Virus record (IMG/VR): IMGVR_UViG_3300032134_000001 | Length of the DNA stretch: 64,000 bases | From: an uncultured virus (IMG/VR IMGVR_UViG_3300032134_000001) | Taxonomy: Duplodnaviria; Heunggongvirae; Uroviricota; Caudoviricetes | Reading direction: 5' to 3' (one strand) | In this document: positions 1-64,000 of the stretch, in pieces | How the letters are laid out: each line of letters opens with the position of its first letter | How positions within the stretch are numbered: position 1 is the first letter of the stretch | Translations under genes and position numbers: made by a program | Notes under the pieces: generated by a model | The model's input: the letters and a program-made list of their open reading frames with translations, nothing else | What the model was told of the DNA's origin: nothing | Database searches by the model: none

Positions 1-85
1 CGGGTTCGGCAGTCGATTCTCGGCACGCTGGGCGACGAGCTGGACTTCCCGACCGGCACACCCAGCTCTGTGAAGGAGGCCCGCG

Positions 86-610
86 ATGCTATCCCCCAAG
101 GCTGATGCTGCCCACGAGGCCAAGTGCGAGCGGTGTGGGGTCGGCTGCCATGCTGCCGTCCCTCTGGCGGATGGCCGCATGGTGGTGGTCGAGGACCTGC
201 ACTGCAAGTTCTACGGCACCGCCCCTGACGGCAAGCCTGGCTGCACCGTCTACGAGGACCGCTTCGAGAAGGCGCCGTGGTGCCTCCACATCCCTACCGC
301 CCGGTACATGGGGGCGCTCCGCGTCGGCTGCCCCTACTCCACTTCTGACTCCCCGGGGAAGACCCGAGTGGGTCCCGAGGAGTACGACCGGCTCTGGCCG
401 CAGCTTGTTGCCGCTATTCTGGAAAACCCGGTCGTGAACCTCAGCTTTAGCTGGAAGAAGTTCCTTCAGGCAGCGAGCAAGAGGGAGCCAGATCAGGTCT
501 GGGGTCTCTCCACCAACGTGACCGAGACGACAGGGCGGATCACGCGGAAGAAGACAGCCTGGGCTCGGTTCAAGGACAGCTTGCCGGGAGACTCACAGCT
601 GCATAAGTGA
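86..610 (+). CDS. Cys-rich putative metal-binding protein (YkgJ/CxxCxxCC-like)
   Basis: CERCGVGCH...CKFY...CTVYEDRF...WC Cys pattern; SD GGAGG upstream. Confidence 0.5.
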   Translation: MLSPKADAAHEAKCERCGVGCHAAVPLADGRMVVVEDLHCKFYGTAPDGKPGCTVYEDRFEKAPWCLHIPTARYMGALRVGCPYSTSDSPGKTRVGPEEYDRLWPQLVAAILENPVVNLSFSWKKFLQAASKREPDQVWGLSTNVTETTGRITRKKTAWARFKDSLPGDSQLHK

Positions 611-631
611 CGGCTGGCAAAGGAGCCTCCC

Positions 632-1018
632 GTGCAGCTGTCGCCGTTTATCTCCAAGTGGATCGCCTTCTTCCGGCCTCGGCTGGGGTGGGCTGAGATG
701 CTGCGGGAGTTCAAGGCGGGCAAGAACGTCTGGAACATCCCGGGCAAGCCGGACAAGCCCCAGGTGGTTCCCTTCCCGATCGAGTGGATGCCGCATCGGC
801 TGGAGCTGACGGAGGCTGACGATGCCGCAGCTCAGACCCGCGGCTTCGTCTTCCTTCCTGGTGTCTGCGTGGACTCCGGGAAGGAGGTCGAGATCGGCGT
901 GGCCGTGAGCTGCTGTCGGTGTGCTGTGACGCTACACCCCGGCATGGCCGGGATGATCGCAGGCTTCGACCCGCCCTACTGCTCTCGCTGCAAGTGGGTC
1001 ATCAAGCTCGTGCTGTAG
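632..1018 (+). CDS. hypothetical protein with C-terminal Zn-ribbon
   Basis: CCRC...YCSRC pairs; AAGGAG upstream of GTG. Confidence 0.5.
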   Translation: MQLSPFISKWIAFFRPRLGWAEMLREFKAGKNVWNIPGKPDKPQVVPFPIEWMPHRLELTEADDAAAQTRGFVFLPGVCVDSGKEVEIGVAVSCCRCAVTLHPGMAGMIAGFDPPYCSRCKWVIKLVL

Positions 1019-1019
1019 C

Positions 1020-1616
1020 TCAGAGGACCTTGACGAAGAACTCGTCCAGGGTCACGTCGGTGTCGTTGGCCGAGAAGGCTGCCGTCGGGGTGATGGCCAA
1101 GGCAGCGGTCGTGTCGACCGCGGTGCTTGCGAGCACGAAGGGCTCCAGGTTGGTCGTACCGCCCGGCGTGCCGGTGGTGGTCAGGGCGCTGGAGACCACC
1201 GTTCCGGCAGCACCGATCGTGCGGCAGGTGATCTTGGCATCCAGGATGTAGACGTCGCCGTTGGCGCCGTTCACGGCCGCGCTCTCTGCGAGGATCGGTG
1301 TGGTCAACCCGTTGATGCGGAACCGGCAGGTGATGGCGGAGGCGCCGCCTGCATCGGCCAGGGTCAGCCGCGCGTAGAGGTGCAGGACATCGCCAGCGAC
1401 CAGCGAGTTGGCCGGCAGGTTGTACGCGGTGAAGGCTCCTTCTGCGGCTCCAACCACGGCGCCCTGGAGGACTTCGGGGGCCACAGCGGTGTACGCCTTG
1501 CCTGCGATTGTCAGGGCGGTTCCTGCCGTCACACCACGCGTGGTGGTGAGGGCAGTGTCGATGGCGTTGGTCCAGGCGGCGTCGCCGTTCCCGGAGGTTC
1601 CCTGAAGGAGAGGCAT
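1020..1616 (-). CDS. beta-rich Ala/Thr/Gly-rich protein, putative virion (spike/minor capsid) component
   Basis: Alternating hydrophobic strand pattern, strongly biased codons, preceded by the GTAGCAC-49-TAATCT element. Confidence 0.5.
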   Translation of the reverse strand: MPLLQGTSGNGDAAWTNAIDTALTTTRGVTAGTALTIAGKAYTAVAPEVLQGAVVGAAEGAFTAYNLPANSLVAGDVLHLYARLTLADAGGASAITCRFRINGLTTPILAESAAVNGANGDVYILDAKITCRTIGAAGTVVSSALTTTGTPGGTTNLEPFVLASTAVDTTAALAITPTAAFSANDTDVTLDEFFVKVL

Positions 1617-1652
1617 TTGTGGCTCCGCGAAGCTGCGAGGTCTGAGTAGCTG

Positions 1653-1707
1653 AGATTAGCGCAACCCCCTCTCTTGGGCCCGGTTCCGGGGGAATCCCGA
1701 GTGCTAC
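1653..1707 (-). promoter_or_regulatory. putative late promoter GTAGCAC(1707)...TAATCT(1658)
   Basis: 49-nt offset shared with nine other sites. Confidence 0.65.
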
Positions 1708-1730
1708 AAGAGGCTTCTCCTGCGTGCCAC

Positions 1731-1759
1731 TTGACACGCCAGAAGGCGTCCCCTACATG
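1731..1759 (+). promoter_or_regulatory. sigma70-like promoter TTGACA-N17-TACATG with overlapping GACAC-N8-GCGTC dyad
   Basis: Perfect -35, 17-nt spacer, imperfect -10, upstream of the HNH gene. Confidence 0.45.
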
Positions 1760-1785
1760 ACTCGGGAGGATGAGGAGGAGCGTCG

Positions 1786-2385
1786 ATGAGCCAATGGGTT
1801 GTTCCCACGACACGCTGGGCGATCTACCTGCGAGACGGCCTCTCGTGCGTCTACTGCCAGGTCACCCTGGCTGACATCCTGGCCGAGCGGGGAGAGAACT
1901 TCCTGACGCTTGACCACATCAAGTCGCGGAAGCAGGGCGGCTGCAACAGCCCCTACAACTTGGTGACCTGCTGCTACGTCTGCAACAGCCACAAGGCGCG
2001 CTACAGCGTCACCCGATTCTGCCGGGAGTTCAGTCTCACAGCGAGCACGGTGCGCTCTCGCATCAAGGCTCGCCGGGACCGGGACATCGACCAGTACCGG
2101 CTGGCTGCGAGGCTGCTTCTGGGCAAGGTCGACAGCATCCCGGGGGCGCTGATTGCCCAGGCGGTCATCGACCACGATTGGATCGTCAAGCGCCAGTGGG
2201 GGGACTCCTCTATCGACGGCGACTACTGGGAGCACCGCAAGACGCAGGAGGATCTCTTCTGCCCGACCTGCAATGCCTCGGGCGTCGCCCGCGGGGCTGG
2301 AGAGCTGGTTCTTCTGCCTGCTGTGGGGTGGGGAGAATCGGGTTCTTGCGAGCCGGCCTTGGATACGGCAGACATCCCCTTCTAA
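1786..2385 (+). CDS. HNH endonuclease (McrA-like, CxxC...DH...N...CxxCN)
   Basis: RDGLSCVYC...TLDHIKSRKQGGCNSPYNLVTCCYVCNSHK. Confidence 0.85.
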   Translation: MSQWVVPTTRWAIYLRDGLSCVYCQVTLADILAERGENFLTLDHIKSRKQGGCNSPYNLVTCCYVCNSHKARYSVTRFCREFSLTASTVRSRIKARRDRDIDQYRLAARLLLGKVDSIPGALIAQAVIDHDWIVKRQWGDSSIDGDYWEHRKTQEDLFCPTCNASGVARGAGELVLLPAVGWGESGSCEPALDTADIPF

Positions 2386-2394
2386 GGGGCTTTT
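2376..2394 (+). terminator. putative intrinsic terminator
   Basis: CCCCTT-CT-AAGGGG hairpin followed by CTTTT at the HNH stop. Confidence 0.45.
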
Positions 2395-2427
2395 CGCGAT
2401 AGTGGTCAGAAAGGCCTACGTCGACAG

Positions 2428-2456
2428 TTGACACTCTCGGGCGTGTCTCATAGTAG
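2428..2456 (+). promoter_or_regulatory. sigma70-like promoter TTGACA-N17-TAGTAG with GACAC-N8-GTGTC dyad
   Basis: Perfect -35 and 17-nt spacer upstream of the replication operon. Confidence 0.5.
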
Positions 2457-2486
2457 ATGGCCAGAGGATCGAGGAGGACAGAGGGA

Positions 2487-3371
2487 ATGGCGGAGAGCAA
2501 GGTTGTGCTCACCTACGGCCCGTCGGGCGTGGGGAAGACAACAGACCAAGGATTCAGCTTTCCGAGAGCGCTGTTCGCAGCCGCTCCGGGAGCCTTGAAC
2601 TCCATCCAGTCCGTCTGTGGCTACATGCCTGCGACGGTCCAGGCTACGACCATCGAGGACGCTACCAAGCTCATCAAGGACGTGGCCGGGAAGTACGAGT
2701 GGCTCGTCATTGACGACTTCAGCTTCATGGCGGAGCAGACCTTCTCCCGCCTGGAGAAGAAGTTCACCGGCTTCAAGATGTGGGGCAAGCTCCGCGACAT
2801 CGCGCTGGAGTTCCGGGACACGGCTCGCTACGCCAAGGTCTCGGTCGTGATGAACTGCTGGGAGCAGCCTGCCAAGACTCAGGCCAACGGTGCTCGCGTC
2901 CGTGGCGGTCCTCGTCTCTCGGGCAACTTGCCGGAGCAGATTCCCGCGATGTGCGACACCGTGCTTCGTGCTGTCCATGACCTTCACCGCCAGCCCTGGC
3001 CCGCTGTCTACCACTGCAAGCTCGACCCGAGTTGGGTGATGAAGGACCGCTTCCACATTGCGACTTCCGCTCACCCGGCTCCGATGAACCTGGCTGAGAT
3101 TCTCCGCGCCGGCGGCACCGAGGTTGCCCGCCACCCCGACCTGCCCGACCAGGAAGAACTCGTTGCTGCTCTGGCTGACCACTTCGGCTCGATGGACGGC
3201 TTCGCGGCTGTCACGGCCAACGATGTCTACCACAAGCTCAGGAAGGGCGGGATGAGCCCAGTGGTCGCCAAGTGGACCCTCCGAGACGCCCTCGACCGCG
3301 CTGAGATTCAGAAGGCGCTTCTTGCTGCCGCTGACACCTTCATCGACACGTCCAACCCGGCTCTCTTGTAG
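2487..3371 (+). CDS. AAA ATPase, Sak4/AAA_24-like phage recombinase
   Basis: Walker A YGPSGVGKT, Walker B WLVIDDFS, C-terminal KDR; followed by an SSB-like gene; start set at ATG 2487 after the SD. Confidence 0.75.
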   Translation: MAESKVVLTYGPSGVGKTTDQGFSFPRALFAAAPGALNSIQSVCGYMPATVQATTIEDATKLIKDVAGKYEWLVIDDFSFMAEQTFSRLEKKFTGFKMWGKLRDIALEFRDTARYAKVSVVMNCWEQPAKTQANGARVRGGPRLSGNLPEQIPAMCDTVLRAVHDLHRQPWPAVYHCKLDPSWVMKDRFHIATSAHPAPMNLAEILRAGGTEVARHPDLPDQEELVAALADHFGSMDGFAAVTANDVYHKLRKGGMSPVVAKWTLRDALDRAEIQKALLAAADTFIDTSNPALL

Positions 3372-3454
3372 AGCCACACCGCTTGCCCTTCGGGGCAGAC
3401 CAGGCCCTCCGGGGCAACCACCAACGCCCCCCGGGGCATCTGAGGAGTAGAGAA

Positions 3455-4093
3455 ATGGCTGAAGCCACCGAAGAGATCAACGTCCAGCGAGACTGGGACT
3501 TCGACGTCAACCTGAGCGGGCTCATCGCCCCCACCGGCAAGGGTGGGAACCTGCTGCCGACTGGGTACTACAAGGTCAAGCTCGCTGACCTGTACGTGAA
3601 CCCCGACCGGAACGCCAACCGCATCATCATCAAGGTGCAGGTGGCGGAGGGGGCCTTCACCGGGACCATCCGTACCACGGGCTTCAACAAGCCGACCAGC
3701 GACGACGACAAGGTCCGCTACTACTGGCGCGGCCTGGCCGAGAGCGCTGGCTACACTCCCGCCCAGCTGGACGCGGGGATGATCAAGCTCGGTCTGGGCA
3801 CCTTCAAGGACCGGATGGCCCACATCCTGTTCACCGCGAAGGACGAGGAGGCGGGTGTCCAGTACGAGGACATCGACTTCCTGCCCCCGATGGAGTGGGC
3901 CCAGCAGATGCAGAACTTCGAGATGACCGGGGGCAACGAGCCCAAGGCCGCTCCGAAGGGTGCTGCTGGCTCCGCACTCGGCACGACCGAGCCGGCCGTC
4001 ATCGAGGAGCCCAAGGCCCTCGGCAGCGGCGGCGGGAACGAGCTGGGTGGCACCAAGAAGAGCGCCCTCCTGACCCAGCTCGGCGTCAACTGA
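3455..4093 (+). CDS. putative ssDNA-binding protein (DUF669-like)
   Basis: LLPTGYYKVKL N-terminal motif, flexible C-terminal tail, position after Sak4-like ATPase. Confidence 0.5.
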   Translation: MAEATEEINVQRDWDFDVNLSGLIAPTGKGGNLLPTGYYKVKLADLYVNPDRNANRIIIKVQVAEGAFTGTIRTTGFNKPTSDDDKVRYYWRGLAESAGYTPAQLDAGMIKLGLGTFKDRMAHILFTAKDEEAGVQYEDIDFLPPMEWAQQMQNFEMTGGNEPKAAPKGAAGSALGTTEPAVIEEPKALGSGGGNELGGTKKSALLTQLGVN

Positions 4094-4149
4094 GCCACAG
4101 GTGAACGTCGGCCTGGCCGGGGACCCCCTCCCTGTTTCTGCCTCCAGAC

Positions 4150-4680
4150 GTGACAGCTCGGAGAGACGAGCGCCCCTTCCCCCTTGGAGACAGCCCCATG
4201 TTCGGTCCTGACGGAAAGCCCATCAACATCGGCGCAGGCCAGCTCATCGGAGGCCCCAAGACCCTCGATGACGTAGTGCCCTTCAACGACGATACCATCA
4301 CGGCCCTGGAGAACGGAGCGCTTCAGCTCCTCCAGTCCGGCCAGCCGATGGAGGTCCCCGCGGCGATGCCCATGGGTCAGATCGTCCAGATTGCCAAGAC
4401 CCTCAGCGTCCAGCGCGAGCGCATCAAGGAGCTGGAAGCAGCTCAGACTGCTGACCAGGCACTCCTGGCCCGGGGTCTCGACACCCTGCGATTCTCCATG
4501 GCAGAGGTCGTCCACGACCCCCAGGAGAACTGGCCTGCCATCATGGGGCTGGCTGAGAGCCTCCGGGACCACCTGGAGCCCAGCAACGGCGCTGCTGGCG
4601 ACCCCCCGCAGCTCGACCTGACTGGTCTGCTGAACACCTTCCCGCCCACCAACGGCGACGTGTCTGCCGACACGGAGTAG
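4150..4680 (+). CDS. hypothetical protein
   Basis: ORF with genome-typical codon bias in operon; start uncertain. Confidence 0.5.
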   Translation: MTARRDERPFPLGDSPMFGPDGKPINIGAGQLIGGPKTLDDVVPFNDDTITALENGALQLLQSGQPMEVPAAMPMGQIVQIAKTLSVQRERIKELEAAQTADQALLARGLDTLRFSMAEVVHDPQENWPAIMGLAESLRDHLEPSNGAAGDPPQLDLTGLLNTFPPTNGDVSADTE

Positions 4681-4683
4681 CCC

Positions 4684-4938
4684 GTGCAGAAGGGCTGGCT
4701 GGCCTTCCTGTACTGCACTCACTGTCGGGTCTATGCCCCTTCGGGCCACCCTCGAATCGGAGAGTGGGTCAGCTTCCACACCACAGGTGGCTGCGGCAAC
4801 CGCCGCATCCACAGCGACGAGGCTCACATGATGATGTCCGACGACATCGTGGAGGGGTATCGCATGGAGAACGGGCTGAGCCCCATGGAGCTGCTGGCCT
4901 TCCAGGGCACGGCTGACGCGGAAGATGCAGCGTCGTGA
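4684..4938 (+). CDS. small Cys/His protein ending in an SPMELLA motif
   Basis: YCTHC...GC; stop overlaps the polymerase start (GTGA). Confidence 0.5.
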   Translation: MQKGWLAFLYCTHCRVYAPSGHPRIGEWVSFHTTGGCGNRRIHSDEAHMMMSDDIVEGYRMENGLSPMELLAFQGTADAEDAAS

Positions 4939-7900
4939 CCTACGACCCTGTAGCTCACGGCGCCCGGTGCTTCGAGTGTCCCTTGGAGGGATGCAAGGTC
5001 GTCCCCCCGGAGACTCGGGCGAGCGCGATCATCGCGGCGGTGGGCGAAGCTCCCGGAGAGCAGGAGGAGAAGCTGGGCAGGCCCTTCGTGGGTCCGTCTG
5101 GCAACGAGTTTATGAAGGCTGCTCGGATGGCCGGGCTCCGGCGCAACGACCTTCACATCACCAACGCGCTGCTCTGCCGGCCCCCGGGCAACGAGCTGAA
5201 GAAGCTCCTGGCGAAGATCAGCAAGTGGAACAAGAACGAGGCCAAGGAGGCGAAGGCTGAGGGCCGTGAAGCCTCGACGATGGCTACACCCCTGGCGTGC
5301 TGCAAGCCCCGCCTGGACGCGGAGCTGAGCCGCTTCAAGGACTTCATCACGCTGGGTGGGGTCGGGACCAGGGCGGTGGCCGGAACCCAGGGCTCCATCC
5401 TTGGGCTTCGGGGCGGGCTGATGGAGTTGGACCGCAACGAGTCCGAGGCTCGCAAGGCCTACGAGCAGGCCAACCCCCTCGTCGACTTCGCAGATGAAGC
5501 CTCACGCGAGGGGGTCGAGGCGGACTACCTCCAGTGGAAGAAGCAGAATGGGTACACCATCCGGGTGATGCCGACGGTCCATCCGTCCTTCGTGCTCCGG
5601 CAGCAGCGGTGGGCTCACGTCTTTCGCAACGACATGGCGAAAGCTGTTCGCTGGTTCCGGGGGGTCGCGAAGTGGATTCCACCCAAGGTCACCTACAACC
5701 CAGACCCTGAGACGCTGCGGCGCTTCTTGGCCAACCCGGACCGCATCTACACCTACGACATCGAGACCGACGGTATCGAGTGCTTGACGGCGCACATCCG
5801 CTGCATCGCCATCGGGGACGAGACTGACGTGGTGGTCATCGGCTTCCGGCGGAACTCTTGCCCGAAGAGCCAGAGTGGTGTCTTTGTCGACTTCTACGGA
5901 GGTCGGGACGCCTTCCTCATCGAGAAGATCCTGCGGGCCTTCTTCGAGGACGCGGCCATCGTGAAGGCTGGGCACAACGCCGGCTACTACGACCGCCTGG
6001 TGCTCCAGAACCAGATGGGCATTGACCCTCAGAACGTGCTCGACACGATGCTGCTTCACCGCAACGTCGAGTCGGAGTTGCCCCACAGCCTGGCCTACGT
6101 CGCGAGCATCTACACGGAAGCACCTTCCTGGAAGTGCTACGACCCCGAGACGGAGGTCCTCACGCAGGCCGGTTGGGTGAAGTTCCCTGAGCTGATGAAG
6201 GGTATGCCTGTGGCCCAGTGGGACGAGGGTGAGATCAGCTTCGTGGAGCCTCAGGCCTACGTGGACCAGCCCTACAAGGGCAAGGTCTGGGTGCTCAAGG
6301 ACCAGGCCACAGACCTGGTGCTGACTCCTGACCACGGGATGATCTACCGCCCGGCACACAACGCCAAGACCTGCCGCCCGGAGCACAAGAGCAAGCTGAA
6401 GCGGTGCATGGTTCAGGACCTCCCGAAGACCGGCTACCTGCCTCACGTCGGCACTCTCCAGAACGACACGCCCGTCTCTGAGAGGGCGGTGGCCTTCATG
6501 AAGCTGATCGCTGCCTTTCAGGCTGACGGCACCTGGATGTTCAAGAACGCCAAGGAGAAGGCGGAGGGCACCCCCTCCTACCTCGACTTCGGCTTCACGA
6601 AGCAGCGCAAGATCGACCGGCTGAAGGGGATTCTCGCTACCCTGGGGCTGCCCCACAAGGTGACGCAGACCGGCACGGTGAATCCCCGAACCCGCATCTG
6701 GGTGACGACCCACCCCGATGTTGCCCTGCTCTGGACTCACCTCGGCCCCGAGAAGCTCTTCGGCTCGTGGGTGCTTGCCTGGCCTCACGAGCTGCGGCGT
6801 CTCTTCCTCGACGAGCTGCCCCTCTGGGACGGTACGAAGGGCGAGCAGCACACCAACTACAACACCTCCGTCGAGGTGAACGCGGACTGGGTGCAGGCTG
6901 TAGCTGTCCTCTCGGGACAGGCTGCGCGCAAGCTCTTCCACGAGGGCATGTGGAGGGTCAGCTTGCCCAAGGGCAAGAAGCGACGGCGGGAGTGGTCGAA
7001 GCTGGAGAACCTGAAGCGGGAGGAGATCGACTACGACGGTCGGGTGTACTGCGTCTCTGTCCCTGCCGGGTTCCTTGTCGTAAGGCGAGGCTCAAAGGTC
7101 ACTATCGCGCAGAATACCGACCGTGAGGGCAACAAGCTGGCCCTGGGCGGTGAGTCCGATGAGGAGCTTCACGAGTACTGCGCCAATGATGTCGCCATCA
7201 CAGCGCGTGTCCTGTCTCCCCTGGCCGAGCAGGTCGCCCTGCGCAGTCAGAGCGCGGTCTGGCGGATGGACCAGCAGATGCAGCGCATCTGTGGCGACAT
7301 GCACACCGTCGGGATGTACGTCGATCAACCGAAGAGGCTGAAGGAGGAGAAGAAGCTCCTGGGCGTGCGGCACAAGCTGCTCAACGAGATCCGGGACCGC
7401 CTGGATCTCGGTGCGTTCAACCCAGGCTCTGTCTACCAGCTCCGCGATGTGCTCTTCAAGGGCTGGGGCTTGGAGAGCCACATCGACGCCACGGACCTGA
7501 AGGAGAAGGACGTCATGACGGGGGGTGGGGACCGCTCGACAGGCGACCTGATTCTGCGGACCCTGCTCACGCTCAAGACGGTGCCGGACGATCAGCGAGA
7601 GGTCATCAAGCTCATCCGGCGCTACCGCAAGTGCCTGAAGGTCCTCGGCACCTACGTCGTCAAGCTCCGCCCTTGGAACATGGGCGCGAACCTCGGCTGG
7701 GACGATGACGACGACTGGCTCGACCGGGAGACCCGCAAGAAGTACGGCGAGGAGAAGCGGGGCATCGTCGACCCGCGGACTGGCCGGATGCACCCTGGCT
7801 ACAATGCCCATGTTGCGGTCACAGGCCGGCTCAGCTCGTCGAAGCCCATCAACGCCCAGAACTTCCCCGCAGGGCAGCGCGGCATGGTGGTGGCCGCTCC

Positions 7901-8807
7901 TGGCCACGTCTTGGTCGGCGCCGACATGGACCAGCTGGAGCTGCGCATCGCGGCTGCGCTGTGGCGGGTTCAGCTCTACCTCACGGCCTTCGCGGAGAGC
8001 AAGGACCCCCACTCCATGACGGCCTTCGCGGTGTTCGGGGACGAGTTCTGCCGGGCTGCCGGTCTGACAGCCCACCAGTTCCAGCGCCCCGGCAAGCTCG
8101 TGAGTGGCTGCTACGACCCTTCCGGGGTCTTCCTGAAGGGGGCCAGTGCCGACGCCACAGCGATGCGGAACCTCTCCAAGGCCGTGCAGTACGCCAGCCA
8201 GTACATGGCCACGGTCGAGACGGTCCACCAGCTCATCCAGAAGACGGAGCTGCCCTCCGTGGACCCGGTGACGAAGAAGGCCCGGAACGACGGCACCACC
8301 GACCTTCCCTACGCCAAGCTGCCGCTGCGGCGCGTTCGCGAGATGCGCGAGAACTGGCTGACCGGGGCGCGAGAGTTCGAGTGGGGCTGGGAGAAGGAGA
8401 TCGACGAGTACCGCCAGCAGGGCTACCTCTGCGAGCCGGTCGGAGGTCGCAGAAGGGACTTCCTGGACGGGGAAGACCCCAACCAGATCGTCAACTTCAA
8501 GGTCCAGGGTGGCGCAGCCGGTCTCATGAACCGCGCCATCGTCCAGCTTGCTGACGCCATCCCGCTTCACAAGTGGGGGCCGGGGACAGGCATCAACAAC
8601 CAGTGTCACGACTCCATCGTCGTCGAGTGCCCTGCAGATGGGGCCGGTGTAGGCAAGGACGGAGAGATGGTCGTCCCGAAGGGCTCAATCCCCTGGAAGG
8701 TCGCCCGCTTGATGGAAGAGTGCATGAACCAGACCCACCCGAGCCTGCCTGGAGTTCTCTTCTCTGCGTCGGCCGACGTGGGCATGAGTTGGAAGGCAGT
8801 CGGATGA
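4935..8807 (+). CDS. polA: family A DNA polymerase with N-terminal family-4 uracil-DNA glycosylase domain, 3'-5' exonuclease and intein
   Basis: UDG: CFECPL, VGEAPG, RPFVGPSG, TNALLCRPP, HPSFVLR; Exo: YDIETDG, HNAGYYD, YCAND; Pol: TGRLSS, ADMDQLELR, RNLSKAVQYASQY, CHDSIVVE. Confidence 0.93.
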   Translation: MTYDPVAHGARCFECPLEGCKVVPPETRASAIIAAVGEAPGEQEEKLGRPFVGPSGNEFMKAARMAGLRRNDLHITNALLCRPPGNELKKLLAKISKWNKNEAKEAKAEGREASTMATPLACCKPRLDAELSRFKDFITLGGVGTRAVAGTQGSILGLRGGLMELDRNESEARKAYEQANPLVDFADEASREGVEADYLQWKKQNGYTIRVMPTVHPSFVLRQQRWAHVFRNDMAKAVRWFRGVAKWIPPKVTYNPDPETLRRFLANPDRIYTYDIETDGIECLTAHIRCIAIGDETDVVVIGFRRNSCPKSQSGVFVDFYGGRDAFLIEKILRAFFEDAAIVKAGHNAGYYDRLVLQNQMGIDPQNVLDTMLLHRNVESELPHSLAYVASIYTEAPSWKCYDPETEVLTQAGWVKFPELMKGMPVAQWDEGEISFVEPQAYVDQPYKGKVWVLKDQATDLVLTPDHGMIYRPAHNAKTCRPEHKSKLKRCMVQDLPKTGYLPHVGTLQNDTPVSERAVAFMKLIAAFQADGTWMFKNAKEKAEGTPSYLDFGFTKQRKIDRLKGILATLGLPHKVTQTGTVNPRTRIWVTTHPDVALLWTHLGPEKLFGSWVLAWPHELRRLFLDELPLWDGTKGEQHTNYNTSVEVNADWVQAVAVLSGQAARKLFHEGMWRVSLPKGKKRRREWSKLENLKREEIDYDGRVYCVSVPAGFLVVRRGSKVTIAQNTDREGNKLALGGESDEELHEYCANDVAITARVLSPLAEQVALRSQSAVWRMDQQMQRICGDMHTVGMYVDQPKRLKEEKKLLGVRHKLLNEIRDRLDLGAFNPGSVYQLRDVLFKGWGLESHIDATDLKEKDVMTGGGDRSTGDLILRTLLTLKTVPDDQREVIKLIRRYRKCLKVLGTYVVKLRPWNMGANLGWDDDDDWLDRETRKKYGEEKRGIVDPRTGRMHPGYNAHVAVTGRLSSSKPINAQNFPAGQRGMVVAAPGHVLVGADMDQLELRIAAALWRVQLYLTAFAESKDPHSMTAFAVFGDEFCRAAGLTAHQFQRPGKLVSGCYDPSGVFLKGASADATAMRNLSKAVQYASQYMATVETVHQLIQKTELPSVDPVTKKARNDGTTDLPYAKLPLRRVREMRENWLTGAREFEWGWEKEIDEYRQQGYLCEPVGGRRRDFLDGEDPNQIVNFKVQGGAAGLMNRAIVQLADAIPLHKWGPGTGINNQCHDSIVVECPADGAGVGKDGEMVVPKGSIPWKVARLMEECMNQTHPSLPGVLFSASADVGMSWKAVG
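6135..7115 (+). mobile_element. intein (327 aa) with LAGLIDADG homing endonuclease in the polymerase exonuclease domain
   Basis: N-terminal CYDPETEVLT, block B LTPDH, LAGLIDADG-like IAAFQADG and LDELPLWDG, block F VYCVSVP, ends AQN followed by +1 Thr. Confidence 0.9.
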
Positions 8808-9106
8808 ATCAGAGGCACGCAAACCTGAGCTACCACGCAGCCGTCTTGGCTGGATCTACCCACGCTGAGGCCGTAACAGCAGAGCTGACGAACCTGGCGT
8901 CTGTTCTCACGCCGGGGGCGCCGGACGAGAACCTACGGCACGTCCAGGACCGGCTGGTCTCTCTCAGCGGGATCGTGAAGAGGCAGCCACCGGGCCCTAC
9001 GCTGGAGCGCGTCAAGGACGCCTGTCGCCTCCTTCGGGGCACCATCCGAGGCCTCTCGGGCGGGGCACCGGCAGTACGGTCTGCGCTTCGGTTGTTGGAG
9101 GGATAG
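8804..9106 (+). CDS. hypothetical protein
   Basis: ATGA overlap with the polymerase stop. Confidence 0.45.
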   Translation: MNQRHANLSYHAAVLAGSTHAEAVTAELTNLASVLTPGAPDENLRHVQDRLVSLSGIVKRQPPGPTLERVKDACRLLRGTIRGLSGGAPAVRSALRLLEG

Positions 9107-9133
9107 GGTTTGCCGTCCGGCACCTGAGCAGCT

Positions 9134-9568
9134 ATGTCATCTGTCATGACCGCTACCCCAGCCACGCGACCAACGGCTGCTCCGCGCCTCTTGGTCTTCT
9201 TCCCGCGCGGGGTCTCTGAGGATGAGATCGAGGAGGGCTTTCACCTTGTCCGAGCGGCGACGGAGAAGACCGTCGAGCTGGTCGACAGCCTCGCCTGGTA
9301 CGACAGCCGCTTCGGTGCTTGTGGTGGTTGGGACTCCTGGGCACTGGAGGCCGTTACCGGCCGTAGCTACCGGCACAGGCGGGCCTACTTCGATGGCTTC
9401 ATCGTCACCGGCAGCGAGACTCTGACTCAGGGCACCGCAAAGGTCACTTCGCTCGCTCTGAGTGTCCACAAGCCCGTCTACTGGTTGGATGGGATCACGC
9501 TCAAGACAATCGCCAAGGTGACGTCCTCGGACGGCGGCTGGCACATTTCGACAGGAGAATCACCATGA
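9134..9568 (+). CDS. hypothetical protein
   Basis: ORF coupled by ATGA to the downstream HTH gene. Confidence 0.5.
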   Translation: MSSVMTATPATRPTAAPRLLVFFPRGVSEDEIEEGFHLVRAATEKTVELVDSLAWYDSRFGACGGWDSWALEAVTGRSYRHRRAYFDGFIVTGSETLTQGTAKVTSLALSVHKPVYWLDGITLKTIAKVTSSDGGWHISTGESP

Positions 9569-9789
9569 ACGACCAGGCGACCGAGACGGGGGGCACCACT
9601 TCCGCGAAGGCGATGGTCCTCCGGCTGATGGACGACGCCAGCATGACAGCGACCGAGATCAGCGAGGCCCTCGGGCAGCGCGTGTCCCGCCGCACCATCT
9701 ACCGTTGGGCCAAGGGTGAATCCGAGCCTCAGCAGACCAGCGATCTCGTGGAGCTGAGCAAGCTCTACGAACTGAAGTGTGCCTCTTGA
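9565..9789 (+). CDS. helix-turn-helix DNA-binding protein (Cro/XRE-like)
   Basis: MTATEISEAL...VSRRTIYRWAKGESEP. Confidence 0.8.
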   Translation: MNDQATETGGTTSAKAMVLRLMDDASMTATEISEALGQRVSRRTIYRWAKGESEPQQTSDLVELSKLYELKCAS

Positions 9790-11438
9790 ACGGGCAAGGC
9801 GAGCCGCTGGTCTACGCCAAGAAGGTGAAGTCCCCGCTCAAGGGCGGCGTCGACATCGAGCTGGGCCCGAAGACGGTGCTCTGCGGGCTCAATGGCACCG
9901 GCAAGACCGCCATCCTCCAGGCCCTCAAGCTGGGCACGCGAGGCTACGTCGATGACCAGGAGGGCAAGGACCACGTCAGCGCGACTGCAGCGATTGCACG
10001 GCTCTTCCCGCGCGGTGCAGCCCTGACCTCTCAGGTCGAGATGTCTGACGGCAAGGTCTTCACCTGGGCCTCCAAGAGGCGCGGCAAGGGCTTCACCAAG
10101 CCCAAGGCCACCTCCAAGGAACGCCCCTACAAGGTCGACTTTCCCTTCCAGGCAGTGAAGGCGCTGCTCTCCGGGGACGACGAGAAGATCCGGGCCTGGC
10201 TGGAGACGCGGGCAGGAAGCACCCTGACGGTCGACGACCTGATGGAGATGCTCCCGCCGGCGCAGCACGACGACGCCAAGGTCGCCCTGAAGCGCTTCGA
10301 CGAACGCTCCCCTGTGGAGCTGGCCGGAGCCCTCAAGGCCGAAGCTCGCACCCTCCGTGCCGGCGCCACGCGCCAGGAGAAGACCGTCGAGACGCTGGTG
10401 CAGGGCATCCCCCTCCCGCTCTCGGACGCCGAGGTCGAGGAGCTGACCGAGCGGCAGGAGGCCCTCTTCGCCCAGGCCAACCGGCCGGGCCTCATGAGCC
10501 CAGAGGGCCATAAGGCTCTCCGGGCGACCATCGGAGAGCTGGCCGAGGCCCTCGAAGCCGTGGACACGCAGATCGCGACGCTTCCTGCACTCCAGGAGGG
10601 CGAGGAGGAGACCTTCCGCATCGCCTCCAAGGGGCAGTCCCTGGCCCGAGAGCACCTGGAGCACCTCGGAACCGACACCTGCTACGTCTGCCTCCGCAAG
10701 GAAGCCGATGTTCAGGGCTCCTTCGACCGCTGGACCACCGTGCTTGGCGAACTCCAGGCCTCCAACTCCCGCCAGCGCCTCCAGGCGCAGTACGACAGCG
10801 GGCTGGCCGAGGTCCAGGGCCTCGCTACCCGGTACAAGACCGCGGAGGTCGTGGACAGCACGGCTGTCTGGGAGGAGCACGGCTCCATCAAGGCCACGCT
10901 GGCGACCCACCTCGCCAACAAGAGGATCTGGAAGCAGGCCGAAGGGCAGCGCAAGGAAGTGGCCGGCTCTCGGGCGACGGCCGACACCTGCGCGGCGCTG
11001 GCCCGCACCTGGGAGAAGGGGGGGAAGGAGCTTCTTCTTCAGCGCAAGAAGGCCTACGAGGACACCGTGACGAAGTGGCTGCCGGAAGGCGACATCTTCG
11101 TGCTGGACCTCGACGCCGGCCGCGTGGGCCTCACCCACGTCCTCTCCCCGAACGACGTCTACACCTCGCTCTCCGGGGCCGAGCTGTCTCGCGTGCTCCT
11201 GGCCGTGCTCTCGGCTGAGACCGAGGCGAGAGGTAGCACTCCGTCTATCCTCGAACCCGAGGACCGGGGCTGGGACCCTGCTACGTTGTCGGACGTGATG
11301 ACAGCCCTCACCGACTCCCCGGATCAGGTCGTCCTGATGAGCACCGTGCCCCCGAAGGGCATGGAGTTCAACAAGGACACGGGTGCCTTGACTGGAGAGC
11401 CGCCACAGGGCTGGAGCGTCCGCCACGTAGGTGCGTAA
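9777..11438 (+). CDS. Rad50/SbcC-like ABC ATPase with coiled coil and zinc hook
   Basis: Walker A GLNGTGKT, central CYVC, signature SLSGAE, degenerate Walker B ILEPED; start uncertain. Confidence 0.7.
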   Translation: MCLLNGQGEPLVYAKKVKSPLKGGVDIELGPKTVLCGLNGTGKTAILQALKLGTRGYVDDQEGKDHVSATAAIARLFPRGAALTSQVEMSDGKVFTWASKRRGKGFTKPKATSKERPYKVDFPFQAVKALLSGDDEKIRAWLETRAGSTLTVDDLMEMLPPAQHDDAKVALKRFDERSPVELAGALKAEARTLRAGATRQEKTVETLVQGIPLPLSDAEVEELTERQEALFAQANRPGLMSPEGHKALRATIGELAEALEAVDTQIATLPALQEGEEETFRIASKGQSLAREHLEHLGTDTCYVCLRKEADVQGSFDRWTTVLGELQASNSRQRLQAQYDSGLAEVQGLATRYKTAEVVDSTAVWEEHGSIKATLATHLANKRIWKQAEGQRKEVAGSRATADTCAALARTWEKGGKELLLQRKKAYEDTVTKWLPEGDIFVLDLDAGRVGLTHVLSPNDVYTSLSGAELSRVLLAVLSAETEARGSTPSILEPEDRGWDPATLSDVMTALTDSPDQVVLMSTVPPKGMEFNKDTGALTGEPPQGWSVRHVGA

Positions 11439-11828
11439 ATGGCTGTTCTGACTCTCCCGGCGGTTGGCTTCACGCTGACCATCCCCGACATCACCACCCT
11501 GGTGCGTTGCGACGACATCCAGTTCGGTGAGGCCGCTCAGGAGGTCCCGCCGAACTGCCGCACGGTCGTCATCTACAACATGGATGACACCAACCGCATC
11601 TTCATCCAGTGGAACCCGACCACGGAGGTCAACCCGAACTCGATGACGGTGCTCAACAGCACGGTCATCCCGACCCTCTCCAGCATGACCTTCGCGATCG
11701 GCTACCTGGGTGATCGGCCGAACCTGGCAGGGCGGCTCGACGTCTGCCTCTTCCTCATGGCCGAGACCGGCGTGAACGTCGATGTCAACATCACCTACCT
11801 GATGGGCCGCGGGACGCAGCTGCTGTAG
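11439..11828 (+). CDS. small beta-rich protein, possible virion component
   Basis: Beta-strand pattern (RTVVIYN, RIFIQW, VDVNITY). Confidence 0.5.
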   Translation: MAVLTLPAVGFTLTIPDITTLVRCDDIQFGEAAQEVPPNCRTVVIYNMDDTNRIFIQWNPTTEVNPNSMTVLNSTVIPTLSSMTFAIGYLGDRPNLAGRLDVCLFLMAETGVNVDVNITYLMGRGTQLL

Positions 11829-12170
11829 CTACTGCTCCGGGCTCGGTCCTCTGAGCTTCATGGCAGCCACGCCGAGGAACAGCAAGGCCACTTTCGTGGC
11901 GTGGGCCCAGGGTGCCAGCGCGATGACGATGTTGCCGAGAGCCATCTCGAAGGCAGCCGCCTCGGGCTCGGGCTCGGCTGCGTCGATGTGGGCGATTTCC
12001 ACTCGGGTGTACCAGAGGCAGGAGGGGATGTTGACCAGCCAGCCGAGTGCAATCCACTCGTAGCCGACGAGCTGGCCCAGCAGCACCATCGCGATCAGCC
12101 ACATGCCCAGGAGGCCGTGGATGAGGTTGTAGCCCCGGTCGGTCAGCCACTTGATGGCGGGTCTCACCAC
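11829..12170 (-). CDS. small multi-pass membrane protein, holin candidate
   Basis: Several hydrophobic segments; directly downstream of and overlapping the endolysin. Confidence 0.45.
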   Translation of the reverse strand: MVRPAIKWLTDRGYNLIHGLLGMWLIAMVLLGQLVGYEWIALGWLVNIPSCLWYTRVEIAHIDAAEPEPEAAAFEMALGNIVIALAPWAHATKVALLFLGVAAMKLRGPSPEQ

Positions 12171-12991
12171 CAGACAGCCCAGCCTCGCAGGCTGGTCTTC
12201 TTGCGCTTGTTGCTGCCGACCTTCTGGCTCACGTTGCCCTCGATCGTGGTGACCGAGCCGTCGCCGTTGTCGCAGACGTTGAGGGCGGTGTGGCCGGCGG
12301 ACGGGGCAGAGGCTGCATCAGAGCCCGAGCTGCCACGAGCCATCGTGAAGAAGGCCCCTGGAGGACAGACGATGCCGGCGCGGGCGGGGACCCAGACGCC
12401 CTTCGCCTTGGCCCACTTCTCCATGTCCGAGCTGGAGCCGCGGAACGCCTTGCCCTTGGACTTCTCGTCGTAGAAGGGGTGGCCCTTCCAGTCGCCCCAG
12501 GAGGGGTTGGACTTCAGGCCCAGGCTCAGTGCGATGGAGCTGGCGACGAACATCACGCACCAGGCTCGGCGCACGTCGTCTCCGATCTTCCAGTACTCGT
12601 TGTAGCCCTGCACCCACGGGAGGATCTCGGGGCCCCAGTTGGAGCCTGATGGGATCTCGACCAGCCCGAGGGCGTTGCAGGCGATGACCAGGGCGGCCTT
12701 GGCTGCCGGGTCCGCGTCAGCCGGGATCTGAGCCAGCAGCCAGTCCCGCTGCTCCTGGAGCACGTCGCTGGGCGTGGCAGCCTGGCCCTCCGACATCAGG
12801 TGGCACCAGGTCTTGTCCCCGACGATGCCGTCCGCCTTGAGGTTCTCCGAAGCCTGGAACTGACGCACAGCAGCATCGGTCTTCTTGCCGAAGTCGCCGT
12901 CCGCCGTGACGTGGAAGCCGTGCTTGTTGAGCCGCTCCTGACACAGGGTCACGGACGCGCCCGTGGCCCCCTTCTTGATCGTTGCTGCCAT
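12164..12991 (-). CDS. endolysin: peptidoglycan-binding domain + CHAP-like amidase
   Basis: ADGDFGKKTDAAVRQFQ...ADGIVGDKTW (PG_binding_1); AWCVMFV, GHT, TTIEGN (CHAP). Confidence 0.85.
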   Translation of the reverse strand: MAATIKKGATGASVTLCQERLNKHGFHVTADGDFGKKTDAAVRQFQASENLKADGIVGDKTWCHLMSEGQAATPSDVLQEQRDWLLAQIPADADPAAKAALVIACNALGLVEIPSGSNWGPEILPWVQGYNEYWKIGDDVRRAWCVMFVASSIALSLGLKSNPSWGDWKGHPFYDEKSKGKAFRGSSSDMEKWAKAKGVWVPARAGIVCPPGAFFTMARGSSGSDAASAPSAGHTALNVCDNGDGSVTTIEGNVSQKVGSNKRKKTSLRGWAVWW

Positions 12992-13377
12992 CAGTCTGTC
13001 TTCTCCTGGCGGCCACGGACTCGCTGTGCGCGAGCACGGCGACGGGCGGCGACCTTGGGGTGTCCACGTTCTTCGGCCCGGTCTGCCCGGGCGTCGATCT
13101 TGTCCGGGTCACGGTCGAACAGATCCAGCAGCGCAGGCAGGGCCTCCAGAGCCTTGCTGATGGCTGGACCGTCGTTCGCTTCGAGTGCAGAGGCGAGGGG
13201 CTCTGCGATGAAGAGGCGCCAGGCGAGCACGCCGTCGAGGATCTGGACAAGAAGCGCCTGCGCCTCATCCTGATCCAGGCCGTCTCCAATCAGCTCGATG
13301 AGCGCCTCTTGGCCTGCCTCTGCGACGACCTCCTTGGCCTCTTCGGTCAGGGCTTCCAGGGTTTCGTCGGTCGACAT
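12991..13377 (-). CDS. hypothetical protein (acidic N-terminus, basic C-terminus)
   Basis: Stop overlaps the endolysin start; GAGG upstream. Confidence 0.5.
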   Translation of the reverse strand: MSTDETLEALTEEAKEVVAEAGQEALIELIGDGLDQDEAQALLVQILDGVLAWRLFIAEPLASALEANDGPAISKALEALPALLDLFDRDPDKIDARADRAEERGHPKVAARRRARAQRVRGRQEKTD

Positions 13378-13512
13378 GGGCACCTCGGTGTGTCTGCTGA
13401 GCATAACCCTGAGCGCTTTGCAGCACTGCGTCTACAAGAACGCCACTTCGAGATGGGGTGCTACCAGGTAGAACAGGGGCATGGCTTGGGCCGTACCAAC
13501 ACGAGGGCATGG

Positions 13513-13914
13513 ATGCCGACACAGACCGAGGTGCGCGATGCACTCAGGCGGCTCCACGCTGCTGCCCCCGAGGCTACCGCCCTGGTCGAAGAGCAGCTCG
13601 ACGCGCTGGAGCAGCAGCTCACCCTGCACACCTCGGAGGATGCCTTCCGGGCCTTCGTCCTTGCGCAGGCCCAGCAGGCCGGTGTGACCCAAGCCCTCCT
13701 CCAGCGGCTGGACAGTGGAGTGCTGACTGAGTTGGCTCGGGCTGAAGCAGCACGCGCGGAGGTCGACCTCCTCGAAGCCAAGGACCGGGAGCACCGCGCC
13801 CTGACGACGCGGCAGGTTCTCTCTCAGCCAGTGGTCCTCGCTGCCGTGGGCATCATCAGCACCCTGCTGACGGGCCTGATCACCCTCCTCCTCCACCTCG
13901 CAGGAGCGTCCTGA
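13513..13914 (+). CDS. coiled-coil protein with C-terminal transmembrane helix
   Basis: PVVLAAVGIISTLLTGLITLLLHL. Confidence 0.55.
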   Translation: MPTQTEVRDALRRLHAAAPEATALVEEQLDALEQQLTLHTSEDAFRAFVLAQAQQAGVTQALLQRLDSGVLTELARAEAARAEVDLLEAKDREHRALTTRQVLSQPVVLAAVGIISTLLTGLITLLLHLAGAS

Positions 13915-14159
13915 TGGCCCACCTCGAACCCCGCGTCGAGTTCCTCGCTCGCCAGCTCATCGAAGCCTACGAACGAGGTGAGGAGTGCCCCCCTGCGACG
14001 GCCTCAGCTCTGCGAGAGGTGCTGCCGCCCAACCCGGCCTGCCCCAGTGCGTGCCCGTACCACCCGATGAACCATGCCGGCCGGCGTGCGAGGCTTCGGG
14101 CTGGCGCCCACTGTGCTGATCACCGGGCAGCCGGAGCCGACGCTCACGAGGCGATGTAG
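13914..14159 (+). CDS. small Cys-containing hypothetical protein
   Basis: TGATG coupling to the upstream gene. Confidence 0.4.
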   Translation: MAHLEPRVEFLARQLIEAYERGEECPPATASALREVLPPNPACPSACPYHPMNHAGRRARLRAGAHCADHRAAGADAHEAM

Positions 14160-14657
14160 CTACTCCTGGAGCAGTGAGTCCAGGTAGGTGTCCAGCTTCG
14201 AGTGGAGTGTCTGGCGGAAGGACTCCTTCTGAATGACGTTCAGGCTGCGAGCTTCCTCCACGGTCGCGAAGCTCATCTTCAGCCGGATGAACACGTTCTC
14301 CTTCCGCGTCCCGCCTGAGAACTCCACGTCCTCTTCGGCCAAGCTCTGGCCGTAGTAGGCGTCTGTGACGTCGTCCATCACCTCCTGGACCGTCTCGTAA
14401 ACCCCGGCGGCGTAGCGGAAGATCTCCTCCCAGTTCCCCGGAGCGCGGAAGGGCCATCGGCGCCTGCCCCCAGAGGGGACCGGTTCGCGCCCCGGGGCGC
14501 TGTCCTGGCGGGCGTAGGCCGCCGCTGCTTCTCCGATCCCGGGGTACTGCCCCTCCAGTCGGCTCAGAATCTTGCGGGCTGCGTCCTTCTCGCCACCCTC
14601 GCCACCCTCAGCAAGTGCTTTCACTTTGAGGTAGCGCGAGAGGGTCTTCTCATTCAT
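14160..14657 (-). CDS. hypothetical protein with DUF2786-like N-terminus
   Basis: KVKALAEGG...EKDAARKILSRLEGQY. Confidence 0.5.
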   Translation of the reverse strand: MNEKTLSRYLKVKALAEGGEGGEKDAARKILSRLEGQYPGIGEAAAAYARQDSAPGREPVPSGGRRRWPFRAPGNWEEIFRYAAGVYETVQEVMDDVTDAYYGQSLAEEDVEFSGGTRKENVFIRLKMSFATVEEARSLNVIQKESFRQTLHSKLDTYLDSLLQE

Positions 14658-14760
14658 CAGGGCAGCTCGCAGGGATTGTCATTTGACGCACACGTGTGGT
14701 ATCACGGAGAGGCCCTGGGGGCTGTCCTGGCCCTCCGAGTAGTAGACGCAGGAGAGTGTT

Positions 14761-15117
14761 GTGGCAGACAGGTACAGGATGGCTCAAGCGAAGGGAAAAC
14801 GGCATTTTCAGGCCGTAGTTGAGGAGGACACGCGGCTTCTTGCCTCGTTCGGGTTGGGATTGCTCTCGGTGAACAACGGGCTGCGCGTGGTAGTCAAGAA
14901 GTCGCTGCGGGGAGATCGGGTCAACCCCTGGGATGTCATCGAGGTGAACGCGCGCTTCTGGCGGTGGCTTCGCCCGCTCCTGGTGGAGCTGTCCGAACTC
15001 CGAGCTGCCCGGGTCAACGGCGTGAACGGCCACGGGAAGAACGGGCACGACGTGCCGGGCGTGAACGTCGGCGTGAACGGGCACGGCGGGGATTCGATCT
15101 CGGTTCCTCCGCGCTGA
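14761..15117 (+). CDS. hypothetical protein with VNG/NGH low-complexity tail
   Basis: AGGAG SD; VNGVNGHGKNGH...VNGHGG. Confidence 0.5.
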   Translation: MADRYRMAQAKGKRHFQAVVEEDTRLLASFGLGLLSVNNGLRVVVKKSLRGDRVNPWDVIEVNARFWRWLRPLLVELSELRAARVNGVNGHGKNGHDVPGVNVGVNGHGGDSISVPPR

Positions 15118-16288
15118 AGAAGCCCCTTCTGCTCATGAACATCTGAATCTTGTTCACGGCAGAGGCCATCACAGTCGCGTTGAAGCCATAGGGGCCCAGA
15201 GCCCGCTGGATGTCGTAGGGGTCGTACCCTTCCACTCCAATCTGGGTGGTCGGCGCCTCGCGCTTGAGCAGTGCCTCGCTGTGGTCGACCAGGGCCTCCA
15301 GGTCACGCGCCTGGTACTTCTGCGTCGCTGCCCGAGCTTCCTGCTCTGCTGCCTTCACCTCCAGCGCTCGGCGCCGCACGAGGTCGTGGGTCCTGGAAGC
15401 CTGCTGCCGGAGCCGACCGGCAGCCCTCATGCGGGTCGTCCAGATCGCAGCGCTGTGGTCTACCAACGTGCCAATGTTGGCCGCCCAGAGGAGAGCAAGA
15501 GCCTGCTGAACCTCAGGGCTGGCCTCGTCGAAGATGAAGTCCCAGGTGAGCCCCAAGCGCTGGTCCTGGTCGATCTTCTCCAGCGCCCAGTTCTGGCCTG
15601 CATCCCGCTGACTGCTTGCGCCTGCCCCGACGCCGGTGATGGCGTAGTCTGGGTCAGCAGCCCGGTCGTAGATCTCCCCGCTCTCCGGGTCCGTGGCCTG
15701 CAGTCCCTGCTGCTCGCGCGACCGCCGGTACGGGTAGAAGCCCGACTCTGACCGCCTGCCCTTCGCCTCGTCTTCCTCCTCGTGAGACCAGATCGGGTCC
15801 GGTGGCGGCCCGAAGCGCTTGCCCTCCAGCCCGCCCTCCGAGGCCTTCCCAAGCAGCTTGGCGACGCTGGCCTTCCACGCAGGAACTGTTCGCTCCCGCT
15901 CGTTGCCGAAGTCGCTGTTGAGCTGGAACATGACGTTCTGGACCCACTCGTCCTGCTCTACGGGGTCGCCCGACTTCTTGCGCATCCGACTTCGCAGCCA
16001 CGACTTGTAGCGGGCGAGGAAGGCGGCCAGGACGACTGGGCCTCCTCCGCGGGGACCGGGCGTGAAGCCCCGGTCGTCGGGGTCGTCGTGCTCGTCCTCC
16101 TCTTCGGGCTCGTAGGTGCTCTTCGCTGCTGTCGGGAGCCACGGGTCGTCGTCGTCGCCGGGGTTCCTGCGGGCCTGGCTCCGGTCGATGAAGGCGCAGA
16201 GGCCGAAGACCTCCGCGGGCCCGATGCAGCGGTTGTCCAGGCCCCAGGCCAACCTGGCCCTCGCCTGCCTCAGGGGCCGTCCAGCCAT
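15014..16288 (-). CDS. RxNP-tagged protein (MAGRP leader, RRNP, C-terminal RSNP + Arg tail)
   Basis: GGAGGTGA SD; tags at both ends; upstream late-promoter element. Confidence 0.65.
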   Translation of the reverse strand: MAGRPLRQARARLAWGLDNRCIGPAEVFGLCAFIDRSQARRNPGDDDDPWLPTAAKSTYEPEEEDEHDDPDDRGFTPGPRGGGPVVLAAFLARYKSWLRSRMRKKSGDPVEQDEWVQNVMFQLNSDFGNERERTVPAWKASVAKLLGKASEGGLEGKRFGPPPDPIWSHEEEDEAKGRRSESGFYPYRRSREQQGLQATDPESGEIYDRAADPDYAITGVGAGASSQRDAGQNWALEKIDQDQRLGLTWDFIFDEASPEVQQALALLWAANIGTLVDHSAAIWTTRMRAAGRLRQQASRTHDLVRRRALEVKAAEQEARAATQKYQARDLEALVDHSEALLKREAPTTQIGVEGYDPYDIQRALGPYGFNATVMASAVNKIQMFMSRRGFFSAEEPRSNPRRARSRRRSRPARRARSSRGRSRR

Positions 16289-16303
16289 CTCACCTCCAGA
16301 CTC

Positions 16304-16368
16304 AGGGTAGCTCGTAGCACTGGAAGAGTCCGCCAGGCGACACTCGACGCGGTGCTACGCAGTAGGTT
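16304..16368. promoter_or_regulatory. bidirectional putative late promoter: GTAGCAC(16314)...TAGGTT(16363) on +, GTAGCAC(16358)...TACCCT(16309) on -
   Basis: Both offsets exactly 49 nt, between divergent RxNP genes. Confidence 0.7.
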
Positions 16369-16395
16369 GGGGGGAAGACCTACGCGAGGATCATC

Positions 16396-17178
16396 ATGGC
16401 CAGACGCACCCGGACCAACCCCTTCTGGGTCACCCCTCAGGGCACCGCGGTCTACCAGACACCCGACCGCACGACCAAGAAGGGCAAGAAGGTCCAGGGC
16501 CAGTGGAGTCGCTACCAGGCGAAGCACCCGACCCGTCGTCTGCCTCGTCAGGCCTCGCGCGAGGCCGACCTGGAGACCGTCACACTCGACACCGCGCCTG
16601 GCTGGGAGCTGGCTCAGTTCGAGCAGGACGGCCAGCTCGTCACGATCCTGCTGTTCGAGGGACGCGACACCGGGCACTACACCTTGGACCCCCGCAAAGC
16701 GGCCAAGATGACCTTCCAGCTCGACAAGAAGCGGAAGCAGGCGAAGAAGGGCGCCCGCCGTGCCCGCCGCAACCCCGCGAAGACCGAGGCCCAGCAGGCG
16801 TGGCTCGACTACCAGGCAGCCGGCAAGGCCAGGGGCTGGTCCCGCAAGAAGACCTGCTCTCTCTGGGCTCGGAAGCGGAAGGCGTCCCAGAAGCGCGAGC
16901 GGACGGGCAAGGACGTCTACGACGTGGCCTTCGTGGAGATCTACCACCTGGCCGAGAAGGTCTTCGGCCACAGCGAGTTCATCCACTCCAGCGGCATGTT
17001 CGACTGGAGCCGTGAGCGGAAGATGATCAAGGCCGAGCTGTACAGCCCCAAGTGGTCACGCTGGTTCGAGCCCGCACCCCTCAAGACCTTCGTCGCGGGC
17101 CTGCGCAAGATCCAGAAGAAGCACCGGCCGCACGGGCTGAAGATGACCGTCGCGGTGAAGAACCCCCGCGCAAGATGA
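16396..17178 (+). CDS. basic RxNP-tagged protein (RTNP, RRNP, VKNP)
   Basis: MARRTRTNP...RRARRNP...VKNPRAR-stop. Confidence 0.7.
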   Translation: MARRTRTNPFWVTPQGTAVYQTPDRTTKKGKKVQGQWSRYQAKHPTRRLPRQASREADLETVTLDTAPGWELAQFEQDGQLVTILLFEGRDTGHYTLDPRKAAKMTFQLDKKRKQAKKGARRARRNPAKTEAQQAWLDYQAAGKARGWSRKKTCSLWARKRKASQKRERTGKDVYDVAFVEIYHLAEKVFGHSEFIHSSGMFDWSRERKMIKAELYSPKWSRWFEPAPLKTFVAGLRKIQKKHRPHGLKMTVAVKNPRAR

Positions 17179-17429
17179 GCGCCGCGGTCGCCTACGTTCC
17201 TCACACCTGCCCTGAGATCGACCAGGTAGGGGAGGTGATCCACCGCCATGTCGAGACCGGTTCGCTGGACTGGGAGCAGGCGATGGGGACGCTGGAGAAG
17301 CTCAGGCGTGCCAACCTTCAGCTGCGGAACAACGCGGAGCACTTCGAGCGCGAGGCCGCCCTGGCCAACCGCAAGTTCCTCCGAGTCCTCCACCAGCTCA
17401 CCGCCTTCCCGCGACAGGCATGGTCATGA
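17175..17429 (+). CDS. small coiled-coil phage protein
   Basis: PHTCPEID...LEKLRRANLQLR; ATGA overlaps on both sides. Confidence 0.55.
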   Translation: MSAAVAYVPHTCPEIDQVGEVIHRHVETGSLDWEQAMGTLEKLRRANLQLRNNAEHFEREAALANRKFLRVLHQLTAFPRQAWS

Positions 17430-17662
17430 ACACCAAGCTCGACCCCACCAGCGCAGCAATCGGGGCGACCGCCCTGCTCCTCGGTCTGGGCCTCGCCTAC
17501 AAGAAGAGCCAGGGAGAGGAGCCCAGCCAGGAGCACCTGCTGGCCTTCACCGGAGCGACCCTCGGCTTGATTGCCTACGACCGCTGGTACGACGGGATGT
17601 GGCCCTTCGAGAACGCAGAGGCGCCAGGTCGAGTCCACTACGCGCAGCTCAACCCAGGCTGA
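17426..17662 (+). CDS. small membrane protein ending QLNPG
   Basis: Two hydrophobic segments. Confidence 0.5.
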   Translation: MNTKLDPTSAAIGATALLLGLGLAYKKSQGEEPSQEHLLAFTGATLGLIAYDRWYDGMWPFENAEAPGRVHYAQLNPG

Positions 17663-17680
17663 CAAGGCGAGTAGGGCTGG

Positions 17681-17878
17681 TCAGCCCTCGATGAAGCCGC
17701 CAGCCGGTCGGTTCGTGCCGATCACCACGCCCGCGACGTAGAGCAGGGTTCCGCCCGCCAGCATCGCAGCCTGGTGATGCGTCGTCTGCGTGTTCTCCGC
17801 CTTGTTGGCGATGAAGGCCAGGACGGCTCCGACGGCGATGACGCCTGCGGTCTCTTTGGTGCTCAGGTTCCACTTCAT
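17681..17878 (-). CDS. small two-TM membrane protein
   Basis: Two hydrophobic segments. Confidence 0.5.
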   Translation of the reverse strand: MKWNLSTKETAGVIAVGAVLAFIANKAENTQTTHHQAAMLAGGTLLYVAGVVIGTNRPAGGFIEG

Positions 17879-17887
17879 GCTGCTGTC

Positions 17888-18199
17888 CTACGCGGGGAGA
17901 ATGATCTTGGCACCCAGCCAGCCGCCCGCAAGGGCTGCCAGGCCGACAGCCAGGGGGGTTGCTGAGTAGCCCTTGTGCCGCGCCGCGGCAGAAGCCACGA
18001 CCGTACCACCGACTGCGCCGAGGCTGGTCGCCATCCAGGCCCAGTTCAGCATCGTGCCGCTCGGGTAGGGGTACAGGGCACTCTCGTTGGGCTCGACGAC
18101 CTCGGGGTTGTCGTAGGCCAAGTCGTACTCGGTCTCCAGCTCGCGGGCGTAGTCAGAGCCCTCGGGTCGAATCCAGATGGGGTTGCGTCGTGCGCTCAT
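17888..18199 (-). CDS. RxNP-tagged membrane protein
   Basis: MSARRNP start, two C-terminal hydrophobic segments; ATGA overlap. Confidence 0.6.
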   Translation of the reverse strand: MSARRNPIWIRPEGSDYARELETEYDLAYDNPEVVEPNESALYPYPSGTMLNWAWMATSLGAVGGTVVASAAARHKGYSATPLAVGLAALAGGWLGAKIILPA

Positions 18200-18477
18200 G
18201 GGGTCGGTCCTCCCTTCTTGCTGGCTTCCTGCGCAGCCTCGATGGCTTGCAGGGCTTCTTCGATGGTCTGCTGGCCCTCGGTCGGAGCTTCCGGGAGCGC
18301 CAGCAGCATGTAGCCCTCGGGAGGGCACTCGGGAATCGGAGGGCAGGGCAGGCAGGCTGCCTCGTCGTGCGCCTGTGCAGGGACTGAACAGCCCACCACC
18401 TTGCTCATCAGAAGCCCCAGGCCCGCGAGGAGCATGAGGCACACCGCCTCAGTGCGTCCCTTCTTGCGCTCAGTCAT
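18196..18477 (-). CDS. putative lipoprotein (o-spanin candidate)
   Basis: Basic N-terminus, hydrophobic stretch, VVGC lipobox-like, Pro/Cys-rich CLPCPPIPECPP. Confidence 0.4.
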   Translation of the reverse strand: MTERKKGRTEAVCLMLLAGLGLLMSKVVGCSVPAQAHDEAACLPCPPIPECPPEGYMLLALPEAPTEGQQTIEEALQAIEAAQEASKKGGPTP

Positions 18478-18853
18478 TCTGGCACTCCTGGTACGCCTTG
18501 ATCATGGCAGTCTTCGCCGCTTCGAGGGCGGTGGAAAGCGCTTCTTCGCGCGCCTTCTCCTCCGCTAGCGACACAGTCATCAGCTCGACGCGGGTGTTGC
18601 ACGACGCCAGGTTCAACCCGCACTCGTCGCAGCTCTCGGGCTCAATCTTGAAACCCGCGATCTTCCCGCCCGCGACGCCGGCGACCAACAAGACGATGAG
18701 TCCGGCCGCCGCGGGCAGGAACTTGGTCTTGAGCAGGTCGTTGTTGCCGTCACCCACGGGGGCCTCCGAGGTCCCAGAGTAGTCCGTAGGACTCTCTGGG
18801 CACACGGGAAGACCAGAGACGGAGTGCCACGGCCGGGGCTCCCGGTCATCCAC
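18470..18853 (-). CDS. single-TM coiled-coil protein (i-spanin candidate)
   Basis: TM LPAAAGLIVLLVAGVAGG then coiled coil; overlaps the lipoprotein gene; GGAGG SD. Confidence 0.45.
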   Translation of the reverse strand: MDDREPRPWHSVSGLPVCPESPTDYSGTSEAPVGDGNNDLLKTKFLPAAAGLIVLLVAGVAGGKIAGFKIEPESCDECGLNLASCNTRVELMTVSLAEEKAREEALSTALEAAKTAMIKAYQECQND

Positions 18854-19050
18854 CTCCTCACGCGCATCGCCCGGCTGCGTGAGCGCGCCCGCGAGGCCCT
18901 TGAGAAAACCCCAGTGATTCCGGGCACTTACGCAGAGTTACCGAAATGTTATATTTCCGTACCTTTGCTATTCAGGGGTGAGACGAACCGAAACCAGCCA
19001 GGAAAGCCGGTTCTTCGCGCACCACCCCCTTCGGGGGTCGCTGTGGCACT

Positions 19051-19458
19051 GGCCTGGGCTCCTCGCGTGGCCCTCCCCTCCGGGGCGCCTTACATCAGCC
19101 CCCCGGGACAGAGAGAACCCTCCGAAGGAGAACTTCATGGACCCCGCCCTGCAAGTCTTCGTTGACCAGCTCAACGCCCGCCTGGAGAAGCAGGAGGACG
19201 GCTGGTACCACCTGCCCGAGACTGATGAGTCGTATGAGAGTTGGCTCAAGCCCTTCGTGCCCGTGGACCAGTTCCTGCCCTCGACGCCCCACCTGCTCGT
19301 GATGCCCCGCGGCGACGACTTCACGGTGGTCAACAAAGGCACGCGCGAGGCCTTCGGTGACTTCAAGAGCCTGGAAGCAGCCAAGATGAAGGCAGACGCA
19401 GTGATCGCCCAGGCGTAGCACGGGGCCTGGGCTCCTCGCGTGGCCCTCCCCCCCGGGG
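19051..19458 (+). repeat. 35-bp direct repeat (19051-19085 and 19424-19458, 34/35 identical); weaker third copy near 19807-19823
   Basis: GGCCTGGGCTCCTCGCGTGGCCCTCCCC[T/C]CCGGGG. Confidence 0.9.
19137..19418 (+). CDS. hypothetical protein
   Basis: AAGGAG SD before MDPALQVF. Confidence 0.55.
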   Translation: MDPALQVFVDQLNARLEKQEDGWYHLPETDESYESWLKPFVPVDQFLPSTPHLLVMPRGDDFTVVNKGTREAFGDFKSLEAAKMKADAVIAQA

Positions 19459-19469
19459 AGTCCTACACT
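19415..19469 (+). promoter_or_regulatory. putative late promoter GTAGCAC...TGGCCC...TACACT, leaderless spacing to ATG
   Basis: 49-nt offset; ATG 6 nt after the -10 box. Confidence 0.7.
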
Positions 19470-19475
19470 GAGGGC

Positions 19476-19793
19476 ATGGCTGGAAGACCCCTCAGACGTG
19501 CCCGGAGAGCCCGAAGGGCTCGCGAGAACCCACTCGTGGGGTGGGAGAACAAGGCAGGGCTGACTCCGGCCCAGGCGAAGGCCTGGGTTGAAGGCACGCT
19601 CACCCGATTCGACTTGCGCTTCGGCCAGACTTCATGGAGTCCGGGGGAAGAAGCCAAGGCGAGGAACGTCCTGAGCCTCTTGGGCACCCTGCGGGACCGG
19701 GCAGAGTCCACGACAGATCCCGAGGAGAGCCGGCGCATCTTCTCGCTTCGTCAGGCAGGCTGGGCCGAGCTTGCGAAGCTGAACGCCAAGTAG
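19476..19793 (+). CDS. RxNP-tagged protein (MAGRPLRRARRARRARENP leader)
   Basis: Leader shared with the 19851 and 16288 genes. Confidence 0.65.
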   Translation: MAGRPLRRARRARRARENPLVGWENKAGLTPAQAKAWVEGTLTRFDLRFGQTSWSPGEEAKARNVLSLLGTLRDRAESTTDPEESRRIFSLRQAGWAELAKLNAK

Positions 19794-19844
19794 CACTCGA
19801 TCCCTGCCTCGCGCCTGGCCCTCTGCGGCCTGAAGCCGTAGGCT
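19790..19844 (+). promoter_or_regulatory. putative late promoter GTAGCAC...TGGCCC...TAGGCT, leaderless spacing to ATG
   Basis: 49-nt offset; ATG 6 nt after the -10 box. Confidence 0.7.
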
Positions 19845-19850
19845 GGGTTC

Positions 19851-21068
19851 ATGGCTGGAAGACCCCGACGACGCGCCCGCAGGAACGGCAGAGCCCGGCG
19901 CAACAGCAACCTCCGCGACTTCCGCACCTTCATGCGGCGGAAGTACCAGGGCGGAACCGCCGCACCGCGGGCCGGTGAGCCCTCGGCGTGGGGGGCTCAC
20001 ATCCCCCTCGGTGGCGACTACAAGCTGTCCGTCATGGCTGGCTACGCCCAGTACTCCGATCCGCGGGCCGACCAGCCTCATGCCTACTACGACCGCTGGG
20101 AAGTCGCTCTCTTCCACAACGGCGACTGGGTGAGCCCAAAGTGGTGGCCCGACCCCAAGGTCAAGGCCTTCGCGAGCCTGTTCGAGGGTGTGACTGACGG
20201 ACCCAGAGGGCACGATGTCGCTCCCTACATGCCAACAGCCGATGTGCAGCGGCTGGTCAACGCGCTGGAGGGTGCTGTCTGGAACGAAGCAAACTCGGCG
20301 CCGGGTCCCGAGTCCGAAGAGGAGCGGGGCTACGACTGGCAGCAGGAGCAGGAGTCTCGTGAGCGTCAGGAGGCGCGAGATCGACAGGAGACGCGGGAGC
20401 AACGGTTTCGGCAGCAGGAGTCCGGCAACTACGACCGGGGTCTGATGGAGAAGTTCCTCTCGGTCTGCGACCGTGTGCGGCGTGGCGCAACAGTCGGAGA
20501 GCGGAACGCTGCCCGTGGCGTCCTCATGAAGATGGTCGACAAGTACCCAGGGCTCAACGAAGCAGCCAACGAGGCCGCCCGCCGGGGCTTTCCAGACCAC
20601 CGTGGTCGCCGCACGCCGAGGAAGGGGTGCGTGATCCGAGCCAGCACGCCGGCTCCTGAAGCACAGGGCGGCCCTGGTCCTTACGCAGGTCCTGCCCGCG
20701 TAGAGCGAGACGGCAAGGTCGCTGTGCTCTTCTCCCCTGGCTTTGGCTCCGGCTGGACCACATGGGCCGTTGGGGACGATGGGATGAGGGAGATCATGCT
20801 CTTCCACCCCCTGTTTGTAGAGCTGGTCCAGCGCGGCGGTCTGAGCGAGGGGGCTGCCCAAGCGGTCTTCTCTCAGCTGGGCATCGACGAGCGCGACATG
20901 CCCTACCTGGGCGGCTTTGACGACCTGGCTGTGTCCTGGGTGGAGAAGGGCGCCCTCTTCAAGATCCGCGAGTACGACGGCAGCGAGAGCATCGAGGTCT
21001 TCCGCCCGGACAGCTGGACCAAGGCCAACCCGCGCGGGACGCGCAGACCACGCCGGCGGCGCCGATGA
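19851..21068 (+). CDS. mosaic multi-domain protein with Arg-rich leader and C-terminal KANP-Arg tail
   Basis: MAGRPRRRARRN...; DUF2786-like ERNAARGVLMKMVDKY; RDGKVAVLFSPGFGSGW domain; ANPRGTRRPRRRRR. Confidence 0.7.
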   Translation: MAGRPRRRARRNGRARRNSNLRDFRTFMRRKYQGGTAAPRAGEPSAWGAHIPLGGDYKLSVMAGYAQYSDPRADQPHAYYDRWEVALFHNGDWVSPKWWPDPKVKAFASLFEGVTDGPRGHDVAPYMPTADVQRLVNALEGAVWNEANSAPGPESEEERGYDWQQEQESRERQEARDRQETREQRFRQQESGNYDRGLMEKFLSVCDRVRRGATVGERNAARGVLMKMVDKYPGLNEAANEAARRGFPDHRGRRTPRKGCVIRASTPAPEAQGGPGPYAGPARVERDGKVAVLFSPGFGSGWTTWAVGDDGMREIMLFHPLFVELVQRGGLSEGAAQAVFSQLGIDERDMPYLGGFDDLAVSWVEKGALFKIREYDGSESIEVFRPDSWTKANPRGTRRPRRRRR

Positions 21069-21427
21069 GCACCACCCAGACTGCTGACCTCTACCGCTAC
21101 AACGCGAAGGTCACTGACGTCTACGATGGCGACAGCTTCACCTGCGACATCGACTTGGGCTTCGGGGTCTGCCTTCGGGGGCAGAAGGTCCGGGTCGCTC
21201 GCATCAACACCGCGGAGATCCGGGGCGGGACGGCTGAGACCAAGGCCGCAGCTCGGGTGGCCCGTGACCGCGTGAAGCTCCTCATCCTCGACCAGACGGT
21301 TCGGCTCCGCACGGACAAGGACAAGGGGAAGTTCGGCCGCTGGGTGGCTGAGGTCACCACGCCCGACGGTGACAACCTGAGCGACTTGCTGCTGGATGAG
21401 GGTCTCGCGAAGATCTACGGGGCGTAG
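21065..21427 (+). CDS. thermonuclease (SNase-like)
   Basis: VYDGDS, VRVARINTAE, KFGRWVAEV, LLDEGLA. Confidence 0.85.
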   Translation: MSTTQTADLYRYNAKVTDVYDGDSFTCDIDLGFGVCLRGQKVRVARINTAEIRGGTAETKAAARVARDRVKLLILDQTVRLRTDKDKGKFGRWVAEVTTPDGDNLSDLLLDEGLAKIYGA

Positions 21428-21507
21428 CTCAGCGGAACGGCAGTCGACGGTCGTAGAGCGCCGGCCTGCGTAGCCGGAGGACGTGGGTTCGATTCCCACC
21501 GTCCCGA
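21418..21507 (+). tRNA. atypical tRNA-like gene, anticodon GCG (Arg), 25-nt D-loop, no encoded CCA
   Basis: Acceptor CGGGGCG/CGTCCCG, D-stem GCTC/GAGC, anticodon stem CCGGC/GCCGG with loop CTGCGTA, T-arm GTGGG-TTCGATT-CCCAC. Confidence 0.75.
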
Positions 21508-21544
21508 CTTCTTCCTGCGGCTGCGTGACCGGGAGCCCCGCTCG

Positions 21545-21871
21545 CTACTGCCTGCTCTGTGTGTCTGTCGCTGCTCGGACTTCGTCGCGGAGTCCCTGGA
21601 TCAGTTCCTTCCTGCGGGCCGGCGGCATCTGGGCAAGTCGTCGGGCCTCCCGGATGCCGATCAGCCACACCAACCAGTGCCAGCGCGGCTGGCGCAGGTC
21701 CAGTGGCGGGGAGTCGGGGAAAAAGGGCCGCAAGGCTTTGTGGATTCGGGGCCCCTCGGGGCCGCCTGGCATCTCGTGGACCTGGCAGATCTCGCCCTCG
21801 GGAACGTGCCGACCGCAGTAGTTGGAGCCGTAGGCTCCCTTCACCGTGGCATGGCACTGGTCGGGGCTCAC
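21545..21871 (-). CDS. hypothetical protein with N-terminal Cys/His cluster
   Basis: QCHA...YCGR...ICQVH; GTGA overlap. Confidence 0.5.
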   Translation of the reverse strand: MSPDQCHATVKGAYGSNYCGRHVPEGEICQVHEMPGGPEGPRIHKALRPFFPDSPPLDLRQPRWHWLVWLIGIREARRLAQMPPARRKELIQGLRDEVRAATDTQSRQ

Positions 21872-22128
21872 TTCGCGGCCAGGGCCAGCATCTCCAGCGG
21901 CGTCATTGCCTCGCAGTCGCGCTGCTGGCAGATCCAGAGCTTCCGGTCTCGCCCCACGTCTTCCCAGGCTAAGACCTTGCCGTCTCGACAGACATGGACT
22001 GTGGCGACCATCCCCTCCCGGAGGGTGCGAGAGCCCATCTGGGTGCTGTACACTCGGATTCTTGCGCCGGTCTGGACCCAGATGGCGGTGCCATCGGGGA
22101 ACGCCGGCCTGCGTCTCTTTCCCATCAT
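21868..22128 (-). CDS. small protein ending TPLEMLA
   Basis: GAGGAGG SD before MMGKRRR; overlaps both neighbours. Confidence 0.55.
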   Translation of the reverse strand: MMGKRRRPAFPDGTAIWVQTGARIRVYSTQMGSRTLREGMVATVHVCRDGKVLAWEDVGRDRKLWICQQRDCEAMTPLEMLALAAK

Positions 22129-22520
22129 TCCTCCTCGTCGGTGAACTCGACCTGGGCCAGCCTCTCCAGCGGGGTCAAGGGGGCGATCTTCTCCTGCGTC
22201 TCGTCCGAGAGCTGCCAGTAGCCGTCGTGCCAGGTCCAGGGCTTCCACCACACTCGCAGGGAGCGGAAGCGGGCCACACCATCGGTGACGTGCTGCAAGA
22301 CGCTGCCGGTCGATCCTCGCTTCGCCACCGTCCAGTTCCCGCATTGAGGGCAGGGGCCGTCTTCTCCTTCGTCGCGGTGGATGGTGATGGTCCCGTCGTC
22401 GGGTGCTGGCGAGAAGAGGGCAGTGGCGATGACCTGAGCGCATTTGGTGCAGCACAGCACGCCGATGTATCGCCCCCACCGCGTGGTCTTCGGGGTGAAG
22501 TACTTCTCAGCTGTCGGCAT
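22125..22520 (-). CDS. Zn-ribbon protein ending TPLERLA
   Basis: CTKC...CPQC. Confidence 0.55.
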   Translation of the reverse strand: MPTAEKYFTPKTTRWGRYIGVLCCTKCAQVIATALFSPAPDDGTITIHRDEGEDGPCPQCGNWTVAKRGSTGSVLQHVTDGVARFRSLRVWWKPWTWHDGYWQLSDETQEKIAPLTPLERLAQVEFTDEEE

Positions 22521-23004
22521 CGGGCTCGCCTCCGCCCTTGTCTTCCAGCATCGTGGGCATGTTCTCGCCGCCCAACAGCCGGAAGCTCAGCTCGCCCACC
22601 ACCTGGGTGAGCTGTCTGAGGTCCGGGTTTCGGGCTGCGATCTCCAAGGCACGCAGGACGACCTCGGCCTTGGCCAGCTCGATCCGGTCGTCCTCCTGGT
22701 CGAGCTTGCGCGTCTCCAGGGTGGCTTCGAGGCGCAGGCGGGCCTCGGTCTGGGCCGCTTCGAGCTGGAGCTTGTCCCGGTCCATCCCCTGAGCGTGGGT
22801 CTGCTGGTCCTCGCTCTGGTCCTGAACCCGGTCGATCTCCTCGCGTCGGCGCCTCTCGGTCTCCTGCTCGCCCTGGATCTTCCTGAGCTGCTCGCCTGCC
22901 CAGAGGCGCTGCTGCATGGTGACCTTGCCACCTTCCGGGTGGGTGCCTCCTGCGAGCTGGGTGAGCTGCTGGATCTGCTGTTGCGTGGCTGCGTCGATGC
23001 TCAT
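22507..23004 (-). CDS. coiled-coil hypothetical protein
   Basis: Q/E/R-rich heptads; start set at MSIDAA. Confidence 0.55.
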   Translation of the reverse strand: MSIDAATQQQIQQLTQLAGGTHPEGGKVTMQQRLWAGEQLRKIQGEQETERRRREEIDRVQDQSEDQQTHAQGMDRDKLQLEAAQTEARLRLEATLETRKLDQEDDRIELAKAEVVLRALEIAARNPDLRQLTQVVGELSFRLLGGENMPTMLEDKGGGEPDADS

Positions 23005-23058
23005 GAGTCCCCGTATCCGCTTGCGTGCCGACTGGCACACCCCAAGATAGGGGCTGCC

Positions 23059-23526
23059 ATGGTCACGCGCATCATCTCAGGCGGTCAGACTGGAGGAGAC
23101 CAGGGGGGCCTCGCGGCCGGGGTCACGCTTGGGCTCTCGACTGGGGGCTGGGCCCCAAGGGGCTGGAAGACGGAGACCGGTGTTGAGAAGGAGCTTCTTC
23201 GTGGGCTGGGGCTCATGGAGTACCAGACCTGGGGCTACCCGCCGCGGACGAAAGCCAACATCCGGGACTCCGACGGCACCTTCTTGATCGGCAATCCCTC
23301 CAGTGCAGGAAGCAGGCTCACGGACACGGAGGCCAAGCGCAGGGGGAAGCCGCTCTACCTCCTGGTCACCGAGCCGAATCGAGACCTCACCCGGCATGTC
23401 GGGCCCTTCCGAGAGTGGCTTCGAGAGCACCGCATCCGGGTGTTGAACGTGGCCGGGAACCGGGAGTCCGTAGCACCCGGATTGGCGCAGACCACCCACG
23501 ACTTCCTGGTTGCAGCACTGGGGTAG
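23059..23526 (+). CDS. SLOG-superfamily protein (putative molybdenum-carrier/YpsA-like family)
   Basis: IISGGQTGGD...GGWAPRG...RTKANIRDSDGT...LNVAGNRES. Confidence 0.85.
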   Translation: MVTRIISGGQTGGDQGGLAAGVTLGLSTGGWAPRGWKTETGVEKELLRGLGLMEYQTWGYPPRTKANIRDSDGTFLIGNPSSAGSRLTDTEAKRRGKPLYLLVTEPNRDLTRHVGPFREWLREHRIRVLNVAGNRESVAPGLAQTTHDFLVAALG

Positions 23527-23556
23527 GGCTACTCTGCTGGCAGAGAGGAACTGCCC

Positions 23557-24198
23557 ATGCCCATCTACCTCAAGCGCGTCCAGCTCAACCCCCGCGCCCG
23601 CCGAAACATGGCCTACCGCTACGGCCCGTTCTCGGTCGACACGGTGGAAGAGCTGCAGGCTCTCCTGGAGGCCCACCCGCAGTACGACACGGGAGCTGCG
23701 GCGCCAGCGAAGAAGGCGAAGAAGGCGAAGCGGAAGGTGAAAGAGGGGAAGAAGGTCCGCAGGCCCCGCAAGGAGAGCGGAGTCACCAGCAGCAGCGACC
23801 CCTTCGCGTCTGCGATGGCTCGCATCGAGAAGCTGGAGAAGGGCGGCGGTGGGGGCAGTAGCAAGGCCAAGTACCTCTTCCCCGAGCTGCTGGAGTACAA
23901 GTACAACGGGCTGTACCGGGTTCTCGCCCGCTACGTCGGTGGCCAGAAGGCGTTCTGCCCGGCTTTGCGGGCACTGGCGAAGTCCAAGCGGAAGCGGCTG
24001 ACCAACGTGGAGGCCTTCCGGGCCATGGGCGTGGAGCCGGACCGGGCTTCGGGTCTTCTCGACCGCTTCTCTGCGCAGCACGAAGACCTTGACACCCTGT
24101 CTGACGGGCAGGCCGCTGCAAACCTGGCCTTCCTGATGAGCCAGCCCGGTGTGGCGTGCCCGACGACCAAGACCAATCCGAGGCGCCGCCGCCGGTAG
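23557..24198 (+). CDS. basic RxNP-tagged protein (QLNP at N-terminus, KTNPRRRRR at C-terminus)
   Basis: Tags at both termini; GAGGA SD. Confidence 0.7.
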   Translation: MPIYLKRVQLNPRARRNMAYRYGPFSVDTVEELQALLEAHPQYDTGAAAPAKKAKKAKRKVKEGKKVRRPRKESGVTSSSDPFASAMARIEKLEKGGGGGSSKAKYLFPELLEYKYNGLYRVLARYVGGQKAFCPALRALAKSKRKRLTNVEAFRAMGVEPDRASGLLDRFSAQHEDLDTLSDGQAAANLAFLMSQPGVACPTTKTNPRRRRR

Positions 24199-24203
24199 CG
24201 GGT

Positions 24204-24258
24204 GTAGCACTCCGTCCTCCCTGGGCAGAGGTCCGTGAGGGCCGAGCTGTGCTACTTC
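24204..24258 (+). promoter_or_regulatory. putative late promoter GTAGCAC(24204)...TACTTC(24253), with inverted GTGCTAC at 24249
   Basis: 49-nt offset, imperfect -10; upstream of the beta-protein operon. Confidence 0.5.
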
Positions 24259-24338
24259 TTCTTCTGAGCCACGGGAATCAGTCAGCAGTCTCACTCGTGC
24301 TCGTTCCTACTCCTTAGGACTGCGCCCGGAGTTTCCCC

Positions 24339-24725
24339 ATGGCTACCGCCAACATCTGTTCTTCCTTCGACATCCTCATCGAGGGCGTCGACCTCAACGT
24401 CGCCAAGACGTTCACCGCACCTCGCGCGTTCCGCATCACTGGCATCTCTGTCGTGAACATCGCTGCTGGTGCGGGCACGGTGACCGTCGCCGGTGCCACT
24501 GCCGGTACCGTCACGGGAACCACGGCGGCTCCGCCCGTCGCCGGTGCGGGCATCGTCCAGGCCCAGGCCCAGATCGGCCCGACCGCTCCTGTGACCGTGT
24601 TCGCGGCCAACTCCGACATCGCCCTGGGCGAGGTCGTCACGGTGACGGCGAGCGCCATCACCATCACCGCCGTGATCCTCCACTGCGTCGCTTCGGGTGG
24701 CGGCCAGACCATCGCAATCGCGTAG
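24339..24725 (+). CDS. small beta-rich virion protein candidate (paralogue 1 of 4)
   Basis: TFTAPRAFRITG motif; Ala/Thr/Val-rich. Confidence 0.6.
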   Translation: MATANICSSFDILIEGVDLNVAKTFTAPRAFRITGISVVNIAAGAGTVTVAGATAGTVTGTTAAPPVAGAGIVQAQAQIGPTAPVTVFAANSDIALGEVVTVTASAITITAVILHCVASGGGQTIAIA

Positions 24726-24762
24726 TCCTGTCCCTGTTCGCCACTGAAGAAGGAGATTCTGC

Positions 24763-25119
24763 ATGGCTGGCGTGATGAACGACCTGCACGCATTTCGCTT
24801 CAACTTCGTGGCGGACACGGGTGCTCACGACTTCGTTTGCACTCGGGGCTGGCTCGTCTGTGACCAGATCGTAGGCTGGAACGCGACGGCGGGAACGTCG
24901 TTGCGTATTCGTCGCTCTACGGCGGCAGTTCCTACTGTCTTCGCGGACGTGGGGCCGCTTCTCAACGCGGCCACGGTGGACCAGAACGAGTACTGCGAGT
25001 CGATGGTGAGTGCGCAGATCAACTTCGCGGCGGGTGACACCATGCGTGTCCTCGCCGTGGGGAACTGCTCGGCCGACCTCATCGTCGAGGTCGAGCCCAC
25101 CACCTGGATCTTGGGGTAG
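24763..25119 (+). CDS. small beta-rich virion protein candidate (paralogue 2 of 4)
   Basis: DFVCTRGWLVCD motif; AAGGAG SD. Confidence 0.6.
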   Translation: MAGVMNDLHAFRFNFVADTGAHDFVCTRGWLVCDQIVGWNATAGTSLRIRRSTAAVPTVFADVGPLLNAATVDQNEYCESMVSAQINFAAGDTMRVLAVGNCSADLIVEVEPTTWILG

Positions 25120-25122
25120 GGC

Positions 25123-25479
25123 ATGGCACTTCAGTCCGTCAACAACATCATCATGGTCCGGGCCACCCACACGGATGGCACGACCAACGATGAGACCTAC
25201 ACCCTGACTCGTCCGGGCATCGCCTACGACCTCGTGGTCATCTCGACCAACGGCAACGCAGGGACCGTGACCCTCCAGAACGGGGCCAACGCCATCTCGG
25301 GGGCCTTGGACCCGGCTGACGTGATCGACACCGTCATCCGCACGGCTGATGCTGGGGTCTGGAGCGCAGCCAACAAGGTGCTCATCAGCGGGAGCGTCCT
25401 GACCTTCGCTGTCTCGGCAGGAACGCTCGACTACGAGGCGTACTGCTACATCTACCCCACCCTTGGCTTCGCGGCGTGA
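25123..25479 (+). CDS. small beta-rich virion protein candidate (paralogue 3 of 4)
   Basis: TYTLTRPGIAYDL motif. Confidence 0.6.
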   Translation: MALQSVNNIIMVRATHTDGTTNDETYTLTRPGIAYDLVVISTNGNAGTVTLQNGANAISGALDPADVIDTVIRTADAGVWSAANKVLISGSVLTFAVSAGTLDYEAYCYIYPTLGFAA

Positions 25480-25487
25480 GGTAGAGC

Positions 25488-25844
25488 ATGGCAACCACAA
25501 TCTGCAACCCCCTCGTGATCAACATCGCGGCCTTCAACGCCCTGACGGCCGCTGCTGGGCGCACCTACACCGCGACGCGCCAGCTGCGGATGTACGACCT
25601 CAAGAGCTTCCAGGTCGCAGACGCGGCCGGCGCTGTGGCGATCACGGTCTCCAACGGTGCTGCGCTCTGCATCACCCTGAGCATGGGGGGCCCCGCCCAG
25701 TTCAGCCTGACCCGTCTGGGCCAGGCTGACACGGCCAACCTGCTCGACGAAACAAACGAGGTCGTCGCGGCCGGAGGTACCATCGTCTTTGCCAGCGACG
25801 ACAATGCCGACACCCAGGCGTTCCTCTACTGCTGGACCCTGTAG
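25488..25844 (+). CDS. small beta-rich virion protein candidate (paralogue 4 of 4)
   Basis: TYTATRQLRMYDL motif. Confidence 0.6.
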   Translation: MATTICNPLVINIAAFNALTAAAGRTYTATRQLRMYDLKSFQVADAAGAVAITVSNGAALCITLSMGGPAQFSLTRLGQADTANLLDETNEVVAAGGTIVFASDDNADTQAFLYCWTL

Positions 25845-25853
25845 GAGTACCGC

Positions 25854-26210
25854 ATGGCTGGACAACGACCCCTTCGGTACCCGAAGCCGCGCTACGACCA
25901 CCACTACCTGGTGCCGCAGCAGCGGATTCCTGGCTACCTGCCGTACAAGAACCCGGTCGCGCCGGGCAACATCCCGGTGCCCAACGCCTCCAGCGTGGAC
26001 TGGCCCCAGGCGCAGTTCGCCCCGCCCTGGCTTCCTGCTGGCAGCGCGAGCTTCTCCCCCTACGAGTACCCCAACTACGCCGACGACATCGACCTCGGTG
26101 AGGCGATGGGCGCGGAGTGGGCTGAGGAGTGGCGGCCTGTTGGCATGTTCCTCGCGGGACTCGCTGTTGGCTACCTGTTCTTCTCGCCCAACTCACCCAT
26201 GAAGGGCTGA
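25854..26210 (+). CDS. Pro/Tyr-rich protein with C-terminal TM
   Basis: PVGMFLAGLAVGYLFF; AGGAG SD. Confidence 0.6.
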   Translation: MAGQRPLRYPKPRYDHHYLVPQQRIPGYLPYKNPVAPGNIPVPNASSVDWPQAQFAPPWLPAGSASFSPYEYPNYADDIDLGEAMGAEWAEEWRPVGMFLAGLAVGYLFFSPNSPMKG

Positions 26211-26213
26211 GCG

Positions 26214-26474
26214 ATGGCCAGCCTCATCCGGGTCAACCCCGAGCACCGCAAGACCCGCGACCAGACGATGCGCGTCGTCACGGCGTCTGTAGCGGGACCT
26301 GCTCTGATCTACGCCGGGTACAAGTTCCCGGGGACGGCCAGCACGCGGGCCCTGCTCTCGCTGCTCGGCGTGGCACTGGTCTACACCAACTACGCCACTT
26401 TCCGTGAGGTCTTCGATGGCGAAGAAGACGAAGAGGAGGCGCCAGAAGACGACCTCCTCGGCCTCACGGGTTGA
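26214..26474 (+). CDS. small membrane protein with N-terminal RVNP
   Basis: Two hydrophobic segments, acidic tail. Confidence 0.55.
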   Translation: MASLIRVNPEHRKTRDQTMRVVTASVAGPALIYAGYKFPGTASTRALLSLLGVALVYTNYATFREVFDGEEDEEEAPEDDLLGLTG

Positions 26475-26624
26475 GCTGACTCCCGAGGAGCAGCAGGTGG
26501 CCCTGGCTGAGCTTGGGCTCCGCCCGGATCAGCTCGTGCCGCAGCCGACTCCGACCTGGGCCTACTTGGCCGCGGGCGTGATGGTGTTCGGCGCCTTGGC
26601 CCTCTCTGCTCGCTTGGTGACGCG

Positions 26625-27071
26625 ATGAGCATCGGACAGCTGGCTCACGAGCGAGTCACCCATGCTGAGCGGGTTCTGGGTGCGCGATTGCCCGTGACGT
26701 GGGACATTGGGCCGTACAAGCATTTCCGTACCGCCCGAGGCTTCGGCGTGACCTTCACCCAGCACAACAACCCGGCATGGGACACCTGCCACGTCCGGCT
26801 CAGCGCCAAGCTGCTGCAGGCGCCGCGGGCACGCCAGGACGGCATCATCCAGCACGAGCTGGGGCACGTCATCGACCTGACCTTCCCGCCGCACCTGCTC
26901 GACCCGTGGGCTGCACGGCGGGGAATCCGGTTGCCGCCTCAGAAGCACGGTGAGATTCGAGCCGATGCCATCGCCCACGCGGTCTGGGGCAAGCCCCTGC
27001 ACTACGACAGCGACACCGTGCAGAGCACCTGCTGTGGGGTGACTTCGCGTCCCGCCCACCTGGGGCTCTGA
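26625..27071 (+). CDS. zincin metallopeptidase-like protein
   Basis: IIQHELGH...EIRADAIA (HExxH plus downstream E). Confidence 0.7.
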   Translation: MSIGQLAHERVTHAERVLGARLPVTWDIGPYKHFRTARGFGVTFTQHNNPAWDTCHVRLSAKLLQAPRARQDGIIQHELGHVIDLTFPPHLLDPWAARRGIRLPPQKHGEIRADAIAHAVWGKPLHYDSDTVQSTCCGVTSRPAHLGL

Positions 27072-27340
27072 TGGACGAGGTGTTCTCCTTTCATCTGCTG
27101 GGTGGTGTGACGCCTGCCGAGGCTGAGGCCATCGAGGCTGTCCACAAGCCGCACTGGACCCACTGCAAGTGCGGCCGGAAGGCCACAGCCGTCATCCTGC
27201 TGCGGGGCCCCAGTGGGCGCCGTGGTGATGTCCAGGGCACAGCCTTGTGCGCTGAGCACGAGGGCGTCGCCATCGACCTGATTCAGCAGAGCCCGGGCTA
27301 CCAGGGAGCGCGGGTGGACAAGATCAGGAGGGACGAATGA
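27071..27340 (+). CDS. small Zn-finger protein
   Basis: CKCGRKA...LCAEH. Confidence 0.5.
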   Translation: MDEVFSFHLLGGVTPAEAEAIEAVHKPHWTHCKCGRKATAVILLRGPSGRRGDVQGTALCAEHEGVAIDLIQQSPGYQGARVDKIRRDE

Positions 27341-28161
27341 GCCAAGCCTTGGCCGCACCCTCGCATGTCGCCCTCCGCCAGCACCTGAAGCGGCGGGGCT
27401 TGCTTCCGTCCACCCGCGCCAAGTACGAGGAGATCATCGACTCTGCCGGCGGGAAGAACCTCATCGAGTGGATCAACCAGAAGGTCCATGCCCGGACGCC
27501 CATCGGCACTGTGCTCCCGGCCCGCGCGGCGGTGAAGCACTACCTGATGGCCGAGGAGGGCTACACCGAGGCTGAGCTGGAGCAGCTCCTCCCGAAGGCG
27601 AGGGGCCGGAAGACCAAGTACCGGGACGCCCTCTCCCCGCGGCAGCTCGCGCTGTACCACGCTGCCGTCGACCAGGTGGACCGCGAGCCCGCCCACACCA
27701 TCCTGAAGCTCTTGCCCAAGACGGGGCTGCGCATCAGCGAGATCTGTTCCCTCCAGGCGTTCGACATCGAGACCCAGGACGGCAACAGCTACCTGGTCTT
27801 CAGGGGCAAGGGCGACAAGCAGAGGGTGGTGCCGCTGGTCGGCTCTGCTGAAGCCCTGCTCGCTGCCTTCATGGACAGGCGACAGCCTGAGAAGTGGCTT
27901 TTCACCGGCTATATGGGCCGCCCTGTCGGGCCCCACGCCATCCGCAAGTACACGCGCAAGATCGCAGCTGACCATCCTGAGCTGGCGGGGTTGTCCCCTC
28001 ACATCCTCCGCCACACCTTCGCGACGATGGCGCTGAGAAAGGGCATGGATCTCAAGCGCTTGCAGGAGATCCTCGGTCACGAGTCCATCAAGACGACTGA
28101 GCGGTACCTGCATCCGACTCGCAGCGACCTTCACGACGCGATGCGGCGCATGGAAGACTGA
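27337..28161 (+). CDS. tyrosine recombinase (XerC/D-like)
   Basis: TGLRISE, GKGDKQR, HILRHTFAT, LGH...TTERY. Confidence 0.93.
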   Translation: MSQALAAPSHVALRQHLKRRGLLPSTRAKYEEIIDSAGGKNLIEWINQKVHARTPIGTVLPARAAVKHYLMAEEGYTEAELEQLLPKARGRKTKYRDALSPRQLALYHAAVDQVDREPAHTILKLLPKTGLRISEICSLQAFDIETQDGNSYLVFRGKGDKQRVVPLVGSAEALLAAFMDRRQPEKWLFTGYMGRPVGPHAIRKYTRKIAADHPELAGLSPHILRHTFATMALRKGMDLKRLQEILGHESIKTTERYLHPTRSDLHDAMRRMED

Positions 28162-28418
28162 GCACCGGCGTCGAGGACCGCATCATCGACTTCCTCGAAG
28201 GCCTGGGCGTTGGGGTCGTGGTGAGCGGGACCCTCGTGGCCGCCTGCCTGGGCTTCTACGGCGCAGGCAGCTCCCTCGCTTCTCGGCTGTGCAGCATGGC
28301 CGACAAGGGGCTCGTCGTCCGGGTCATGCGGGACGAGCACCACTCCTCATCGGCCACCGCCATGTTCCGGCTGCACCACTACGACGGCGAGCCCGGCCGG
28401 GTGTACGAGGGCCGCTGA

Positions 28419-28832
28419 TCAGGCGTCCCCGGGAAGCCGACTCAAGTGGACGTACAGGGGCGGCTTCGGCGTGAAGCGCTTTCGCAGCTCGTTCCCCCAC
28501 TCTGGCCACACGGACAGGCCGATCTCGATCGCCATGTGGACCGCCTCCATGTTGTCAGCCCTCGACAGCAGGACTGGACGCGGGTCATCCTCGGTCGGCA
28601 TCAGGCCTGCGATGGTGACGAAGAACACCCCATCGTGCTTGCGGATCAAGGTGCCCCAGGCTTCCCGGTGGAGACGCTCCATGTAGGAGTCCTGGGTGAG
28701 AGCCTCCTGGCCGATGCGCTTCATGCAAACGCCGATGATGTCGTCGGAGACAACGACTGCGACGAGCCGATTCTTGCTGTCAACCGCCAGGGTGGGGAGG
28801 ACTTGCTGAGGGGTCGTAAGTTGCTGGATCAT
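28419..28832 (-). CDS. hypothetical protein
   Basis: AGGAG SD, typical codon use. Confidence 0.5.
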   Translation of the reverse strand: MIQQLTTPQQVLPTLAVDSKNRLVAVVVSDDIIGVCMKRIGQEALTQDSYMERLHREAWGTLIRKHDGVFFVTIAGLMPTEDDPRPVLLSRADNMEAVHMAIEIGLSVWPEWGNELRKRFTPKPPLYVHLSRLPGDA

Positions 28833-28857
28833 CGCGCTTCTCCTGTTCTACGCTACC

Positions 28858-30456
28858 TCAACCCCTCTGCCGCTGAAGCCTCCTTCGCATGAGACGCTCA
28901 TTCTTGGCTGAGAGCCGAGCCCCGACGATCACCTTCACGTCCCTGCACACCGGGACGACCGTGAACTCCCGCGGCCGGAAGACTTCGATGGGGTGGACGA
29001 TCAGCTTGAAGCGGTTGTTGAGGCTCACCCGCTTGCTCGGAGCGTAGCCGTTCATCCGGCACCAGCTCGCGGCACTCCGGGTCTTCCACCGGCTCCCAGA
29101 GAACACCACGGCGTGAGTCTGGGAGGGCGTCGGCAGCGGCGGCAGCGGCTCGCCCCGCCCCAGCGTGGTGATGGCCCTCTCTCTGGGGATGAAGCTCTCC
29201 CAGGACCGGACCAGGGACTCGACGTTGGCGATGGTCGTCTCGCCCGTGTTCTCAGCCCGGATGGCTTGCCTGATGATCACCCGCTTGGACCGGACGATAG
29301 CGTCGAGCCGGTCGTCGATGGTCCCGGCGGCGTGCAGGTACCAGATGGTGGTCTTGTAGGTCTGGCCGATGCGCCGGATGCGGTCCTCGGCCTGCTCCTC
29401 GTCCGCAGAGGTGAAGAAGCGCTCCACGAACAGCAGGTGCCGCGCAGCGTGCAGGGTGATGCCCTCCTTGCCCGCCTTGGTGCAGATCAGCACAGGGAAG
29501 ATGTTCGCCTGGAACTGGTCGATGTACTTCTGGCGCTTCTTCTGGCTCGTCTTCCCCTCCAGCACCTGGTGGCGGATGCGCTGCTTGCGCAGGGCCTTGA
29601 CCAGCTTCTTGAGCACGACCTGGTGCTCGACGAAGACCACGACCGGTTCTCCAATCCGCACGGCCCGCGCGATCCAGTCGGAGGCTGCTGGGACCTTCGA
29701 CTCCCCCACCAGCCGGCGGAGGTAGCCGACCTTGGTGAACGCCTCGGCAGCCATCGCCCGCTCGACGGAGGCCTCGGCCATGCCCTCCCCGAGCAGCCTC
29801 TCCTTCTCGCGCCGGAGCCAGGTCTCGAAGTCGTCTCCAGCCTGGTCGTACTCCGCCTGGGCGCGGTCCCTCAGCTTGACGTAGAGGTAGGAGCGCTTCT
29901 TGGGCGGGATCTCGGGCGCCACGTCCTCCAGCAGCCGCCGAATCATGGGGGGCCGCTGTCCGTAGAGCGCGTTCAGAGCGCCCAGCTCGTCCTGCGTGTT
30001 GACGATGGGCGTCCCGGTCATCAGGAGCAGCCCCTTCCGCCCCCGCGTCAGCCGGTACAGGGCCTGACTCCGCAGAGCGTCAGGGTTCTTCGCGAGGTGG
30101 GCCTCGTCCGCGATGACCGCGCGGAGCCGGAGCGAGTGGAACTCCATCTCCCGCGGATCGAGCAGCGCCCAGCTCGTGATGTAGACGTTGGCGTGCTTGT
30201 CCAGCGGACTGCTCATGTCCTCCACGATCTGGACGCGAAGACCTGGAGCCCACGCCCTGAACTCGCGCTTCCAGTTGCGCGTGACGGAAGCAGGGCAGAC
30301 GACCAGGGCAGGTAGACTCCACCGGCCCGTCTCCAGGAGAGCGACCACCGCGATCGGTGTCTTTCCCGTACCGGGGGAGGAGGCGAGGAGCACACGGAGG
30401 TTGTGCCGCTTGATGAGGTCGACGTCCTCGCGCTGGAACAGTCGAAGGGTCTTCAA
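28858..30456 (-). CDS. SNF2-like superfamily 2 helicase
   Basis: PGTGKT, LVVCPAS, IADEAH, MTGTP, EGITL, QAEDRIRRIGQ. Confidence 0.9.
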   Translation of the reverse strand: MKTLRLFQREDVDLIKRHNLRVLLASSPGTGKTPIAVVALLETGRWSLPALVVCPASVTRNWKREFRAWAPGLRVQIVEDMSSPLDKHANVYITSWALLDPREMEFHSLRLRAVIADEAHLAKNPDALRSQALYRLTRGRKGLLLMTGTPIVNTQDELGALNALYGQRPPMIRRLLEDVAPEIPPKKRSYLYVKLRDRAQAEYDQAGDDFETWLRREKERLLGEGMAEASVERAMAAEAFTKVGYLRRLVGESKVPAASDWIARAVRIGEPVVVFVEHQVVLKKLVKALRKQRIRHQVLEGKTSQKKRQKYIDQFQANIFPVLICTKAGKEGITLHAARHLLFVERFFTSADEEQAEDRIRRIGQTYKTTIWYLHAAGTIDDRLDAIVRSKRVIIRQAIRAENTGETTIANVESLVRSWESFIPRERAITTLGRGEPLPPLPTPSQTHAVVFSGSRWKTRSAASWCRMNGYAPSKRVSLNNRFKLIVHPIEVFRPREFTVVPVCRDVKVIVGARLSAKNERLMRRRLQRQRG

Positions 30457-30980
30457 ATGTGAGTCCAGCTATGCCTGTTGACGATGCGCCAGGCAGTCAC
30501 CTTGGTCACGCCGAAGCGGGCACCAAGGCTGGGGCACGTGTGCTTCTTCCCGTCGTAGAGGCGACGCATCTCGATCACTTGGGCTTCGGTCAACTTGGCT
30601 CGGCCGTGCCGCTGGCCCCGAGCTGTCGTGCCCTCCCGCTCTCGGTCCGCGACGTTGGCTTGGTGAGTGTCCCATCGGAGGTGGGCGGGGTTCTGGCACA
30701 AAGCGTTCTGACAGGAGTGGCAGGCTTCCTTCCCTTCCGGGCGAAGACCCTGCCCGGCGTAGTAAAGGGCGAAGTGGTGGGCAAGCTGGAACCTCTTCCC
30801 CTCCAGCTTGGCGGCGAAGCGCCCGTAGGCTTGTTGGCGCTGCTTCCCTACCCACGGCCAGCAGGCCTCAGGCCCACCCGAGCGGTCCACCCGAGAATGG
30901 TAGCGAGCCTCCACCTTGTCCATCTCGCCCTCCTGCAGCACTCGAACTCGCTCAATGTAACCGCCCGTGCCGGTTGGCAA
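30453..30980 (-). CDS. HNH homing endonuclease with C-terminal HTH
   Basis: CWPW...YGRF...AHH...CHSCQNALCQNPAHL...N; AKLTEAQV; true start may be the internal MDKVE. Confidence 0.85.
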   Translation of the reverse strand: MPTGTGGYIERVRVLQEGEMDKVEARYHSRVDRSGGPEACWPWVGKQRQQAYGRFAAKLEGKRFQLAHHFALYYAGQGLRPEGKEACHSCQNALCQNPAHLRWDTHQANVADREREGTTARGQRHGRAKLTEAQVIEMRRLYDGKKHTCPSLGARFGVTKVTAWRIVNRHSWTHI

Positions 30981-31004
30981 GGACTTCGCGTGGTACGAGG
31001 AGAC

Positions 31005-31328
31005 ATGGCTCGAACTCGCCGGAACCCGAGAGGCTACCCCTCACAAGGAGCGGGGCTCGTGGTACGCGTAGGACGGGTCAAGCCCCGGCGAGACGGTGAG
31101 GAGAGCGTCTCGGTCGGTGAGCACACCCACTTCTTCGACGGGTCCGACGTGATCTGCCGCAGCGGAGCCCACTTCCCTGGTGAGCGGAAGTTCTTCCCGG
31201 CCTATGCCCAGGGGAACGGGCCGGGCACGGTGGACACCAGCCGCGCAGCCACCGTCACCTGCTACCGCTGCGCGAAGCTCGGCTCGTTCAACGTGGCCCA
31301 GGGCCGCAACCCCTGGCAGGGCCCCTGA
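31005..31328 (+). CDS. RxNP-tagged small Zn-finger protein
   Basis: MARTRRNP...H...ICRS...TCYRC...GRNP; GAGGAG SD. Confidence 0.65.
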   Translation: MARTRRNPRGYPSQGAGLVVRVGRVKPRRDGEESVSVGEHTHFFDGSDVICRSGAHFPGERKFFPAYAQGNGPGTVDTSRAATVTCYRCAKLGSFNVAQGRNPWQGP

Positions 31329-33667
31329 TGGCCCGGAAGCCCAAGTCCCCATGCAAGGAGCTGCGACAGGCCAAGCTGGGAGACCCCCTCGGGCTCTGCC
31401 AGGACTTCAGCCCGAGCTACCGTGGCCCAGCCCAGGACCCCACGGCAGTCCTCCAAGCCTTCATCGAGGACCTGATCGGCCTCCCCGCCGCCCGCCAGAT
31501 GCCTTCCATGAAGCTGGACGCAGACCTCCAGCTTGAGGAGGAGGACATCGAGTCTCTCCTGGGACCGCGCACGAACGTCGATGTGTCGCTGCTGCTCGCC
31601 CAGGGGACGCTCGGAGACCTGGTGCGCCTGGTCCAGCCCTCCGACTCCCGCGCAGCCTACGAGGCTCGGCTGTCCGACTGCGACCGCATCCTCCGCGAGG
31701 ACGGGGAGGAGGCCTGGAGAGCAGCAGGCTGCAAGAGGGACGGCCACCTGATGCTTCCCCGCGGTCGGATGAGCTTCACCGGACCCGGCGAGCGCTTCCC
31801 CGTGGGCCCGGCCACCAAGCAGCGCTGGAAGGACGAGGAGCCGCCTCTGGGGGCCCGAACACAGAGCCCCGAGGCCCATGCCTTCGCTCAAGCGCGCAAG
31901 GGCCGTCTGGGGCTCCTGGCCGGAGAGATCGAGCAGGGCCTCATCGCCTACGCCATGTCCAGCGGACAGCCCGCAGGTCTCCCCATCGCCCTGCCCCCGC
32001 GGCCGGGCCCCCTGGTCGCTGCCGGCGTCCCCCCAGCGGCGGCCAAGCTGCTCCTGAAGCCTCGCCAGGGCACCCACGTCCGCGCCGTGGCTCGAAAGAA
32101 GCCTGCCTCCGACCTGAACGAGCGCCTGCTCGCCATCTTCGGGCTCGTCCCTCTTCAGGTCAACCACGAGATCGCGGGCGTGCCTCAGGGCACCTACTTC
32201 GACCTCTCAGGCCGCGACCTGCGCCGGGTGCGGAGCACGGAGCTTCACCGCAGGAGCCAGCCCGGCGTGAAGGACAGCATCGTCGATCTGATGGTGCAGC
32301 TCCGCGGACCGAAGCGGCCGAAGAAGGCACGGCGACCCACGACACGGCAGCGGCTGTACGTCTGGAAGGTCCAGGTCGACTACACGGACGGCCGGAAGAA
32401 GGAGATTCCTCTCCGCTCGCAGCACGGCTTCTGGACTGCGCTTGACGCGGCCACGCGGAACCGCAACGACTGGACCCTGGTGATCGACCTGGGAGACAAG
32501 GCCTCCCCGCGGACCCTCCGGTTGCAGCACTCCGTCTTCTCTGGCCCCACAGGCGCGGCCGTACTCCCGGACTACACTACTCTCCGTGGACTGGCTCTTC
32601 CAGAACTGGCCCTCGCTCTCGCCCAAAGGCTCGTGGCTCCTCGCAAGAGGCGACGAGGCAGACGGCAGGACCCTCTCTCTGCGAAGACGAATCCAGTGTC
32701 GACCTACACCCTGACAGCGGAGATGACAGCAGGAATGAAGGAGGGCGATGCCCGCCCCTACACGCCTGGCGCGACTCTCGATCCGCCGCAGGGGCAGTTC
32801 ATCTACTGGAGCAAGCGGAAGGGGCCACAAGTCGTCTCTGCCGCACGTCTTGCCTCGTGGGCTCAGGTTGCCCGCCGAGGCCGTCAGATTCATCAGCTCG
32901 CGACGGATGAGGCCACCTTGGTCCCCGTCACACACAATCCCCGCTCTCCTCAGAGGAAGACCACCATGGCCCGTCGTCGCAAGACCCGTCGCAACCCCCA
33001 GATGCAGAGCACCGATCTGGGACTCTCGTCCAACCGCACGCTGAACAAGTACACCGACTGGTACTACCCCGGCACCGCGTGGGACTACTACGAGGCGGGT
33101 GAGTACGACCAGTACAACTCCTCGGTGCCCGTGAACCGGCGCAACCCGCGCCGCCAGCTCACCCAGAAGCAGATCCTGGCTGGCTTCGGCGGCAAGGCAG
33201 CGCAGGCCAAGGCCCGCAGCGCCAAGCGGAACTCCGGTGCGCGGAAGAACCGCGCCTACAAGGAGCACTCCACGAGCGTCCACCAGTACCGGGACAGCGG
33301 CCACAAGGCCAACGCCTCCAAGGCGATGGGCTTCAAGCACGACTTCGGCATCAGCCTGAAGGAAGCCTGGGCGCACGTGAAGGGCGGCACCACGCCTACT
33401 CGCGGCAACCCCCGCCGCGTCGGCGGCTCGCGGTCCGCAGGCTACTGGCCTCGCCACAGCCCCTACTCGCAGGTCCTCGGCCCCTACGGAGCCAGCGCCC
33501 CGCTGTCCCCGTCGCGTCGCAACCCGCGCGGCGGCAAGACCATGGTCGGCCGGTTCCCCTCGCCCTGCTTCCACTGTGGGGAGAGCATGAAGGGACACGA
33601 GATCCATCAGGTCGGCGTCGGTCCCCGCGGCGGCAAGCAGATGGCTCACGTCAACTGCGGGCGCTGA
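31328..33667 (+). CDS. large protein with C-terminal array of RxNP-separated basic modules (possible internal start at 32966)
   Basis: KTNP, THNP, RRNP x3, RGNP; terminal CFHC...HVNC. Confidence 0.65.
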   Translation: MARKPKSPCKELRQAKLGDPLGLCQDFSPSYRGPAQDPTAVLQAFIEDLIGLPAARQMPSMKLDADLQLEEEDIESLLGPRTNVDVSLLLAQGTLGDLVRLVQPSDSRAAYEARLSDCDRILREDGEEAWRAAGCKRDGHLMLPRGRMSFTGPGERFPVGPATKQRWKDEEPPLGARTQSPEAHAFAQARKGRLGLLAGEIEQGLIAYAMSSGQPAGLPIALPPRPGPLVAAGVPPAAAKLLLKPRQGTHVRAVARKKPASDLNERLLAIFGLVPLQVNHEIAGVPQGTYFDLSGRDLRRVRSTELHRRSQPGVKDSIVDLMVQLRGPKRPKKARRPTTRQRLYVWKVQVDYTDGRKKEIPLRSQHGFWTALDAATRNRNDWTLVIDLGDKASPRTLRLQHSVFSGPTGAAVLPDYTTLRGLALPELALALAQRLVAPRKRRRGRRQDPLSAKTNPVSTYTLTAEMTAGMKEGDARPYTPGATLDPPQGQFIYWSKRKGPQVVSAARLASWAQVARRGRQIHQLATDEATLVPVTHNPRSPQRKTTMARRRKTRRNPQMQSTDLGLSSNRTLNKYTDWYYPGTAWDYYEAGEYDQYNSSVPVNRRNPRRQLTQKQILAGFGGKAAQAKARSAKRNSGARKNRAYKEHSTSVHQYRDSGHKANASKAMGFKHDFGISLKEAWAHVKGGTTPTRGNPRRVGGSRSAGYWPRHSPYSQVLGPYGASAPLSPSRRNPRGGKTMVGRFPSPCFHCGESMKGHEIHQVGVGPRGGKQMAHVNCGR

Positions 33668-33668
33668 T

Positions 33669-34874
33669 CTACCCCCAGGTAGGGCGGAGCTGGGCACTCA
33701 CTGTGGCCGGCACGCCCACCTCGGCAAGGACCTGGACGAAGGCGGCCTGCACAGCGCGGGCCAGCGTAGGCGCCGTCTCGACCGGAACCTGAAGCAGCAC
33801 CCCGTCGTACATCGGAAGCACCAGCCTCAACCCCTCCTCACGGAGCGGGTAGATGAGCTGGAGTGCCCGGTCGAGGATCACGCTCTCCACGCCCCGGAAG
33901 ACGGAGGAGAGGGTGGTCCGAACCGCGCCTTCCAAGAGCCCCTGCGGTGTGCCTTCCCGCACGACGTAGCCGCCCTTCGTCTGGCCGAGGACCGCGGAGG
34001 AGCGGAACTGGTAGCCGCGCTCGTCTGGCAACGTCACCCAGAGAGCGCCACCCTGGGCTGCGGTCTCGCGGTGCATCTCACCCCAGCCGTCCCGGAAGTC
34101 GCGGGCAGCGGGGAAGCCAGCCCACCAGGTGTCCAGCATCCCCTTGGCCTGGCTGCGGGTGGCCTTCACCCCCGCCTCGCGCAGGTACCGGCTCCAGCCC
34201 TGCTCCGTGATGCCACCGAGAGCCGAGAGGTTGAACAGCTTGCCGACCGAGCGCCGCCGGGCCGCAGGGAGGGCCGGGACGAGCAGGTCGCCGGACACGC
34301 GGTGCAAGTCGTCCTGGCAGCCTGCCGCCAGCCTCTCGTCGCCGGAGAGGGCAGCAAGAATCGACGGGAAGCACTGGTCGATGTCCACGTCCAGGAACAG
34401 GGAGCCCGGCGCCGCCTCGAAGTCCTTGCGGTGGTCCCGCGAGATGCTCGACAGTAGGATGCCGCCAGGACGGCGCTCAGACCGCCACCGCTTCTCCCCG
34501 ACGGCGACAGGGCCGGTGTAGTCGGGCAGATGGGTCGGGTACTTTCGGCCTCCCTGAGACTCGCGCCACACCAGATTCGCCTCCAGCACAACGCCAGAGA
34601 CGTGCAGGAGAGGAGCCAGGAAGCCAGGCCCGAACCAGCCCTGAACCTCCGCACGGTGGACCTTCGGCAGTCTCGACGGAGACCGCACCACAGCCGCACC
34701 AGGCGAGAGACAGGCAGAGAGGCGCGGACCGGGGGTTCCCGGCCAAGCGGGAGCCGTCCCCCCTTCATCGGCGCGGTCAGGGAGCCCGCCGCGCTGCTGC
34801 CTTCCCTGTGCCTGCTGGCTGGCTTCGATGTCTTCGAGTCGAGGTGCCCCGCCCAGGAGCGGAATCACGACCAT
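33669..34874 (-). CDS. stand-alone family-A-like polymerase domain (TV-Pol-like), no exonuclease
   Basis: FLDVDIDQCFPSILAALSGD, DLH, RRSVGKLFNLSALGG, LVLPMYDGVLL; start uncertain. Confidence 0.65.
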   Translation of the reverse strand: MVVIPLLGGAPRLEDIEASQQAQGRQQRGGLPDRADEGGTAPAWPGTPGPRLSACLSPGAAVVRSPSRLPKVHRAEVQGWFGPGFLAPLLHVSGVVLEANLVWRESQGGRKYPTHLPDYTGPVAVGEKRWRSERRPGGILLSSISRDHRKDFEAAPGSLFLDVDIDQCFPSILAALSGDERLAAGCQDDLHRVSGDLLVPALPAARRRSVGKLFNLSALGGITEQGWSRYLREAGVKATRSQAKGMLDTWWAGFPAARDFRDGWGEMHRETAAQGGALWVTLPDERGYQFRSSAVLGQTKGGYVVREGTPQGLLEGAVRTTLSSVFRGVESVILDRALQLIYPLREEGLRLVLPMYDGVLLQVPVETAPTLARAVQAAFVQVLAEVGVPATVSAQLRPTWG

Positions 34875-35097
34875 GCTTCGATGGCGTCGGGTCTGAAGCC
34901 TTCTCGCCAGGTTTTCCCCGGCTCGTGGCTCTCGCTGTCCAGCCAGTCAGGGCTCCGGTGCCACACGAGGGCATGGTCGGCCCGAAAGCCGTTCTCCTCG
35001 CCCCAGCCCCGAAGGAGGGGCTCGATGTGGTTCGCCTCTGACATCTGATCGTCAGTCATACTCTGTCGTGCCAGCTGGCGCAAGGTTAGCCTGAGTC

Positions 35098-35337
35098 ATG
35101 CAAGGTGGCGTCACGAGCAACGACTATGACGGCAGAGCAGCACGGCACTGCTCGGCTGGAACTACGCGGACCTTCGAGGTCACCCCCACGGGCGTGGCTC
35201 AGGAGATTGCCTACGACGGCTACGCCGGGGACATCCGAGCTGCTGCCTCTCGGGCCTGGTGCAAGTCCCACGACATGGACGACCTCGCCGTCCGTCAGGA
35301 GTGGGCGAGGAAGTTCTGTGGCGCTGAGGCTGCCTGA
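35098..35337 (+). CDS. hypothetical protein
   Basis: TAGCCT box just upstream of ATG; fills the gap between convergent genes. Confidence 0.4.
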   Translation: MQGGVTSNDYDGRAARHCSAGTTRTFEVTPTGVAQEIAYDGYAGDIRAAASRAWCKSHDMDDLAVRQEWARKFCGAEAA

Positions 35338-36105
35338 TCAGGCTGCGACAGGGCGTCGGGCAGGTCCGGGCTGTCCCGCGGGACGCTTCTTCTTCCGGCG
35401 CCGCTTCTTCTGACCCTTGGGCTTCTTGGTCATCGTGTAGATGAGGAAGCCGCCGACGCCGAACACGGCCAGGCCGCCAACGATGAGCAGGGCACCACTG
35501 CCGCCGCCACCTTCAGTGGTCGCCACGTCCGTGCCTGTACCCTCTGCGATGAACTCGTCCTCGTAGAACTCGTCACCGCCCCCGCCGCCCTTCTTGCCCT
35601 TGGACTTGGACTTGGACTTCGCGGCTGTGGGCTTGTCCCATGCGCCGCCGCCGACCTTGGTGCGGATCTTGCCCTTGCTGTCGAACTCGACGCGGGTGAC
35701 CTTGCCCTTGGCGGCGACCTTCTCATCGAGGGTCTCGGCCTTCAGGAGCTTCTTCTCAGCGCGGCTGAGGATCTTCTTGCACCGCTTGTGGCCCTTGCCC
35801 TTCTTCTTCACGCACTTCCGGTACCGGGTCATCTTCCGGCCGGCAGACCGCTTCTTGCGGTCGCGGCGTCGAGCCTTGGCTCGTGCCGTCCACCACCAGC
35901 CGTAGTCGCCGTAGTCGCCCTCGGGGTAGCCCGCGAGGAACTCCTCCTCCGAGAAGGCGTACTCGTCCGGGTCGAAGTCTTCGTCGAACGCGAAGTCCTC
36001 GTCGTCGTAGTCGTCTTCATCGAACCCGTACTCGTCTTCGTCGTCCCTGGTGAAGTACCAGAGAGCACCGACGCCCAGGAGGATGAGGGGGAGCTTCGAG
36101 TCCAT
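35338..36105 (-). CDS. membrane protein: N-terminal TM, acidic tract ending DYGDYG, basic domain, C-terminal TM
   Basis: Direct reading of the translation. Confidence 0.7.
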   Translation of the reverse strand: MDSKLPLILLGVGALWYFTRDDEDEYGFDEDDYDDEDFAFDEDFDPDEYAFSEEEFLAGYPEGDYGDYGWWWTARAKARRRDRKKRSAGRKMTRYRKCVKKKGKGHKRCKKILSRAEKKLLKAETLDEKVAAKGKVTRVEFDSKGKIRTKVGGGAWDKPTAAKSKSKSKGKKGGGGGDEFYEDEFIAEGTGTDVATTEGGGGSGALLIVGGLAVFGVGGFLIYTMTKKPKGQKKRRRKKKRPAGQPGPARRPVAA

Positions 36106-36111
36106 CGTCGT

Positions 36112-37287
36112 CTACCCCATGCCCAGGCGGGCCTTGAGGTTCGCCTGGCGCTGGCTGCGGTACTCCTTGCGAGCTGACCGAACCTCAGCACGCCCCTTCT
36201 GGCGGGCTGCGATCGTCTTGCCCCGCTTCTTGGCCCGCTTGCTGCGCTTGGCGATGCGCTTCTTCCTGCGCTTCTGGCGAGCCTTGTAGTCGCCGTAGTC
36301 GTCGAGGTACGCCTCTTCGGTGATGGCCCCGAAGCCCAGGTCGAGGATCTGGAGGGCGTTGGTCCGGGCCTGACCGGCATGGTCGATGCCGAAGCCGAGG
36401 ATGCCTGCCAGCTCCATGTTCGCAGCCTGGTCGGCCGTGGCACCGCGGAGGCGGCGGTTCTGCGCGTGACGCATTGCCGGGCCTGCGCGGCGGCGCATCT
36501 GGGGAGGCTGGCCTCCCTGCTCCAGGCTCATCGTCTGCGGCGTGCCAGCCTGCTGGACCTGGATCGCGCGGCGCTGCATGGCGGCCTGGCGGCGAGCGGC
36601 GCGTGCTGCCAGTTGGGCAGGACCCACCCGTCGACCTCCGCCCTTGCGGAGCCGCCGGTTCTTGCGGCGGACCTTCTTGAGCTGCTTCTTGAGCTTGCGA
36701 CGAGAGCGCCACTTGCGCGGGTTCTCGATGGCCTCGGCTGAGCCGCCTGCGGCTTCCAGCTTCGTCTTGATCCACTCGCACTCGCTCTCCGACTTGGAGG
36801 CGAGGCACTGGCTGTAGGCCTGCGCGAGGGGGAGCTTCTTGCCGCCAGGAGCACCACTGCGCCGACGACGGTTGCCACCGCGCTTCATCCCGCCGTGACC
36901 GGCAGGGCGCTGACCCCGCTGACGCCGGTTCTGAGCGTGGCTCATGCTGGGGTTGTTGAGAGCGCCGCCCTCGTAGTCCCAGGCACCCACGCCGTCGAGG
37001 CTCAGGGGGCTCAGCCCAGCAGACCGTCGAGCCTTGTTCCACATGCGGAAGCGCTTCTTGGCTCCCGATGTGCCGGATTCGATCCGCTCGGCTGCACGCT
37101 CCAGGAAGGCCTGGCTGCGCTTGTCGATCATGGCCTTGAGACGGTTGCCCGACTTCCCAGCAGCGACGGCCGCCTGGTACTTCGCCAGGAGGTCCTTCGG
37201 GCCGGGGTTGTTGAGCGCACCGCCCTCATAGTCCCAGGCGCCGTAGGCTCCGTAGACGTCTGCGTCGGTGCTGGTGATGAAACCCAT
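36112..37287 (-). CDS. basic core-like precursor with duplicated GAWDYEGGALNNP and DDYGDY
   Basis: Internal 13-aa repeat; Arg/Lys-rich blocks. Confidence 0.7.
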   Translation of the reverse strand: MGFITSTDADVYGAYGAWDYEGGALNNPGPKDLLAKYQAAVAAGKSGNRLKAMIDKRSQAFLERAAERIESGTSGAKKRFRMWNKARRSAGLSPLSLDGVGAWDYEGGALNNPSMSHAQNRRQRGQRPAGHGGMKRGGNRRRRSGAPGGKKLPLAQAYSQCLASKSESECEWIKTKLEAAGGSAEAIENPRKWRSRRKLKKQLKKVRRKNRRLRKGGGRRVGPAQLAARAARRQAAMQRRAIQVQQAGTPQTMSLEQGGQPPQMRRRAGPAMRHAQNRRLRGATADQAANMELAGILGFGIDHAGQARTNALQILDLGFGAITEEAYLDDYGDYKARQKRRKKRIAKRSKRAKKRGKTIAARQKGRAEVRSARKEYRSQRQANLKARLGMG

Positions 37288-37314
37288 GGTGTTGTCCTCA
37301 GAATCGCGGAAGGG

Positions 37315-38298
37315 TCAGGGGAGGTCGGCGGTGGTGAAGTCTTCGTCGTCGCCACCGAAGAGGGGCTCGCCGGACTGCTTCTTCTTGTAGGCGTAGAAGC
37401 CAGCGCCGCCGAGGATGGCGAGCAGGACGCCGCCGATGAGGAGCTTGTTGGGCCCCTCCTCCTCAACTGCACCCTCTTCGTCGTCGTAGGCTTCCTCGGC
37501 CGCAGCAGGCAGCTCGGCCTGGTACGGGTCCATGCCGCCACCGCCGCCGCCCCCGCCACCACCACCGCCACCGGTGAAGTAGCCGGAGCTGTCGAGGGCT
37601 TCGGGCTGGTACTCGGCCTGGTAGGCCTGCTCGGGGGTCGCGGCCTGGTAGGGGGACTCGTACTGAGCCTCCGTCGCCAGAGCCATCGCCTCCTCAGAGG
37701 TCCGGGGCAGAGCGATGGCCCTGCGGAGTTCGGCCTTGCGCCAACGGCCTCCCTTGCCCGGGGGCCCGACGCAGACCAGCTTGGTGCCGCTGGCCGTGGT
37801 CCGACGAGCGCCGGACTTGCAACGCTGCTGGGACAGCTTGAAGGGAGCCAGCCAGCTCTGGGGGGCGCGAACCTTGGCGGCCATCGCCTTCTTCCGGCGC
37901 ATCTCGCGAAGGGCAGCGCTCTTGACAGCAGCGGCCTTCATCGCGCGGACGCGCTGGATCTTCGGGACTGCCGTGCCCTTCAGGCCCCGCGACTGGCGGA
38001 GAGCCTTGCGGGTGGACTTCCGGTGGGTCCGAATCGCCTTGCGGCCTTCACGGCGAGCCTGGCGCTTCTCCTTGCCCTTCAGCCCGCGGGTCTCCTGGCG
38101 GAGAGTGCGGCGGGCGCTGCGGCGGGTCTTCCGACCCTTCCGGCGGGTCTTGCGGCGTGACTTCCGCTTCTTGCGTCGAGCCACGCGCTCTGCGCGCCCG
38201 GCGTAGTCGCCCAGGTCACCGAGATCACCCAACTCGAACTCGTCCTCTGCGTCGATACCGGCGAGGGTGAGGCCGCTGAAGATTGCGCCGAGGTCCAT
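37315..38298 (-). CDS. protamine-like basic protein with acidic leader (LGDLGDLGDYAG), poly-Gly linker and C-terminal TM
   Basis: Direct reading of the translation. Confidence 0.7.
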   Translation of the reverse strand: MDLGAIFSGLTLAGIDAEDEFELGDLGDLGDYAGRAERVARRKKRKSRRKTRRKGRKTRRSARRTLRQETRGLKGKEKRQARREGRKAIRTHRKSTRKALRQSRGLKGTAVPKIQRVRAMKAAAVKSAALREMRRKKAMAAKVRAPQSWLAPFKLSQQRCKSGARRTTASGTKLVCVGPPGKGGRWRKAELRRAIALPRTSEEAMALATEAQYESPYQAATPEQAYQAEYQPEALDSSGYFTGGGGGGGGGGGGGMDPYQAELPAAAEEAYDDEEGAVEEEGPNKLLIGGVLLAILGGAGFYAYKKKQSGEPLFGGDDEDFTTADLP

Positions 38299-38319
38299 GT
38301 GTGTCTCCGAAAATGCTGC

Positions 38320-41300
38320 TCAGCTATCGTCAGGCTTGTGGGCCCCGGTGAGCTGTTCCAGCCTCTGTTGTATAAGACTCCGCAGCCTTTCGGAATCCCG
38401 CGCGACATGTTCGAGTGCTGCAAGTGGGGAGTTCGCCGGGAAGCGGGTGGGGGTGCTGCCTGCGACCCATCGCGTTGGCTGGCGGTACGGGGCCGTGACG
38501 GGGACGGGAAGAGGAGGGATGGGGTCCGTGGAGCGAGGCACGATCTTGGGGGCGTGAGCCTTTCCGAGCTTGGCCTCGATCTTGTCCTGGGCTGCCTGGG
38601 CCCGCTTGACACGACGCTCCTCTCGGAGACTCAGCGTGTTCGCAGCCCGCGTGGTGGCGAGGAGCGCGTCCTTCGCCCCGCGCCGGAGCCCGGAGAGGTA
38701 GGTGCCGGGGTCCTCTGCGAAGCCTGACACGCCCGTCGTCAGCTCCTTGGGCTTCTTGTTGCTCAGCTCCACCAGCCAGCCGCCCGTGCGGCCGTCCGGG
38801 AGGCGATGCAGTAGCGGGCTTCCGCCGACCCACGGGGTCAGCTTCTCCAGGGCAGGGTAGGCATGGCCTGCCTCCACCAGCTCGGGGTCGGACTCGTAGA
38901 GAAGCTGCTGCCCGGCGAGCGCGATGGCCTTGTACTGGATGCCCAAGCTGTCATCACTCTGGCTGCGGTCGAGGGACTGCAGGTGCCCGTGGAGCGAGTT
39001 GAAGAACCGGTCGTCGCCCAGCACGTTGCGGATCTTCTTCTTCAGCTTCTTGGGGTTGGCCCCCTTGCGCGCGGCCTCGTACATGATGCGCAGCGCCACG
39101 CCATAGCGCCCGACCCGGTCGACGTCTTGGAGGTAGCCGATGGCTTCGGGAGTGAGCGTCCCGTCCACTCGCGCCCAAGGCGTGCCGTAGTTCCACCACT
39201 GCTTGGTGAGCTTGAAGAGCACGGGGTTGAAGGTGTAGTAGAGCCGGTCGCCCCGGTTCAGGTGCTTGGCCATCGCCTGGCCGTACTGGTCAGCGTGGAC
39301 GCTGCTCTGGGCTGCCTTCCTCACCCCCGCAGCGAGGCCGTAGCCCTTCGGGTCGCGAGGGTCCGCACGGTCCAACCCCTCCCGGGCTTCCAGTAGGGTC
39401 AGGCGCTTCCCGGTGTGGCCTGCAGGGGGGAGGCGTCCTGCGTTCTCTGCGACGATGCCGAGGGTCTGCTGCGCTGCCTGCAAGAGGCGCTGAGTGTGGG
39501 CGCCGCCCATGACCTGGTAGATGAAGAAGAGGCCCTGGAGGATCTTGTGTCGGCGCTCGTCCTCCTTGAGGTCGGCCATCTCCGCGGTCGAGAGGTGCTG
39601 AGCAGTGTCCTTCGTGGCTCCCTGCCGCCGTTCCATCTCTTCGCGGTCCGGCCCACTGCCAGGGAACAGGGACAGCGCCCTGATGGTTCCCACCAGGCGC
39701 GAGATTGCCGAGCCGGCCGCAGCCTTCGGAAGCAGCCCTGACCCGACCTGCTTGGTGACGATGAGCGTCGCGAGAGCGGTGCCCCCGTCGATCGGCTTGG
39801 ACCTGCCCACGCTGAGCTGGAGCTGGAGCTTCATGACCTCGCGGTTCAGCTGCCCGAGGAAGGTCTGGGACATCCGTGCCCGGACCTGCTCCAGCAGACC
39901 CTGGTTGTTGTCCTTCTTCGCCCGCGCTTCGTCCTGCTGGAGCCGCTGCCAGGAGAAGTGGTCCTCCGTGAAGGGCCTCCAGGTGAAGCGCTCTGGCAGG
40001 TTGGCGTCGATGCCAGGCACCACACCGACCAGCTCGTCCCCGCCAATGACGCGAGCGACGCTACCCTTGTCCTGCATGACGAGGGCCACAGGGCCCTGGG
40101 CCGCAGCCTTGACCAGGGGCACGAGCGGCAGCCCGTCGGGCTCAGTGGGGCTCTGCCGGATTGAGGCCAAGACCCGGCGCTCTGGCACCTCTGCCGAGAG
40201 CGCCTTCGGGACTCGGGCCAGGCTGACGGCCACGTCCTGCATCCAGCTCGCGAACCAGGCCGAAGTACGGAGGGCGCTGTCGCCAGCCTTGATGAGGCTC
40301 GCCAGGGGCTTGCCGTCGCCTCCACTCTGGATCGTCTTTTCGAGCCAGCGGAGGTTGGAGCCCATCGTGTAGATCGGGCTCCTCAGCTCACGGGCGATCT
40401 CCAAGATCTCGTTGTACTGAGAGGTCGTACACCGCGGGGCTGTGGCGAAGGGATCTGCCGGGACGGTCTCGACAGCACCGGTTGCCTTGTTGCGGACACG
40501 GGTCGTAGTGGACAGGGGGCGCCGCATGGGCTGCCAGGTGAAGAACGGGTCGTGCGCCTTGTTCGAGTTGGGGTCGAAGGGCGGGGAGAAGAGCGAGGAG
40601 AGCCGCTCCATCACGGTCGGAACTTGGCGCCAGGCCGTGAAGGCCAGGAAGCCCTCTCCGGGCACCTCGTAGAAGAAGGTGTCCGCCGGGAGCTGGTACT
40701 CCGAGAACATCTTCCCGCTCTGCGTCTTGGTCGCGGCCGAGGACCGCCCAGTCACGTCGACCGTCCGGGCGCCCCAGGCCTTCTTCGCCCGGCGCTGGCG
40801 GACAGCGGCCGAGGACAGGGCTCGCTCGACCTTGACCCCGACCGGGGGGCGGCCAGCTTCGGCTGCCGCGACCTTCTCCTTCACCTCGTCGCGCTGGGTC
40901 TTGATCGACGCAAGAAGCTGCTTCTCTCGCCGGGTGGCAGCGCTGAGAGCAGCTTTGAACTCAGCTTGATTGCTCTGGGCGTCGACCAGCCGGGCGTAGA
41001 GCGGGAGCGGCAGCGTATGGTCCATCCGAGCCAGGACCTGGCGCTGGTGCCGGCGCAGGTCATCGGTCAGGTTGTAGGAGGCTGCCTCTGCCCAGACGGC
41101 AGCCGTGGCAGCTTCCAGACTCTTCGTCCCGGTCGCCTGCATGGCCGCCTGGGCGAACTTCATGGTGCTGCTGATGCCAGAGAAGTCGTGGCGGGCCAGG
41201 GGAGAGGACTCACTGCTCTCGGCGCTGCGCAGGACTTCGACCCCTGCGATGAGGAAGGACACCCTCTCCATCGCCTGCATCGCTGTGAAGCGCTTGAGGA

Positions 41301-42876
41301 TCGGCGTCTTGGCCACCTTCTTGGCCGCGGCGTAGGCCGCGGTCAGGTTGGCGTCGCGGGTGCGGAGGTCAACTCCGATGTCCTGGCTGCTGTAGCGACC
41401 TCGCTGACCTCGCGTGGGCACTGCCTCGATGATGTCGCCTGCCTTCATCCGGCGGACGTCGGCAGCCGTGAAGTAGATGCGCCTCTTCTTCTGCGTGGCG
41501 TCAGGCTGGGCCTCCTGCCGCCGACCCCGGGGGGTGACCTGGGTGTAGCCGTCAGCCTTCAGGATGCGAGTGAGGATGGCGGCCACACCGTCGTAGTCGC
41601 CCGGCTCCGGCCAGCGCTTGCCGCGGCTGGTGTAGCTGCGCTTGAGCTTCGCCCAGACCTTGTCGGTGATGAGCTTGCGACCCAAGACCTTCTGGCCCGA
41701 GAGCCGGAGGACGTAGATGGAGCCGTCGATGGGGTTCCCGCACAGCTCCCCGAAGTACTTGCTTGGCGTGCGCCACTCCCGCTCGAACCGAGGCGGGTCG
41801 GGCAACACGAAGAAGTTCACAGCTCCAGACCGCTCCACTGCGGCGTGGTCAGACGAGAGGAGGGCAGCGGCTTCACGCTCTCCACTCCGGGCACCGTGCT
41901 CCGTGGTGCCAGGCTCTGAGGTGCCCAGCTCGCGCTCCCGCCTCTTCTCCCAGCGAGCGCTCTCCGAAGACAGGACTTCGCGGCGGCGGTCTCGTCCCTC
42001 CTTCCGCTCGTCAGCAGCCAGTCGCCGTGCGTGCTTGTCCGCGGCGTCGGCTGCTGCGATCTCAGCCTCTGTGGGCTCGGGGGCCGGGGGCTTCGGCTCC
42101 TTCTTCTTCGCCTCTCGCTCCGCAGCCTTCTGCTCCTTCACGGTCGCAGCTTCGGTCTCCGCGAGGGCAGCGGCCTGCTCCGCGACCTTCTGGACAGCCT
42201 GGACCTCCCCCAGCGCGACGGCCAGGCGGTCCCGGGCTCCCTTCTCCGTGACTCGGATGGCTTCGGCCAGCTCGCGGTCAGTAGCGGAGGACGCAAGGCT
42301 GAGCTGTTCGATCAGCTCCTTGCGGCGCTGGGCCATCGCAGGAGCACCCTTCCAAGCATCGCTCAGGGCGACCCATCGGATGTGGTCTTCGAGCACTCCG
42401 GCCTCCGCGAAGAAGCGCTCGGCATCCTCCCGGCGAAGTGGCCCCTGCTCCCGCTCGATGGCCTGGAGCTGAGCAGCAACCTGCTTGAGCTTCGCGGGCA
42501 GGGCCGGGCGGGACTGAGCCTCATCGTACAGCCGCTTCCAGCTCCCGTACTCCCGGAACCGCTGCTCCTCCTTCAAGGACCGACGGTGGGCCTTCTCTGC
42601 GGCTCGCTTCTCCTCCTGCGCAGCGGTGAGTGCAGCCTGAGCGGCCTCATGTGCCTCATCGGCTCCCGGATTCCAGCGAGCACGACGGCCACGGCCTCGC
42701 TTGGGCCGGCGGCGACCGGTGTTGGCTCGCGCTGCGTGGCTCAGGTCGGAGGCAGAGTGGCGCTTGACGAGACGCCCGTAGCGCACGTCCACCATGCCGG
42801 GCGTGAGGTCAACAGCCTCGACAACCCCGGCCTTCCCGCGGAACTGCACGGACTGACCTGGCGTGAACTTCGACAC
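38320..42876 (-). CDS. 1518-aa protein of unknown function with N-terminal SH3-like module and RRARWNP tag
   Basis: Long uninterrupted ORF in the structural block; GAGAGG SD before GTG. Confidence 0.75.
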   Translation of the reverse strand: MSKFTPGQSVQFRGKAGVVEAVDLTPGMVDVRYGRLVKRHSASDLSHAARANTGRRRPKRGRGRRARWNPGADEAHEAAQAALTAAQEEKRAAEKAHRRSLKEEQRFREYGSWKRLYDEAQSRPALPAKLKQVAAQLQAIEREQGPLRREDAERFFAEAGVLEDHIRWVALSDAWKGAPAMAQRRKELIEQLSLASSATDRELAEAIRVTEKGARDRLAVALGEVQAVQKVAEQAAALAETEAATVKEQKAAEREAKKKEPKPPAPEPTEAEIAAADAADKHARRLAADERKEGRDRRREVLSSESARWEKRRERELGTSEPGTTEHGARSGEREAAALLSSDHAAVERSGAVNFFVLPDPPRFEREWRTPSKYFGELCGNPIDGSIYVLRLSGQKVLGRKLITDKVWAKLKRSYTSRGKRWPEPGDYDGVAAILTRILKADGYTQVTPRGRRQEAQPDATQKKRRIYFTAADVRRMKAGDIIEAVPTRGQRGRYSSQDIGVDLRTRDANLTAAYAAAKKVAKTPILKRFTAMQAMERVSFLIAGVEVLRSAESSESSPLARHDFSGISSTMKFAQAAMQATGTKSLEAATAAVWAEAASYNLTDDLRRHQRQVLARMDHTLPLPLYARLVDAQSNQAEFKAALSAATRREKQLLASIKTQRDEVKEKVAAAEAGRPPVGVKVERALSSAAVRQRRAKKAWGARTVDVTGRSSAATKTQSGKMFSEYQLPADTFFYEVPGEGFLAFTAWRQVPTVMERLSSLFSPPFDPNSNKAHDPFFTWQPMRRPLSTTTRVRNKATGAVETVPADPFATAPRCTTSQYNEILEIARELRSPIYTMGSNLRWLEKTIQSGGDGKPLASLIKAGDSALRTSAWFASWMQDVAVSLARVPKALSAEVPERRVLASIRQSPTEPDGLPLVPLVKAAAQGPVALVMQDKGSVARVIGGDELVGVVPGIDANLPERFTWRPFTEDHFSWQRLQQDEARAKKDNNQGLLEQVRARMSQTFLGQLNREVMKLQLQLSVGRSKPIDGGTALATLIVTKQVGSGLLPKAAAGSAISRLVGTIRALSLFPGSGPDREEMERRQGATKDTAQHLSTAEMADLKEDERRHKILQGLFFIYQVMGGAHTQRLLQAAQQTLGIVAENAGRLPPAGHTGKRLTLLEAREGLDRADPRDPKGYGLAAGVRKAAQSSVHADQYGQAMAKHLNRGDRLYYTFNPVLFKLTKQWWNYGTPWARVDGTLTPEAIGYLQDVDRVGRYGVALRIMYEAARKGANPKKLKKKIRNVLGDDRFFNSLHGHLQSLDRSQSDDSLGIQYKAIALAGQQLLYESDPELVEAGHAYPALEKLTPWVGGSPLLHRLPDGRTGGWLVELSNKKPKELTTGVSGFAEDPGTYLSGLRRGAKDALLATTRAANTLSLREERRVKRAQAAQDKIEAKLGKAHAPKIVPRSTDPIPPLPVPVTAPYRQPTRWVAGSTPTRFPANSPLAALEHVARDSERLRSLIQQRLEQLTGAHKPDDS

Positions 42877-42879
42877 CTC

Positions 42880-43263
42880 TCACATGCTCGCGGCCAGGAT
42901 GACGTCCACAGTGGCGTTGGGACCTCCTGCGGGCACGGTGAAGGTGGCGCCAATCATGTTGCAGATCAGCCTTGTAGCGACCAAGAGGGGCGTGCCCAGG
43001 ATGACAGCCTGGGGGATAGTCACCGGGAAGTAGCGAGGCTGAGCAGCGAGATTGTCCACAGCGAACAGGGGGTTGAAGGTACAACCGGCCGGACCCGCAG
43101 CCATGACGCAGTACCAGACGCACGCAGGGAGCGTGTTGCTCTGCAGCTCTGCGAGGTTGACCCCAGAGGTCGTGCCCTGAAGCACGACGAGCGGGAAGCG
43201 CCGAGCGATCTTCGCAGAAGCGAGGACCTGACCACCTGAGATGACGTTGCGAACGAGAGGCAT
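42880..43263 (-). CDS. small beta-rich virion protein candidate
   Basis: Strand pattern; downstream of the capsid candidates. Confidence 0.55.
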   Translation of the reverse strand: MPLVRNVISGGQVLASAKIARRFPLVVLQGTTSGVNLAELQSNTLPACVWYCVMAAGPAGCTFNPLFAVDNLAAQPRYFPVTIPQAVILGTPLLVATRLICNMIGATFTVPAGGPNATVDVILAASM

Positions 43264-43264
43264 G

Positions 43265-43879
43265 TCAGTACATCGCCGCCTGGAAGTGGATGTTGGGCCC
43301 GAGGCCCCCGATGTTGTCCCACTGGAGCTGGAGCTGCCAGTAGCGAATCGGGTAGCCCTCGCCCAGCGTCTCGAACACCAGAACGATGGAGTCCGGCTGG
43401 TCCGTTCCGAGCATGACCTCGGAGCTGATGTCGATGCGAGGGGTCACACGCACGACAGGGTCGCGTCCAATCTGAGCCGGAAAGCCAGTGGACGGAGGTG
43501 TGGGGATGCCGACAGCTCGGGTTGGCCCGGCCTGCGTCACGTTGCCCCAGGTGGTGTTGGCTGACTCTCGGTACCCGACACGGAGGTTGTCCGTGTTCGT
43601 GACGGGGTTGATGAGGTTGAAGAACTGAATGTAGAGCCGAGCGCCGGAGTCCCAGATGGGCACACCGGTCTTCACCCCTCCTGGCTGGGAGGAGCGAAGA
43701 TCAGGGCGCAGGTCGAAGGTGGGGGTGTGCCAGGTAGCGAGGTCGTCGCCTCCCGGACCCACACCAACCCACGGTACAGGCATCCCCGGCTGGGTAGACC
43801 AAAGCGTAGTCGGAATCTCCTTCGCCGCAGGCGAAGGGATACTTCCGTAGGGGTTCCTGTAGTTCTCTTCGCGGCCCAC
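43265..43879 (-). CDS. beta-rich virion protein candidate (minor capsid/penton-like)
   Basis: RLYIQF, LRVGY, IRYWQLQLQW, IHFQAAMY strands. Confidence 0.55.
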   Translation of the reverse strand: MGREENYRNPYGSIPSPAAKEIPTTLWSTQPGMPVPWVGVGPGGDDLATWHTPTFDLRPDLRSSQPGGVKTGVPIWDSGARLYIQFFNLINPVTNTDNLRVGYRESANTTWGNVTQAGPTRAVGIPTPPSTGFPAQIGRDPVVRVTPRIDISSEVMLGTDQPDSIVLVFETLGEGYPIRYWQLQLQWDNIGGLGPNIHFQAAMY

Positions 43880-43891
43880 GGGCGGCTCCGA

Positions 43892-44473
43892 TCAGAAGGA
43901 GAAGTTCCGGGGTCCGCGCATCTCCAGGCACACCAGCGTGATGTCGATCCGAATGGTCGAGGCAGCCAGGGGAATGAGAAGAGGCGTGATGCCCAAGAGA
44001 AGCGTGGCTCCCTGGTCGATGTTGTAGCCGTGCCCGCCGATCTCACCGGGGTTCTCCGCCGTGCCCACCACAGTCGAAGCCAGCCGGGCGGCGGTCTGGA
44101 GCCGGTCCCCCGTCGTGTACTCCGACCTGAACAGGTAGGTGAGGTTCATGTTCTGCTCGGTGACCGTGTTCGGGACCGGCTGCATCGCACCTGCGTTGGT
44201 GAAGTGCGACATGGCTCCGTTGATGGCGATCAACCGGCAGGGCAAGTCGAACTGCACCGTGCGGATGGCCTCGGTGTTGATGGCGAAGTCAGCCTGGTTG
44301 CTGTCCATGCCTGCCGAGTACATGCGCACCTGGTAGCCGACGTTGACGTCGGTGCTGTACCAGGGGGCTGTCGGGTAGAACGGGAACCGGACGAACGGCT
44401 GGACACCACCCCCACCCAGCTGGGCGGAAGTGGGCATCGAGACGAGTGCCTGGCGCTGCTGGTGATCGGACAT
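43892..44473 (-). CDS. candidate single jelly-roll capsid protein 2
   Basis: About eight alternating strands, ends IRIDITLVCLE; has its own late-promoter element. Confidence 0.45.
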   Translation of the reverse strand: MSDHQQRQALVSMPTSAQLGGGGVQPFVRFPFYPTAPWYSTDVNVGYQVRMYSAGMDSNQADFAINTEAIRTVQFDLPCRLIAINGAMSHFTNAGAMQPVPNTVTEQNMNLTYLFRSEYTTGDRLQTAARLASTVVGTAENPGEIGGHGYNIDQGATLLLGITPLLIPLAASTIRIDITLVCLEMRGPRNFSF

Positions 44474-44507
44474 CGGGTTCCTCTCGCTGCGAGATAGCTA
44501 CTTGAGC

Positions 44508-44562
44508 ACCTTACCGGACCAGCTCTTCCTGGGCACGGCAGCGCTTGAACATGGAGGGCTAC
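44508..44562 (-). promoter_or_regulatory. putative late promoter GTAGCCC(44562)...GTGCCC...TAAGGT(44513)
   Basis: 49-nt offset with a one-mismatch upstream box. Confidence 0.6.
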
Positions 44563-44653
44563 AAAGCGCCCCGCGTTATGGTGCGGGGATGAGAAGCAAC
44601 TTCCCGGCCATGGAGATCACGACCAGCCCCCAGTGAGGGGTCGAGGAGTGATC

Positions 44654-44860
44654 GTGAACCACAAGAGGAAGGGCCCCAAGTCTACGCGGGCCGGCTGCTT
44701 GCTGTGCAAGCCCCACAAGCACCAGGGGCACCGGAGTGCCCGCTGGTCCCGGCAGGAGCAGCGAGCCCGTACAGCCGAAGCTGAGCAGCGTGTAGAAGCT
44801 GCTTCTCCAGACACAGAACCCCCGCCACCCGAGGGTGACGAGGGTCCGTGCAGTCGGTAG
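44654..44860 (+). CDS. small basic CxxC protein inserted antisense between the capsid candidates
   Basis: GAGGAG SD, NHKRKGPKSTRAGCLLCKPHK. Confidence 0.5.
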   Translation: MNHKRKGPKSTRAGCLLCKPHKHQGHRSARWSRQEQRARTAEAEQRVEAASPDTEPPPPEGDEGPCSR

Positions 44861-44890
44861 CAGAAGCCCGAAGGCTCCTGCCAGCAGGGC

Positions 44891-45601
44891 TCAGCCCAGC
44901 TCGATGACCGACTTGTAGTAGCCGAGGAGCACGATGCGGACGGCGACGCCCTGGCCCGTCGCTCCGAGACCGGACGCACGGGACCCGAACTGCACCAGGA
45001 CGGCGAAGGTCGAGTTGCCCGGCAGGGCCACGGGGTGACGACGGTACATCCAGATGCCGCCGTTGCCGTTGCCCATGGAACCGGAGTTCGCACCAGCAGC
45101 GTTCTGTGCGATGGCACCGAACGCGCCTCCGCCAGCACCGGCCAACATCAGGGGGCAGATGAACACCTGGGTCTGGGTGAAGTCCCAGAGCAGCACGCCG
45201 TTGTTGATGACGTTCTGGAGGTCGCTGACGAGGCCGAGGGTGTTGGCTCCGGCAACGCCGTCGGCGTTGAAGGGCACGTCGAGCTGGTCGTTGGCTGCGT
45301 CCCAGGCCATGACCTGACCGGCGACGCCGAACACGTCGTAGGCCTGGCCGGACGGGATTCGACCAGCTTCCTTGAGGTTGGTCTCGGTCACGGTCATGGC
45401 CGTGGGGAAGCCCTGGCCGGTCTGCCCGAGGGGCGTCGCGAACAGGCGGTTGCTGGTGTTGGCCAGCGCCGTGGCGGCAGCGGCCGCGCCGAGGGCGACA
45501 GTGCTGTAGAGGGTGATCTCACCGAACCGGAAGAGGTTCGAGGGCTGGTGCTGCGGGACACCGGGAATCGGGCCGGCACCGGGAGAGACGAGGGGCTGCA
45601 T
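44891..45601 (-). CDS. candidate major capsid protein (single jelly-roll type)
   Basis: LYST...LFATPLGQ...TETNLKEAGRIPSG..YDVFGV...VALPGNSTFAVLVQF...VRIVLLGY; Gly/Ala/Thr-rich, strongly biased codons; fold inferred, not computed. Confidence 0.5.
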   Translation of the reverse strand: MQPLVSPGAGPIPGVPQHQPSNLFRFGEITLYSTVALGAAAAATALANTSNRLFATPLGQTGQGFPTAMTVTETNLKEAGRIPSGQAYDVFGVAGQVMAWDAANDQLDVPFNADGVAGANTLGLVSDLQNVINNGVLLWDFTQTQVFICPLMLAGAGGGAFGAIAQNAAGANSGSMGNGNGGIWMYRRHPVALPGNSTFAVLVQFGSRASGLGATGQGVAVRIVLLGYYKSVIELG

Positions 45602-45713
45602 GGTAGCTCCGTGAAGCTGGTTGAAGAGAAGAACTGATGAAGCGAAGAAAGGGGATGGGGCACTCAGGTGGGGGACGAAGCTCCCGAAGAAGCTCCTTCC
45701 CCCTCACTGAACG

Positions 45714-47819
45714 CTACAGGCCGGCACCGCCGAAGACGGTGGCGCCGTAGGCGCCGAAGACGCCACTGACGCCGTCGGGACCGGTCTGGCCGAGAGGGGC
45801 CAGCTCGGGAGCCGACAGCACCTGCTCCTGGGCCTGGACCTGGAGCTGCGAGAACGTGTCGAGCGCGTTCGAGCGGAGCTTCTTGATGACGATGACGCGC
45901 TGCTTGGGCGGCATCGCGGCCAGCTTCTGGACGTTGGCCCAGCCGATCATCTTGATCAGCCAGCCCCAGCGGTGTCCCGGCTTGGAGGCCAGGTGGGAAG
46001 CACCGCCACGGGTTCCGCCCATCCGCTGAACGCGGCGGGTCGGAGCACCGAAGCGCCGGTGGAAGGCACCGCGACCGTTGACGAGGGCCTGGCCCTCACC
46101 GAGGTCGAAGTCGGCCCCGCTGTAGTACGCATCGCCCAGGCTGGCCTGACCGTAGTCGTCGCCTTCCTCTGCGATGGCACCGAGCTGGTAGGCCATGCCG
46201 TCACCGTAGGCATCACCGAAGGTTCCGGTGTTCTCCAGCGCGAGTCCGCTCAGGTCGTCCTCGTAGAAGGCGCCGTAGTTGTCGAGCGCGAGCCCGGCGA
46301 TGTCAGCGTCTTCCGCGCCCTCGTCGTCACCACCGGCAGAGGTGCCGCCGGCGAAGTCGAGGATGGGACCGGCCATGATGATGCCCGTGCCGAGAGCCGA
46401 GCCGTAGGTCGAGAGCATGGGCTGACCCAGCTTCCGTCCCGCGATCTGGCTGATGGCGATCAGTGCGATGCCAGCGATGGTGCCCGAGACGGTGTTGTCC
46501 AGCTCCATGCCGCCGATGACGGGGATGGCATCCGGGACACTGAGGTCCAGGAGCTTCTCACCGATGACCGGGATCTTGGGCAGGAGGTCTTCCACCTTGT
46601 CAGCCACAAAGGCGTGGCCGAGCGCACCAGCCAGGCCCACCAGGACCAGCTTGCCTGCGTCAGCGGCCACGCCTCCGACGAAAGGGACAGGGTTGTCCAA
46701 TGCGAGGGCGCCGTAGTTGTCCAATGCGAGGGCGCCGTAGTTGTCGAGCGCGAGGGCTCCGTAGTTGTCCTGGGCGATGCCGTGCTTCTTGCGGTAGTGC
46801 TTCTTCGGGTGCCGCGGGTTGGCGCGAGCGCCACCCTTGTACATCACCGACAGCTCCTTCATGGAGAGGCCGGAACCCTTGTGGCTCTTGACGAACTTGA
46901 GCCAGGGGTTGTTCTTGGCAGCCTTCTTGGCCGACCGACGACGCTCGGCGGGGGTCCGCACGATCGGCTTGCCGGGGTACTGGGGCTTGAAGCCGCCCGT
47001 GATGAGCGTGCCGGAGCCCTTGGGCTTGCCGGTCTTGTAGTTGTGGCTTCCACCTGCGGCGGCGCCCCAGATGTCGCGGGAGCCCATGCGCTTGGCGCCC
47101 GGGTTCTTGCGAGCACGGACCGAGGCTTCGGCATCGGCCGGGCCGCCCCAGTAGGCGAGGCCAGCCTTGCGACCGACGCGGCCGGCGTTGTAGCCACGCG
47201 ACGTGACGCGGTCGACGATGACCGGCTGGCGGGTCACGTGACCGCGCTTGGTCTTGTAGCGGCGAGCGGGCCCGAGGGTCCGCTTCTTGCCCCACTTCAT
47301 GCGGCCGGCGGCCGTGGTGTGGAAGCGGTCGGAGTAGCCGGGGCGTCCGGTGAGGTCCATCTGGACGAACACGTCGATGACGGCCTGCTTGGCGGCGCGG
47401 CGAATGTCCGGGTCACCCTTGGGGAGACCGGCGTAGAACTTCTTGCGCTGGGCCTTGCTCATGCCCTTCAGCTCTGCGGAGGGCTTGCGGGCGAACTTGC
47501 CGCGGTACTGACCCTTGGCACCCTCGCCCCACTTGCTGGCGGCGGAGGTCCACTCGGCCACGAGCTTCGCAGCGTTGTGGTCGATGTAGCCGTAGGGATC
47601 GTTCGATCCGTAGGCTTCTTTGGTCAGGATGCGGGCGATCTTGTTGACCCGACGGTGGTCGTTCGGGTTGCGACGTGCGGATGCCATTTGGGACTTCCTG
47701 GGATTGGAGATGAGGATCGCCCCGTGGAGAGGCATGAAGTTGGAACTTGACGCGGCCACGGGGGCCTCCCTCCTCAGGGTGTCTTCAGCAATCTCTCGCG
47801 TGGCGGCCCATTTGTCCAT
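45714..47819 (-). CDS. 701-aa core/membrane precursor: basic RxNP-punctuated half, DNYGALAL repeats, hydrophobic segments, acidic YG-rich region
   Basis: ISNP, RRNP, RKNP, KNNP, RANP, LDNP; immediately upstream of the capsid candidate. Confidence 0.75.
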   Translation of the reverse strand: MDKWAATREIAEDTLRREAPVAASSSNFMPLHGAILISNPRKSQMASARRNPNDHRRVNKIARILTKEAYGSNDPYGYIDHNAAKLVAEWTSAASKWGEGAKGQYRGKFARKPSAELKGMSKAQRKKFYAGLPKGDPDIRRAAKQAVIDVFVQMDLTGRPGYSDRFHTTAAGRMKWGKKRTLGPARRYKTKRGHVTRQPVIVDRVTSRGYNAGRVGRKAGLAYWGGPADAEASVRARKNPGAKRMGSRDIWGAAAGGSHNYKTGKPKGSGTLITGGFKPQYPGKPIVRTPAERRRSAKKAAKNNPWLKFVKSHKGSGLSMKELSVMYKGGARANPRHPKKHYRKKHGIAQDNYGALALDNYGALALDNYGALALDNPVPFVGGVAADAGKLVLVGLAGALGHAFVADKVEDLLPKIPVIGEKLLDLSVPDAIPVIGGMELDNTVSGTIAGIALIAISQIAGRKLGQPMLSTYGSALGTGIIMAGPILDFAGGTSAGGDDEGAEDADIAGLALDNYGAFYEDDLSGLALENTGTFGDAYGDGMAYQLGAIAEEGDDYGQASLGDAYYSGADFDLGEGQALVNGRGAFHRRFGAPTRRVQRMGGTRGGASHLASKPGHRWGWLIKMIGWANVQKLAAMPPKQRVIVIKKLRSNALDTFSQLQVQAQEQVLSAPELAPLGQTGPDGVSGVFGAYGATVFGGAGL
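46692..46770. repeat. 24-bp tandem repeat x3 (plus partial) encoding DNYGALAL
   Basis: GTTGTCCAATGCGAGGGCGCCGTA twice, a variant third unit; related copy near 46270-46295. Confidence 0.9.
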
Positions 47820-47890
47820 GTAGCAGAACTGGATTCCTTCAACATGGGATGCTACAGGTTGTGCTACAAACTCACGGATGGAGGTCGAGC

Positions 47891-48136
47891 ATGGCTAAAG
47901 AGCTGGTAGGGCATCACCTCCTGCGAGTACGAATCCGCCGCAGCATCTTCGAGAAGCTACAGGCGACCGCATTGGAAGAGTCCCAGCGAACAGGCGACCA
48001 CGTGACGGTCAGCGACCTGGTCCGGGCTGCCTGCTACAACTACCTGCTCATCCACGAAGCGGTGCAGAAGCTGGAGAACAGCCCGCCCGAGGAGATCGGG
48101 GACGCTGTGCTGGTCATCACGAGCCCGATGCTCTGA
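47891..48136 (+). CDS. ribbon-helix-helix-like DNA-binding protein
   Basis: LRVRIRRSIFEKLQ...TVSDLVRAAC; GGAGG SD. Confidence 0.6.
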   Translation: MAKELVGHHLLRVRIRRSIFEKLQATALEESQRTGDHVTVSDLVRAACYNYLLIHEAVQKLENSPPEEIGDAVLVITSPML

Positions 48137-48139
48137 GGC

Positions 48140-48508
48140 TCAGTCTCGGCTGCTGCTCACGAAGCCCATCACGACCCCGAAGAGCACGACCGGCCAGAAC
48201 CACTCCTTCTCGTAGAAGGGCTGGGGCTCATCGTGAAGCGGCGAGGAGTCGCCTTCCTGCCCGCTGGTGATCAACACCATCTCCTTGTCCCCGACGGGGA
48301 GGGGGGAGAGACCGGGGGAAGTCGCTTCTTCTGCCCGCCGCTTGGCCGCAGCTGCATGGCGGCCCGGGTGCAGGCTCGCCCACGAGATGTCGTTGCCGAC
48401 GAAGGGGATGGGCACCGACGCTTCCGCGCGGTCCGCCTCGAAGAAGTCCCACGAACCAGTCTCGGCCGTCAGGGGCCCCGAGTAGCCAGACGGCTGGAAG
48501 CTCGACAT
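48140..48508 (-). CDS. tail-anchored membrane protein, FQPS leader
   Basis: MSSFQPSGYSG...PFYEKEWFWPVVLFGVVMGFV. Confidence 0.65.
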   Translation of the reverse strand: MSSFQPSGYSGPLTAETGSWDFFEADRAEASVPIPFVGNDISWASLHPGRHAAAAKRRAEEATSPGLSPLPVGDKEMVLITSGQEGDSSPLHDEPQPFYEKEWFWPVVLFGVVMGFVSSSRD

Positions 48509-48510
48509 GC

Positions 48511-49068
48511 TCAGTCCTTCAGCAGGATGACGGCGGTTCCGAGGAGCAGGATGGTGCCCGAGACAGCCACCGGGATGAACCAGGGCTGCTTGTAGAAGGG
48601 CGTGTCTCCGAACGCGCTGCCCGTGTCGAGAGCCGACTGGCCCCCTCCGGTGATGGCCGCGATGGCCGCAGCGGGGGCGGGAGTGGAGGTGCTGCCACCC
48701 TTCTCGACGTTGTGATAGAACCATTTCGCTGCCGACTTCACAGCGGCGGCAGACTTGGGCGCACCCACAGAAGTGGCCCCGGCCTTGATGTCCCCGAAGT
48801 ACTTCGCCAGCTTCTTCGGGTTGGTGACCTTCGATGCTTCTGCTCGCATCGACGCGAGGTTGGCTCGGGTCTCGCCATCAAGGTGGCCGCGCTCAGCTTC
48901 GACAGCCCTGCCGACGTTGGCGAGGAAGCTGCTCATGCCCGCTGCCGTCGTCACCTGGGCCCCTGCGATGTCAGACAACCGAGAGTCAAGGCTCGGGTTG
49001 AGCTGTGCCGCCGTGGGGAGCCCGATCAAGGACTGCCTGTGGCTGTAGGGAGATGGTTGGAAGCGCAT
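48511..49068 (-). CDS. tail-anchored membrane protein, FQPS leader
   Basis: MRFQPSPYSH...PFYKQPWFIPVAVSGTILLLG. Confidence 0.7.
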   Translation of the reverse strand: MRFQPSPYSHRQSLIGLPTAAQLNPSLDSRLSDIAGAQVTTAAGMSSFLANVGRAVEAERGHLDGETRANLASMRAEASKVTNPKKLAKYFGDIKAGATSVGAPKSAAAVKSAAKWFYHNVEKGGSTSTPAPAAAIAAITGGGQSALDTGSAFGDTPFYKQPWFIPVAVSGTILLLGTAVILLKD

Positions 49069-49092
49069 GGCGTGTCCTCGAAGAGTGCTGTC

Positions 49093-49147
49093 AGGGTAGC
49101 TCAGCGCAGGGGAGCGAGCCGCCGGAGGGCTGAAGGTCGAGTGCTAC
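49093..49147 (-). promoter_or_regulatory. putative late promoter GTAGCAC(49147)...TACCCT(49098)
   Basis: 49-nt offset; GAGCTACCCTGA identical to the 16309 site. Confidence 0.7.
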
Positions 49148-49216
49148 CTCGCGGGGCCGTGCTCTCGCTTGACCGGAAGCCCCGCGCCGCGCCTGCTGCC
49201 TCCCGTGCCTGCTTGA

Positions 49217-49867
49217 TCAGTCCGTGATTCCCGGGGTTGGGGACGTGTAGTTGCCGCCGCAGATCCAGAGCCGGCCCTTCGCGTCGCAGCAGAGGATGGG
49301 GAAGTAGCAGCTCATCTCGCCCATGCGGTGGATGTAGAAGCTCGGCCCGTCGTCCTTCTTGTTGGTGTAGTAGACGACAGCGGTCATCACGCCGACGGGC
49401 TTGGCGCTGACGCGAGGGTAGCCGCCCCGGGCGTGTCGACCTCCGGCCAGCAGGGCCCATTCGGAGAGCTGCCGGGCGCCTACGCTGTTGTCACCCCAGA
49501 AGCGACCGGCCAGGCTCTTCCTCGCCTGCGGCTCGATGAGCATGTACAGGCGGTCGTCGGGATGCTCGGGGTCGAAGACCAGCTGGTTCTGCGCGGCCGA
49601 CGACTGAGTGAAGGCAATGGTTGTGTCCCGCCGCCTGCGCGGGTGCGTCCCGTCCTGGCTGGCGTTGGGGGCTCTGACGTGGATGCGGGCGAGGTTCCCG
49701 CACTCGATCAGCACGCCCTCGGGGTAGTCGGGGTCGTCCCACTCCACGAGCTTGAGCTGGCTGTCGAACTCGTCTGGTTCGTACCACTTCCAGTCCGCAG
49801 CCATCGTGCGGCCCCGCTCGTACTGCTTGGGGGTGAGCTTCCCGCGGTTCTTGCGTGCCTTCTTCAT
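49217..49867 (-). CDS. soluble globular protein of unknown function in the membrane-protein cluster
   Basis: Start MKKARKNRG by ATGA overlap; YIHRMGE...PIL...GRLWICGGNY...GITD. Confidence 0.65.
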   Translation of the reverse strand: MKKARKNRGKLTPKQYERGRTMAADWKWYEPDEFDSQLKLVEWDDPDYPEGVLIECGNLARIHVRAPNASQDGTHPRRRRDTTIAFTQSSAAQNQLVFDPEHPDDRLYMLIEPQARKSLAGRFWGDNSVGARQLSEWALLAGGRHARGGYPRVSAKPVGVMTAVVYYTNKKDDGPSFYIHRMGEMSCYFPILCCDAKGRLWICGGNYTSPTPGITD

Positions 49868-50946
49868 TCTCGATTCCTCACGTGCCCGATGACTGCCGAG
49901 GTGGCGACCAGAGCAAAGGAGATGCCCCCTGCCCACGCCAAGACTGTCACGGCACTAACGATGTCTTGGCCCTTCATCTCGCCCACCTTGACGGCGACGG
50001 ACTCCTGATAGGCCAGCTTGGCCTTCTCCTGCGCGACCTGAGCCTTGATCGCTTCGGACTCCTTGTCGAAGCCCCACTCCTCCAGGTTGGCCTGGAGCTT
50101 CTGCTGAAACTTACCGGCTGCGCCCTTCGCGATGGACTGCTTGACCGCAGCCCCGGCGGAGATGGCTCCTGTGACCAGAGCTGCCCCCTCCAAGATCGCA
50201 GCCACGGGGAGTGTGACAATGGCGGTCACCACGGAAGCCGACGCCGCGGCACTGGTGCCGGCTGCGATGTGGAGACCTGCCGAAGCGGCCCCCGTTGCGG
50301 CCGACGTGATGGCGGACCGCTTCATGCTGGCCCCCAGCATGGGGAGGGCTCGGGCAGGCCAGGCGACACCCTCAAGCTCGTGTCTCTGGACGATGCGGCG
50401 GATCTCCCCCGACGCTTTCTTGAGTGAGCCGTGGAAGTTCTTGCCCGTCGCCTTCGCGGCGACGCGGACCAGCTTCTTGTCCTGGGTGGTGCTCTGCTTC
50501 ATCTTCTGCGGCAGCGACTTGACGTTGATGTCCTCGTAGCCCTCGATGCCCGCGAGCTGGAGGGCGGTGAGGCCACCGAGGACGGTGCCGCGCCACTCGC
50601 TTCGGATCTGTGGGCGGGAGGGGCGGTACCCCCGAGCTGCTCCGGTGAGGCCAGAGCCGCCCATTCGCTGCCGCCGATACCAGGGGAACTTCACGGACCA
50701 GAGCTTCTTGTAGGTCGACTTCGGGTGGAGGCTGGGCCTCCGGCCCTTGGCCTTGGCCTTCAGCACGCCGGCCCTGTACTCCAGCCGGTCTGCCGCCTTC
50801 TTGTTCCCCCGCTTCCGCTTGCGCTTGGCGCGCTTCAGCTTGTTCTTGGCGCGGCCCTTCTTGCTCCAGATGTTCTGGAGCCAGCCGTGGTACTCGGCCT
50901 CCGACGCGAAGCTGTGCTCAGAGGGGTGGAACTCCAGCTCATACAC
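49864..50946 (-). CDS. basic membrane protein, FHPS leader (paralogue of 50939..51940)
   Basis: GTG start MYELEFHPSEHSF; EWRGTVLGGLTALQLAG; C-terminal TM. Confidence 0.7.
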   Translation of the reverse strand: MYELEFHPSEHSFASEAEYHGWLQNIWSKKGRAKNKLKRAKRKRKRGNKKAADRLEYRAGVLKAKAKGRRPSLHPKSTYKKLWSVKFPWYRRQRMGGSGLTGAARGYRPSRPQIRSEWRGTVLGGLTALQLAGIEGYEDINVKSLPQKMKQSTTQDKKLVRVAAKATGKNFHGSLKKASGEIRRIVQRHELEGVAWPARALPMLGASMKRSAITSAATGAASAGLHIAAGTSAAASASVVTAIVTLPVAAILEGAALVTGAISAGAAVKQSIAKGAAGKFQQKLQANLEEWGFDKESEAIKAQVAQEKAKLAYQESVAVKVGEMKGQDIVSAVTVLAWAGGISFALVATSAVIGHVRNRE

Positions 50947-51940
50947 TGCGGCCACGCCGGACCCACCACACCAGGCCCCCCACGAGCAGGACCCCGGAGA
51001 CTGCCGTGGCGATCTGGAGCTTCCGGCCCAGCGCCTTGCCCTCGATCTCGGCTTCCTGCTTGGCGACCTCGGTGGCAGCAGCAACTTCCTGCTTCATCGA
51101 GTCGGCCTGCATCCGAGCGAGCTGAACGGACTGCTGGACCCCGGCCTTCTCCAGCCCGCGAGCTGCCTTGTCGGTGAAGGCTGCCGTCTCCTTCTTGAGC
51201 AGCGCCCCGTGGGCGGACTCTTGGGCGGCGATGGCCATGGGGATGAGGCCGTAGGGCATCGGGACGATGGCGGTGGCCACCCCGGCCCCGGCTGCTCGGA
51301 CTGCTGCGCTGATGACAGCAGGCTGGATCATGATGAGCGCCCGGTAGTTCCAGGCCACGTTCTCCAGCTTGTGCTGAATCACCTTGGCGCGAATGGCCTC
51401 GGCAGCTGCCTTGAGGCTCTTCTTGCCCGCCAGGGCCATCAGCTTGGGGTCGTACTTGTTGCTCGGCGCGAGTGGCACCTTCACCTTGGTGAGGTCCAGC
51501 TCGGCGTAGCCGGGCACGCCCGCGGCCTGAAGCGCTTGGAGCCCGCCCAGGATGGTCGAGCGCCACTCCCGGTTCTGGAACATCGCAGGCGGTCGGGAGC
51601 CCTTGGCGATGGGCTGGCTCAGCTTCTCGTAGGCCATCCCGCCGACGAAGGTGTAGGCGACGGCCTGCTTGGCAGTGCTGGGCCGGTCGCCCCAGGGGTA
51701 CTTGGACGCCCACAGTGCCCGTGCCTTGGACTTCTGCGTGAGCTTCTTGAACTTCTTGCCCGACCTTCGCGCGTCGCGACGAGCCTCTCGGGTCGTCTGC
51801 CGCTCCTGCCGGGCCTCCTTGCCCACGAAGCCCTTGACCCGCTCCTTCAGCTTCAGCTCCATCTTGCCGTAGTCGCCCAGGTACTCCGCCTGGCGGGCAC
51901 CGGGGGGCACGAAGCTGTGGGGGGAGGGCTGGAACTGCAT
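50939..51940 (-). CDS. basic membrane protein, FQPS leader + DYG
   Basis: MQFQPSPHSF...LGDYGK; EWRSTILGGLQALQAAG; C-terminal TM. Confidence 0.7.
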   Translation of the reverse strand: MQFQPSPHSFVPPGARQAEYLGDYGKMELKLKERVKGFVGKEARQERQTTREARRDARRSGKKFKKLTQKSKARALWASKYPWGDRPSTAKQAVAYTFVGGMAYEKLSQPIAKGSRPPAMFQNREWRSTILGGLQALQAAGVPGYAELDLTKVKVPLAPSNKYDPKLMALAGKKSLKAAAEAIRAKVIQHKLENVAWNYRALIMIQPAVISAAVRAAGAGVATAIVPMPYGLIPMAIAAQESAHGALLKKETAAFTDKAARGLEKAGVQQSVQLARMQADSMKQEVAAATEVAKQEAEIEGKALGRKLQIATAVSGVLLVGGLVWWVRRGRSV

Positions 51941-52399
51941 CTACTTGAGCTGCGCCTGGAGGAGGCGGCGCTGCATCTTCTCAGTCTTGGTCTTCTGGCG
52001 GACGTAGTTGCCAATGAGCAGGGCAGTCAGGGCACCTGCCGCGAGCAGCACAGCGCCGCTGATCTTGCCCGCCTGGGTGGTGATGACCGCAGCCCTTTCC
52101 TCCCCGACCAGCTCTTCGAGCGCCCGGATCTCGGCCTGGAGGGACCGGATCTTCATCGCGTAGATGTTCCGCAGGAAGGAGCTGGGCGCCTTGTTGTACA
52201 TGTTGGTGTAGTTGGCGAGCGCCGCCTTCTTCTTCTCGTACTTCTCGCGCGGGTCACCGCCGAAGAGGAGAGCCGAGATGGCCGGAGCGTACTGCTCCAG
52301 AGCCTGTGCGGCCTGCTGCTGACTGCCGCCGTCCGCGGCCTCATCTGCACCGTAGGCACCGGCCACGTCGCCATAGTCGCTGGGGATGAAGTGGCTCAT
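51941..52399 (-). CDS. membrane protein, FIPS leader + DYG/AYG
   Basis: MSHFIPSDYGDVAGAYG; C-terminal TM. Confidence 0.7.
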   Translation of the reverse strand: MSHFIPSDYGDVAGAYGADEAADGGSQQQAAQALEQYAPAISALLFGGDPREKYEKKKAALANYTNMYNKAPSSFLRNIYAMKIRSLQAEIRALEELVGEERAAVITTQAGKISGAVLLAAGALTALLIGNYVRQKTKTEKMQRRLLQAQLK

Positions 52400-52866
52400 T
52401 CGTACTCGTCCTCGTACTCATAGTCGTAGTCGTCACTGCCGCCGCGACGGACTGCGACGACCGCTGCTGCGATGAGGCCCACGGTCATGAGGACCCCACC
52501 CACAACGAGGAGAGTCTTGGTGGTGCCGAGGCTCGCGACGGCAGCAGCAGCGCGGTTCGCTGCACCCTGAGCCAGCGACTGTTCGGTCTGGAGAGCCAGC
52601 AGCTTCTCCTGCTGCTTCGCGAGCTTCTGCTCGTGCTTCTGCTGTGACTTCAGCGCGGAGGCCTGGAAGCCCATCGTGATGCCAGTCGAAGCCAAGGCGC
52701 CGACGGCGGAGATCCCCGCAGCCCAGGCGTCAGCCTTGGCTCCCGCAGCTTGGGCCTGCGCCAGCTCTGTCTGTGAGGGCTGGCCGATCGTAGTCGCGTT
52801 GAACAGCTCCTCGGTGGGGTTCCGAAGAGCGTTGGCGCCCGAGTAGGGGGAAGGCTGGAAGCTCAT
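52396..52866 (-). CDS. tail-anchored membrane protein, FQPS leader (paralogue of 52863..53249)
   Basis: MSFQPSPYSG..LRNP; SQQKHEQKLAK...LQTEQ. Confidence 0.7.
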   Translation of the reverse strand: MSFQPSPYSGANALRNPTEELFNATTIGQPSQTELAQAQAAGAKADAWAAGISAVGALASTGITMGFQASALKSQQKHEQKLAKQQEKLLALQTEQSLAQGAANRAAAAVASLGTTKTLLVVGGVLMTVGLIAAAVVAVRRGGSDDYDYEYEDEYE

Positions 52867-53249
52867 TCTTCGTAGTCCTCCTCGTAGGTAGGCGGGCGGC
52901 GGTTGATGACGATGGCCCCCGCGATCATGCTCACCCCGACGAGGACCGCGGCGACGAGGAGGAGGGTCTTCTTGGACCCCCCTTCTTCGAGAACCCCAGC
53001 CGCCCGTGTGGCGGCCACCTGGGCCTCAACCTGCTCGGTCTGGAGACGGATCAGCTCCTCTTGCGCCTTGGCCAGGCCCTTCTCGTGCTTCTGCTGAGAC
53101 GCTTGGGCCTTCTTCCCGGCCGACACGCTGATGCCCGTCGCAGCAAGCTGACCAGCGACACCGATTGCCACTCCTACGACCTGAGCCCAGCCGTAGTCCC
53201 CGGAGTCCGAAGCAGGCCCCGAGTATGCCGATGGCTCGAAGGCCCGCAT
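52863..53249 (-). CDS. tail-anchored membrane protein, FEPS leader + DYG
   Basis: MRAFEPSAYSG...GDYGW; SQQKHEKGLAK...LQTEQ. Confidence 0.7.
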   Translation of the reverse strand: MRAFEPSAYSGPASDSGDYGWAQVVGVAIGVAGQLAATGISVSAGKKAQASQQKHEKGLAKAQEELIRLQTEQVEAQVAATRAAGVLEEGGSKKTLLLVAAVLVGVSMIAGAIVINRRPPTYEEDYEE

Positions 53250-53252
53250 CCG

Positions 53253-54068
53253 CTACTCCTCGTAGTCGTCGTCATCGTCTCGCGTGGCCAGGTACACCCC
53301 GCCGCCGATCAGGCCGAGGACCACGACGCCGCCGATGATGACACCCCAAGGGGCTCCGCCTCCGCCCGTGTCCTCGTAGGTCTCCTCCTCGAAGGTGAGG
53401 TCTTCCTGCGGGCCGAGGATGGACATGAGAGAGGGGAGGAGCTGGGCCGCAGCAGCGCCGATGCCCGCTCCGATGCCCGCACCTGTCGCTGCACTCTTGG
53501 TGGAGCTGGACGAGCTGCCGGAGGAGCCGCCACCCATGAGACTGGCGAGGAAGGAGTTGGCACCACTGCTGGAACCCCCCGCGTCTCCGGGGTGGTCGCC
53601 GTACCACTTGGCGACCTGCTTGGCGCCGGCGTGCGTCGGACCCCAGTGATCGCCCGTGTACTTCTGGCCCTTGGGGCCCACCACGTCCACGGAGTTGTCA
53701 GGGTGCTGCTTGTAGGTGTAGCCGTCGCCCGTGCCTGAGAGCAGGCGAGGCTCAGCCGGAGCCGAGGACGCACTGCTCGTGGAGCTGCTCTTGTCCTTCT
53801 TCCCGAACAGGTTCGCGAAGAAAGCGGTCTGGTCGGTCTTGTCCGCCTTCCGGTCTTCCTTCTTCTGGGCCTTCGCCTCGGCGGCTTCGAGCTTCTCCTC
53901 GTCCGTCTTCTTCTTGAAGATGTCGAAGAGACCGTCGTAGTCGTCCGGGTTGTGGATCGCCTCCATGGTCGGAGCATCCTCACCGACGCGCTGCTGCACC
54001 TTGCCCGGAAGATCGCCAAAGCCGGGCGGGAGGAAGTCCGAGGAGATGCTGCCGAAGTTGTCGTTCAT
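53253..54068 (-). CDS. tail-anchored membrane protein with DNFG/DYDG leader
   Basis: MNDNFG...HNPDDYDGLFDIFKKK; C-terminal TM then acidic tail. Confidence 0.7.
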   Translation of the reverse strand: MNDNFGSISSDFLPPGFGDLPGKVQQRVGEDAPTMEAIHNPDDYDGLFDIFKKKTDEEKLEAAEAKAQKKEDRKADKTDQTAFFANLFGKKDKSSSTSSASSAPAEPRLLSGTGDGYTYKQHPDNSVDVVGPKGQKYTGDHWGPTHAGAKQVAKWYGDHPGDAGGSSSGANSFLASLMGGGSSGSSSSSTKSAATGAGIGAGIGAAAAQLLPSLMSILGPQEDLTFEEETYEDTGGGGAPWGVIIGGVVVLGLIGGGVYLATRDDDDDYEE

Positions 54069-54331
54069 GATGCGTCCTGCCCACCTGTCAGGTTGATGAT
54101 GACCCCGGCCAGGAAGCGCGAGGCCGCCACAGCTGTGTCGTGGTCGAGCATGGGCTTCCCGCCGACCTTCGGGTTCCACCCCTCCATCTTCCCATGGATG
54201 AACAGGGACAGGATCTCAGGCGAGACCTCTGCGCCAGTCGCCCTGAGCATGACGTAGTGGTCCATCCCTTCCTTGAAGTAGGCGCCCAGCTTGGTGAGCG
54301 CGGGGAGGAGAGAGCCGAAGGACACCGCCAT
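54065..54331 (-). CDS. hypothetical protein
   Basis: Coupled to both neighbours. Confidence 0.55.
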   Translation of the reverse strand: MAVSFGSLLPALTKLGAYFKEGMDHYVMLRATGAEVSPEILSLFIHGKMEGWNPKVGGKPMLDHDTAVAASRFLAGVIINLTGGQDAS

Positions 54332-54333
54332 GA

Positions 54334-55092
54334 TCAGCGCCTGCGCAGGAGGAGATAGAGAACACCGACGCCACCAGCGATGACGATGGGGTTCTTGTAC
54401 CAGACCTCGCCTTCCTCGTTGGTGTAGCCGTCCAGCTCGTCGATGTGCTCGTCGAGCGTGGCGAGTGCCTTGTTGGCGTACTCGGGCACGTCCTCCAGGG
54501 AGAACTCGGAGGGGGCGAACTCGGGGTGAGGCTGGTCCTCGGAGGCGGCCTCAACGGCCTCCACCTCCGCGGGGGTGGCCGCAGGAGGAGGCTGGCCGCC
54601 CTCTTCCTCTTCGGTGAGGGCCTCCTGCTCCTGGCCGACCGGGTTGGCCACAGCCCGCTTCCAACCGCGAGGACCGGACTTCACCAGCGTGAGGTCCGGC
54701 TTCCGGGTCGGGAGCGGCGCTGCCACGCCCGTCTGAACCTGCTGGAGCTGTGCAGCAGCCAGCATCTCGTTGAGGGTCTTCGCTTCCTGGCGTAGTTGGA
54801 GCCCGATCTGCCGTCGGCGCTTCCCTGCCGTCTTCGAGAAGAGGGTGGTGAGGCCACGCACCTTCCTCCGCTGGCTGGCGATGTCAGCGCTGAGCTGGTC
54901 GGTCGGCTTGTAGTAGTGCAGGGACGCCTTGAGAGCCGCGATCTCGGTCAGCAGCACGCCGTTTCGCGCCTTGATGGCAGGACGACGGGGCGACGCCGGA
55001 GACAGCTTTCGCAGGATGCCGCGGTTGCGGGACACCTGGGCCTGGCGCTCCGCGATGTTGCGCTTGGTGACGATGAGAGTAGCAGAAGCCAC
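54334..55092 (-). CDS. basic/acidic bipartite tail-anchored protein
   Basis: Basic N-half, VANP, acidic C-half, WYKNPIVIAGGVGVLYLLLRRR. Confidence 0.7.
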   Translation of the reverse strand: MASATLIVTKRNIAERQAQVSRNRGILRKLSPASPRRPAIKARNGVLLTEIAALKASLHYYKPTDQLSADIASQRRKVRGLTTLFSKTAGKRRRQIGLQLRQEAKTLNEMLAAAQLQQVQTGVAAPLPTRKPDLTLVKSGPRGWKRAVANPVGQEQEALTEEEEGGQPPPAATPAEVEAVEAASEDQPHPEFAPSEFSLEDVPEYANKALATLDEHIDELDGYTNEEGEVWYKNPIVIAGGVGVLYLLLRRR

Positions 55093-55113
55093 GAGAGCCC
55101 TCCGTAGACTTCC

Positions 55114-55168
55114 TGTGTACCCCTTCGGCCCTCTGGCGGGAAGCCGGGGGCGCCAGACGCGGTGCTAC
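55114..55168 (-). promoter_or_regulatory. putative late promoter GTAGCAC(55168)...TACACA(55119)
   Basis: 49-nt offset; shares GTAGCACCGCGTCTG with the 62071 site. Confidence 0.65.
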
Positions 55169-55470
55169 AAGGAGTCGCCACTCTCCCTGTATTGGAGCAG
55201 GTCCCACGTCGCCTCTCCGAGGTCGGCCGCGAGCATCAGGTTGCCGTCTACCGCACACTCTGCCATCTGGCGGCGAAGCTCGGTAGCCACCTCTTCCGTG
55301 GACACCTCCGTCTGGTCCAGGAGAGCGATGCGGGCCTTCAGCCTCTTGCGGAGGAACTCTGCGACCTCGCGCTTGGTGTGGTCGTAGGTGACCTCACCGT
55401 CATCGACCCAGGGAGCCGAGGCTCCGAGGAAGGGCAGCTTGTCTCGCGCAGCGGCCATCTCAGCCGCCAT
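55165..55470 (-). CDS. hypothetical protein
   Basis: ORF whose TAG lies within the GTAGCAC box. Confidence 0.45.
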   Translation of the reverse strand: MAAEMAAARDKLPFLGASAPWVDDGEVTYDHTKREVAEFLRKRLKARIALLDQTEVSTEEVATELRRQMAECAVDGNLMLAADLGEATWDLLQYRESGDSL

Positions 55471-55536
55471 AGCCGCAGCCGTAGCCGCAGAGCCAAATGT
55501 GGTGACAGGTGGTGCCAGTCATGCTACCCCTCCTCC

Positions 55537-56148
55537 GTGAAGATCTGTACGTTTGCCGGGTGTGGCCGAAAGCATCAAGCCCTTGGCCTCTGCCAAGCGC
55601 ACTGGAAGCAGCAGCGCAAGGGCACGCCCTTGAAGCCGGTCGGGTGGCGGCTGGGGCCCAACGCTGTTGTGGAAGACGGCGACCGTTGCTGGCTCATCCT
55701 CACAGACATCCACGGTAGGGAGGTGGCCCGAACCTGCATCGACAGGGCGGACCGCGAACAGGTCTCTGCCCACCGCTGGAAGCTCAACGACAGGAAGACG
55801 AGGTACGTCGCTACACTGACGGGAGGAAAGAAGCAGTACCTCCATCGCTTCCTGATGCAACCCCCCGAAGGGTTCGAGGTGGACCACTGGGACAAGGACA
55901 CCCTCAACAACTGCCGCGCCAACCTGAAGGTCGTCGAGCCGCACCTCAACAAGCAGAACGTCTCCCGCCTCAACAACCTCCCCCGAGGCGTGAGCTACCG
56001 GGCCGACCGGGCCAACAGCAAGCCCTGGGTGGCCCGCGTGGTAACCGGAGGCAAGACCTACCGAGAGCACCACCCCACACAGGCTGAAGCAGAGGCAGCG
56101 GCCCTTCGCCTGAGAGCCCTTCACCTCACCCACTCCAACGAGGTGTAG
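55537..56148 (+). CDS. HNH endonuclease with AP2-like C-terminal domain
   Basis: CTFAGC..GLCQAH; YLHRFLM...VDH...LNNCRANL; RGVSY...WVARV...AEAAA. Confidence 0.8.
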   Translation: MKICTFAGCGRKHQALGLCQAHWKQQRKGTPLKPVGWRLGPNAVVEDGDRCWLILTDIHGREVARTCIDRADREQVSAHRWKLNDRKTRYVATLTGGKKQYLHRFLMQPPEGFEVDHWDKDTLNNCRANLKVVEPHLNKQNVSRLNNLPRGVSYRADRANSKPWVARVVTGGKTYREHHPTQAEAEAAALRLRALHLTHSNEV

Positions 56149-56165
56149 CTGGCGGTTGTGGTGCT

Positions 56166-56534
56166 TCAACCCCCATAACCACACAACCAGGCCGCCGCAC
56201 CGTAGATCCACTCGTAGTTCTGTTCGGGGGTTCCGTTGTCCATGGTGGTGTAGGCGTTGCGCCAGAGCTGGGCTTCCGTAGTGCCCTTCGTCTCGCCGTG
56301 GTCCGCGCTCATGCTGCGCATGGTCCGGCCGTGCTGGGCGTCGGTCATCTTGTCGAGGATGTTGGCCCCCTTCTCCAGCACGAGAAGCAGCTTCGCGTCG
56401 CCTGCGCGGGCTGCGCGCCAACCCACGGTAGCGAAGCGCTGGTTCCGCAGTGCCATCGCCTTCTGCGCCATGCCGTGTGCCGCCTCCACCTTCTCCGGGG
56501 TGACGAACTCTTCAATCTCAATGCGTGCGGACAT
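56166..56534 (-). CDS. hypothetical protein
   Basis: AGGAGAGG SD before MSARIE. Confidence 0.5.
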   Translation of the reverse strand: MSARIEIEEFVTPEKVEAAHGMAQKAMALRNQRFATVGWRAARAGDAKLLLVLEKGANILDKMTDAQHGRTMRSMSADHGETKGTTEAQLWRNAYTTMDNGTPEQNYEWIYGAAAWLCGYGG

Positions 56535-56580
56535 GGCCTCTCCTGGATGATTTAGCCTAACCAGGAGTATGCCGGTTGTC

Positions 56581-59500
56581 TTACTCGTCTTCGAGCGCCG
56601 ACAGGTCGCTGAGATCCAGTGTGGGGGCGCTGAGCCCTGTGGCAGCGGCGTCCCCGACAGCTGCCTCCTTGGTGCGCCTGTACTGAGGATAGCTCGACGG
56701 CGGGGCCACCTTCTTCTGCCGGGCCGCGTAGTTCTTGAAGTCCACCTGGGCCCTGTCCCTCGCAAGGACGTGGGCATCGGGGCGTCCGGCCTCGTCGGCC
56801 GCGACCAGGTGGGTGGTCACCTCGCCGCTGTACGCCTTCTTCAGCATCGCCTGCACGTCCAGGTGGTCTCCAGGGCGCCAGAGCTGACGGGTCTGCGCGG
56901 AGCCGATGAGCCCCAGATGCACCCCACCAGCCATGCGGATGGTGCGGATCTGCTTCTCGGCCAGCCACATCACCATGCCCTGGATGGCCTTGCCGAGGAA
57001 GAAGCTGAGAGGCTGGTTGGCCGGCACGAGCATGTCGCAGTCGACGTAGCCCCCGTTTCGGAAGGCCATGACCCTCGTGAGCCCGTCTTCCTTCACGGGG
57101 GGCCCGACCAAGATCCACGCCGTACCCGGCCGGGCGACCGGCAGCATCGGGCTGTAGCCCTTCAGGCGGGCGGCGTTCCGGTACATCTTGCAGAGGGCCC
57201 CCGAGGGGGTGACCATGCTCGCCCGCCGCTTGCTGCGGCGCCGCTCGTCAAGAATCCGCTTCCCTTCCACCAGGCTCAAGTCGGCGTGGCGGGCGAGGTA
57301 GGCCTGGTCCTCCTCGGTGAGCTTCAGCGCCCCGCTCAGGATGGCCTGGCGGAGAGTCTTGTCCCTCTCCGGGTCCACAGCCCCGGGGCGGAAGGAGCCG
57401 AAGAGGTCCTGCTCGCTCACAGCGAGCGCGTCAAGTCGGTCTTGCGTCCGCAGAGCCCGCTGGCTCGCTGCACGGGGGTAGACCTCTTCGACCGCCGAGA
57501 ACATCTCCTCGTTGGTCTTCGGGCGGGAGAAGGAGACGTCCCCCAGCTCTTCGTCCCGCGCCGCCCAGGCAGCTACACGATCTCGCTCATCCCGCGACCA
57601 AGGGTTGTCACGGCTCCGGCCCCGACTGCGGCGAGGTCGCCGGCCGCGGCGACGCCTGCGCGGGTTCTTGATGCCGTGGACCACCCCCTGCACGTCGGGG
57701 TGGAAGAAGTCGCCCATGGTCTCGGCGTCCTCTCCCGTCAGGCCGTAGCGGGCGGGGTGGATCAGGTCGTCCTCCGTGAAGAGGACCTCCAGCTCACCGT
57801 CCTCCGGGTCCATCAGAGCTTCCAGGGCCGCGAGGGCCTCCCGCTCCAGTTGGGGGTCTCCAGGCTGTCCAGCCCGGAAGGGGAAGGGCATCGCAGGGCT
57901 GAGCTTCTCGTCGTCTTCGAGCCCCTCGTTCATCCGCTGCACGATGAGCGGCCACGCAGGACGCATCGCGGCGTACAGGACCTCCTGGTCCGTAGGCGTA
58001 GTCGTGAGGCGGCCCAACCGGAGGTCCTTGACCACCTCGGCAGCGAGCCAGTAGAACCCGCTGCCCTTGAACCCACGCTTGGTCGCCACTCGTGTGGCTT
58101 CAGTCGGACGGCCCCGCTTCTCGCGCTTGCCCTCGATCTCAGCGCCCTCAACGACTGCCTGCACCGCGCCCTTCTGGGTCTCACTGCGCGGGCTGAACTT
58201 GAAGGCCCGCAGGTAGGCGTTGAGGTAGCCGTTGGGCACCGGGTCTTCGCCTGGCCGCATCATCCGCGTGTGCCACTTCCCGTCGCCGCCCTTCATCCGC
58301 ACAGGAAGGGAGAGGAAGAGGTAGGGGGCGGCCTGAGAGGTCCACGGAGGGCTCGCCGGGCGGGCCGGAGTGCCCCTGGCCTTCTCCGAGCGGGCGGGGA
58401 TAGCGGGCTGGGCCGCGTCGGGAGGCACCGGGACGAGGTGAGGGACGCCGACCGTCGAGACACCCACACGCAGAAGGTCGCGCGCAACGCGCGGGATCAG
58501 AGCCGGGGACCCGTAGAAGGGGGAGTAGGAGTCGTCCCAGACCACCTCGCGCTTGACGCGGACGAGGGGCTCTTCGCCCTTCCTTCCGGGGATCTGCTCC
58601 AGCGTCTCCAGCATGGCAGCGCTCTCGGAGCGAGGCAGCGCCAGGAACCACTGCTCTGACCCGAGCGGCAGGGCCTTGGCCCGGAGCAGCGCCCGGATCG
58701 CACCGGGGCTCATGATGGGGTTCTCGCCCGTGTCCTCCACCTTCTTGGCCTCGTCGATGGCGAGGGCCGTGTTGATGAGCATCACCTTGGCCCGGAGGGG
58801 CGCGACGTACTTCTTCGGCTTGTCGACCCAGGCTTCGATGTGGTCCTCGCGGATCTCCTGCAGGTCGTAGACCAGCTGGGGGATGACCGCGCCTCCGCGG
58901 CTTCGGCGGAAGATGACCAGCCGAGTCGGGATGACCATCCCGGCCCCGGGGGTGCCATCCAGCAAGTTCTGGGAGAAGTCCACCTCGGCCCAGGCGCAAG
59001 GCGTCAGGTGGTGAACCCGAAGCTGCTCACGCCCACCCGGCCGGTCGACGGTGAACGACTCGATGGTCCGACGCTGGGAGCCGAACTCCGCGCCCGCCAT
59101 CGTGATCTCGGCACCGTCTCCGATCTCCCGGTAGTGGTGGAGGTGCTGGTCGTGGTCTTCCATCCAGCCCGAGATGGCCGTTCGGTCGATGCCCTGCTTG
59201 AAGCCCCACTTCACGATGTTGTAGTAGACCCCGGGCCAGGCCTGGACCTGCGGGATTTCACCGAAGAAGGAGATCCACTCAGCGCGGGGGGTCGACTGGA
59301 AGAACCTCGGTGGGGTGACAAGAAGCTCCTGCGCTCGTGCCAGGGACGCCTGGTCCGGGAAGTCCATCTTCGCGGCCAGCGCCCGGAAGTGGGTCATCGG
59401 AGAGAGAGGACTCAGCGCCAGGAGCCGCTCGTAGTCCTTCGTGCCCGTGATCTCCGTCTTGGTCAGGCCCATCCCCTTCAGCACGATGGGCGGGAGGAGG

Positions 59501-60990
59501 AAGCAGGCCTCGCGAGCAACCCGCGCCGGGTTCCCCCACAGGAGGGCCTCGCCCAGGGCGATCATGTTGCGGACAGGCTCCACCGTGGGGTTGTTGCCCG
59601 AGATGCGGTAGCCCTCCGTCTGCCCGCGCGGACCGGTAATGACGATGGCGACGGGTACGCCGCCCGTCAGGGAGCGGGTGACCTTGGGCATCGCCCGATA
59701 GAAGGTGGGGTAGACCTTCTTCCCGCGCCAAGCACCCTGCGCACCCTCCCAAGCAACCAGCAGACCGGAGAGGGACGGAGCACCCCGGGCTCCCGGTCCC
59801 GCAGAGTCCCCGCACTGCTTCCTGATCGCAGTCGTGAAGTTGTCCCAGTGCTTGTTGCCCCGCTGAAGGACCGCACCCACGCTGGACTTGCTGCCCGGCA
59901 GAATCTTGATGGTGCCGCTGCTGTACTGCCGACAGTTGTACCCCTGGACGTTGGGGCAGTCCTGGAAGGCTGCGCCGAAGGCGGCCTGGATGGCCTCAGT
60001 CCAGCCGATGGGCGCCAGGACCTCCTCGTAGAAGCCGAAGCGAGGGGGGAGTTCCCCCATGCGGTCCTGGTCCTTCGCTGCATGGTCCTTGCGGAACTTC
60101 CGCCACTTCGGAGACTCGGGGTTGCGCTGGCCTTCATGCCGACGCACGAGGTTCTCGTCCCCCTCGTCGAGGTTGAGGAGGAGCAGCTTTCGGGCGTACT
60201 CCGGGGGGATGTGAAGCGGGATGCCATCGACCACGACCCCACCCACGAGGGCAGTGATCGCTTCGATCTGCGTTGCTGCCTTCTCGATGATGGCACTGAC
60301 CTCGGGCAGGTCGGACATCCACACCAGCACACTCATCACGTACCGCTTCGCGAAGCCTGGGTTGATGGGCAAGACGTAGAGGTCGAGGTTCGTCGCGTCT
60401 GCACAGGAAGGCAGGAGGGGCCCGGTGGCACGAACCTTGGCGCCCTCAGGCGGAGCCCGGAAGAACTCGTAGATGGTGTTCCCGGCTCGATGGTTTTCCA
60501 GCTCGACTCCGGGAGGCGGAGTCATCCCGTACACGCGCACGAAGAACCACTCCAGCGGTGTGTCCTTGCTCACCACGGCTGACCGGACCACCTCGCCCTT
60601 CTCGATGCCCAGCAGCTGCGCGTTTCGGGAGGGCTCAGAGAGGAACCGCAGCCCGCCTGCCTTCAAGGCGTCGTAGGCCTTCTTGTTCGTGGAGAACATC
60701 GGGGCGAGCCCCGCGGCCTTGGCCTGATCGAGTCGGGGCTGGCGCTTCTTCTGGGCTGCGACCTTCTCACGCAGCTTGTGCCGGTCGAAGAGGAGTGGGT
60801 CGCGCTCTGCGGTGAGGCGCTTCTTCTCCGGCTTGTTCTTGGCCTGGCGGGCAGCTTGGAGCTGCTCGTTCAGGTCCTTGATGCGCTCTTCCAGCGCGAG
60901 GAGGTCCTTCTCCAAACGGCTGAGGCCGGGGTTCCTGCGGGACCGGAGCCGGCGCGGAGCCTTGACCCTGATGGGACGGCGTCGACTCAC
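56581..60990 (-). CDS. 1469-aa protein of unknown function with RRNP leader and internal KNP-Arg-RDNP linker
   Basis: MSRRRPIR...RSRRNPG; IKNPRRRRRGRRPRRSRGRSRDNP; GTGA-coupled to the protease gene. Confidence 0.75.
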   Translation of the reverse strand: MSRRRPIRVKAPRRLRSRRNPGLSRLEKDLLALEERIKDLNEQLQAARQAKNKPEKKRLTAERDPLLFDRHKLREKVAAQKKRQPRLDQAKAAGLAPMFSTNKKAYDALKAGGLRFLSEPSRNAQLLGIEKGEVVRSAVVSKDTPLEWFFVRVYGMTPPPGVELENHRAGNTIYEFFRAPPEGAKVRATGPLLPSCADATNLDLYVLPINPGFAKRYVMSVLVWMSDLPEVSAIIEKAATQIEAITALVGGVVVDGIPLHIPPEYARKLLLLNLDEGDENLVRRHEGQRNPESPKWRKFRKDHAAKDQDRMGELPPRFGFYEEVLAPIGWTEAIQAAFGAAFQDCPNVQGYNCRQYSSGTIKILPGSKSSVGAVLQRGNKHWDNFTTAIRKQCGDSAGPGARGAPSLSGLLVAWEGAQGAWRGKKVYPTFYRAMPKVTRSLTGGVPVAIVITGPRGQTEGYRISGNNPTVEPVRNMIALGEALLWGNPARVAREACFLLPPIVLKGMGLTKTEITGTKDYERLLALSPLSPMTHFRALAAKMDFPDQASLARAQELLVTPPRFFQSTPRAEWISFFGEIPQVQAWPGVYYNIVKWGFKQGIDRTAISGWMEDHDQHLHHYREIGDGAEITMAGAEFGSQRRTIESFTVDRPGGREQLRVHHLTPCAWAEVDFSQNLLDGTPGAGMVIPTRLVIFRRSRGGAVIPQLVYDLQEIREDHIEAWVDKPKKYVAPLRAKVMLINTALAIDEAKKVEDTGENPIMSPGAIRALLRAKALPLGSEQWFLALPRSESAAMLETLEQIPGRKGEEPLVRVKREVVWDDSYSPFYGSPALIPRVARDLLRVGVSTVGVPHLVPVPPDAAQPAIPARSEKARGTPARPASPPWTSQAAPYLFLSLPVRMKGGDGKWHTRMMRPGEDPVPNGYLNAYLRAFKFSPRSETQKGAVQAVVEGAEIEGKREKRGRPTEATRVATKRGFKGSGFYWLAAEVVKDLRLGRLTTTPTDQEVLYAAMRPAWPLIVQRMNEGLEDDEKLSPAMPFPFRAGQPGDPQLEREALAALEALMDPEDGELEVLFTEDDLIHPARYGLTGEDAETMGDFFHPDVQGVVHGIKNPRRRRRGRRPRRSRGRSRDNPWSRDERDRVAAWAARDEELGDVSFSRPKTNEEMFSAVEEVYPRAASQRALRTQDRLDALAVSEQDLFGSFRPGAVDPERDKTLRQAILSGALKLTEEDQAYLARHADLSLVEGKRILDERRRSKRRASMVTPSGALCKMYRNAARLKGYSPMLPVARPGTAWILVGPPVKEDGLTRVMAFRNGGYVDCDMLVPANQPLSFFLGKAIQGMVMWLAEKQIRTIRMAGGVHLGLIGSAQTRQLWRPGDHLDVQAMLKKAYSGEVTTHLVAADEAGRPDAHVLARDRAQVDFKNYAARQKKVAPPSSYPQYRRTKEAAVGDAAATGLSAPTLDLSDLSALEDE

Positions 60991-61997
60991 GCCTTCTTCA
61001 CTCGGAGGCCCAGTCGCGGCCGGATGTAGTCGAGGAAGAGCTGGGTCGACACGGAGATGACCACGCCCGTCACGACGGCAGGCAAGATCTTCTTCACGTC
61101 CAGGAGGGTGGCCTTGGCCTTCTGCTCCGGGGTCCAGTCATCTTCCCAGGCCCAGGACGACTTGCCGGGCTGGTCTTCCAGCTCCATCGCCATGCTCGCG
61201 CCGACTGCAGCACCGATGGGGCTCAGAGCCGACTGCCCGTAGTCCGTGCTGTGTTGGCTGGGCTGGAATGAGCCATAGGCCACGTCGTAGGCGGGGCTGG
61301 TGTTCTCGACAGCAGGCAGGCCCCGAGGCCGGAACCCGCGGGGGGCTCGCTTCGACTTCACGATCCGGGGCTTCCCGCGTGGTGCGCTGTCCATCTCAGG
61401 GAGGTAGCTCTTGTGGCCGGAGATGACATCCCAGCCGAGGGGCACGCCCTGCACCGTGGTCTCGCAGTAGTACCAGCGGGTCGGGTTGAACGGGGGCGTG
61501 CCGACCATGCAGTAGATGTGCGCCCACTTGCAGCCCTTGGGGAAGGCCTTGCCCTCGATGTGACGGACCTTCTTGCCGTTGCAGGTACCGCCCAGAACCA
61601 GCTTCCAGGGCAATCTCACGGACTCGAAAAGCGCGGTCAGGACCAAAATCTGGTCGTCGCAATCCCCCCAACCCTGCTTGATTGTGAAAATCGGGTCCTG
61701 GAGACGCTCCCCCGGTTCGTTCACATAATAGATGTTCTTGGGGTCTTGGACCCACTTCAGCAAGGCTGCAGCCTGCTTCTTGTACTCGCGCGGCTTGGCT
61801 TTCGACTTCTTGATGATGTCGACGGCGAGGCTGGCGATGCGGGGGTCTCGCCCACGCATCATGGCGATGTGCCTGATGATGGCCAGGCGCTTGGGGTCCT
61901 CGTAGCCCTTCCAGTCAGGAAGGTGGTGAACCTCCGTCCCGGCCAGGTCCAGGGCATTGAGCCGGGCAGGAAGCTGTTCGACAGGCAGACGAGACAA
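60987..61997 (-). CDS. transglutaminase-like cysteine protease (candidate virion maturation protease) with C-terminal hydrophobic helix
   Basis: YVNEP..E.LQDP, GDCDD, AHIY, WYYCETT (Cys-His-Glu); start moved to TTG 61997 after GGAGG and the -10 box. Confidence 0.8.
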   Translation of the reverse strand: MSRLPVEQLPARLNALDLAGTEVHHLPDWKGYEDPKRLAIIRHIAMMRGRDPRIASLAVDIIKKSKAKPREYKKQAAALLKWVQDPKNIYYVNEPGERLQDPIFTIKQGWGDCDDQILVLTALFESVRLPWKLVLGGTCNGKKVRHIEGKAFPKGCKWAHIYCMVGTPPFNPTRWYYCETTVQGVPLGWDVISGHKSYLPEMDSAPRGKPRIVKSKRAPRGFRPRGLPAVENTSPAYDVAYGSFQPSQHSTDYGQSALSPIGAAVGASMAMELEDQPGKSSWAWEDDWTPEQKAKATLLDVKKILPAVVTGVVISVSTQLFLDYIRPRLGLRVKKA

Positions 61998-62016
61998 GGT
62001 GCTGACCTCCGCCGTC

Positions 62017-62071
62017 ACTCTACCGGCGCAGTCCTTGCCGGGCACTCATCTCGGCGCAGACGCGGTGCTAC
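62017..62071 (-). promoter_or_regulatory. putative late promoter GTAGCAC(62071)...GTGCCC...TAGAGT(62022)
   Basis: 49-nt offset. Confidence 0.7.
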
Positions 62072-62355
62072 GGCTTGAACGGGAGGGCAGCCGGGCCGTC
62101 AGGTGCCCGGTTGAGCTTCACTGTGCCGTCGCGGAAGATGGCCTGGGTCTCCTCGGCAGTCAACATCACCTCCCAAGACATGGGCGGAGCGCCGGGAACA
62201 CCTATCTGGATGGTGGTCGTCGTCTGGTCCTGTCCCCTGTCCTCCGTGAGGGCAGTAGGAATCGAGCCACACGGCAGGTGGAGCAAGCGGTCCTGTGACA
62301 TCGGGAACACCATGAAGGGGTGGTCCCAGATGATCATCGAGCCGAAGCCCGCCAT
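62068..62355 (-). CDS. hypothetical protein
   Basis: TGATG coupling to the upstream gene. Confidence 0.5.
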   Translation of the reverse strand: MAGFGSMIIWDHPFMVFPMSQDRLLHLPCGSIPTALTEDRGQDQTTTTIQIGVPGAPPMSWEVMLTAEETQAIFRDGTVKLNRAPDGPAALPFKP

Positions 62356-62840
62356 CAGCTTGCCGTTCCGGTCTTCTTCGCGCTCTCGGGTTCGGCAGAA
62401 GAATCGCCTTCCGGGGTCTCTTCGTCGTCCTCGCCCTCGTCATCATCGTCGATGAGGGGTTCGAGGCCGAGCATCTTGCGGGCCTGGTTGTAGGCTTCTG
62501 CGACGTCTTCGTTCAGCTCCTTGGGGGCCAGGTAGACCGTCTCGATCTCGGTGAGGTAGATCGGCGTGTCCGACTCCATCATGTAGAACTGGGCGTCCAC
62601 CTGGAGACGAACAGCGATCTCCTGCCCAGCCTGAGCAGCTTCGGGGAACTGGGCCATCAGGCCATCCACCATCGCCCTCTTCACCTGCTGGATCAGGACC
62701 CACTTCGGGTTGAAGACCCGGCGGCTGAGCTTGACTTCGGACCACCCGGCCGGGAGGTCATCGAGGTTGTCGTCATCGAACTGGGGCCCACCCTGGGCGA
62801 CCAGCCCGGAGAGGGCACATTCGTACTCGTAGCGGCTCAT
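62355..62840 (-). CDS. hypothetical protein with acidic tail
   Basis: Start MSRYEYEC by ATGA overlap. Confidence 0.6.
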   Translation of the reverse strand: MSRYEYECALSGLVAQGGPQFDDDNLDDLPAGWSEVKLSRRVFNPKWVLIQQVKRAMVDGLMAQFPEAAQAGQEIAVRLQVDAQFYMMESDTPIYLTEIETVYLAPKELNEDVAEAYNQARKMLGLEPLIDDDDEGEDDEETPEGDSSAEPESAKKTGTAS

Positions 62841-63577
62841 GATGCAGACTCCTGGAGCTTGCGCTTCCATCGGGTCGAATAGTCGTGGAGACCCACGAGG
62901 TCAGGGAAGGCGGCATGTGCCACCTGGGCGATGTTGGCTGAGATGCGGTCGACACGGTCGAGGTCGTCCAGGCCCAGCAGGTGGGCGATGCCCCCCTGCA
63001 GTGAGCCGAACTCGCTGAGCCAGCGAAGGATCGGCAGCGGCCACTGGCCTGAGCCGATGTCCTTGAGCAGGGTGAGCCGATCGGGCTGCTCGACCACAGG
63101 CGTGTCATCCTCCCCCACTTCGCACTCGAAGCCGACGAGCCAGGCGTTCAGGAAGGTGGTGAAGACCTTTCCTGCCTCGGGGTCGAGCCGGACCTGAGCG
63201 AGGTCCACACTTGCGAGGGGCTCTTCGTGCCCGGAGCCGGTCGGGTAGTGCGTGGGAGCTGGGTTGGAGGAGCCGTCCGTCTGGTCGTAGACCGGGTCGG
63301 TGTGGAGCGGCTCCATCGTCGGAGCTGAGAGCACCTCTCCGCTTGCCCGAACTTCAGAGGGGGCAGCCTGGGCCGCCCACTGCTTGACGCGCTGAGCTTC
63401 GTGGGCCTCAGACCCCGGAGCGGGCTGAGATGGAACCTGCTGCTCCGAGACATGCCTCGGCACGATGGAGGGAGGCGGAGCCGCCCCCACCCCCGGCGAG
63501 ATGGCCGGAGAGAGACCCCGAAGCATCTGCATCAGGACTGCGGGGTCGCCCTCGAAGGAGAACTTGATGTCGTTCAC
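62837..63577 (-). CDS. hypothetical protein
   Basis: GTGA/ATGA coupling in operon. Confidence 0.6.
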   Translation of the reverse strand: MNDIKFSFEGDPAVLMQMLRGLSPAISPGVGAAPPPSIVPRHVSEQQVPSQPAPGSEAHEAQRVKQWAAQAAPSEVRASGEVLSAPTMEPLHTDPVYDQTDGSSNPAPTHYPTGSGHEEPLASVDLAQVRLDPEAGKVFTTFLNAWLVGFECEVGEDDTPVVEQPDRLTLLKDIGSGQWPLPILRWLSEFGSLQGGIAHLLGLDDLDRVDRISANIAQVAHAAFPDLVGLHDYSTRWKRKLQESAS

Positions 63578-63867
63578 TCTGCCTCCTGCGCCAGGGCCTT
63601 GAGCCGGGCGTAGTCTTCTTCGGTGTAGGGCACGTCGTCGGGGATGAGTCCGCTGTCTCGCATCGCTTCAACCACGGCTGCCTGGAGGTCCGGGTTGTCG
63701 CTGGCCTCGGCCAGGGCAGCGTCCACCGTGACAGCCTTGATGTAGTAGTAGATGCCGACCTCTTCCGTGATGGCCTGGGTGATCAGCCCCAGCCACTCGT
63801 CCTGGGCAGCTCCTGCCAGCTTCCCGCCCAGAGCCCGGATGGCCTTGCGCGCCTTCTTCTGGTCCAT
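63574..63867 (-). CDS. hypothetical protein
   Basis: Coupled to neighbours; upstream gene runs off the window. Confidence 0.55.
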   Translation of the reverse strand: MDQKKARKAIRALGGKLAGAAQDEWLGLITQAITEEVGIYYYIKAVTVDAALAEASDNPDLQAAVVEAMRDSGLIPDDVPYTEEDYARLKALAQEAE

Positions 63868-64000
63868 CAGGCTGAGCCCGGCCTCCTTGGCCCGTGCCAG
63901 GGTGTTGATCGGCTCTGTGGGGGCTGCCCGAGGAGCAGCAGTCTCGGTGCCTTCGGTGTCGGTACCGGAGTTGTCGTCAGAGTCGTCTTCGTCTTCGTAC

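Follow-up and report, generated by a model that had tools for sequence, protein, structure and literature searches.

The question raised by this locus is what reads a short box, GTAGCAC, that recurs at a fixed distance ahead of a −10-like hexamer. The window covers 64 kb of a contig that measures at least 167 kb and belongs to a novel phage-like genome of high GC content (66%) from marine metagenomes. It was compared with three divergent relatives: a 41-kb IMG/VR contig (G001), which is colinear with it at amino acid identities of 25–66%, a 10-kb metagenome contig (L006), and a 3.5-kb MAG contig (L021). A preliminary description listed ten sites with a TANNNT-like hexamer exactly 49 nt from the box and interpreted them as an activator-dependent late regulon of a host σ70-type RNA polymerase. 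Every coordinate and hexamer was correct on re-examination; eight of the hexamers are TANNNT, but TACTTC and TACACA are TANNN(C/A). The interpretation is partly supported, the promoter module and the late assignment by the observations below, with the host enzyme as the probable polymerase.

The heptamer occurs 15 times on the two strands of the window, as compared with a mean of 3.54 and a largest value of 11 in 100 dinucleotide-preserving shuffles. TANNNT stands at exactly +49 in 8 of these 15 exact sites, the runner-up among offsets 7–119 having 2, and the composite GTAGCAC-N42-TANNNT was observed 8 times against 0.00 expected (15 against 0.58, largest 3, when one mismatch is allowed), so that the claim of an exact spacing holds. 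The window contains ∼20 predicted box promoters, about nine beyond the original ten; strong matches to the box also occur at 59608(+) and 6140(−), in antisense orientation within genes and lacking a hexamer. The extended box, GTAGCAC-TCCGTCT, is orientation-specific, and box and hexamer are co-oriented with the downstream gene. In an alignment of 21 sites of the +49 class from four sequences, whose rows were selected for the presence of the box and of TA at +49, information peaks at positions 0–7, 10, 11, and 13 of the box, at positions 27–28, and, within the hexamer, at its first T, the A, and its last T. Positions 27–28 are (T/G)G and correspond to positions 2–3 of a −35 hexamer placed 17 bp ahead of the −10-like one, the whole element being weak (n(T/G)GcCc). 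Downstream there is always either a start codon with its Shine-Dalgarno sequence or an ATG 5–7 nt past the hexamer; the start codon may be anywhere from 5 to about 150 nt away, but the distance from box to hexamer is fixed. Box and hexamer thus appear to behave as a promoter module, a view supported by the sequence evidence.

With the start placed 7 nt past the hexamer as a putative +1, the box would occupy −61 to −48, TANNNT would serve as the −10 element with the weak −35 element 17 bp ahead of it, and transcription would begin 6–8 nt past the hexamer, giving mRNAs that either have a short leader and a ribosome-binding site of the GGAGG type or are leaderless and start at the ATG. Because the −35 element is poor, an RNA polymerase of the σ70 type, probably that of the host, would depend on a protein that occupies the box and acts from the same helical face; in the main register the center of the box would be near −58. 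The likeness to the class I position of CRP at −61 noted earlier is true of the first base of the box, but the center would lie at about −58 for the 7-mer or −54.5 for the 14-mer. Among phages, late activators with an upstream site and a contact to the α subunit of the polymerase are well known (PMC3152322). That these are σ70-type promoters dependent on a box-bound factor, probably used by the host polymerase and forming a late regulon, is the reading that we favor and consider reasonably probable.

The individual sites illustrate this geometry. On the minus strand, the site at 1653–1707 has the box GTAGCACTCGGGAT (1694–1707), a −35-like GGGCCC, and the hexamer TAATCT (1653–1658), with the ATG of gene 1020–1616 lying 36 nt past it. 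The site at 16304–16358 (GTAGCACCGCGTCG, TACCCT) is followed by the ribosome-binding site GGAGGTGAG and ATG 16288 of gene 15014–16288 (MAGRPLR...), and it is back-to-back (GTAGCAC-N31-GTGCTAC) with the plus-strand site at 16314–16368 (GTAGCACTGGAAGA, TAGGTT), which would drive 16396–17178 (MARRTRTNPF...). A variant box, GTAGCCCTCCATGT (GTAGCCC), is found at 44508–44562(−), with GTGCCC, TAAGGT, and ATG 44473, and the site at 49093–49147(−) combines GTAGCACTCGACCT with TACCCT and ATG 49068 (MRFQPSPYS...). Two minus-strand sites share the box GTAGCACCGCGTCT, one at 55114–55168 with TACACA, GGAGGG, and GTG 55092, and the other at 62017–62071 with GTGCCC, TAGAGT, GGAGG, and TTG 61997, ahead of the genes for proteins of 336 and 1444 aa; as described, GTAGCACCGCGTC is common to these two and to 16358. 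In the plus-strand sites at 19415–19469 (TACACT) and 19790–19844 (TAGGCT), both with TGGCCC at the −35 position, the hexamer lies 6 nt from ATG 19476 (MAGRPLRRARR...) and ATG 19851 (MAGRPRRRARR...), respectively, a leaderless geometry. The five reported instances of (T/G)(G/T)GCCC 17 nt ahead of the hexamer (1707, 19415, 19790, 44562, and 62071) were found again.

Several sites of this class were missing from the original list. At 18776–18830(−), GTGGCACTCCGTCT has the box GTGGCAC, GTGCCC at the −35 position, TACTCT at +49, GGAGG, and GTG 18757. The site at 19043–19096(+) (GTGGCACTGGCCTG) has a hexamer, TACATC, at +48 that also ends in C; it would drive 19137–19418, and its spacer and the one at 19415 are paralogous. 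GCAGCAC boxes occur at 13420–13474(+) (GCAGCACTGCGTCT, TAGAAC at +49), ahead of a plus-strand gene at ∼13513–13914, at 32524–32578(+) (GCAGCACTCCGTCT, TACACT at +49), inside ORF 31328–33667, and, as a candidate, at 38367–38421(−) (GCAGCACTCGAACA, TACAAC at +49), within the 3′ end of the ORF for a 1518-aa protein and upstream of 37315–38298. The third site within an ORF, at 11233–11287(+) (GTAGCACTCCGTCT, TACGTT at +49), lies in the 3′ end of an AAA/SMC-like ORF (9786–11438). The hexamer ends in C or A rather than T at five +49 sites, 13420, 24204, 38421, 55168, and 24255, the last on the mirror strand of a pair considered below.

It could be supposed that a phage-encoded RNA polymerase or σ-like factor reads box and hexamer together as a bipartite promoter of its own. 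The contig extends for more than 100 kb beyond the window, and the 1518- and 1444-aa giants, like most other proteins of the window, have no recognizable family; however, a Pfam scan of 73 plus 24 ORFs of the window and 42 ORFs of G001 gave no RNA polymerase or σ domain. The promoters of known single-subunit phage polymerases are compact and do not contain a 42-bp gap like the one between box and hexamer. The combination of TANNNT, 17 bp to (T/G)G, and leaderless geometry is instead a signature of a σ70-family holoenzyme: for Mycobacterium smegmatis SigA, TANNNT is the preferred −10 element, there is no −35 consensus, and many mRNAs are leaderless (PMC6448022). We therefore regard a polymerase or σ factor of the phage's own as very unlikely.

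The σ70-type reading with an upstream activator is also consistent with the spacing classes other than +49, at +39 and at +59 to +61, which differ by whole helical turns; in the proposed mechanism these minor registers would place the factor one turn closer (+39, in G001) or one turn further away. In the window the +59/+60 class comprises three sites outside the original list, each ahead of a gene start and one with a hexamer that does not end in T: 13400–13464(−) (+59, GTAGCACCCCATCT, TATGCT at 13400–13405), which is back-to-back with the 13420 site (GCAGCAC-N31-GTGCTAC); 23470–23535(+) (+60, GTAGCACCCGGATT, TACTCT at 23530–23535, ATG 23557), with its box inside the 3′ end of a cpYpsA-domain ORF; and 30935–30999(+) (+59, GCAGCACTCGAACT, TACGAG), 5 nt from ATG 31005 of a 107-aa protein (MARTRRNPRG...). 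Among the 11 exact boxes of G001, TANNNT is found at +39 in 3 and at +49 in 2; for its 91 one-mismatch boxes the numbers are 5 and 4, the next offset having 2.

Some boxes form mirror pairs, in which one box lies over the opposite hexamer. At 24201–24258, GTAGCAC-N38-GTGCTAC joins 24204(+), whose hexamer TACTTC precedes five tandem paralogues of 118–128 aa (24339–26210), to 24255(−), whose leftward hexamer TACACC would fire antisense. The box at 11233 is similarly paired with GTAGCAG at 11284(−) (GTAGCAC-N38-CTGCTAC), and G001 has a pair at 9792/9833 (GTAGCAC-N28-GTGATAC). A pure activator model gives no account of these pairs.

Box and hexamer region could also be seen as the two halves of one extended inverted repeat (GTAGCAC ... 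GnGCTAC) that folds into an RNA or DNA hairpin and works, for example, in processing or termination rather than as a promoter; the mirror pairs have this form. The bases around the hexamer, G-n-G-C-TAC, are in part a mirror image of the box, with G enriched at −16 and −14, and pairing is seen in 61% of cells at slide 0, as compared with at most 48% at other slides. Covariation is nevertheless absent: 61.2% of the cells are paired, and the shuffles, whose value is 60.7%, reached this level in 200 of 500 cases. Box variants are uncompensated, no stem takes in either the hexamer's conserved last T or the (T/G)G at the −35 position, and the fixed distance is that from box to hexamer, not that to the start codon. 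The RNA-stem reading fails on the lack of covariation and of any consensus structure in RNAalifold, and a hairpin is extremely improbable.

Alternatively, the boxes might be operators of a phage repressor that silences units in the lysogen, like the stoperators of L5-like mycobacteriophages, which are asymmetric and oriented with transcription. The box is likewise asymmetric, dispersed, and co-oriented with transcription; in the mirror pairs it covers the opposite −10 element; and a tyrosine recombinase is encoded at 27337–28161. It also often lies over the upstream stop codon, as the earlier account recognized for the four window sites at which its TAG is that codon (19415, 19790, 55168, and 62071), and as is seen at 9792 and 33120 in G001 and at 872 in L021. 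However, the rigid 49-bp distance to the −10 element and its helical-turn variants are not expected of elongation blocks, the box of the main class is upstream of the −35 and −10 elements rather than over them, the promoters have no good −35 element and so call for activation, and no repressor gene was identified. Operators of this kind are distinctly unlikely.

The arrangement is conserved in the relatives, in line with the expectation that related genomes would keep the spacing: box and spacing recur at syntenic places in all three, with a diverged spacer whose identity falls to about 30%. Window sites 11233, 16314, 30935, and 32524 correspond to 9792, 15697, 23421, and 24856 of G001; 44562 corresponds to 32587 of G001, which retains the variant box as GTAGCCCTC, and to 872 of L021, in which the box is identical; and 55168 corresponds to 2089 of L006 (ATAGCACTCCACTT, TATCCT at +49). 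The G001 homologue of 32524 (GCAGCACTCCG..., TATACT at +49) lies, like 32524 itself, ∼600 nt ahead of a conserved C-terminal domain. Between the window and L021, 23 bases over the box are identical and CGTGCC and GGTCCrGTAAGsT are conserved, with divergent sequence between them. In three pairs with the same spacing, identity is 20/21 in the 7-mer, 12/18 in the hexamer, 32/105 in the spacer, and 14/60 in each flank, but it should be noted that the relatives' sites were located by motif search, so that the high identity of box and hexamer is partly by construction and synteny alone is independent. The 11 exact boxes of G001 equal the largest number in 100 simple shuffles (mean 4.85), and a control there with the reversed pattern gave a modest contrast, 1 match as compared with 4 for the pattern itself. 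A double box (GTAGCAC-N5-GTAGCAT) at 47849–47867(−), in the divergent gap between an 81-aa gene (47891–48136, +) and a 681-aa gene (45714–47759, −), has no hexamer at +49, and it is kept at the syntenic position 38458 of G001 (GTAGCAG-N5-GTAGCAC).

The genes behind the promoters fall into two classes. The 13464 site is upstream of 12991–13377, an endolysin gene (12164–12991), and a gene for a protein with two transmembrane segments (11829–12170), which form a lysis cassette, and the Phage_lysozyme gene of G001 lies behind a +39 site at 20895; the presence of lysis enzymes behind box promoters in both genomes supports a late assignment. Replication genes have a different class of promoter, TTGACA-N17-TAnnnn, which is conserved in G001. 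One (TTGACA-N17-TACATG, 1731–1759, +) precedes an HNH gene (1786–2385) and has a counterpart at position 13 of G001; no co-oriented plus-strand box accompanies it, the box of 1707, 24 nt upstream, being on the other strand. Another, CAGTTGACACTCTCG...TAGTAG (TTGACA-N17; 2428–2456, +), precedes a Sak4-like gene and is conserved at 1328 in G001. No TTGACA/TATAAT-type promoter was found in 11000–25000. This separate class also fits an upstream activator on a σ70-type polymerase. The proposed regulon would comprise the lysis cassette and a long block on the minus strand, whose proteins are mostly unknown and often membrane-anchored, and would leave the replication and recombination genes to the TTGACA-N17 promoters. 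The statement that all sites precede virion-like or tagged genes was not confirmed, most of the downstream proteins having no Pfam or PHROG match.

The sole clear DNA-binding protein in the 64-kb window, which otherwise yielded no phage activator, is a 74-aa HTH_23 protein of the replication block (9565–9789, +), conserved in G001 (7940–8149), and it may be considered a candidate for the box-binding factor. The scarcity of such proteins would suit a box read by a host component, either as a copied host transcription factor site or by the polymerase itself through a UP-like element or an alternative σ factor, as would the retention of the box across relatives of 58–64% GC, expected if a single conserved host protein serves them all. 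The box is not A/T-rich as known UP elements are, and the sharp split between box promoters, serving lysis and the block of unknown proteins, and TTGACA promoters, serving replication, suggests a switch timed by the phage. A host reader is rather unlikely; if one exists, the phage would have no need of an activator of its own, and late timing would not follow for the class. In the reading that we favor, the genes behind the box promoters, to judge from a design that related phages keep as well, are probably switched on together by a DNA-binding factor.

The heptamer GTAGCAC (the box) occurs 15 times in the window against 3.54 expected, a count reached in none of 100 shuffles, and at eight of these 15 exact sites a TANNNT hexamer begins exactly 49 nucleotides after the first base of the box (+49; all offsets are measured in this way), with no other offset from 7 to 119 represented more than twice. 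The composite GTAGCAC-N42-TANNNT has eight matches against 0.00 expected and, with one mismatch, 15 against 0.58 (largest 3). The ten box and hexamer pairs of the preliminary description are all correct as written, as are the presence of GTAGCACCGCGTC at three of them, of (T/G)(G/T)GCCC at the −35 position of five, and the use of the TAG of the box as the upstream stop codon at four. Nine further sites were found: five are in the +49 class, beginning at 11233, 13420, and 32524 on the plus strand and at 18830 and 38421 on the minus strand, and four have other offsets, namely 19043 (plus strand, +48), 13464 (minus) and 30935 (plus), both at +59, and 23470 (plus, +60). Three exact heptamers on the minus strand are of other kinds; that at 6140 lacks a hexamer and lies antisense within the polymerase gene, that at 24255 is the mirror of 24204, and that at 47867 is a member of a double box.

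In an ungapped alignment of 21 sites of the +49 class (15 from the window, four from the 41-kb IMG/VR contig G001, and one each from the 10-kb metagenome contig L006 and the 3.5-kb MAG contig L021), information is confined to three places, the box, positions 27-28, and the hexamer. The box has a softer extension, giving the consensus GTAGCAC-TCCGTCT. The T and A of the hexamer are invariant in these rows, which were picked for the box and for TA at +49, and in 17 of the 21 the hexamer also ends in T. Positions 27-28 are (T/G)G, equivalent to the second and third bases of a −35 hexamer placed 17 bp before the −10, in a weak n(T/G)Gccc element (T in 10 and G in eight of 21 at position 27; G in 15 at position 28). 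TTGACA is not found at the −35 of any box promoter, and a consensus scan of 11000-25000 detected no TTGACA/TATAAT-type promoter. G is favored at positions −16 and −14, as in the extended −10 of corynebacteria. The box itself is asymmetric and orientation-specific, and its orientation is biased with the direction of transcription. The sequence downstream of the hexamers fits a predicted transcription start 6-8 nt past the hexamer: an ATG lies 6 nt away at 19415 and 19790 and 5 nt away at 30935, a leaderless geometry, and the other box promoters have a GGAGG-type ribosome-binding site and a start codon 15-80 nt downstream. The position of P62071 (promoters are named by the window coordinate at which the box starts) indicates that its gene begins at TTG 61997 and not at the upstream GTG. 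The box-to-hexamer distance is fixed, whereas anything from 5 to about 150 nt separates the hexamer from the start codon, indicating that it is the DNA, rather than the message, that is constrained.

Pairing of the box with the partly complementary context of the hexamer, as an RNA or DNA hairpin, was rejected: 61.2% of cells are paired as compared with 60.7% in shuffles, box variants are not compensated, there is one double change, and RNAalifold predicts 0 pairs. A reading of the box as the −10 of a divergent promoter was also rejected, as in none of 14 sites does the opposite strand have T as its sixth base. A sigma-54 promoter (TGGCAC-N5-TTGC, with GG at −24 and GC at −12) was discarded because the box has TAGCAC in 19 of 21 sites, with A and not G at the key position, TTGC is absent after 5 nt, and such a promoter would not account for the conserved hexamer 49 nt away; an ECF promoter at the box was discarded because no conserved −35-like element lies upstream of it. 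The sites are not copies of a repeated mobile cassette, their spacers being unrelated save for the pair 19043/19415.

Offsets in the window are 49 (the main class), 48, 59, 59, and 60. The three sites at +59 or +60 are each correctly placed before a gene, and this class is thin, one of its three hexamers ending in G. In G001, TANNNT lies at +39 in three and at +49 in two of 11 exact heptamers and, among 91 sites with one mismatch, at +39 in five and at +49 in four, the next best offset having two. No class is present at half-turn offsets in the window or G001. The offsets 39, 49, and 59/60 therefore define registers that lie whole helical turns apart, a pattern expected if a factor must face the polymerase, with box centers near −48, −58, and −68. 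The box extends from −61 to −48 in the main class and, where G001 has it at +39, from about −51 to −38. The stoperators of L5-like mycobacteriophages are asymmetric sites of about 13 bp, distributed genome-wide, oriented with transcription, and often located at gene ends, and a reading of the box as a stoperator-like repressor site fits in part, in its orientation with transcription and its overlap with stop codons. However, stoperators block polymerase and have no fixed distance to a −10, and the rigid and phased spacing of the box does not fit such a role.

The conservation of this geometry in related genomes supports the promoter reading. G001 (41,099 bases, 63.6% GC) is colinear with the window from 2.4k to 51k at 25-66% amino acid identity, L006 (10.1 kb, 58% GC) encodes proteins with 33-56% identity to the window proteins that they match, and L021 (3.5 kb) has 81% identity to the 193-residue protein behind P44562. 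At syntenic places, P55168 corresponds to L006:2089, with ATAGCACTCCACTT and TATCCT at +49, and P44562 corresponds to L021:872, with an identical 14-mer and TAAGCT at +49, as well as to G001:32587, which has the same rare variant, GTAGCCCTC, and a hexamer at +50 or +61. P32524 and G001:24856, each with GCAGCACTCCG and a perfect hexamer, lie about 600 nt ahead of a conserved domain, P30935 and G001:23421 both precede a leaderless M-x-R-x-RRNP gene, and P16314, P11233, and the double box at 47867 are matched by G001:15697, G001:9792, and G001:38458, respectively. In the three pairs with the same spacing, identity is 20/21 for the 7-mer, 12/18 for the hexamer, 32/105 for the spacer, and 14/60 for each flank. 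It should be noted that the sites in the relatives were found by motif search, so that the independent evidence lies in synteny and in a spacer length that is unchanged despite full sequence turnover. Between the window and L021 the footprint comprises 23 identical bases over the box, CGTGCC, and GGTCCrGTAAGsT, with divergent sequence in between. The persistence of the spacing in related genomes, one of the expectations attached to the preliminary description, is thus borne out.

The metagenome scan gave four loci, of which L006 alone is long enough to inform; locus L003 contains no relevant intergenic region. A first GTDB scan detected no relatives and a second only L021, a second IMG/VR scan (query A3) returned G001 once more, and IMG/VR scans with the 424- and 333-residue proteins gave either nothing or relatives of about 30% identity that lack the motif. 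Five IMG/VR loci matching the extended box and hexamer are attributed to chance, being in contigs of 33-45% GC with no further sites. A megablast comparison of window 45000-56000 with 50,697 phage records revealed no near-identical phage, and contigs from three DNA runs, identical or fragmentary, contain no variants over the promoters. No description of the heptamer motif was found among the papers listed for it in connection with promoters and phages or with phage late promoters; its occurrence in a passage of PMC5587285 is a chance one. A repeated GC-rich terminator-like hairpin, CCCCCGACC-TTTC-GGTCGAGGG, adjoins box sites in G001 at 32535-32600 and 35700-35760 (5386 and 8513-8565 in L012).

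The identification of box and hexamer as a promoter is well supported by anatomy and conservation, and this part of the proposed activator-dependent late regulon on a sigma70-type polymerase stands; the activator, the polymerase, and the timing are components that we infer. A sigma-70-family holoenzyme would recognize the TANNNT −10 and a weak −35, and a box-bound protein would recruit it. The sole clear DNA-binding protein in the window, a 74-residue HTH_23 protein encoded at 9565-9789 in the replication block (27 bits against a cut-off of 24.6) and conserved in G001 (30 bits), is a candidate for the box-binding activator, for which GTAGCACTCCGTCT is the predicted target. Alternatively, the box could be read by a host factor or by direct contact with the polymerase. 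Transcription of the box units by a phage polymerase is not indicated, no domain match in the 64-kb window or G001 pointing to such an enzyme, although most of the contig lies beyond the window: the exact 333-residue protein encoded at 50939-51940 is also recorded from a contig 167,369 bases long, and the window is therefore less than half of the genome.

In mycobacteria, SigA prefers a TANNNT hexamer, there is no −35 consensus, and leaderless mRNAs are abundant (PMC6448022); leaderless mRNAs are also plentiful in Deinococcus (PMC4007540). SigA promoters of actinobacteria and Deinococcus resemble the box promoters, as far as these two accounts extend, in having TANNNT with little or no −35 consensus and leaderless starts on the A of an ATG about 7 nt past the hexamer (PMC6448022; PMC4007540). 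They differ from them in having no conserved upstream box. The closest analogue is the Ogr system of P2. The late promoters of P2, 186, and P4 are dispersed, have a poor −35, and are activated by Ogr, B, or Delta through a conserved element centered near −55, where a small phage-encoded activator binds and makes contact with host RNA polymerase at its alpha subunit (PMC3152322; PMC3931495, in the parts available). A 14-nt box would be centered near −54.5. However, the box promoters are not members of the P2 family, because the box is asymmetric and orientation-specific, not a TGT-N12-ACA dyad (the 21 aligned sites show no conservation of such a dyad), and Pfam scans of 97 ORFs of the window and 42 of G001 revealed no protein of the Ogr/Delta zinc-finger type. 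Additional registers at plus or minus one helical turn, the leaderless nature of some units, and a high-GC host are further differences from P2.

Class I and II CRP promoters similarly have an upstream site at fixed, helically phased distances that offsets a weak −35. The CRP site is a 22-bp palindrome centered at −61.5 or −41.5, whereas the present site is a 7-14-bp non-palindrome; the earlier assignment of the box to the class I position at −61 holds for its first base but not for its center, which is near −58. In T4, the MotA box is likewise a phage element used with host polymerase, but it is centered near −30 and replaces the −35, a position that the box does not occupy in either the main or the +39 class. 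Other phage activators act at various positions (Mu C, −30 to −55; phi29 p4, −58 to −104; P1 Lpa, −22), and in these systems and that of staphylococcal RinA, as proposed here, a phage-specific DNA element and host polymerase define a temporal class (PMC3152322, in the part available). These systems and MotA differ in position, sequence, and symmetry, and none has a 7-mer exactly 49 nt before TANNNT. Activation of phage late promoters from an upstream site is a textbook principle, and the present finding is solid and useful but not surprising in kind. The rigid 49-bp spacing and its whole-turn variants predict start sites, the effects of 5-bp as compared with 10-bp insertions, and binding by a small HTH protein.

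A second class of promoter-like sites is associated with other genes. Two of the seven exact TTGACA sequences in the window, at 1731 and 2428, are intergenic, and they precede the HNH and Sak4-like genes as TTGACA-N17-TAnnnn; both are kept in G001, where CAGTTGACACTCTCG is almost identical before the Sak4-like gene. The endolysin of the window (PG_binding_1 with a weak CHAP match) is in the unit behind P13464, whereas G001 has a different lysis enzyme, Phage_lysozyme (E = 8e−18), in another place in the genome behind a +39 site at 20895. This division between TTGACA and box genes, including the lysis enzymes, supports a separately timed class, and from gene content the box class is probably late. 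The genes can be grouped without expression data, those with TTGACA serving replication and those with the box comprising lysis and a block of unknown function, and the promoters mark out about twenty transcription units in a phage lineage whose proteins are almost all unannotated.

The window has a GC content of 64-68% throughout, and the DNA runs containing it are labeled marine or seawater metagenomes; no RNA run is listed as containing it. Genes are present for an HNH endonuclease, a Sak4-like ATPase, a family-A DNA polymerase that has a UDG domain at its N terminus, an SMC-like AAA protein, a tyrosine recombinase, a SNF2 helicase, and one tRNA-Arg, the only Rfam match. Among 73 ORFs scanned, 63 have no PHROG family and 53 no Pfam family, and no capsid, portal, terminase, or tail family was recognized anywhere in the window. 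The genes downstream of the boxes had been regarded as virion-like or tagged, but no structural family matches the proteins behind P44562, P49147, P55168, and P62071, many of which have C-terminal hydrophobic helices. PDB sequence searches with four large proteins gave no match, an ESM Atlas search with the 681-residue protein gave weak virus-labeled leads only (best 0.84), and the AlphaFold2 model of the conserved 193-residue protein has a mean pLDDT of 42.9.

In the long block at 35338-62000 (minus strand), many proteins have a single C-terminal hydrophobic segment and a tail-anchored appearance. Within it, consecutive proteins at 48140-53249 (minus) have a common N-terminal tag, M-x-FQPSPYS (48140, 48511, 50939, 51941, 52396, and 52863, and in degenerate form 49864); a hydrophobic C-terminal helix closes most of them, and the tag is kept in L003 at 120-600 (FQPSSHS, FQPSPYS). 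A different, Arg-rich N-terminal tag containing RRNP or RTNP (MAGRPLRRARR..., MARRTRTNPF..., MARTRRNPRG..., MSARRNPIW...) starts many box-driven genes, several of them leaderless: 15014-16288 (minus), 16396-17178, 17888-18199 (minus), 19476-19793, 19851-21068, 23557-24198, 25854-26210, and 31005-31328, and 15796 and 23482 in G001. It may be a common targeting or nucleic acid-binding peptide. In DNA run X2, summed contig depth is 41 over the divergent promoter region 16289-16395 and the adjoining tagged gene starts (window 16011-16511), as compared with about 7 elsewhere, indicating that a short stretch within 16011-16511 is common to other contigs of the sample. Five tandem paralogues of 118-128 residues lie behind P24204 (24339-26210, plus), and G001 has three similar small paralogues (32635-33808, minus), two preceded by box promoters of their own. 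Insertions of HNH-type endonuclease genes are seen in the late block, in positions that differ between the window (55630-56148, plus) and G001 (33896-35686, minus), the latter gene fused to a DNA methylase domain. The ORF at 22444-23526 (plus) has a C-terminal cpYpsA (SLOG) domain (E = 1.7e−33) and overlaps minus-strand ORFs that a simple gene caller prefers, so that the gene map of 21500-23500 is provisional. The UDG-fused polymerase (4983-8807, plus) contains an insertion of about 324 residues (approximately 385-708), probably an intein, that is absent from the 876-residue G001 homologue; its matches are to PHROG families with ribonucleotide reductase and PhoH-like annotations, possibly through inteins within those families.

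Some arrangements remain unexplained by the model. In mirror pairs, GTAGCAC-N38-GTGCTAC at 24204/24255, GTAGCAC-N38-CTGCTAC at 11233/11284, and GTAGCAC-N28-GTGATAC at 9792/9833 of G001, a box is placed over the opposite −10, and one pair is kept at the syntenic site although the spacing class differs. The double box before the 681-residue gene has no hexamer at a class distance, and a strong antisense box is present at 59608. An 81-residue gene (47891-48136, plus), opposite to the surrounding block and 63% identical in G001, carries this double box, inverted, with a conserved GTGCTACAAAC in its start region; the N terminus of its product, LLRVRIRR..., resembles a ribbon-helix-helix strand by eye and has no family match. 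It is a tentative and rather unlikely proposal that one orientation-specific factor reads the 7-14-bp box and activates a sigma-70-type polymerase from three helical registers (centers near −48, −58, and −68), and that at the conserved mirror sites, where a second copy of the box lies over the −10, it could initially turn transcription on and subsequently silence or redirect it. If this were true, the factor would be the master switch of an undescribed lineage of large marine high-GC phages, and the genes that it drives would mostly encode tail-anchored membrane proteins and Arg-rich leaderless products as opposed to recognizable virion proteins.

Follow-up and report, generated by a model that had tools for sequence, protein, structure and literature searches.

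Why do so many otherwise unrelated proteins of one virus carry the dipeptide Asn-Pro (NP) beside runs of arginine? The question arises from a window of 64,000 nucleotides, taken from a large uncultured bacterial virus (whole contig up to 167 kb) with a G+C content of 64 to 68% throughout the window and 66% in the genome. Its lineage is large and without annotation; lineage genes encode a jelly-roll capsid-like protein, numerous small membrane proteins, very basic core-like proteins, and a conserved transglutaminase-like Cys-His-Glu enzyme. An earlier note on this DNA had described an R-x-N-P tag at protein termini and between modules, where a cut would free the payload. The present study reveals that the tag is real, is a feature of the protein sequence, and has been conserved both among homologues and across the virus lineage. 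The NP signal probably marks the joints of DNA-binding arms with virion proteins, from which these arms may be trimmed.

Results

All tags quoted earlier were located in the sequence, both the N-terminal ones (MARRTRTNP at 16396 and RRARENP at 19476 on the plus strand, MSARRNP at 18199 on the minus strand, MARTRRNP at 31005 on the plus strand, and RRARWNP and RSRRNP in the minus-strand ORFs 38320-42876 and 56581-60990) and the C-terminal ones (VKNPRAR, KANPRGTRRPRRRRR, KTNPRRRRR, and RSNPRRARSRRR). ORFs were called by GC3 and codon score; with five shadow ORFs removed and three starts reset, the final gene set held 75 ORFs (19,656 aa). As a null model, 1000 within-protein shuffles of this set were used. 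NP occurred 76 times (shuffle mean 29.0, maximum 51), NP with at least two R/K within four residues on either side 35 times (mean 7.6, maximum 18), and NP in residues 1 to 12 seven times (mean 1.2), and no shuffle reached any of these counts. NP with at most 12 residues C-terminal to it was found six times (mean 1.6), a count reached in 3 of the 1000 shuffles. Of all dipeptides in this set, NP was the most over-represented. The previous estimate of 35 to 40 motifs in about 18 ORFs was about right for the basic-flanked subset, the expected enrichment over shuffled proteins is borne out, and the terminal counts agree with the placement at termini and module joints.

Between 15 and 61 kb (53 ORFs), 60 NP were counted against 21.0 expected, with 32 basic-flanked against 5.9, and 29 of the 53 ORFs contain the dipeptide. 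Strongly flanked sites, i.e., those with at least three R/K in one 6-residue flank or at least four in both, numbered 26 in 13 of these ORFs. In an 80-ORF set, a shuffle that keeps Arg patches together (12-residue blocks) yielded 3.6 such sites (maximum 12) against the 26 real ones, and NP had the highest observed/expected ratio, 2.55, among dipeptides with at least 15 copies. The genes at 1 to 14.7 kb (polymerase, AAA, lysin) hold 12 NP against 6.6 expected and none that is strongly basic-flanked, consistent with the earlier remark that replication genes lack Arg-flanked copies. The genes for most proteins with A-[R/L/I/V]-x-N-P lie within the structural block or close to it, and GAGG-like sites lie 5 to 12 nt 5′ of the ATGs of ORFs with N-terminal tags. 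At the 26 strongly flanked sites, Asn is encoded by AAC (22) or AAT (4), Pro by CCC (12), CCG (12), CCA (1), or CCT (1), and Arg by mixed codons. Since the codons differ among copies, the signal lies in the protein and not in the DNA.

The R-x-N-P motif exists, but in a broader form, A-[R/aliphatic]-x-N-(P), in which Asn rather than Arg is fixed: Ala at −3, Arg or aliphatic at −2, any residue at −1, Asn, and usually Pro. Ala precedes NP at −3 in 24 of the 76 sites (2.7-fold), and Arg is raised 3.2-fold at −2, 2.3-fold at −4, and 2.5-fold at +2; this context is absent around the 421 Asn residues without a following Pro. A hydrophobic class (GAILISNP, MTVAVKNP, GALALDNP) has no upstream Arg. At six aligned sites in three protein families Asn is invariant, without a single Ser, Thr, or Asp in its place, while flanks and tails vary. 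That the Arg run lies outside the NP was true of 7 of 10 N-terminal and 4 of 4 C-terminal cases, but not of ORFs 23557, 26214, and 45714, where the N-terminal NP precedes the basic run. Furthermore, NP is adjacent (within four residues) to only 11 of 88 basic runs, and there is none in the most basic proteins (35338, 37315).

Several tagged ORFs lie between 15 and 31 kb. The 424-aa ORF at 15014..16288 (minus strand) has the N-terminus MAGRPLRQARAR followed by QARR-NP (aa 42, nt 16160-16165), and C-terminally PRS-NP-RRARSRRRSR... (aa 399, nt 15089-15094). The 260-aa ORF at 16396..17178 (plus) carries MARRTRT-NP (aa 8), ARRARR-NP (aa 126), and a C-terminal MTVAVK-NP-RAR (aa 256). In all three seams, N and P are unchanged throughout the four homologues (46 to 52% identity), and modules inserted in these homologues are bounded by additional KKNP/KGNP seams. 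After its invariant C-terminal NP only two to four residues follow, variable and not always basic; the proposal that a cut at NP frees the payload does not suit this terminus, and freeing a payload from an Arg tail is therefore not the whole story. A 103-aa small membrane protein (17888..18199, minus) starts MSARR-NP (aa 6), which counts by the looser criterion only, and a 105-aa ORF (19476..19793, plus) starts MAGRPLRRARRARRARE-NP (aa 18). The 405-aa ORF at 19851..21068 (plus) has an N-terminal MAGRPRRRARRNGRARRN and a C-terminal WTKA-NP-RGTRRPRRRRR (aa 393); K391, N393, and P394 do not vary in any of the four homologues, and the Arg tail of the family varies from 4 to more than 50 residues. 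The 213-aa ORF at 23557..24198 (plus) bears KRVQL-NP-RARR (aa 11) and TTKT-NP-RRRRR (aa 207) at its N- and C-terminus, respectively, and an 86-aa membrane protein (26214..26474, plus) has an N-terminal MASLIRV-NP-EHRKTR (aa 8).

Between 31 and 61 kb, a 107-aa ORF (31005..31328, plus) starts MARTRR-NP (aa 7) and ends GR-NP-WQGP (aa 102). The 779-aa modular ORF at 31328..33667 (plus) has six NP seams in its final 325 residues (aa 455, 537, 556, 606, 694, and 732), four of them strongly basic-flanked. A 391-aa very basic core-like protein (36112..37287, minus) contains YEGGALN-NP twice (aa 27, 112) and AIE-NP-RKWRSRRK (aa 189), repeating the order acidic peptide, NP, basic stretch. The 1518-aa ORF at 38320..42876 (minus) carries GRRARW-NP (aa 69) and KGA-NP-KKLKKK (aa 1274), and its family (three relatives) has an NP observed/expected ratio of 3.2. 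A 185-aa membrane protein (48511..49068, minus) contains SKVT-NP-KKLAK (aa 83). The 252-aa ORF at 54334..55092 (minus), which lies below the basic-flank count criterion, ends WYK-NP-IVIAGGVGVLYLLL-RRR, i.e., motif, membrane helix, and basic end. The 1469-aa ORF at 56581..60990 (minus) bears LRSRR-NP (aa 20), GQR-NP (aa 290), HGIK-NP-RRRRRGRRPRRSRGR (aa 1109), and SRD-NP (aa 1129).

The 701-aa ORF at 45714..47819 (minus) adjoins the jelly-roll gene and carries GAILIS-NP-RK (aa 39), ASARR-NP (aa 51), RARK-NP (aa 239), AAKN-NP (aa 304), GARA-NP-RHPKK (aa 334), and tandem DNYGALAL units ending GALALD-NP (aa 376). In 29 sequences of its family P30, G33, A34, N39, P40, and R41 are invariant (PLxGAILISNPR), with N and P of site 39 kept in 28 of 28 homologues. 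Over 63 ORFs, the family holds 215 NP against 52.7 expected; this ratio of 4.08 contrasts with 0.59 in the NP-poor jelly-roll family next to it. Asn follows G-x-aliphatic-A-aliphatic-x in 94 of 142 cases against a background of 3.5%.

Across 23 related loci, 441 NP were found against 193.8 expected, and 115 basic-flanked ones against 15.7. Twelve of the 23, including loci at 38 to 40% G+C, lie above all 200 shuffles, and four have no basic-flanked NP. A relative of 72,988 bp with 127-bp terminal repeats has 62 NP against 34.0, 22 of them flanked, and in nine of its ORFs the C-terminus consists of a basic-flanked NP and an Arg-rich tail after it. One of its proteins, an M23 peptidase with a membrane helix and LAVVTPKA-NP-RRRRRR, is a known enzyme domain to which the tag has been added.

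The structural block also encodes a 352-aa enzyme with a C-terminal membrane helix (60987..62045, minus), and the assignment of a transglutaminase/papain-like Cys-His-Glu core to it is confirmed. The Pfam Transglut_core match (E 2.3e-4, 21.9 bits) lies below the 23-bit cut-off; 34 aligned sequences all keep D128, C129, D130, H176, E195, and D206, 572 representative homologues were found, and the AF2 core has a pLDDT above 90. Five PDB matches of the model by Foldseek have E ≤ 1e-3: three chains of the putative Cys protease 3isr, TglA, and one axonemal microtubule entry. Transglutaminases, PNGase, LapG, and PeiW/PeiP match more weakly, below that line.

Discussion

We tentatively favor an Asn-centered processing seam that joins Arg-rich genome-binding arms to virion proteins. 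Some 13 otherwise unrelated proteins bear A-[R/L/I/V]-x-N-P, a short linear signal specific to the lineage, right at the border between a folded or membrane module and an Arg-rich arm, be it the N-terminus, the C-terminus, or a module joint. Anchoring would come from the arms, which would hold the proteins on the packaged genome or on acidic tails that belong to membrane proteins of the virion. Within the seam, Asn, which is invariant, would be the working residue, and processing at maturation, by a cut after Asn, would release small basic peptides and free or re-position the modules. Pro at P1′ is disfavored by most endopeptidases, which counts against such processing, as does the C-terminus of the 16396 family, where removal of two to four residues would free nothing. 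The small share of basic runs with an adjacent NP, its absence from the most basic proteins, and the four related loci that have no basic-flanked NP also weigh against this reading. We infer the membrane-anchored 60987 enzyme to be the best candidate seam reader, since no other peptidase-like family occurs in the structural block of either the window or the complete relative. Its resemblance to the prophage cell-wall isopeptidases PeiW/PeiP and to PNGase means that it may instead be an entry lysin, and, as the window takes in 64 kb of a contig of up to 167 kb, a second protease could sit outside it.

Known prohead proteases cut at L/I-x-E (T4 gp21) or A/S/G-x-E (phiKZ/SPN3US). T4-type capsid targeting likewise marks many head proteins that are otherwise unrelated with one short signal at their ends, and gp21 sites, like the NP motif, combine a fixed P1-like residue with a hydrophobic one two positions before it; taking Asn as P1 puts position −2 of the NP motif at P3, as in L/I-x-E. 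However, the fixed residue here is Asn followed by Pro, not Glu, and the tags are Arg-rich and also occur at C-termini and internal joints. Moreover, the searches turned up no terminase, portal, or HK97-type capsid, and no known prohead-protease family appeared among the 63 window ORFs scanned or among 63 of the 74 ORFs of the complete relative. Adenovirus combines a jelly-roll capsid, basic DNA-condensing precursors (pVII, pX/mu, pVI), and a packaged cysteine protease, adenain, of clan CE, which acts on DNA and cuts at (M/I/L)XGX-G. The jelly-roll capsid and very basic proteins are similar here, and a packaged cysteine protease would likewise release small Arg-rich peptides. In contrast, the catalytic residues of the candidate enzyme come in the transglutaminase/papain order (Cys-His-Glu), the seams read A-[R/aliphatic]-x-N-P, and cleavage in the window virus is a proposal.

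Chemical precedent for an Asn|Pro cut comes from reovirus mu1/aquareovirus VP5 and from FlhB/SpaS/EscU. VP5 is cut at Asn42-Pro43 as a capsid maturation step (PMC9148132), and SpaS/FlhB autocleave at NPTH (PMC4620466). A hydrophobic strand precedes NP in these proteins, as in our hydrophobic motif class. They have single sites in folded domains, whereas dozens occur here, many lying six to eight residues away from a protein end or within basic regions that are probably unfolded. NPTH is absent among the NP sites listed in the window ORFs, where no Bac_export_2 homology was found either.

Possible, though on the unlikely side, is a seam that is never cut, in which Asn-Pro is a helix cap (Asn as N-cap or C-cap) or hinge at which a folded or membrane module stops and an Arg-rich arm begins; this arm would stay in place and tether the protein to packaged DNA or acidic membrane-protein tails. 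The boundary of module and basic arm carries NP in both orientations, several tags adjoin membrane helices (54334; the M23 protein of the relative), the D/E/Y-rich tails of membrane-protein paralogues could pair with Arg arms, and the short C-terminal remainder after NP suits a cap better than a cleavage site. However, caps normally accept Ser/Thr/Asp, yet Asn is invariant at the six aligned sites; the −4 to −1 context is sequence-specific; the GALALDN tandem units, spaced 8 to 11 residues, are not helix boundaries; and N-terminal copies six to eight residues after Met have nothing to cap. Terminal Arg arms as such are known from the C-terminal SPRRR repeats of the hepatitis B core and the N-terminal arms of bromovirus coats. 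These are likewise structural proteins with terminal Arg runs, and SPRR/SPKK turns resemble the small polar residue-Pro-Arg-Arg unit found here. In those small RNA viruses or pararetroviruses it is the capsid protein itself that bears the arms, whereas here they are absent from the jelly-roll protein and present on more than ten others, and the seam Asn is not replaceable by Ser.

Docking without cleavage appears rather improbable: a strand-like aliphatic-A-aliphatic-x-N-P would recruit diverse proteins into the particle by adding to a conserved virion component, be it a jelly-roll capsid protein, a membrane protein, or some packaging factor, with the Arg run only assisting. The strongest motif conservation, in the protein encoded next to the jelly-roll genes, the multivalent tandem copies, and the invariant MTVAVKNP at an extreme C-terminus, which fits a terminal docking peptide, agree with it, but the Arg-type copies (ARRNP) are not strand-like. 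Far less probable is acyl transfer, by which the 60987-type enzyme would transpeptidate after the seam Asn, like sortases or asparaginyl ligases, or cross-link via its side chain, attaching tagged proteins covalently to another virion protein or a lipid amine. A conserved transglutaminase-fold Cys enzyme in the structural block and an invariant C-terminal Asn before short variable leaving groups would suit it. As in LPXTG/PEP-CTERM sorting signals, 54334-55092 ends in KNP, helix, and RRR, and the M23 protein of the relative in helix, KANP, and six Arg. However, the membrane helix is missing from most tags, no NCBIfam sorting-signal or sortase family was detected in any of the 29 proteins scanned, and no exosortase family was detected either. 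Finally, chance, a composition effect at 66% G+C, or a DNA-level repeat translated in frame is practically refuted: although Arg, Pro, and Ala have G+C-rich codons, the counts were attained in none of 1000 shuffles, copies use different codons, homologues keep the sites as amino acids, and the enrichment retained in relatives at 38 to 40% G+C rules out a high-GC artefact.

Asn-Pro is enriched beside basic arms and at protein ends

The earlier note had proposed that an Arg-flanked Asn-Pro (NP) tag recurs on otherwise unrelated proteins. Every peptide that it quoted is present in the sequence, and the N-terminal copies begin at an ATG with a GAGG-like site upstream. Enrichment and positional bias were assessed in 75 ORFs (19,656 aa; five shadow ORFs removed and three starts reset) against 1000 within-protein shuffles, and both were borne out. 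NP occurs 76 times versus a shuffle mean of 29.0 (maximum 51), and its observed-to-expected ratio of 2.55 is the highest among common dipeptides. Copies with at least two Arg/Lys within four residues number 35 (mean 7.6, maximum 18); seven copies lie inside the first 12 residues (mean 1.2), and six have 12 or fewer residues remaining (mean 1.6; 3 of the 1000 shuffles reach six). Under a stricter rule (at least three Arg/Lys in one six-residue flank, or at least four in both), 26 strongly flanked copies are found in 13 ORFs, a common short signal on many unrelated ORFs for putative head proteins. Shuffling inside 12-residue blocks, by which the Arg patches are kept, yields 3.6 such copies (maximum 12).

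Between 15 and 61 kb, NP was found 60 times versus 21.0 expected. The replication and lysis genes at 1 to 14.7 kb hold 12 copies versus 6.6 expected and no strongly flanked one, in agreement with the claim that the replication enzymes lack Arg-flanked NP. Likewise, the PG_binding + CHAP lysin recognised by Pfam (12164-12991) has no Arg/NP tag. Terminal Arg runs are present on putative structural proteins of the window, and the proteins bearing the motif (the "seam") are concentrated in and around the structural block.

The codons vary from copy to copy, which argues that the repeat is selected as protein. A DNA-level repeat or regulatory word was rejected, since the Asn, Pro and Arg codons all vary (AAT at 4 of the 26 copies). 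A high-GC artefact was also rejected, by the shuffles and by the persistence of the motif in relatives of 38 to 54% G+C; chance or composition is thus a negligible explanation.

Three ORFs, 15014-16288 (-), 19476-19793 (+) and 19851-21068 (+), begin with the near-identical peptide MAGRP(L)R(R/Q)AR; in two of them the first 17 nucleotides are identical, and the peptide is retained in three of the four homologues of the 19851 family. A tRNA-Arg gene (21433-21508, +; anticodon GCG, reading CGC/CGU) is situated among the tagged genes. As CGC, used 665 times, is the most frequent codon for Arg in the called genes, the virus may provide its own tRNA for the Arg-rich tails.

Asparagine is the fixed residue of the motif

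Around the 76 NP sites, Ala stands at -3 in 24 (2.7-fold) and Thr is 2.3-fold enriched at the same position; Arg is enriched 3.2-fold at -2, 2.3-fold at -4 and 2.5-fold at +2, and Arg/Lys are found at -1. The 421 Asn residues without a following Pro have no context whatever. Two classes of motif were observed, one basic, (R)-A-R-R-N-P, and one strand-like (GAILIS-NP, MTVAVK-NP, GALALD-NP, KRVQL-NP). From the alignments, the two are interchangeable in evolution, since MASARR-NP of the 701-aa protein (45714-47819, -) aligns with MALALD-NP of its relatives. Among 46 distinct members of the 701-aa family, Asn comes directly after 94 of 142 occurrences of the unit G-x-aliphatic-A-aliphatic-x, versus a 3.5% background, and the residue after that Asn is Pro (26), Met (18), Tyr (10) or Phe (8). 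These statistics make Asn the fixed element and Pro a preferred, dispensable follower. Furthermore, only 11 of the 88 basic runs in the window have NP within four residues, and the Arg run is an accompaniment to the Asn motif. The R-x-N-P tag of the earlier note was therefore a real recurrent signal, but its fixed residue is Asn, not Arg.

The 701-aa protein also carries, at aa 350-376 and 520-545 beside predicted membrane helices, tandem eight-residue units of the type DNYGALAL: three consecutive, then ...GLALDNYGAF... and ...GLALENTG..., with up to six MGALALDN in relatives. ORF 36112 (36112-37287, -; 391 aa) includes the sequence GGALNNPGPKD at aa 20-31, with NPGP, the core of the 2A skipping peptides of eukaryotic viruses. 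This 2A-like motif occurs in one copy only, the duplicate unit at aa 105-115 having NPSM.

The seam is conserved across related loci

In the family of the 260-aa protein 16396-17178 (+), comprising the window and four homologues at 46 to 52% identity, N8-P9, N126-P127 and N256-P257 are invariant, the residues flanking them averaging 17 to 72% identity. Only RAR, RY, RIF, GRW or WGGR remains after the C-terminal NP, and two homologues have an additional module bounded by extra KGNP/KKNP seams. In the family of the 405-aa protein 19851-21068 (+; four homologues), K391, N393 and P394 are the same throughout; the Arg tail after them has from 4 to more than 50 residues. In the 701-aa family (29 sequences, 24 to 56% identity), P30, G33, A34, N39, P40 and R41 are invariant. 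Overall, Asn is 100% conserved at six aligned sites (4, 4 and 28 homologues), with no substitution by Ser, Thr or Asp; at a seventh site, in the 701-aa family, Asn is 75% conserved, and Gly, Ser or Ala stands in place of Pro. The position of the remaining NP copies, which lie in the basic central part of the 701-aa protein, is not conserved. Each 701-aa homologue nevertheless has 1 to 11 NP versus 0.4 to 1.7 expected (family total 215 versus 52.7), and in the neighboring jelly-roll family NP is depleted (42 versus 71.7). All of the aligned homologues (4, 4 and 28 in the three families) carry the tag.

The motif was also counted in 23 related loci of at least 10 kb, two duplicates and loci with fewer than 1500 aa of called ORFs being excluded. 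NP totals 441 versus 193.8, and basic-flanked NP 115 versus 15.7; by locus, the latter count lies above all 200 shuffles in 12 of the 23 and is zero in four. The low-GC loci give 5 versus 0.95 (38% G+C) and 10 versus 1.6 (40% G+C). In a complete relative of 72,988 bases, which has terminal repeats of 127 bases (the 73-kb relative), NP occurs 62 times versus 34.0, 22 of them flanked, and nine ORFs terminate in basic-flanked NP plus an Arg-rich tail. An M23 peptidoglycan peptidase of this relative (L087:17981-18757, -, record G001) is made up of a catalytic domain, a membrane helix and LAVVTPKA-NP-RRRRRR; judging by its sequence, it is the clearest example of a known enzyme domain to which the tag has been added.

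The virus and its lineage

The window has a G+C content of 64 to 68% along its whole length and a high coding density. Pfam recognised phage-like genes among 63 window proteins, among them a family A DNA polymerase that carries fused UDG and exonuclease domains (4935-8807, +), a second gene of polymerase type (33669-34874, -), an SNF2 helicase, a tyrosine integrase and HNH endonucleases. The fusion is a 1290-aa protein with UDG-like, 3'-5' exonuclease and polymerase domains. The second gene product (401 aa) matches the DNA_pol_A profile at positions 138-264 only, below cut-off, and is 58% identical to a gene in a related locus (L020).

PHROGs gave no match for 44 of 47 window proteins, the other three matching HNH endonucleases, a polymerase and an uncharacterised family; NCBIfam gave no family among all 29 proteins scanned. 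In the 35-64 kb region neither database names a gene except the HNH endonuclease at 55162-56148. Neither megablast with 45000-62000 nor tblastn with the 1469-aa protein (56581-60990, -) gave a match in the phage database, and for the same protein none was found in the viral contig collection or the ESM Atlas.

On the minus strand, the block between 63.9 and 35.3 kb contains the genes for two giant proteins (the 1469-aa protein and one of 1518 aa, 38320-42876), for a series of small proteins that have a membrane helix at the C-terminus, for three proteins of extreme basicity (35338, 36112 and 37315) and for a highly conserved 236-aa protein (44891-45601). The last has 660 homologue clusters, the best 120 of them 62 to 100% identical. 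Its AF2 model is a beta-sandwich (pLDDT 71), and the nearest structures are nearly all viral jelly-roll capsid proteins, with weak scores (Foldseek PDB best E 2.8e-3; VIA Z at most 7.7; 51 BFVD matches at E ≤ 1e-3 with TM 0.2 to 0.4). The model shows a capsid-like fold of the jelly-roll type, to which no family is assignable from such weak matches. In 63 of the 74 ORFs of the 73-kb relative (eight probable shadow ORFs and three ORFs crossing segment boundaries being left out), the terminase, portal, HK97-type capsid and prohead-protease families are all absent from the profile matches. Lineage loci number two in the viral contig collection versus 137 in metagenome contigs, and the longest contig among the cluster records of the window proteins has 167,369 bases. 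We take the element to belong to a widespread, unannotated bacterial-virus lineage with jelly-roll-type capsid proteins, which is probably membrane-containing. A full-text literature search found neither this lineage nor an Arg/Asn-Pro tag described.

A candidate enzyme for the seam

The gene at 60987-62045 (-; 352 aa) overlaps the start of the 1469-aa gene. Its product scores 21.9 bits against Pfam Transglut_core, just below the cut-off of 23, and the copy in the 73-kb relative scores 33.7 to 35.1 bits, above it. The enzyme has 572 representative homologues, and D128, C129, D130, H176, E195 and D206 are invariant in 34 aligned sequences. These sequences, the AF2 model (pLDDT >90 in the core, residues 40-220) and Foldseek reveal a Cys-His-Asp/Glu triad on a papain-like core fold; in the model, the C-terminal helix looks like a membrane anchor. 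Foldseek returned five matches at E ≤ 1e-3, namely three chains of the putative cysteine protease 3isr (best E 8.5e-5), TglA and an entry for an axonemal microtubule. Next, at E 1.5e-3 to 2e-2, come transglutaminases (2 and 3), PNGase and LapG, and the prophage pseudomurein isopeptidases PeiW/PeiP also lie beyond E 1e-3. A PDB sequence search with the 352-aa enzyme gave a best E of 0.74. The earlier note had called this protein a protease. The fold is fairly so named (3isr; Cys-His-Glu), but the matches also allow an isopeptidase/lysin, an amidase or a transglutaminase.

No other family of peptidase type was found in the structural block of the window; the 73-kb relative has two, the same family and the tagged M23 lysin. 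A single complex prediction, run without controls, paired the enzyme core (residues 20-235) with the stretch of the 701-aa protein that holds its N-terminal motif (residues 22-72); the scores of 0.11 and 0.01 against a mark of 0.32 speak neither for nor against an interaction.

Possible roles of the seam

On the strength of the alignments and counts, our study has shown a lineage-wide, sequence-specific, Asn-centred seam at the junctions of modules and Arg-rich arms. The earlier suggestion of a capsid-targeting or processing tag is partly supported: the existence of the tag, where it sits and that it is conserved are established, with a consensus, A-[R/aliphatic]-x-N-(P), broader than R-x-N-P, and targeting and cleavage are possible roles. 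The Arg arms may bind the packaged genome, or else the D/E/Y-rich tails of membrane-protein paralogues, and the seam would be recognised by a dedicated factor. Five paralogous small proteins (48511-49068, 50939-51940, 52396-52866, 52863-53249 and 53253-54179, all -) each have a C-terminal membrane helix, and four of them an N-terminus of the type M-x-F-Q-P-S-P-Y/H-S. Three have D/E/Y-rich C-termini (DDYDYEYEDEYE, YEEDYEE and DDDDDYEE), possible counter-charges for Arg arms.

Processing after Asn is the reading that we favor, albeit tentatively. The strict requirement for Asn, the specific upstream residues, which resemble a P4-P1 pattern, the module-wise architecture and the unit of ORF 36112 (acidic peptide, NP, basic stretch) all argue for it, as do two published precedents, in which the Asn|Pro bond is cut during capsid maturation and in proteins of the FlhB type (PMC9148132, PMC4620466). 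The more specific analogy with FlhB/EscU NPTH drawn in the earlier note failed, as no listed NP site precedes TH and Pfam gave no Bac_export_2 match. Other points speak against processing. Ordinary endopeptidases poorly accept Pro at P1', which makes this residue awkward here; the invariant C-terminal seams leave just two to four residues; many basic runs have no seam; and the 60987 enzyme may be an entry lysin.

A hinge or cap that stays uncut is a possible, if doubtful, alternative to processing. A helix cap predicts interchange of Asn, Asp, Ser and Thr, instead of the invariant Asn observed at the six aligned sites. That the seam is a docking peptide is unlikely, and that it is an acyl-transfer signal, transglutaminase being one activity allowed by the fold, is very unlikely.

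A bolder reading, which as a whole we consider rather improbable, is that of a lineage-wide, Asn-specific maturation code. A membrane-anchored Cys enzyme of the transglutaminase fold would cut or transfer A-[R/aliphatic]-x-N|P seams inside the particle. Anchored in the virion membrane, it would act on seams of more than 10 unrelated proteins, releasing protamine-like Arg peptides onto the genome and freeing or fixing cargo such as entry lysins. The lineage would then be membrane-containing, with a jelly-roll capsid and genomes to ~167 kb, and nearly invisible to phage annotation.

Comparison with known systems

In function, the seam system most resembles the capsid-targeting and propeptide system of T4 and giant phages and the core maturation of adenovirus, but it differs from both in its scissile-type motif and in having tags at both ends and at joints. 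The T4 prohead-protease motif is L/I-x-E, to which the upstream residues of the Asn seam may be likened. No Pfam or PHROG family of prohead protease (T4 gp21/HK97/assemblin) was found among 63 and 47 window proteins, respectively, of the 64-kb window, and none was detected by profile in 63 of the 74 ORFs of the 73-kb relative; a remote homologue, or a protease gene in the roughly 100 kb of this genome that lie beyond the window, may still exist. For the adenovirus type, defined by a clan CE protease and a GX-G or GG-X site, neither the window nor the 73-kb relative gave an adenain/Ulp1-like (Peptidase_C5-like) match; the seam here is Asn-Pro, and the enzyme has the order Cys129, His176, Glu195. 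As for sortase/exosortase systems, Pfam gave no sortase in the window and NCBIfam no family in the 29 proteins scanned; a tripartite C-terminus (motif, helix, basic tail) is found in one window ORF, 54334-55092.

If the seams are processed, they would represent a new protease and motif pair for virus maturation, and a first indication of DNA condensation by cleaved Arg-rich peptides, in an adenovirus-like manner, among bacterial jelly-roll viruses. Were the maturation code true, bacterial viruses would have their own equivalent of the core maturation of adenovirus, with another protease fold and another scissile motif. Even uncut, the motif provides a sequence handle for spotting virion-associated proteins across a widespread lineage, whose capsid-like protein has 660 homologue clusters and of which just two loci were found in the viral contig collection. 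The tags are also portable and thus candidates for loading foreign cargo.

Other genes of the window

The HNH endonuclease genes lie at 55162-56148 (+), 1786-2385 (+) and 30453-30980 (-). The first interrupts the minus-strand structural operon on the opposite strand; homing endonucleases are commonly inserted in this manner. Five tandem ORFs of 118 to 128 aa at 24339-26210 (+), none of which matched a family, resemble an array of paralogues coding for small beta-rich proteins. A small ORF at 47747-48136 (+), on the strand opposite that of the structural operon and between the 701-aa gene and its next neighbor on the minus strand, is found in 43 loci; its product is 85% identical over 81 residues to its best relative, placing it among the best-conserved genes of the lineage.

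Follow-up and report, generated by a model that had tools for sequence, protein, structure and literature searches.

A conserved N-terminal leader ending in Tyr-Gly on candidate structural proteins of an uncultured virus, and a co-encoded transglutaminase-fold enzyme as candidate peptidase

A Tyr-Gly motif recurs in a minus-strand gene block of an uncultured virus (IMG/VR IMGVR_UViG_3300032134_000001), of which a stretch of 64,000 nucleotides, here called the window, was analysed. The motif closes a modular leader at the protein N-terminus, M-x-F-x-P-S-x-Y-S…Y-G. This tag is real and conserved, and it is most likely an assembly signal that is trimmed. The specific scheme that we favour, to which we give slightly less than an even chance, is that the leader acts as an assembly or recognition signal on proteins bound for the particle's inner membrane and core and would be trimmed after Gly by a co-encoded, membrane-anchored Cys-His enzyme of transglutaminase fold. 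In four families (36105, 37287, 38298 and 50946; genes are named by the coordinate of their start, the enzyme by its lower coordinate) what remains after trimming would begin, immediately behind the Gly, with a Lys/Arg-rich domain that probably binds DNA.

An earlier note on this sequence had quoted eight peptides as candidate cleavage sites, and all were located at the genes it named (Table 1). Across the minus-strand block (23 proteins, 8160 aa) [DEN]YG occurs 15 times versus 3.0 ± 1.8 expected from 300 within-protein shuffles, none of which reached 15, and YG occurs 34 times versus 21.9 ± 4.5 expected, a count reached in one of 300 shuffles. The remaining 43 genes of the window (10117 aa) contain no [DEN]YG (2.9 expected) and 11 YG (20.8 expected). 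The [DEN]YG motif is not a product of chance, and its enrichment is confined to the minus-strand block. The four DNYG copies in the 47819 gene, quoted among these sites, proved to be copies of another repeat, [GA]-[LI]-A-[LIV]-[DET]-N-x-G (ALALDNxG); since x is M, F, L, N, E, T, P or Y among orthologues, Tyr is not a conserved part of it. DDYDG is present in the 54068 protein and ends at residue 46, the coordinate 54068 attached to it being that of the gene start (MNDNFG...).

Table 1. Genes and leader features in the window
Feature	Coordinates	Strand	Remarks
Lysin	12164-12991		PG_binding_1 plus CHAP
36105 gene, 255 aa	35338..36105	-	leader, basic block, C-terminal TM helix and basic tail
36105, hydrophobic segment	36049-36105		N-terminal
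36105, acidic segment	35899-36048		ends GDYGDYG
36105, Lys/Arg-rich block	35701-35898
37287 gene, 391 aa	36112..37287	-	basic protein; three x-N-P sites
37287, leader	37240-37287		MGFITSTDADVYGAYG
37287, DDYGDY site	36286-36324		ahead of basic tail
37287, basic tail	36115-36285
38298 gene, 327 aa	37315..38298	-	C-terminal TM helix
38298, leader	38197-38298		MDLG...GDLGDYAG
38298, Lys/Arg-rich block	37879-38196
236-aa protein	44891..45601	-	highly conserved; beta-sandwich (jelly-roll-like)
47819 gene, 701 aa	45714..47819	-	true N-terminus likely MPLHGAILISNP
47819, ALALDNxG repeats	46689-46781; 46272-46295
48508 gene, 122 aa	48140..48508	-	absent from the earlier note's list; C-terminal hydrophobic helix
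48508, leader	48476-48508		MSSFQPSGYSG
49068 gene, 185 aa	48511..49068	-	tail-anchored
49068, leader	48994-49068		MRFQPSPYS...AAQLNP; without Tyr-Gly, ends L-N-P
50946 gene, 360 aa	49864..50946	-	tail-anchored; GTG start at 50946
50946, leader	50884-50946		MYELEFHPSEHS...AEYHG; then Trp-rich and basic segment
51940 gene, 333 aa	50939..51940	-	paralogue of 50946 gene; in-frame stop directly before Met1
51940, leader	51866-51940		MQFQPSPHS...LGDYG
52399 gene, 152 aa	51941..52399	-	tail-anchored
52399, leader	52349-52399		MSHFIPSDYGDVAGAYG; then acidic linker
52866 gene, 156 aa	52396..52866	-	tail-anchored; acidic Tyr-rich C-terminal tail
52866, leader	52816-52866		MSFQPSPYSGANALRNP
53249 gene, 128 aa	52863..53249	-	tail-anchored; in-frame stop two codons before Met1
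53249, leader	53190-53249		MRAFEPSAYSGPASDSGDYG
54068 gene, 271 aa	53253..54068	-	tail-anchored
54068, N-terminal region	53931-54068		MNDNFG...DFLPPGFGD...HNPDDYDG
60987 enzyme, 352 aa	60987..62045	-	transglutaminase fold; Cys129, His176, Glu195/Asp206 (ORF numbering); C-terminal TM helix
60987 enzyme, core	61401-61808
60987 enzyme, linker motif	61236-61298		SPAYDVAYG-SFQPSQHSTDYG

In its commonest form the leader reads M-x(0-3)-F-x-P-S-x-[Y/H]-S, with Y-G 0 to about 25 residues on; one variant is MDLGxxFxGLxLGD...DY[A/S]G, and in another a hydrophobic helix at the N-terminus is combined with an acidic spacer that ends in [Y/F]-G. The F-x-P-S leader was found in 7 window genes and about 36 distinct genes on related metagenomic contigs. 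Of the 21 six-frame matches to F-x-P-S in the window, seven lie at most five residues from the start of a block gene and one lies within the enzyme; in-frame stops fix two of the leader gene starts in the window. In 71 related loci, 44 of the 111 distinct matches (counted when at least 50 codons were open) are on the gene strand and within four codons of a start codon. Aromatic-(x)-Gly follows within 45 residues in 36 of 43 curated leaders from the window and loci (median position 15), with Gly at P1 in all 36 and Tyr at P2 in 26. Since seven of the 43 leaders have no aromatic-Gly, several of them ending in A-L-x-N-P, and one 36105 homologue has AIALDNG instead, Tyr-Gly is not the sole boundary motif.

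Orthologue comparisons place the conservation in the tag itself. An alignment of nine orthologues of the 52399 family (A4) has F4, P6, S7, Y16 and G17 as the sole invariant positions of its first 38 residues, and the L005 orthologue of the 48508 gene begins MKFTPSGYSG. Among 150 representatives of the 52399 family, clustered at 50% identity, 97 have YG in the first 60 aa versus 22.5 expected, i.e. 4-fold above expectation, and F-x-P-S stands within the first 75 residues of 89, in 63 of them within the first five. The leader is also exchangeable: in the L042 orthologue of 36105, MHFQPSPLSYGEPYG replaces the hydrophobic-plus-acidic N-terminus while the basic domain is unchanged. Conservation in homologues had been set beforehand as the refuting test, and the motif is kept in the 36105, 38298, 37287, 53249 and 54068 families. 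In the 36105 family (11 members: the window protein, 9 database homologues and L042) aromatic-(x)-Gly stands exactly at the acid/basic boundary in 10 members, the eleventh having AIALDNG at this position. The site is kept in both 38298 orthologues, 3 of 3 members of the 53249 family and 2 of 2 of the 54068 family; the 37287 C-terminal site is kept in 1 of 1 orthologue, the 37287 orthologues in L005 and L019 having been found by position. Several candidate structural precursors share a conserved Gly-containing consensus, and genes of the window and loci carry, as in phage T4, a short N-terminal tag common to unrelated proteins.

The 60987 enzyme has 541 homologues. Its match to PF01841 (Transglut_core; E 2.3e-4) scores 21.9 bits at a curated cut-off of 23, and a precomputed PF01841 match is present for many of the 120 homologues listed. 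The AF2 model (mean pLDDT 81, core above 90) is matched in Foldseek by 3isr (E 1.6e-4), TglA 9crn (2.9e-4) and 3kd4 (6.2e-4), further by TG2/TG3, TgpA, PeiP/PeiW and LapG at probability 0.9-1.0, the LapG structures 4fgp, 4fgo and 4fgq having E values of about 1e-2. By this model the enzyme has a papain-like transglutaminase core fold. In an alignment of 62 homologues C120, H167, E186 and D197 (P0122 numbering; +9 in the window ORF) do not vary, with Glu195 or Asp206 of the window ORF as candidates for the third catalytic residue. The earlier note had pointed to the cysteine proteases of adenovirus, poxviruses and ASFV as precedent for cleavage after Gly; a co-encoded Cys-His enzyme with its own copy of the motif agrees with its reading, but the transglutaminase fold is not that of those proteases. 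A clan CE (adenain-type) fold was rejected: clan CE families gave no Pfam match in the window, and Pfam and Foldseek point to the transglutaminase-like group instead. As a cysteine-protease-like enzyme that bears the tag itself, it hints, short of proof, at a particle-maturation system resembling that of adenoviruses. Enzymes that cross-link proteins and endoisopeptidases of the cell wall share the transglutaminase fold, so the enzyme may serve another purpose.

Between its catalytic domain and C-terminal membrane anchor the enzyme carries a near-invariant S-P-A-Y-x-x-A-Y-G linker. Among the 120 homologues listed, SP[AVGI][YIH] is present in 103, x-[YW]-G in 95 and a full leader copy directly after A-Y-G in 17. 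The distance from this Gly to the Phe of the leader copy is 1 in 13 of these 17, the same offset as is most common between Met1 and Phe in free leaders (23 of 42). Cutting behind the Gly of A-Y-G would therefore create a leader-like N-terminus. In the AF2 model pLDDT is about 71-88 in the linker up to the S-P-A-Y helix and falls to about 50 at A-Y-G. Judged from these sequences, cleavage after Gly is plausible.

The charge around the sites bears on the model of the earlier note, in which acidic prodomains neutralise Lys/Arg-rich DNA-condensing segments until they are cut off after Gly. Net charge over the 20 aa before and after the site confirmed the claimed abrupt switch from acidic to basic for the 36105 (-6/+8), 37287 (C-terminal site, -5/+11), 38298 (-8/+13) and 50946 (-5/+8) families and weakly for 51940 (-1/+4), but not for 54068 (-5/-1), for 53249, where a hydrophobic segment comes next, or for the 47819 repeats. 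The 36105 family behaves as the model would have it: all 10 members with a hydrophobic N-terminus have an acidic segment (-8 to -24) ahead of the basic block (+17 to +35), with a conserved FDPxEYAFxExEF stretch within it, and 9 of these 10 have the aromatic-Gly boundary. However, the conserved acidic segment is found only in this family, whose L042 member does without it; 38298 leaders have only about 3-9 acidic residues ahead of their long Lys/Arg-rich block; FxPS leaders range from -4 to +3 and are followed by basic sequence in 3 of 36 cases and by acidic sequence in 15; and after the 97 YG sites of the 52399 family the sequence is acidic in 57 and basic in 2. The charge-neutralising prodomain is therefore not a general rule, and we regard the model as improbable.

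A different role, possible though on balance doubtful, is that of a retained targeting or anchoring tag which stays uncut and binds shell, scaffold or an insertion factor, gathering tail-anchored proteins into the viral membrane; the enzyme would then be a particle-borne cell-wall endopeptidase used in entry or exit, merely sent to the same place by its leader copy. The modularity of the tag and its constant position at a free N-terminus, the interchange of hydrophobic helix and F-x-P-S leader in the 36105 family, the tail anchor of the enzyme itself and the fold matches to PeiP and PeiW, phage-derived endoisopeptidases, are all in line with such a tag. On the other hand, the window already encodes a lysin, a single binding epitope would not usually show such variable spacing from F-x-P-S to Y-G, and an A-Y-G at the domain/linker border with a leader copy one residue on is more easily understood as being cut to free a new N-terminus. 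That the leaders have no common function at all, their likeness stemming from duplication and low-complexity drift and Tyr-Gly being incidental, is already disfavoured and to our mind very improbable. Two pairs of tagged proteins, 53249/52866 and 51940/50946, are indeed paralogues, and Tyr, Gly, Ser and Asp are frequent in disordered termini. Yet BLAST matches among tagged proteins are limited to these two pairs, profile comparison among six other conserved block families found no similarity, the tag residues are the sole invariant N-terminal ones within a family, the YG excess in the 52399 family persists among representatives at 50% identity, and the tag also sits inside the enzyme.

For collecting related contigs, the 236-aa protein served as marker (660 homologues). 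Its AF2 model is a beta-sandwich (pLDDT 71), for which the best matches, phage cement proteins, SPV1, HHIV-2 and PRD1 P5, are indecisive, none of them exceeding Z 7.7 or reaching a Foldseek E below 1e-2. Enzyme and marker share contigs, as judged by equal longest-contig sizes (110139, 41757, 377090, 175072 and 29391). Searches of the 64-kb window and of 22 proteins of a 41-kb relative with Pfam, PHROGs and NCBIfam gave no HK97-type capsid, portal or prohead serine protease, and neither the window, which is part of a larger genome, nor the 41-kb relative showed a recognisable terminase, portal or packaging ATPase; in G001, the sole record searched for it, Terminase_6N was absent. The Walker A motifs of the window lie in replication genes of the AAA_24 and SbcC-like kinds, apart from a single weak site in the 37287 protein. 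The virus family is uncultured and widespread, infecting bacteria; it is abundant in marine, freshwater and sediment metagenomes, has no cultured relative among 50,697 phage records, and no description of the group, the tag or the enzyme was found in the literature.

Trimming of a leader after Gly would have parallels in several known systems. In adenoviruses a single cysteine protease (AVP, adenain) processes many precursors of capsid and core, DNA-binding core proteins among them, at short sites that contain Gly. Likewise, a Gly-ending motif precedes Lys/Arg-rich domains in four families here and a Cys-His enzyme is co-encoded; in contrast, this enzyme has a transglutaminase-like fold, the motif has Tyr at P2 without a hydrophobic P4 rule, membrane anchors are present on the enzyme and on most candidate substrates, the host is a bacterium, and cleavage is inferred. 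In phage T4, an N-terminal tag ending in L/I-x-E on otherwise unrelated internal proteins directs packaging and is removed by prohead protease gp21, a serine protease of tailed phages, without membrane anchors. A short N-terminal tag on otherwise unrelated proteins is common to both; no HK97-type head genes were recognised in the window. The N-terminal tail of vaccinia A17 holds the D13 jelly-roll lattice, and the I7 cysteine protease cuts this tail at A-G-X in maturation. The block similarly combines membrane proteins, a jelly-roll-like protein and a cysteine protease-like enzyme, although vaccinia is a eukaryotic virus with a clan CE protease and another motif, and binding of the leader to the 236-aa protein would be an analogy. 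LapG, a periplasmic, calcium-requiring processing protease, cuts specifically at a di-alanine site in one adhesin. The 60987 enzyme shares the fold class of LapG and the bacterial transglutaminase-like cysteine proteinases (BTLCP; 3isr and 3kd4 at E 1.6e-4 to 6e-4) and the conserved Cys/His; unlike LapG, it is encoded by a virus, has a tail anchor and would have many substrate proteins, recognised at Tyr-Gly. Double-glycine leaders, N-terminal and variable in length with a small-residue pair and Gly at P1, are removed by papain-like C39 peptidases, whose domains are fused to ABC exporters and serve secretion. Variable length and Gly at P1 recur here; no C39-type ABC exporter was found in the window.

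Among eukaryotic jelly-roll viruses, adenoviruses, poxviruses and ASFV are known for maturation proteolysis of membrane and core proteins, and tailed phages achieve it by means of other enzymes; to our knowledge it has not been described for tailless membrane-containing bacterial viruses. More speculatively, and with no great confidence, these genes might constitute a bacterial-virus counterpart of adenovirus and poxvirus core maturation. The enzyme would be activated by cutting its own A-Y-G linker and would trim the F-x-P-S-x-Y-S...Y-G leader, with A-L-x-N-P as alternative ending, from at least ten substrates, namely membrane proteins with a tail anchor and histone-like core proteins. These would first be docked to the jelly-roll shell by the leader; once it was removed, membrane and core would come free of the shell and the DNA-binding domains would be exposed. 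Tag and candidate enzyme being defined and the cut sites predicted, the question is directly testable, and the tag also allows particle proteins of these viruses to be sought by sequence in metagenomes.

The earlier note had proposed that acidic propeptides ending in (D)YG are cut after Gly, unmasking basic DNA-condensing segments, and all peptides that it quoted are present in the window. Against a baseline of 300 within-protein shuffles, YG occurred 34 times in the 23 proteins (8160 aa) of the minus-strand block (21.9 ± 4.5 expected; reached in 1 of 300 shuffles) and the longer form [D/E/N]-Y-G 15 times (3.0 ± 1.8 expected; reached in 0 of 300). The 43 genes outside the block (10117 aa) contained 11 YG versus 20.8 expected, and no [D/E/N]-Y-G versus 2.9 expected. 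The motif is therefore real and block-specific, and the observation is bigger than the note had seen. One of its items falls away: the four DNYG of gene 47819 (genes are named by their 5’ coordinate) come from a repeated element, [G/A]-[L/I]-A-[L/I/V]-[D/E/T]-N-x-G, whose position x is M, F, L, N, E, T, P or Y in orthologues. Judged from these alignments, this is a different motif, at most a related one.

F-x-P-S matches 21 times in a six-frame scan of the window, once inside the 352-aa transglutaminase-fold protein (hereafter the enzyme). In seven block genes the match lies at most five residues from the start, namely 53249, 52866, 52399, 51940, 50946, 49068 and 48140-48508, the last being absent from the earlier list. 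In-frame stops lie just upstream of Met1 of 51940 (0 codons before) and 53249 (two codons before), so that the position of the leader is certain to be N-terminal in both. Related contigs were gathered via the conserved 236-aa marker protein, yielding 71 loci: L001 (an IMG/VR contig), L002 (a 3-kb contig binned to a Gemmatimonadota MAG) and 69 metagenome loci, several from 86-150 kb contigs. Of 111 distinct matches with at least 50 open codons in these loci, 44 lie on the gene strand and at most 4 codons from a start codon. After removal of two evident false positives, the curated set from window and loci comprised 43 distinct full leaders, 36 of which carry aromatic-(x)-Gly within 45 residues, with Gly at median position 15 (range 9-38). 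At this boundary P1 is Gly in 36/36 and P2 Tyr in 26/36; P3 is mostly Y, D, S or N, and P1’ mostly A, F, G, V or W. From these counts it follows that the Tyr-Gly motif is the far end of a two-part leader, M-x-F-x-P-S-x-Y-S...Y-G.

BLAST similarity among the tagged proteins was restricted to two paralogue pairs, 53249/52866 and 51940/50946, and profile-profile comparison of six conserved block families (45601, 44473, 43879, 43263, 49936 and 54331) gave no pair above 1% probability. Most tagged proteins are predicted to be tail-anchored, since their C-terminal end is a single hydrophobic helix. Three tail-anchored proteins continue after the membrane helix into acidic Tyr-rich tails (DDYDYEYEDEYE, TYEEDYEE and DDDDDYEE), in contrast to the poly-basic C-terminal tail of the 36105 protein.

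The earlier note had made its proposal depend on conservation in homologues, and the site was kept across the families tested. In the 36105 family (window protein, nine database homologues and the L042 member), aromatic-(x)-Gly stands exactly at the junction of the N-terminal part and the Lys/Arg block in 10 of 11 members, as GDYGDYG, SEYGDYG, DEYG, LGDYG, EFGDYG, EFSG, EFG (twice) or EPYG; one member has AIALDNG in place of the Tyr-Gly site. D-Y-[A/S]-G precedes the same basic run in both orthologues of 38298, and Y-(x)-G is kept in 3/3 orthologues of 53249 and 2/2 of 54068. BLAST detected no orthologue of 37287; its orthologues are the genes at the same position in loci L005 and L019. The L019 protein keeps the C-terminal site (DEYGFTEG, then VKRRQKRR) and has T-N-P at the place of the N-terminal one, which L005 keeps as DVYGAYSG. 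Alignment of nine orthologues of 52399 left only F4, P6, S7, Y16 and G17 invariant within the first 38 residues. A profile search with this alignment in 1.84 billion representatives returned 211 proteins at E <= 1e-3. Among the 150 matches listed, YG is present within the first 60 residues of 97 (shuffles predict 22.5), and aromatic-(x)-Gly occurs in 131. F-x-P-S falls within the first 75 residues of 89, and in 63 of these within the first five positions. Even where F-x-P-S has been lost, distant members frequently begin with a Y-G-[A/D/E] stretch.

The proposed switch from acidic to basic sequence held for four genes, namely 36105, 38298, 50946 and 37287 (at its C-terminal site); it was weak in 51940 and missing from 54068, 53249 and the 47819 repeats. 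With net charges from -4 to +3, the leaders have no general acidic character. Of 36 leaders, 15 have acidic sequence in the 20 residues after Gly, 3 have basic sequence there (at least +4) and 18 have neither. Similarly, among the 52399-family matches listed, the 20 residues after YG were acidic in 57/97 and basic in 2/97. Only the 36105 family has a conserved acidic segment, which includes a conserved FDPxEYAFxExEF stretch; its net charge is -8 to -24, that of the basic block +17 to +35. The L042 member is without any acidic segment. As a general rule, the charge-neutralising prodomain thus does not hold; on these sequences it may apply to one family at best.

Another motif also marks boundaries: [A/G]-[L/I]-x-[L/I/S]-x-N-P, in the forms AILISNP, ALALDNP, GGALNNP (twice), AAQLNP, ANALRNP and AIENP. 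It often closes a leader without Tyr-Gly or directly precedes Arg/Lys runs, as in AETNP followed by RRKRK and FVSNP followed by RRRRRR. The NP dipeptide itself was rejected as a block-specific motif, being enriched equally in non-structural genes (33 vs 12.1 expected in the block, 38 vs 15.6 elsewhere); interest is confined to the longer A-L-x-N-P context. Orthologues of 47819 begin with M-(x)-PL(S/H)GAIL(I/V)(S/T)NP (window 47735-47770), so the listed ATG at 47819 is probably too far upstream; the true start would probably be the Met of FMPLHG.

Features of the window and of related locus L001
Feature	Position (strand)	Remark
N-P boundary motif	36112-37287, 45714-47819, 48511-49068, 52396-52866	also L005, L019, L039 orthologues
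Acidic Tyr-rich C-terminal tails	52396-52440, 52863-52900, 53253-53290	three tail-anchored proteins
Family-A DNA polymerase fused to UDG domain	window	phage-type replication gene; the fusion at 4935-8807
AAA_24 ATPase and SbcC-like ATPase	window	phage-type gene set
SNF2 helicase and HNH endonuclease	window	phage-type gene set
Tyrosine integrase	window	phage-type gene set
PG_binding_1 plus CHAP lysin	window	lysis gene
tRNA-Arg, single copy	window	
UDG-exonuclease-polymerase fusion	4935-8807 (+)	1290 aa
Tandem ORFs	24763-25119, 25123-25479, 25488-25844, 25854-26210 (+)	118 aa each
Partial polymerase-like ORF	33669-34874 (-)	401 aa
Marker protein	44891-45601 (-)	236 aa
Small opposite-strand gene	47747-48136 (+)	also L001 2291-2959 (-)
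Conserved block protein	49217-49936 (-)	239 aa
Transglutaminase-fold enzyme	60987-62045 (-)	352 aa
Insert of L001	5414-7204 of L001	absent from window

The window (64 kb, G+C ~66%) encodes phage-type replication and lysis genes in one part. Two of its genes are family-A polymerase-like; of these, the separate 401-aa ORF aligns to no more than the central part of the DNA_pol_A profile. No Pfam match over the curated cut-off was obtained for the four tandem ORFs, which are all exactly 118 aa long. GC3 is high and gene spacing tight in the block (35.3-62.0 kb), and almost none of its proteins was recognised by Pfam, PHROGs or NCBIfam, the one exception being a sub-threshold Transglut_core match of the enzyme. 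A small conserved gene on the opposite strand within the block (MAKELVGHHLLRVRIRRSIFEKLQ...) may encode a regulator. In L001, a 596-aa ORF, by eye resembling a methyltransferase plus HNH-type endonuclease, and three small ORFs are inserted between the genes of the 236-aa and a 193-aa protein.

The 236-aa marker is very conserved (660 database proteins, E <= 1e-3). Its model (pLDDT 71) is a predicted beta-sandwich of jelly-roll type, with matches to a cyanophage cement protein (Z 7.7), the SPV1 capsid protein (Z 6.8) and HHIV-2 (Z 5.5), the best of which are at or under the level that the tool calls common. Foldseek gave E 1e-2 to PRD1 P5, and BFVD returned generic jelly-roll capsids only (E >= 1.9e-3). 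Protein atlas matches of 44473 were limited to viral clusters with no name, plus a weak lead (0.75) to PM2 P2 domains. The 239-aa protein, 50-68% identical in 28 locus ORFs and ending in GGNYTxPxPGITD, had neither a family nor a protein atlas match. Neither the window nor the remainder of the 41-kb relative had a recognisable terminase, portal, HK97 capsid or FtsK-type ATPase, and Terminase_6N had no match in the record searched (G001). A tailless membrane-containing particle would fit, because at least ten predicted tail-anchored proteins and a jelly-roll-like protein occur together with no recognised tail genes.

The enzyme has 541 homologues. The same five contigs, judged by identical length (110139, 41757, 377090, 175072 and 29391), recur in the marker and enzyme lists, and the two genes therefore travel together. 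Neither had a tblastn match in 50,697 phage records, and a literature search for the virus group, the tag (heptapeptide forms included) and the enzyme found no paper. In 62 aligned sequences C120, H167, E186 and D197 are invariant, corresponding to Cys129, His176, Glu195 and Asp206 of the window ORF. The AF2 model (mean pLDDT 81; core >90) best matched 3isr and 3kd4, bacterial transglutaminase-like putative cysteine proteases, followed by TglA, TG2/TG3, TgpA, the endoisopeptidases PeiP/PeiW and LapG; profiles A2 and A3 (A3 being the enzyme alignment) had no match below E 0.3 among PDB sequences. The enzyme is probably tail-anchored too, given the long hydrophobic helix at its C-terminal end. 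Between core and anchor lie a basic linker and then S-P-A-Y-x-x-A-Y-G; S241, P242, A243 and Y244 are each conserved in at least 90%, and among 120 homologues listed SP[AVGI][YIH] occurs in 103 and x-[YW]-G in 95.

A whole leader copy follows A-Y-G in 17 of these 120 homologues, all close to the window protein, which reads AYG-S-FQPSQHSTDYG-QSAL. Gly and Phe are offset by one residue in 13 of the 17, just as Met1 and Phe most commonly are in free leaders (23/42). A cut after the Gly of A-Y-G would thus create a new N-terminus resembling a normal leader, and we regard this arrangement as the best indirect sign of Gly as cut site. Cleavage of the Tyr-Gly leader after Gly is plausible and is put forward tentatively; the predicted cuts would fall after residue 69 of 36105, 34 of 38298, 21 of 50946, 20 of 53249 and 17 of 52399, and a self-cut of the enzyme at A-Y-G (residues 256-258). 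It competes with the reading that the leader is a retained targeting tag, which we consider rather unlikely. Modelling the enzyme core (residues 15-215, A3) in complex with the leader (residues 1-45 of the 52399-family alignment A4) gave a score of 0.00, without controls, and carries no weight either way. Gln-Lys cross-linking by a true transglutaminase at the Gln of F-Q-P-S was rejected because x is Gln in only 27/43 leaders.

According to PMC4246237, adenovirus maturation relies on one cysteine protease that recognises (M/I/L)XGG-X or (M/I/L)XGX-G and processes pIIIa, pVI, pVII, pVIII, pre-mu, pTP and L1 52/55k. Of the known systems, this one comes closest in logic to the leader and enzyme system proposed here. 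The fold of the window enzyme differs from those of the adenovirus, T4 and vaccinia enzymes and, as modelled, groups with LapG-like bacterial transglutaminase-like proteases in Foldseek. The T4 capsid targeting sequence and vaccinia A17/I7/D13 are what we take to be further analogues of the leader system. Viral leader tags with a dedicated protease are already known; the window may present such a system in an undescribed group of bacterial viruses.
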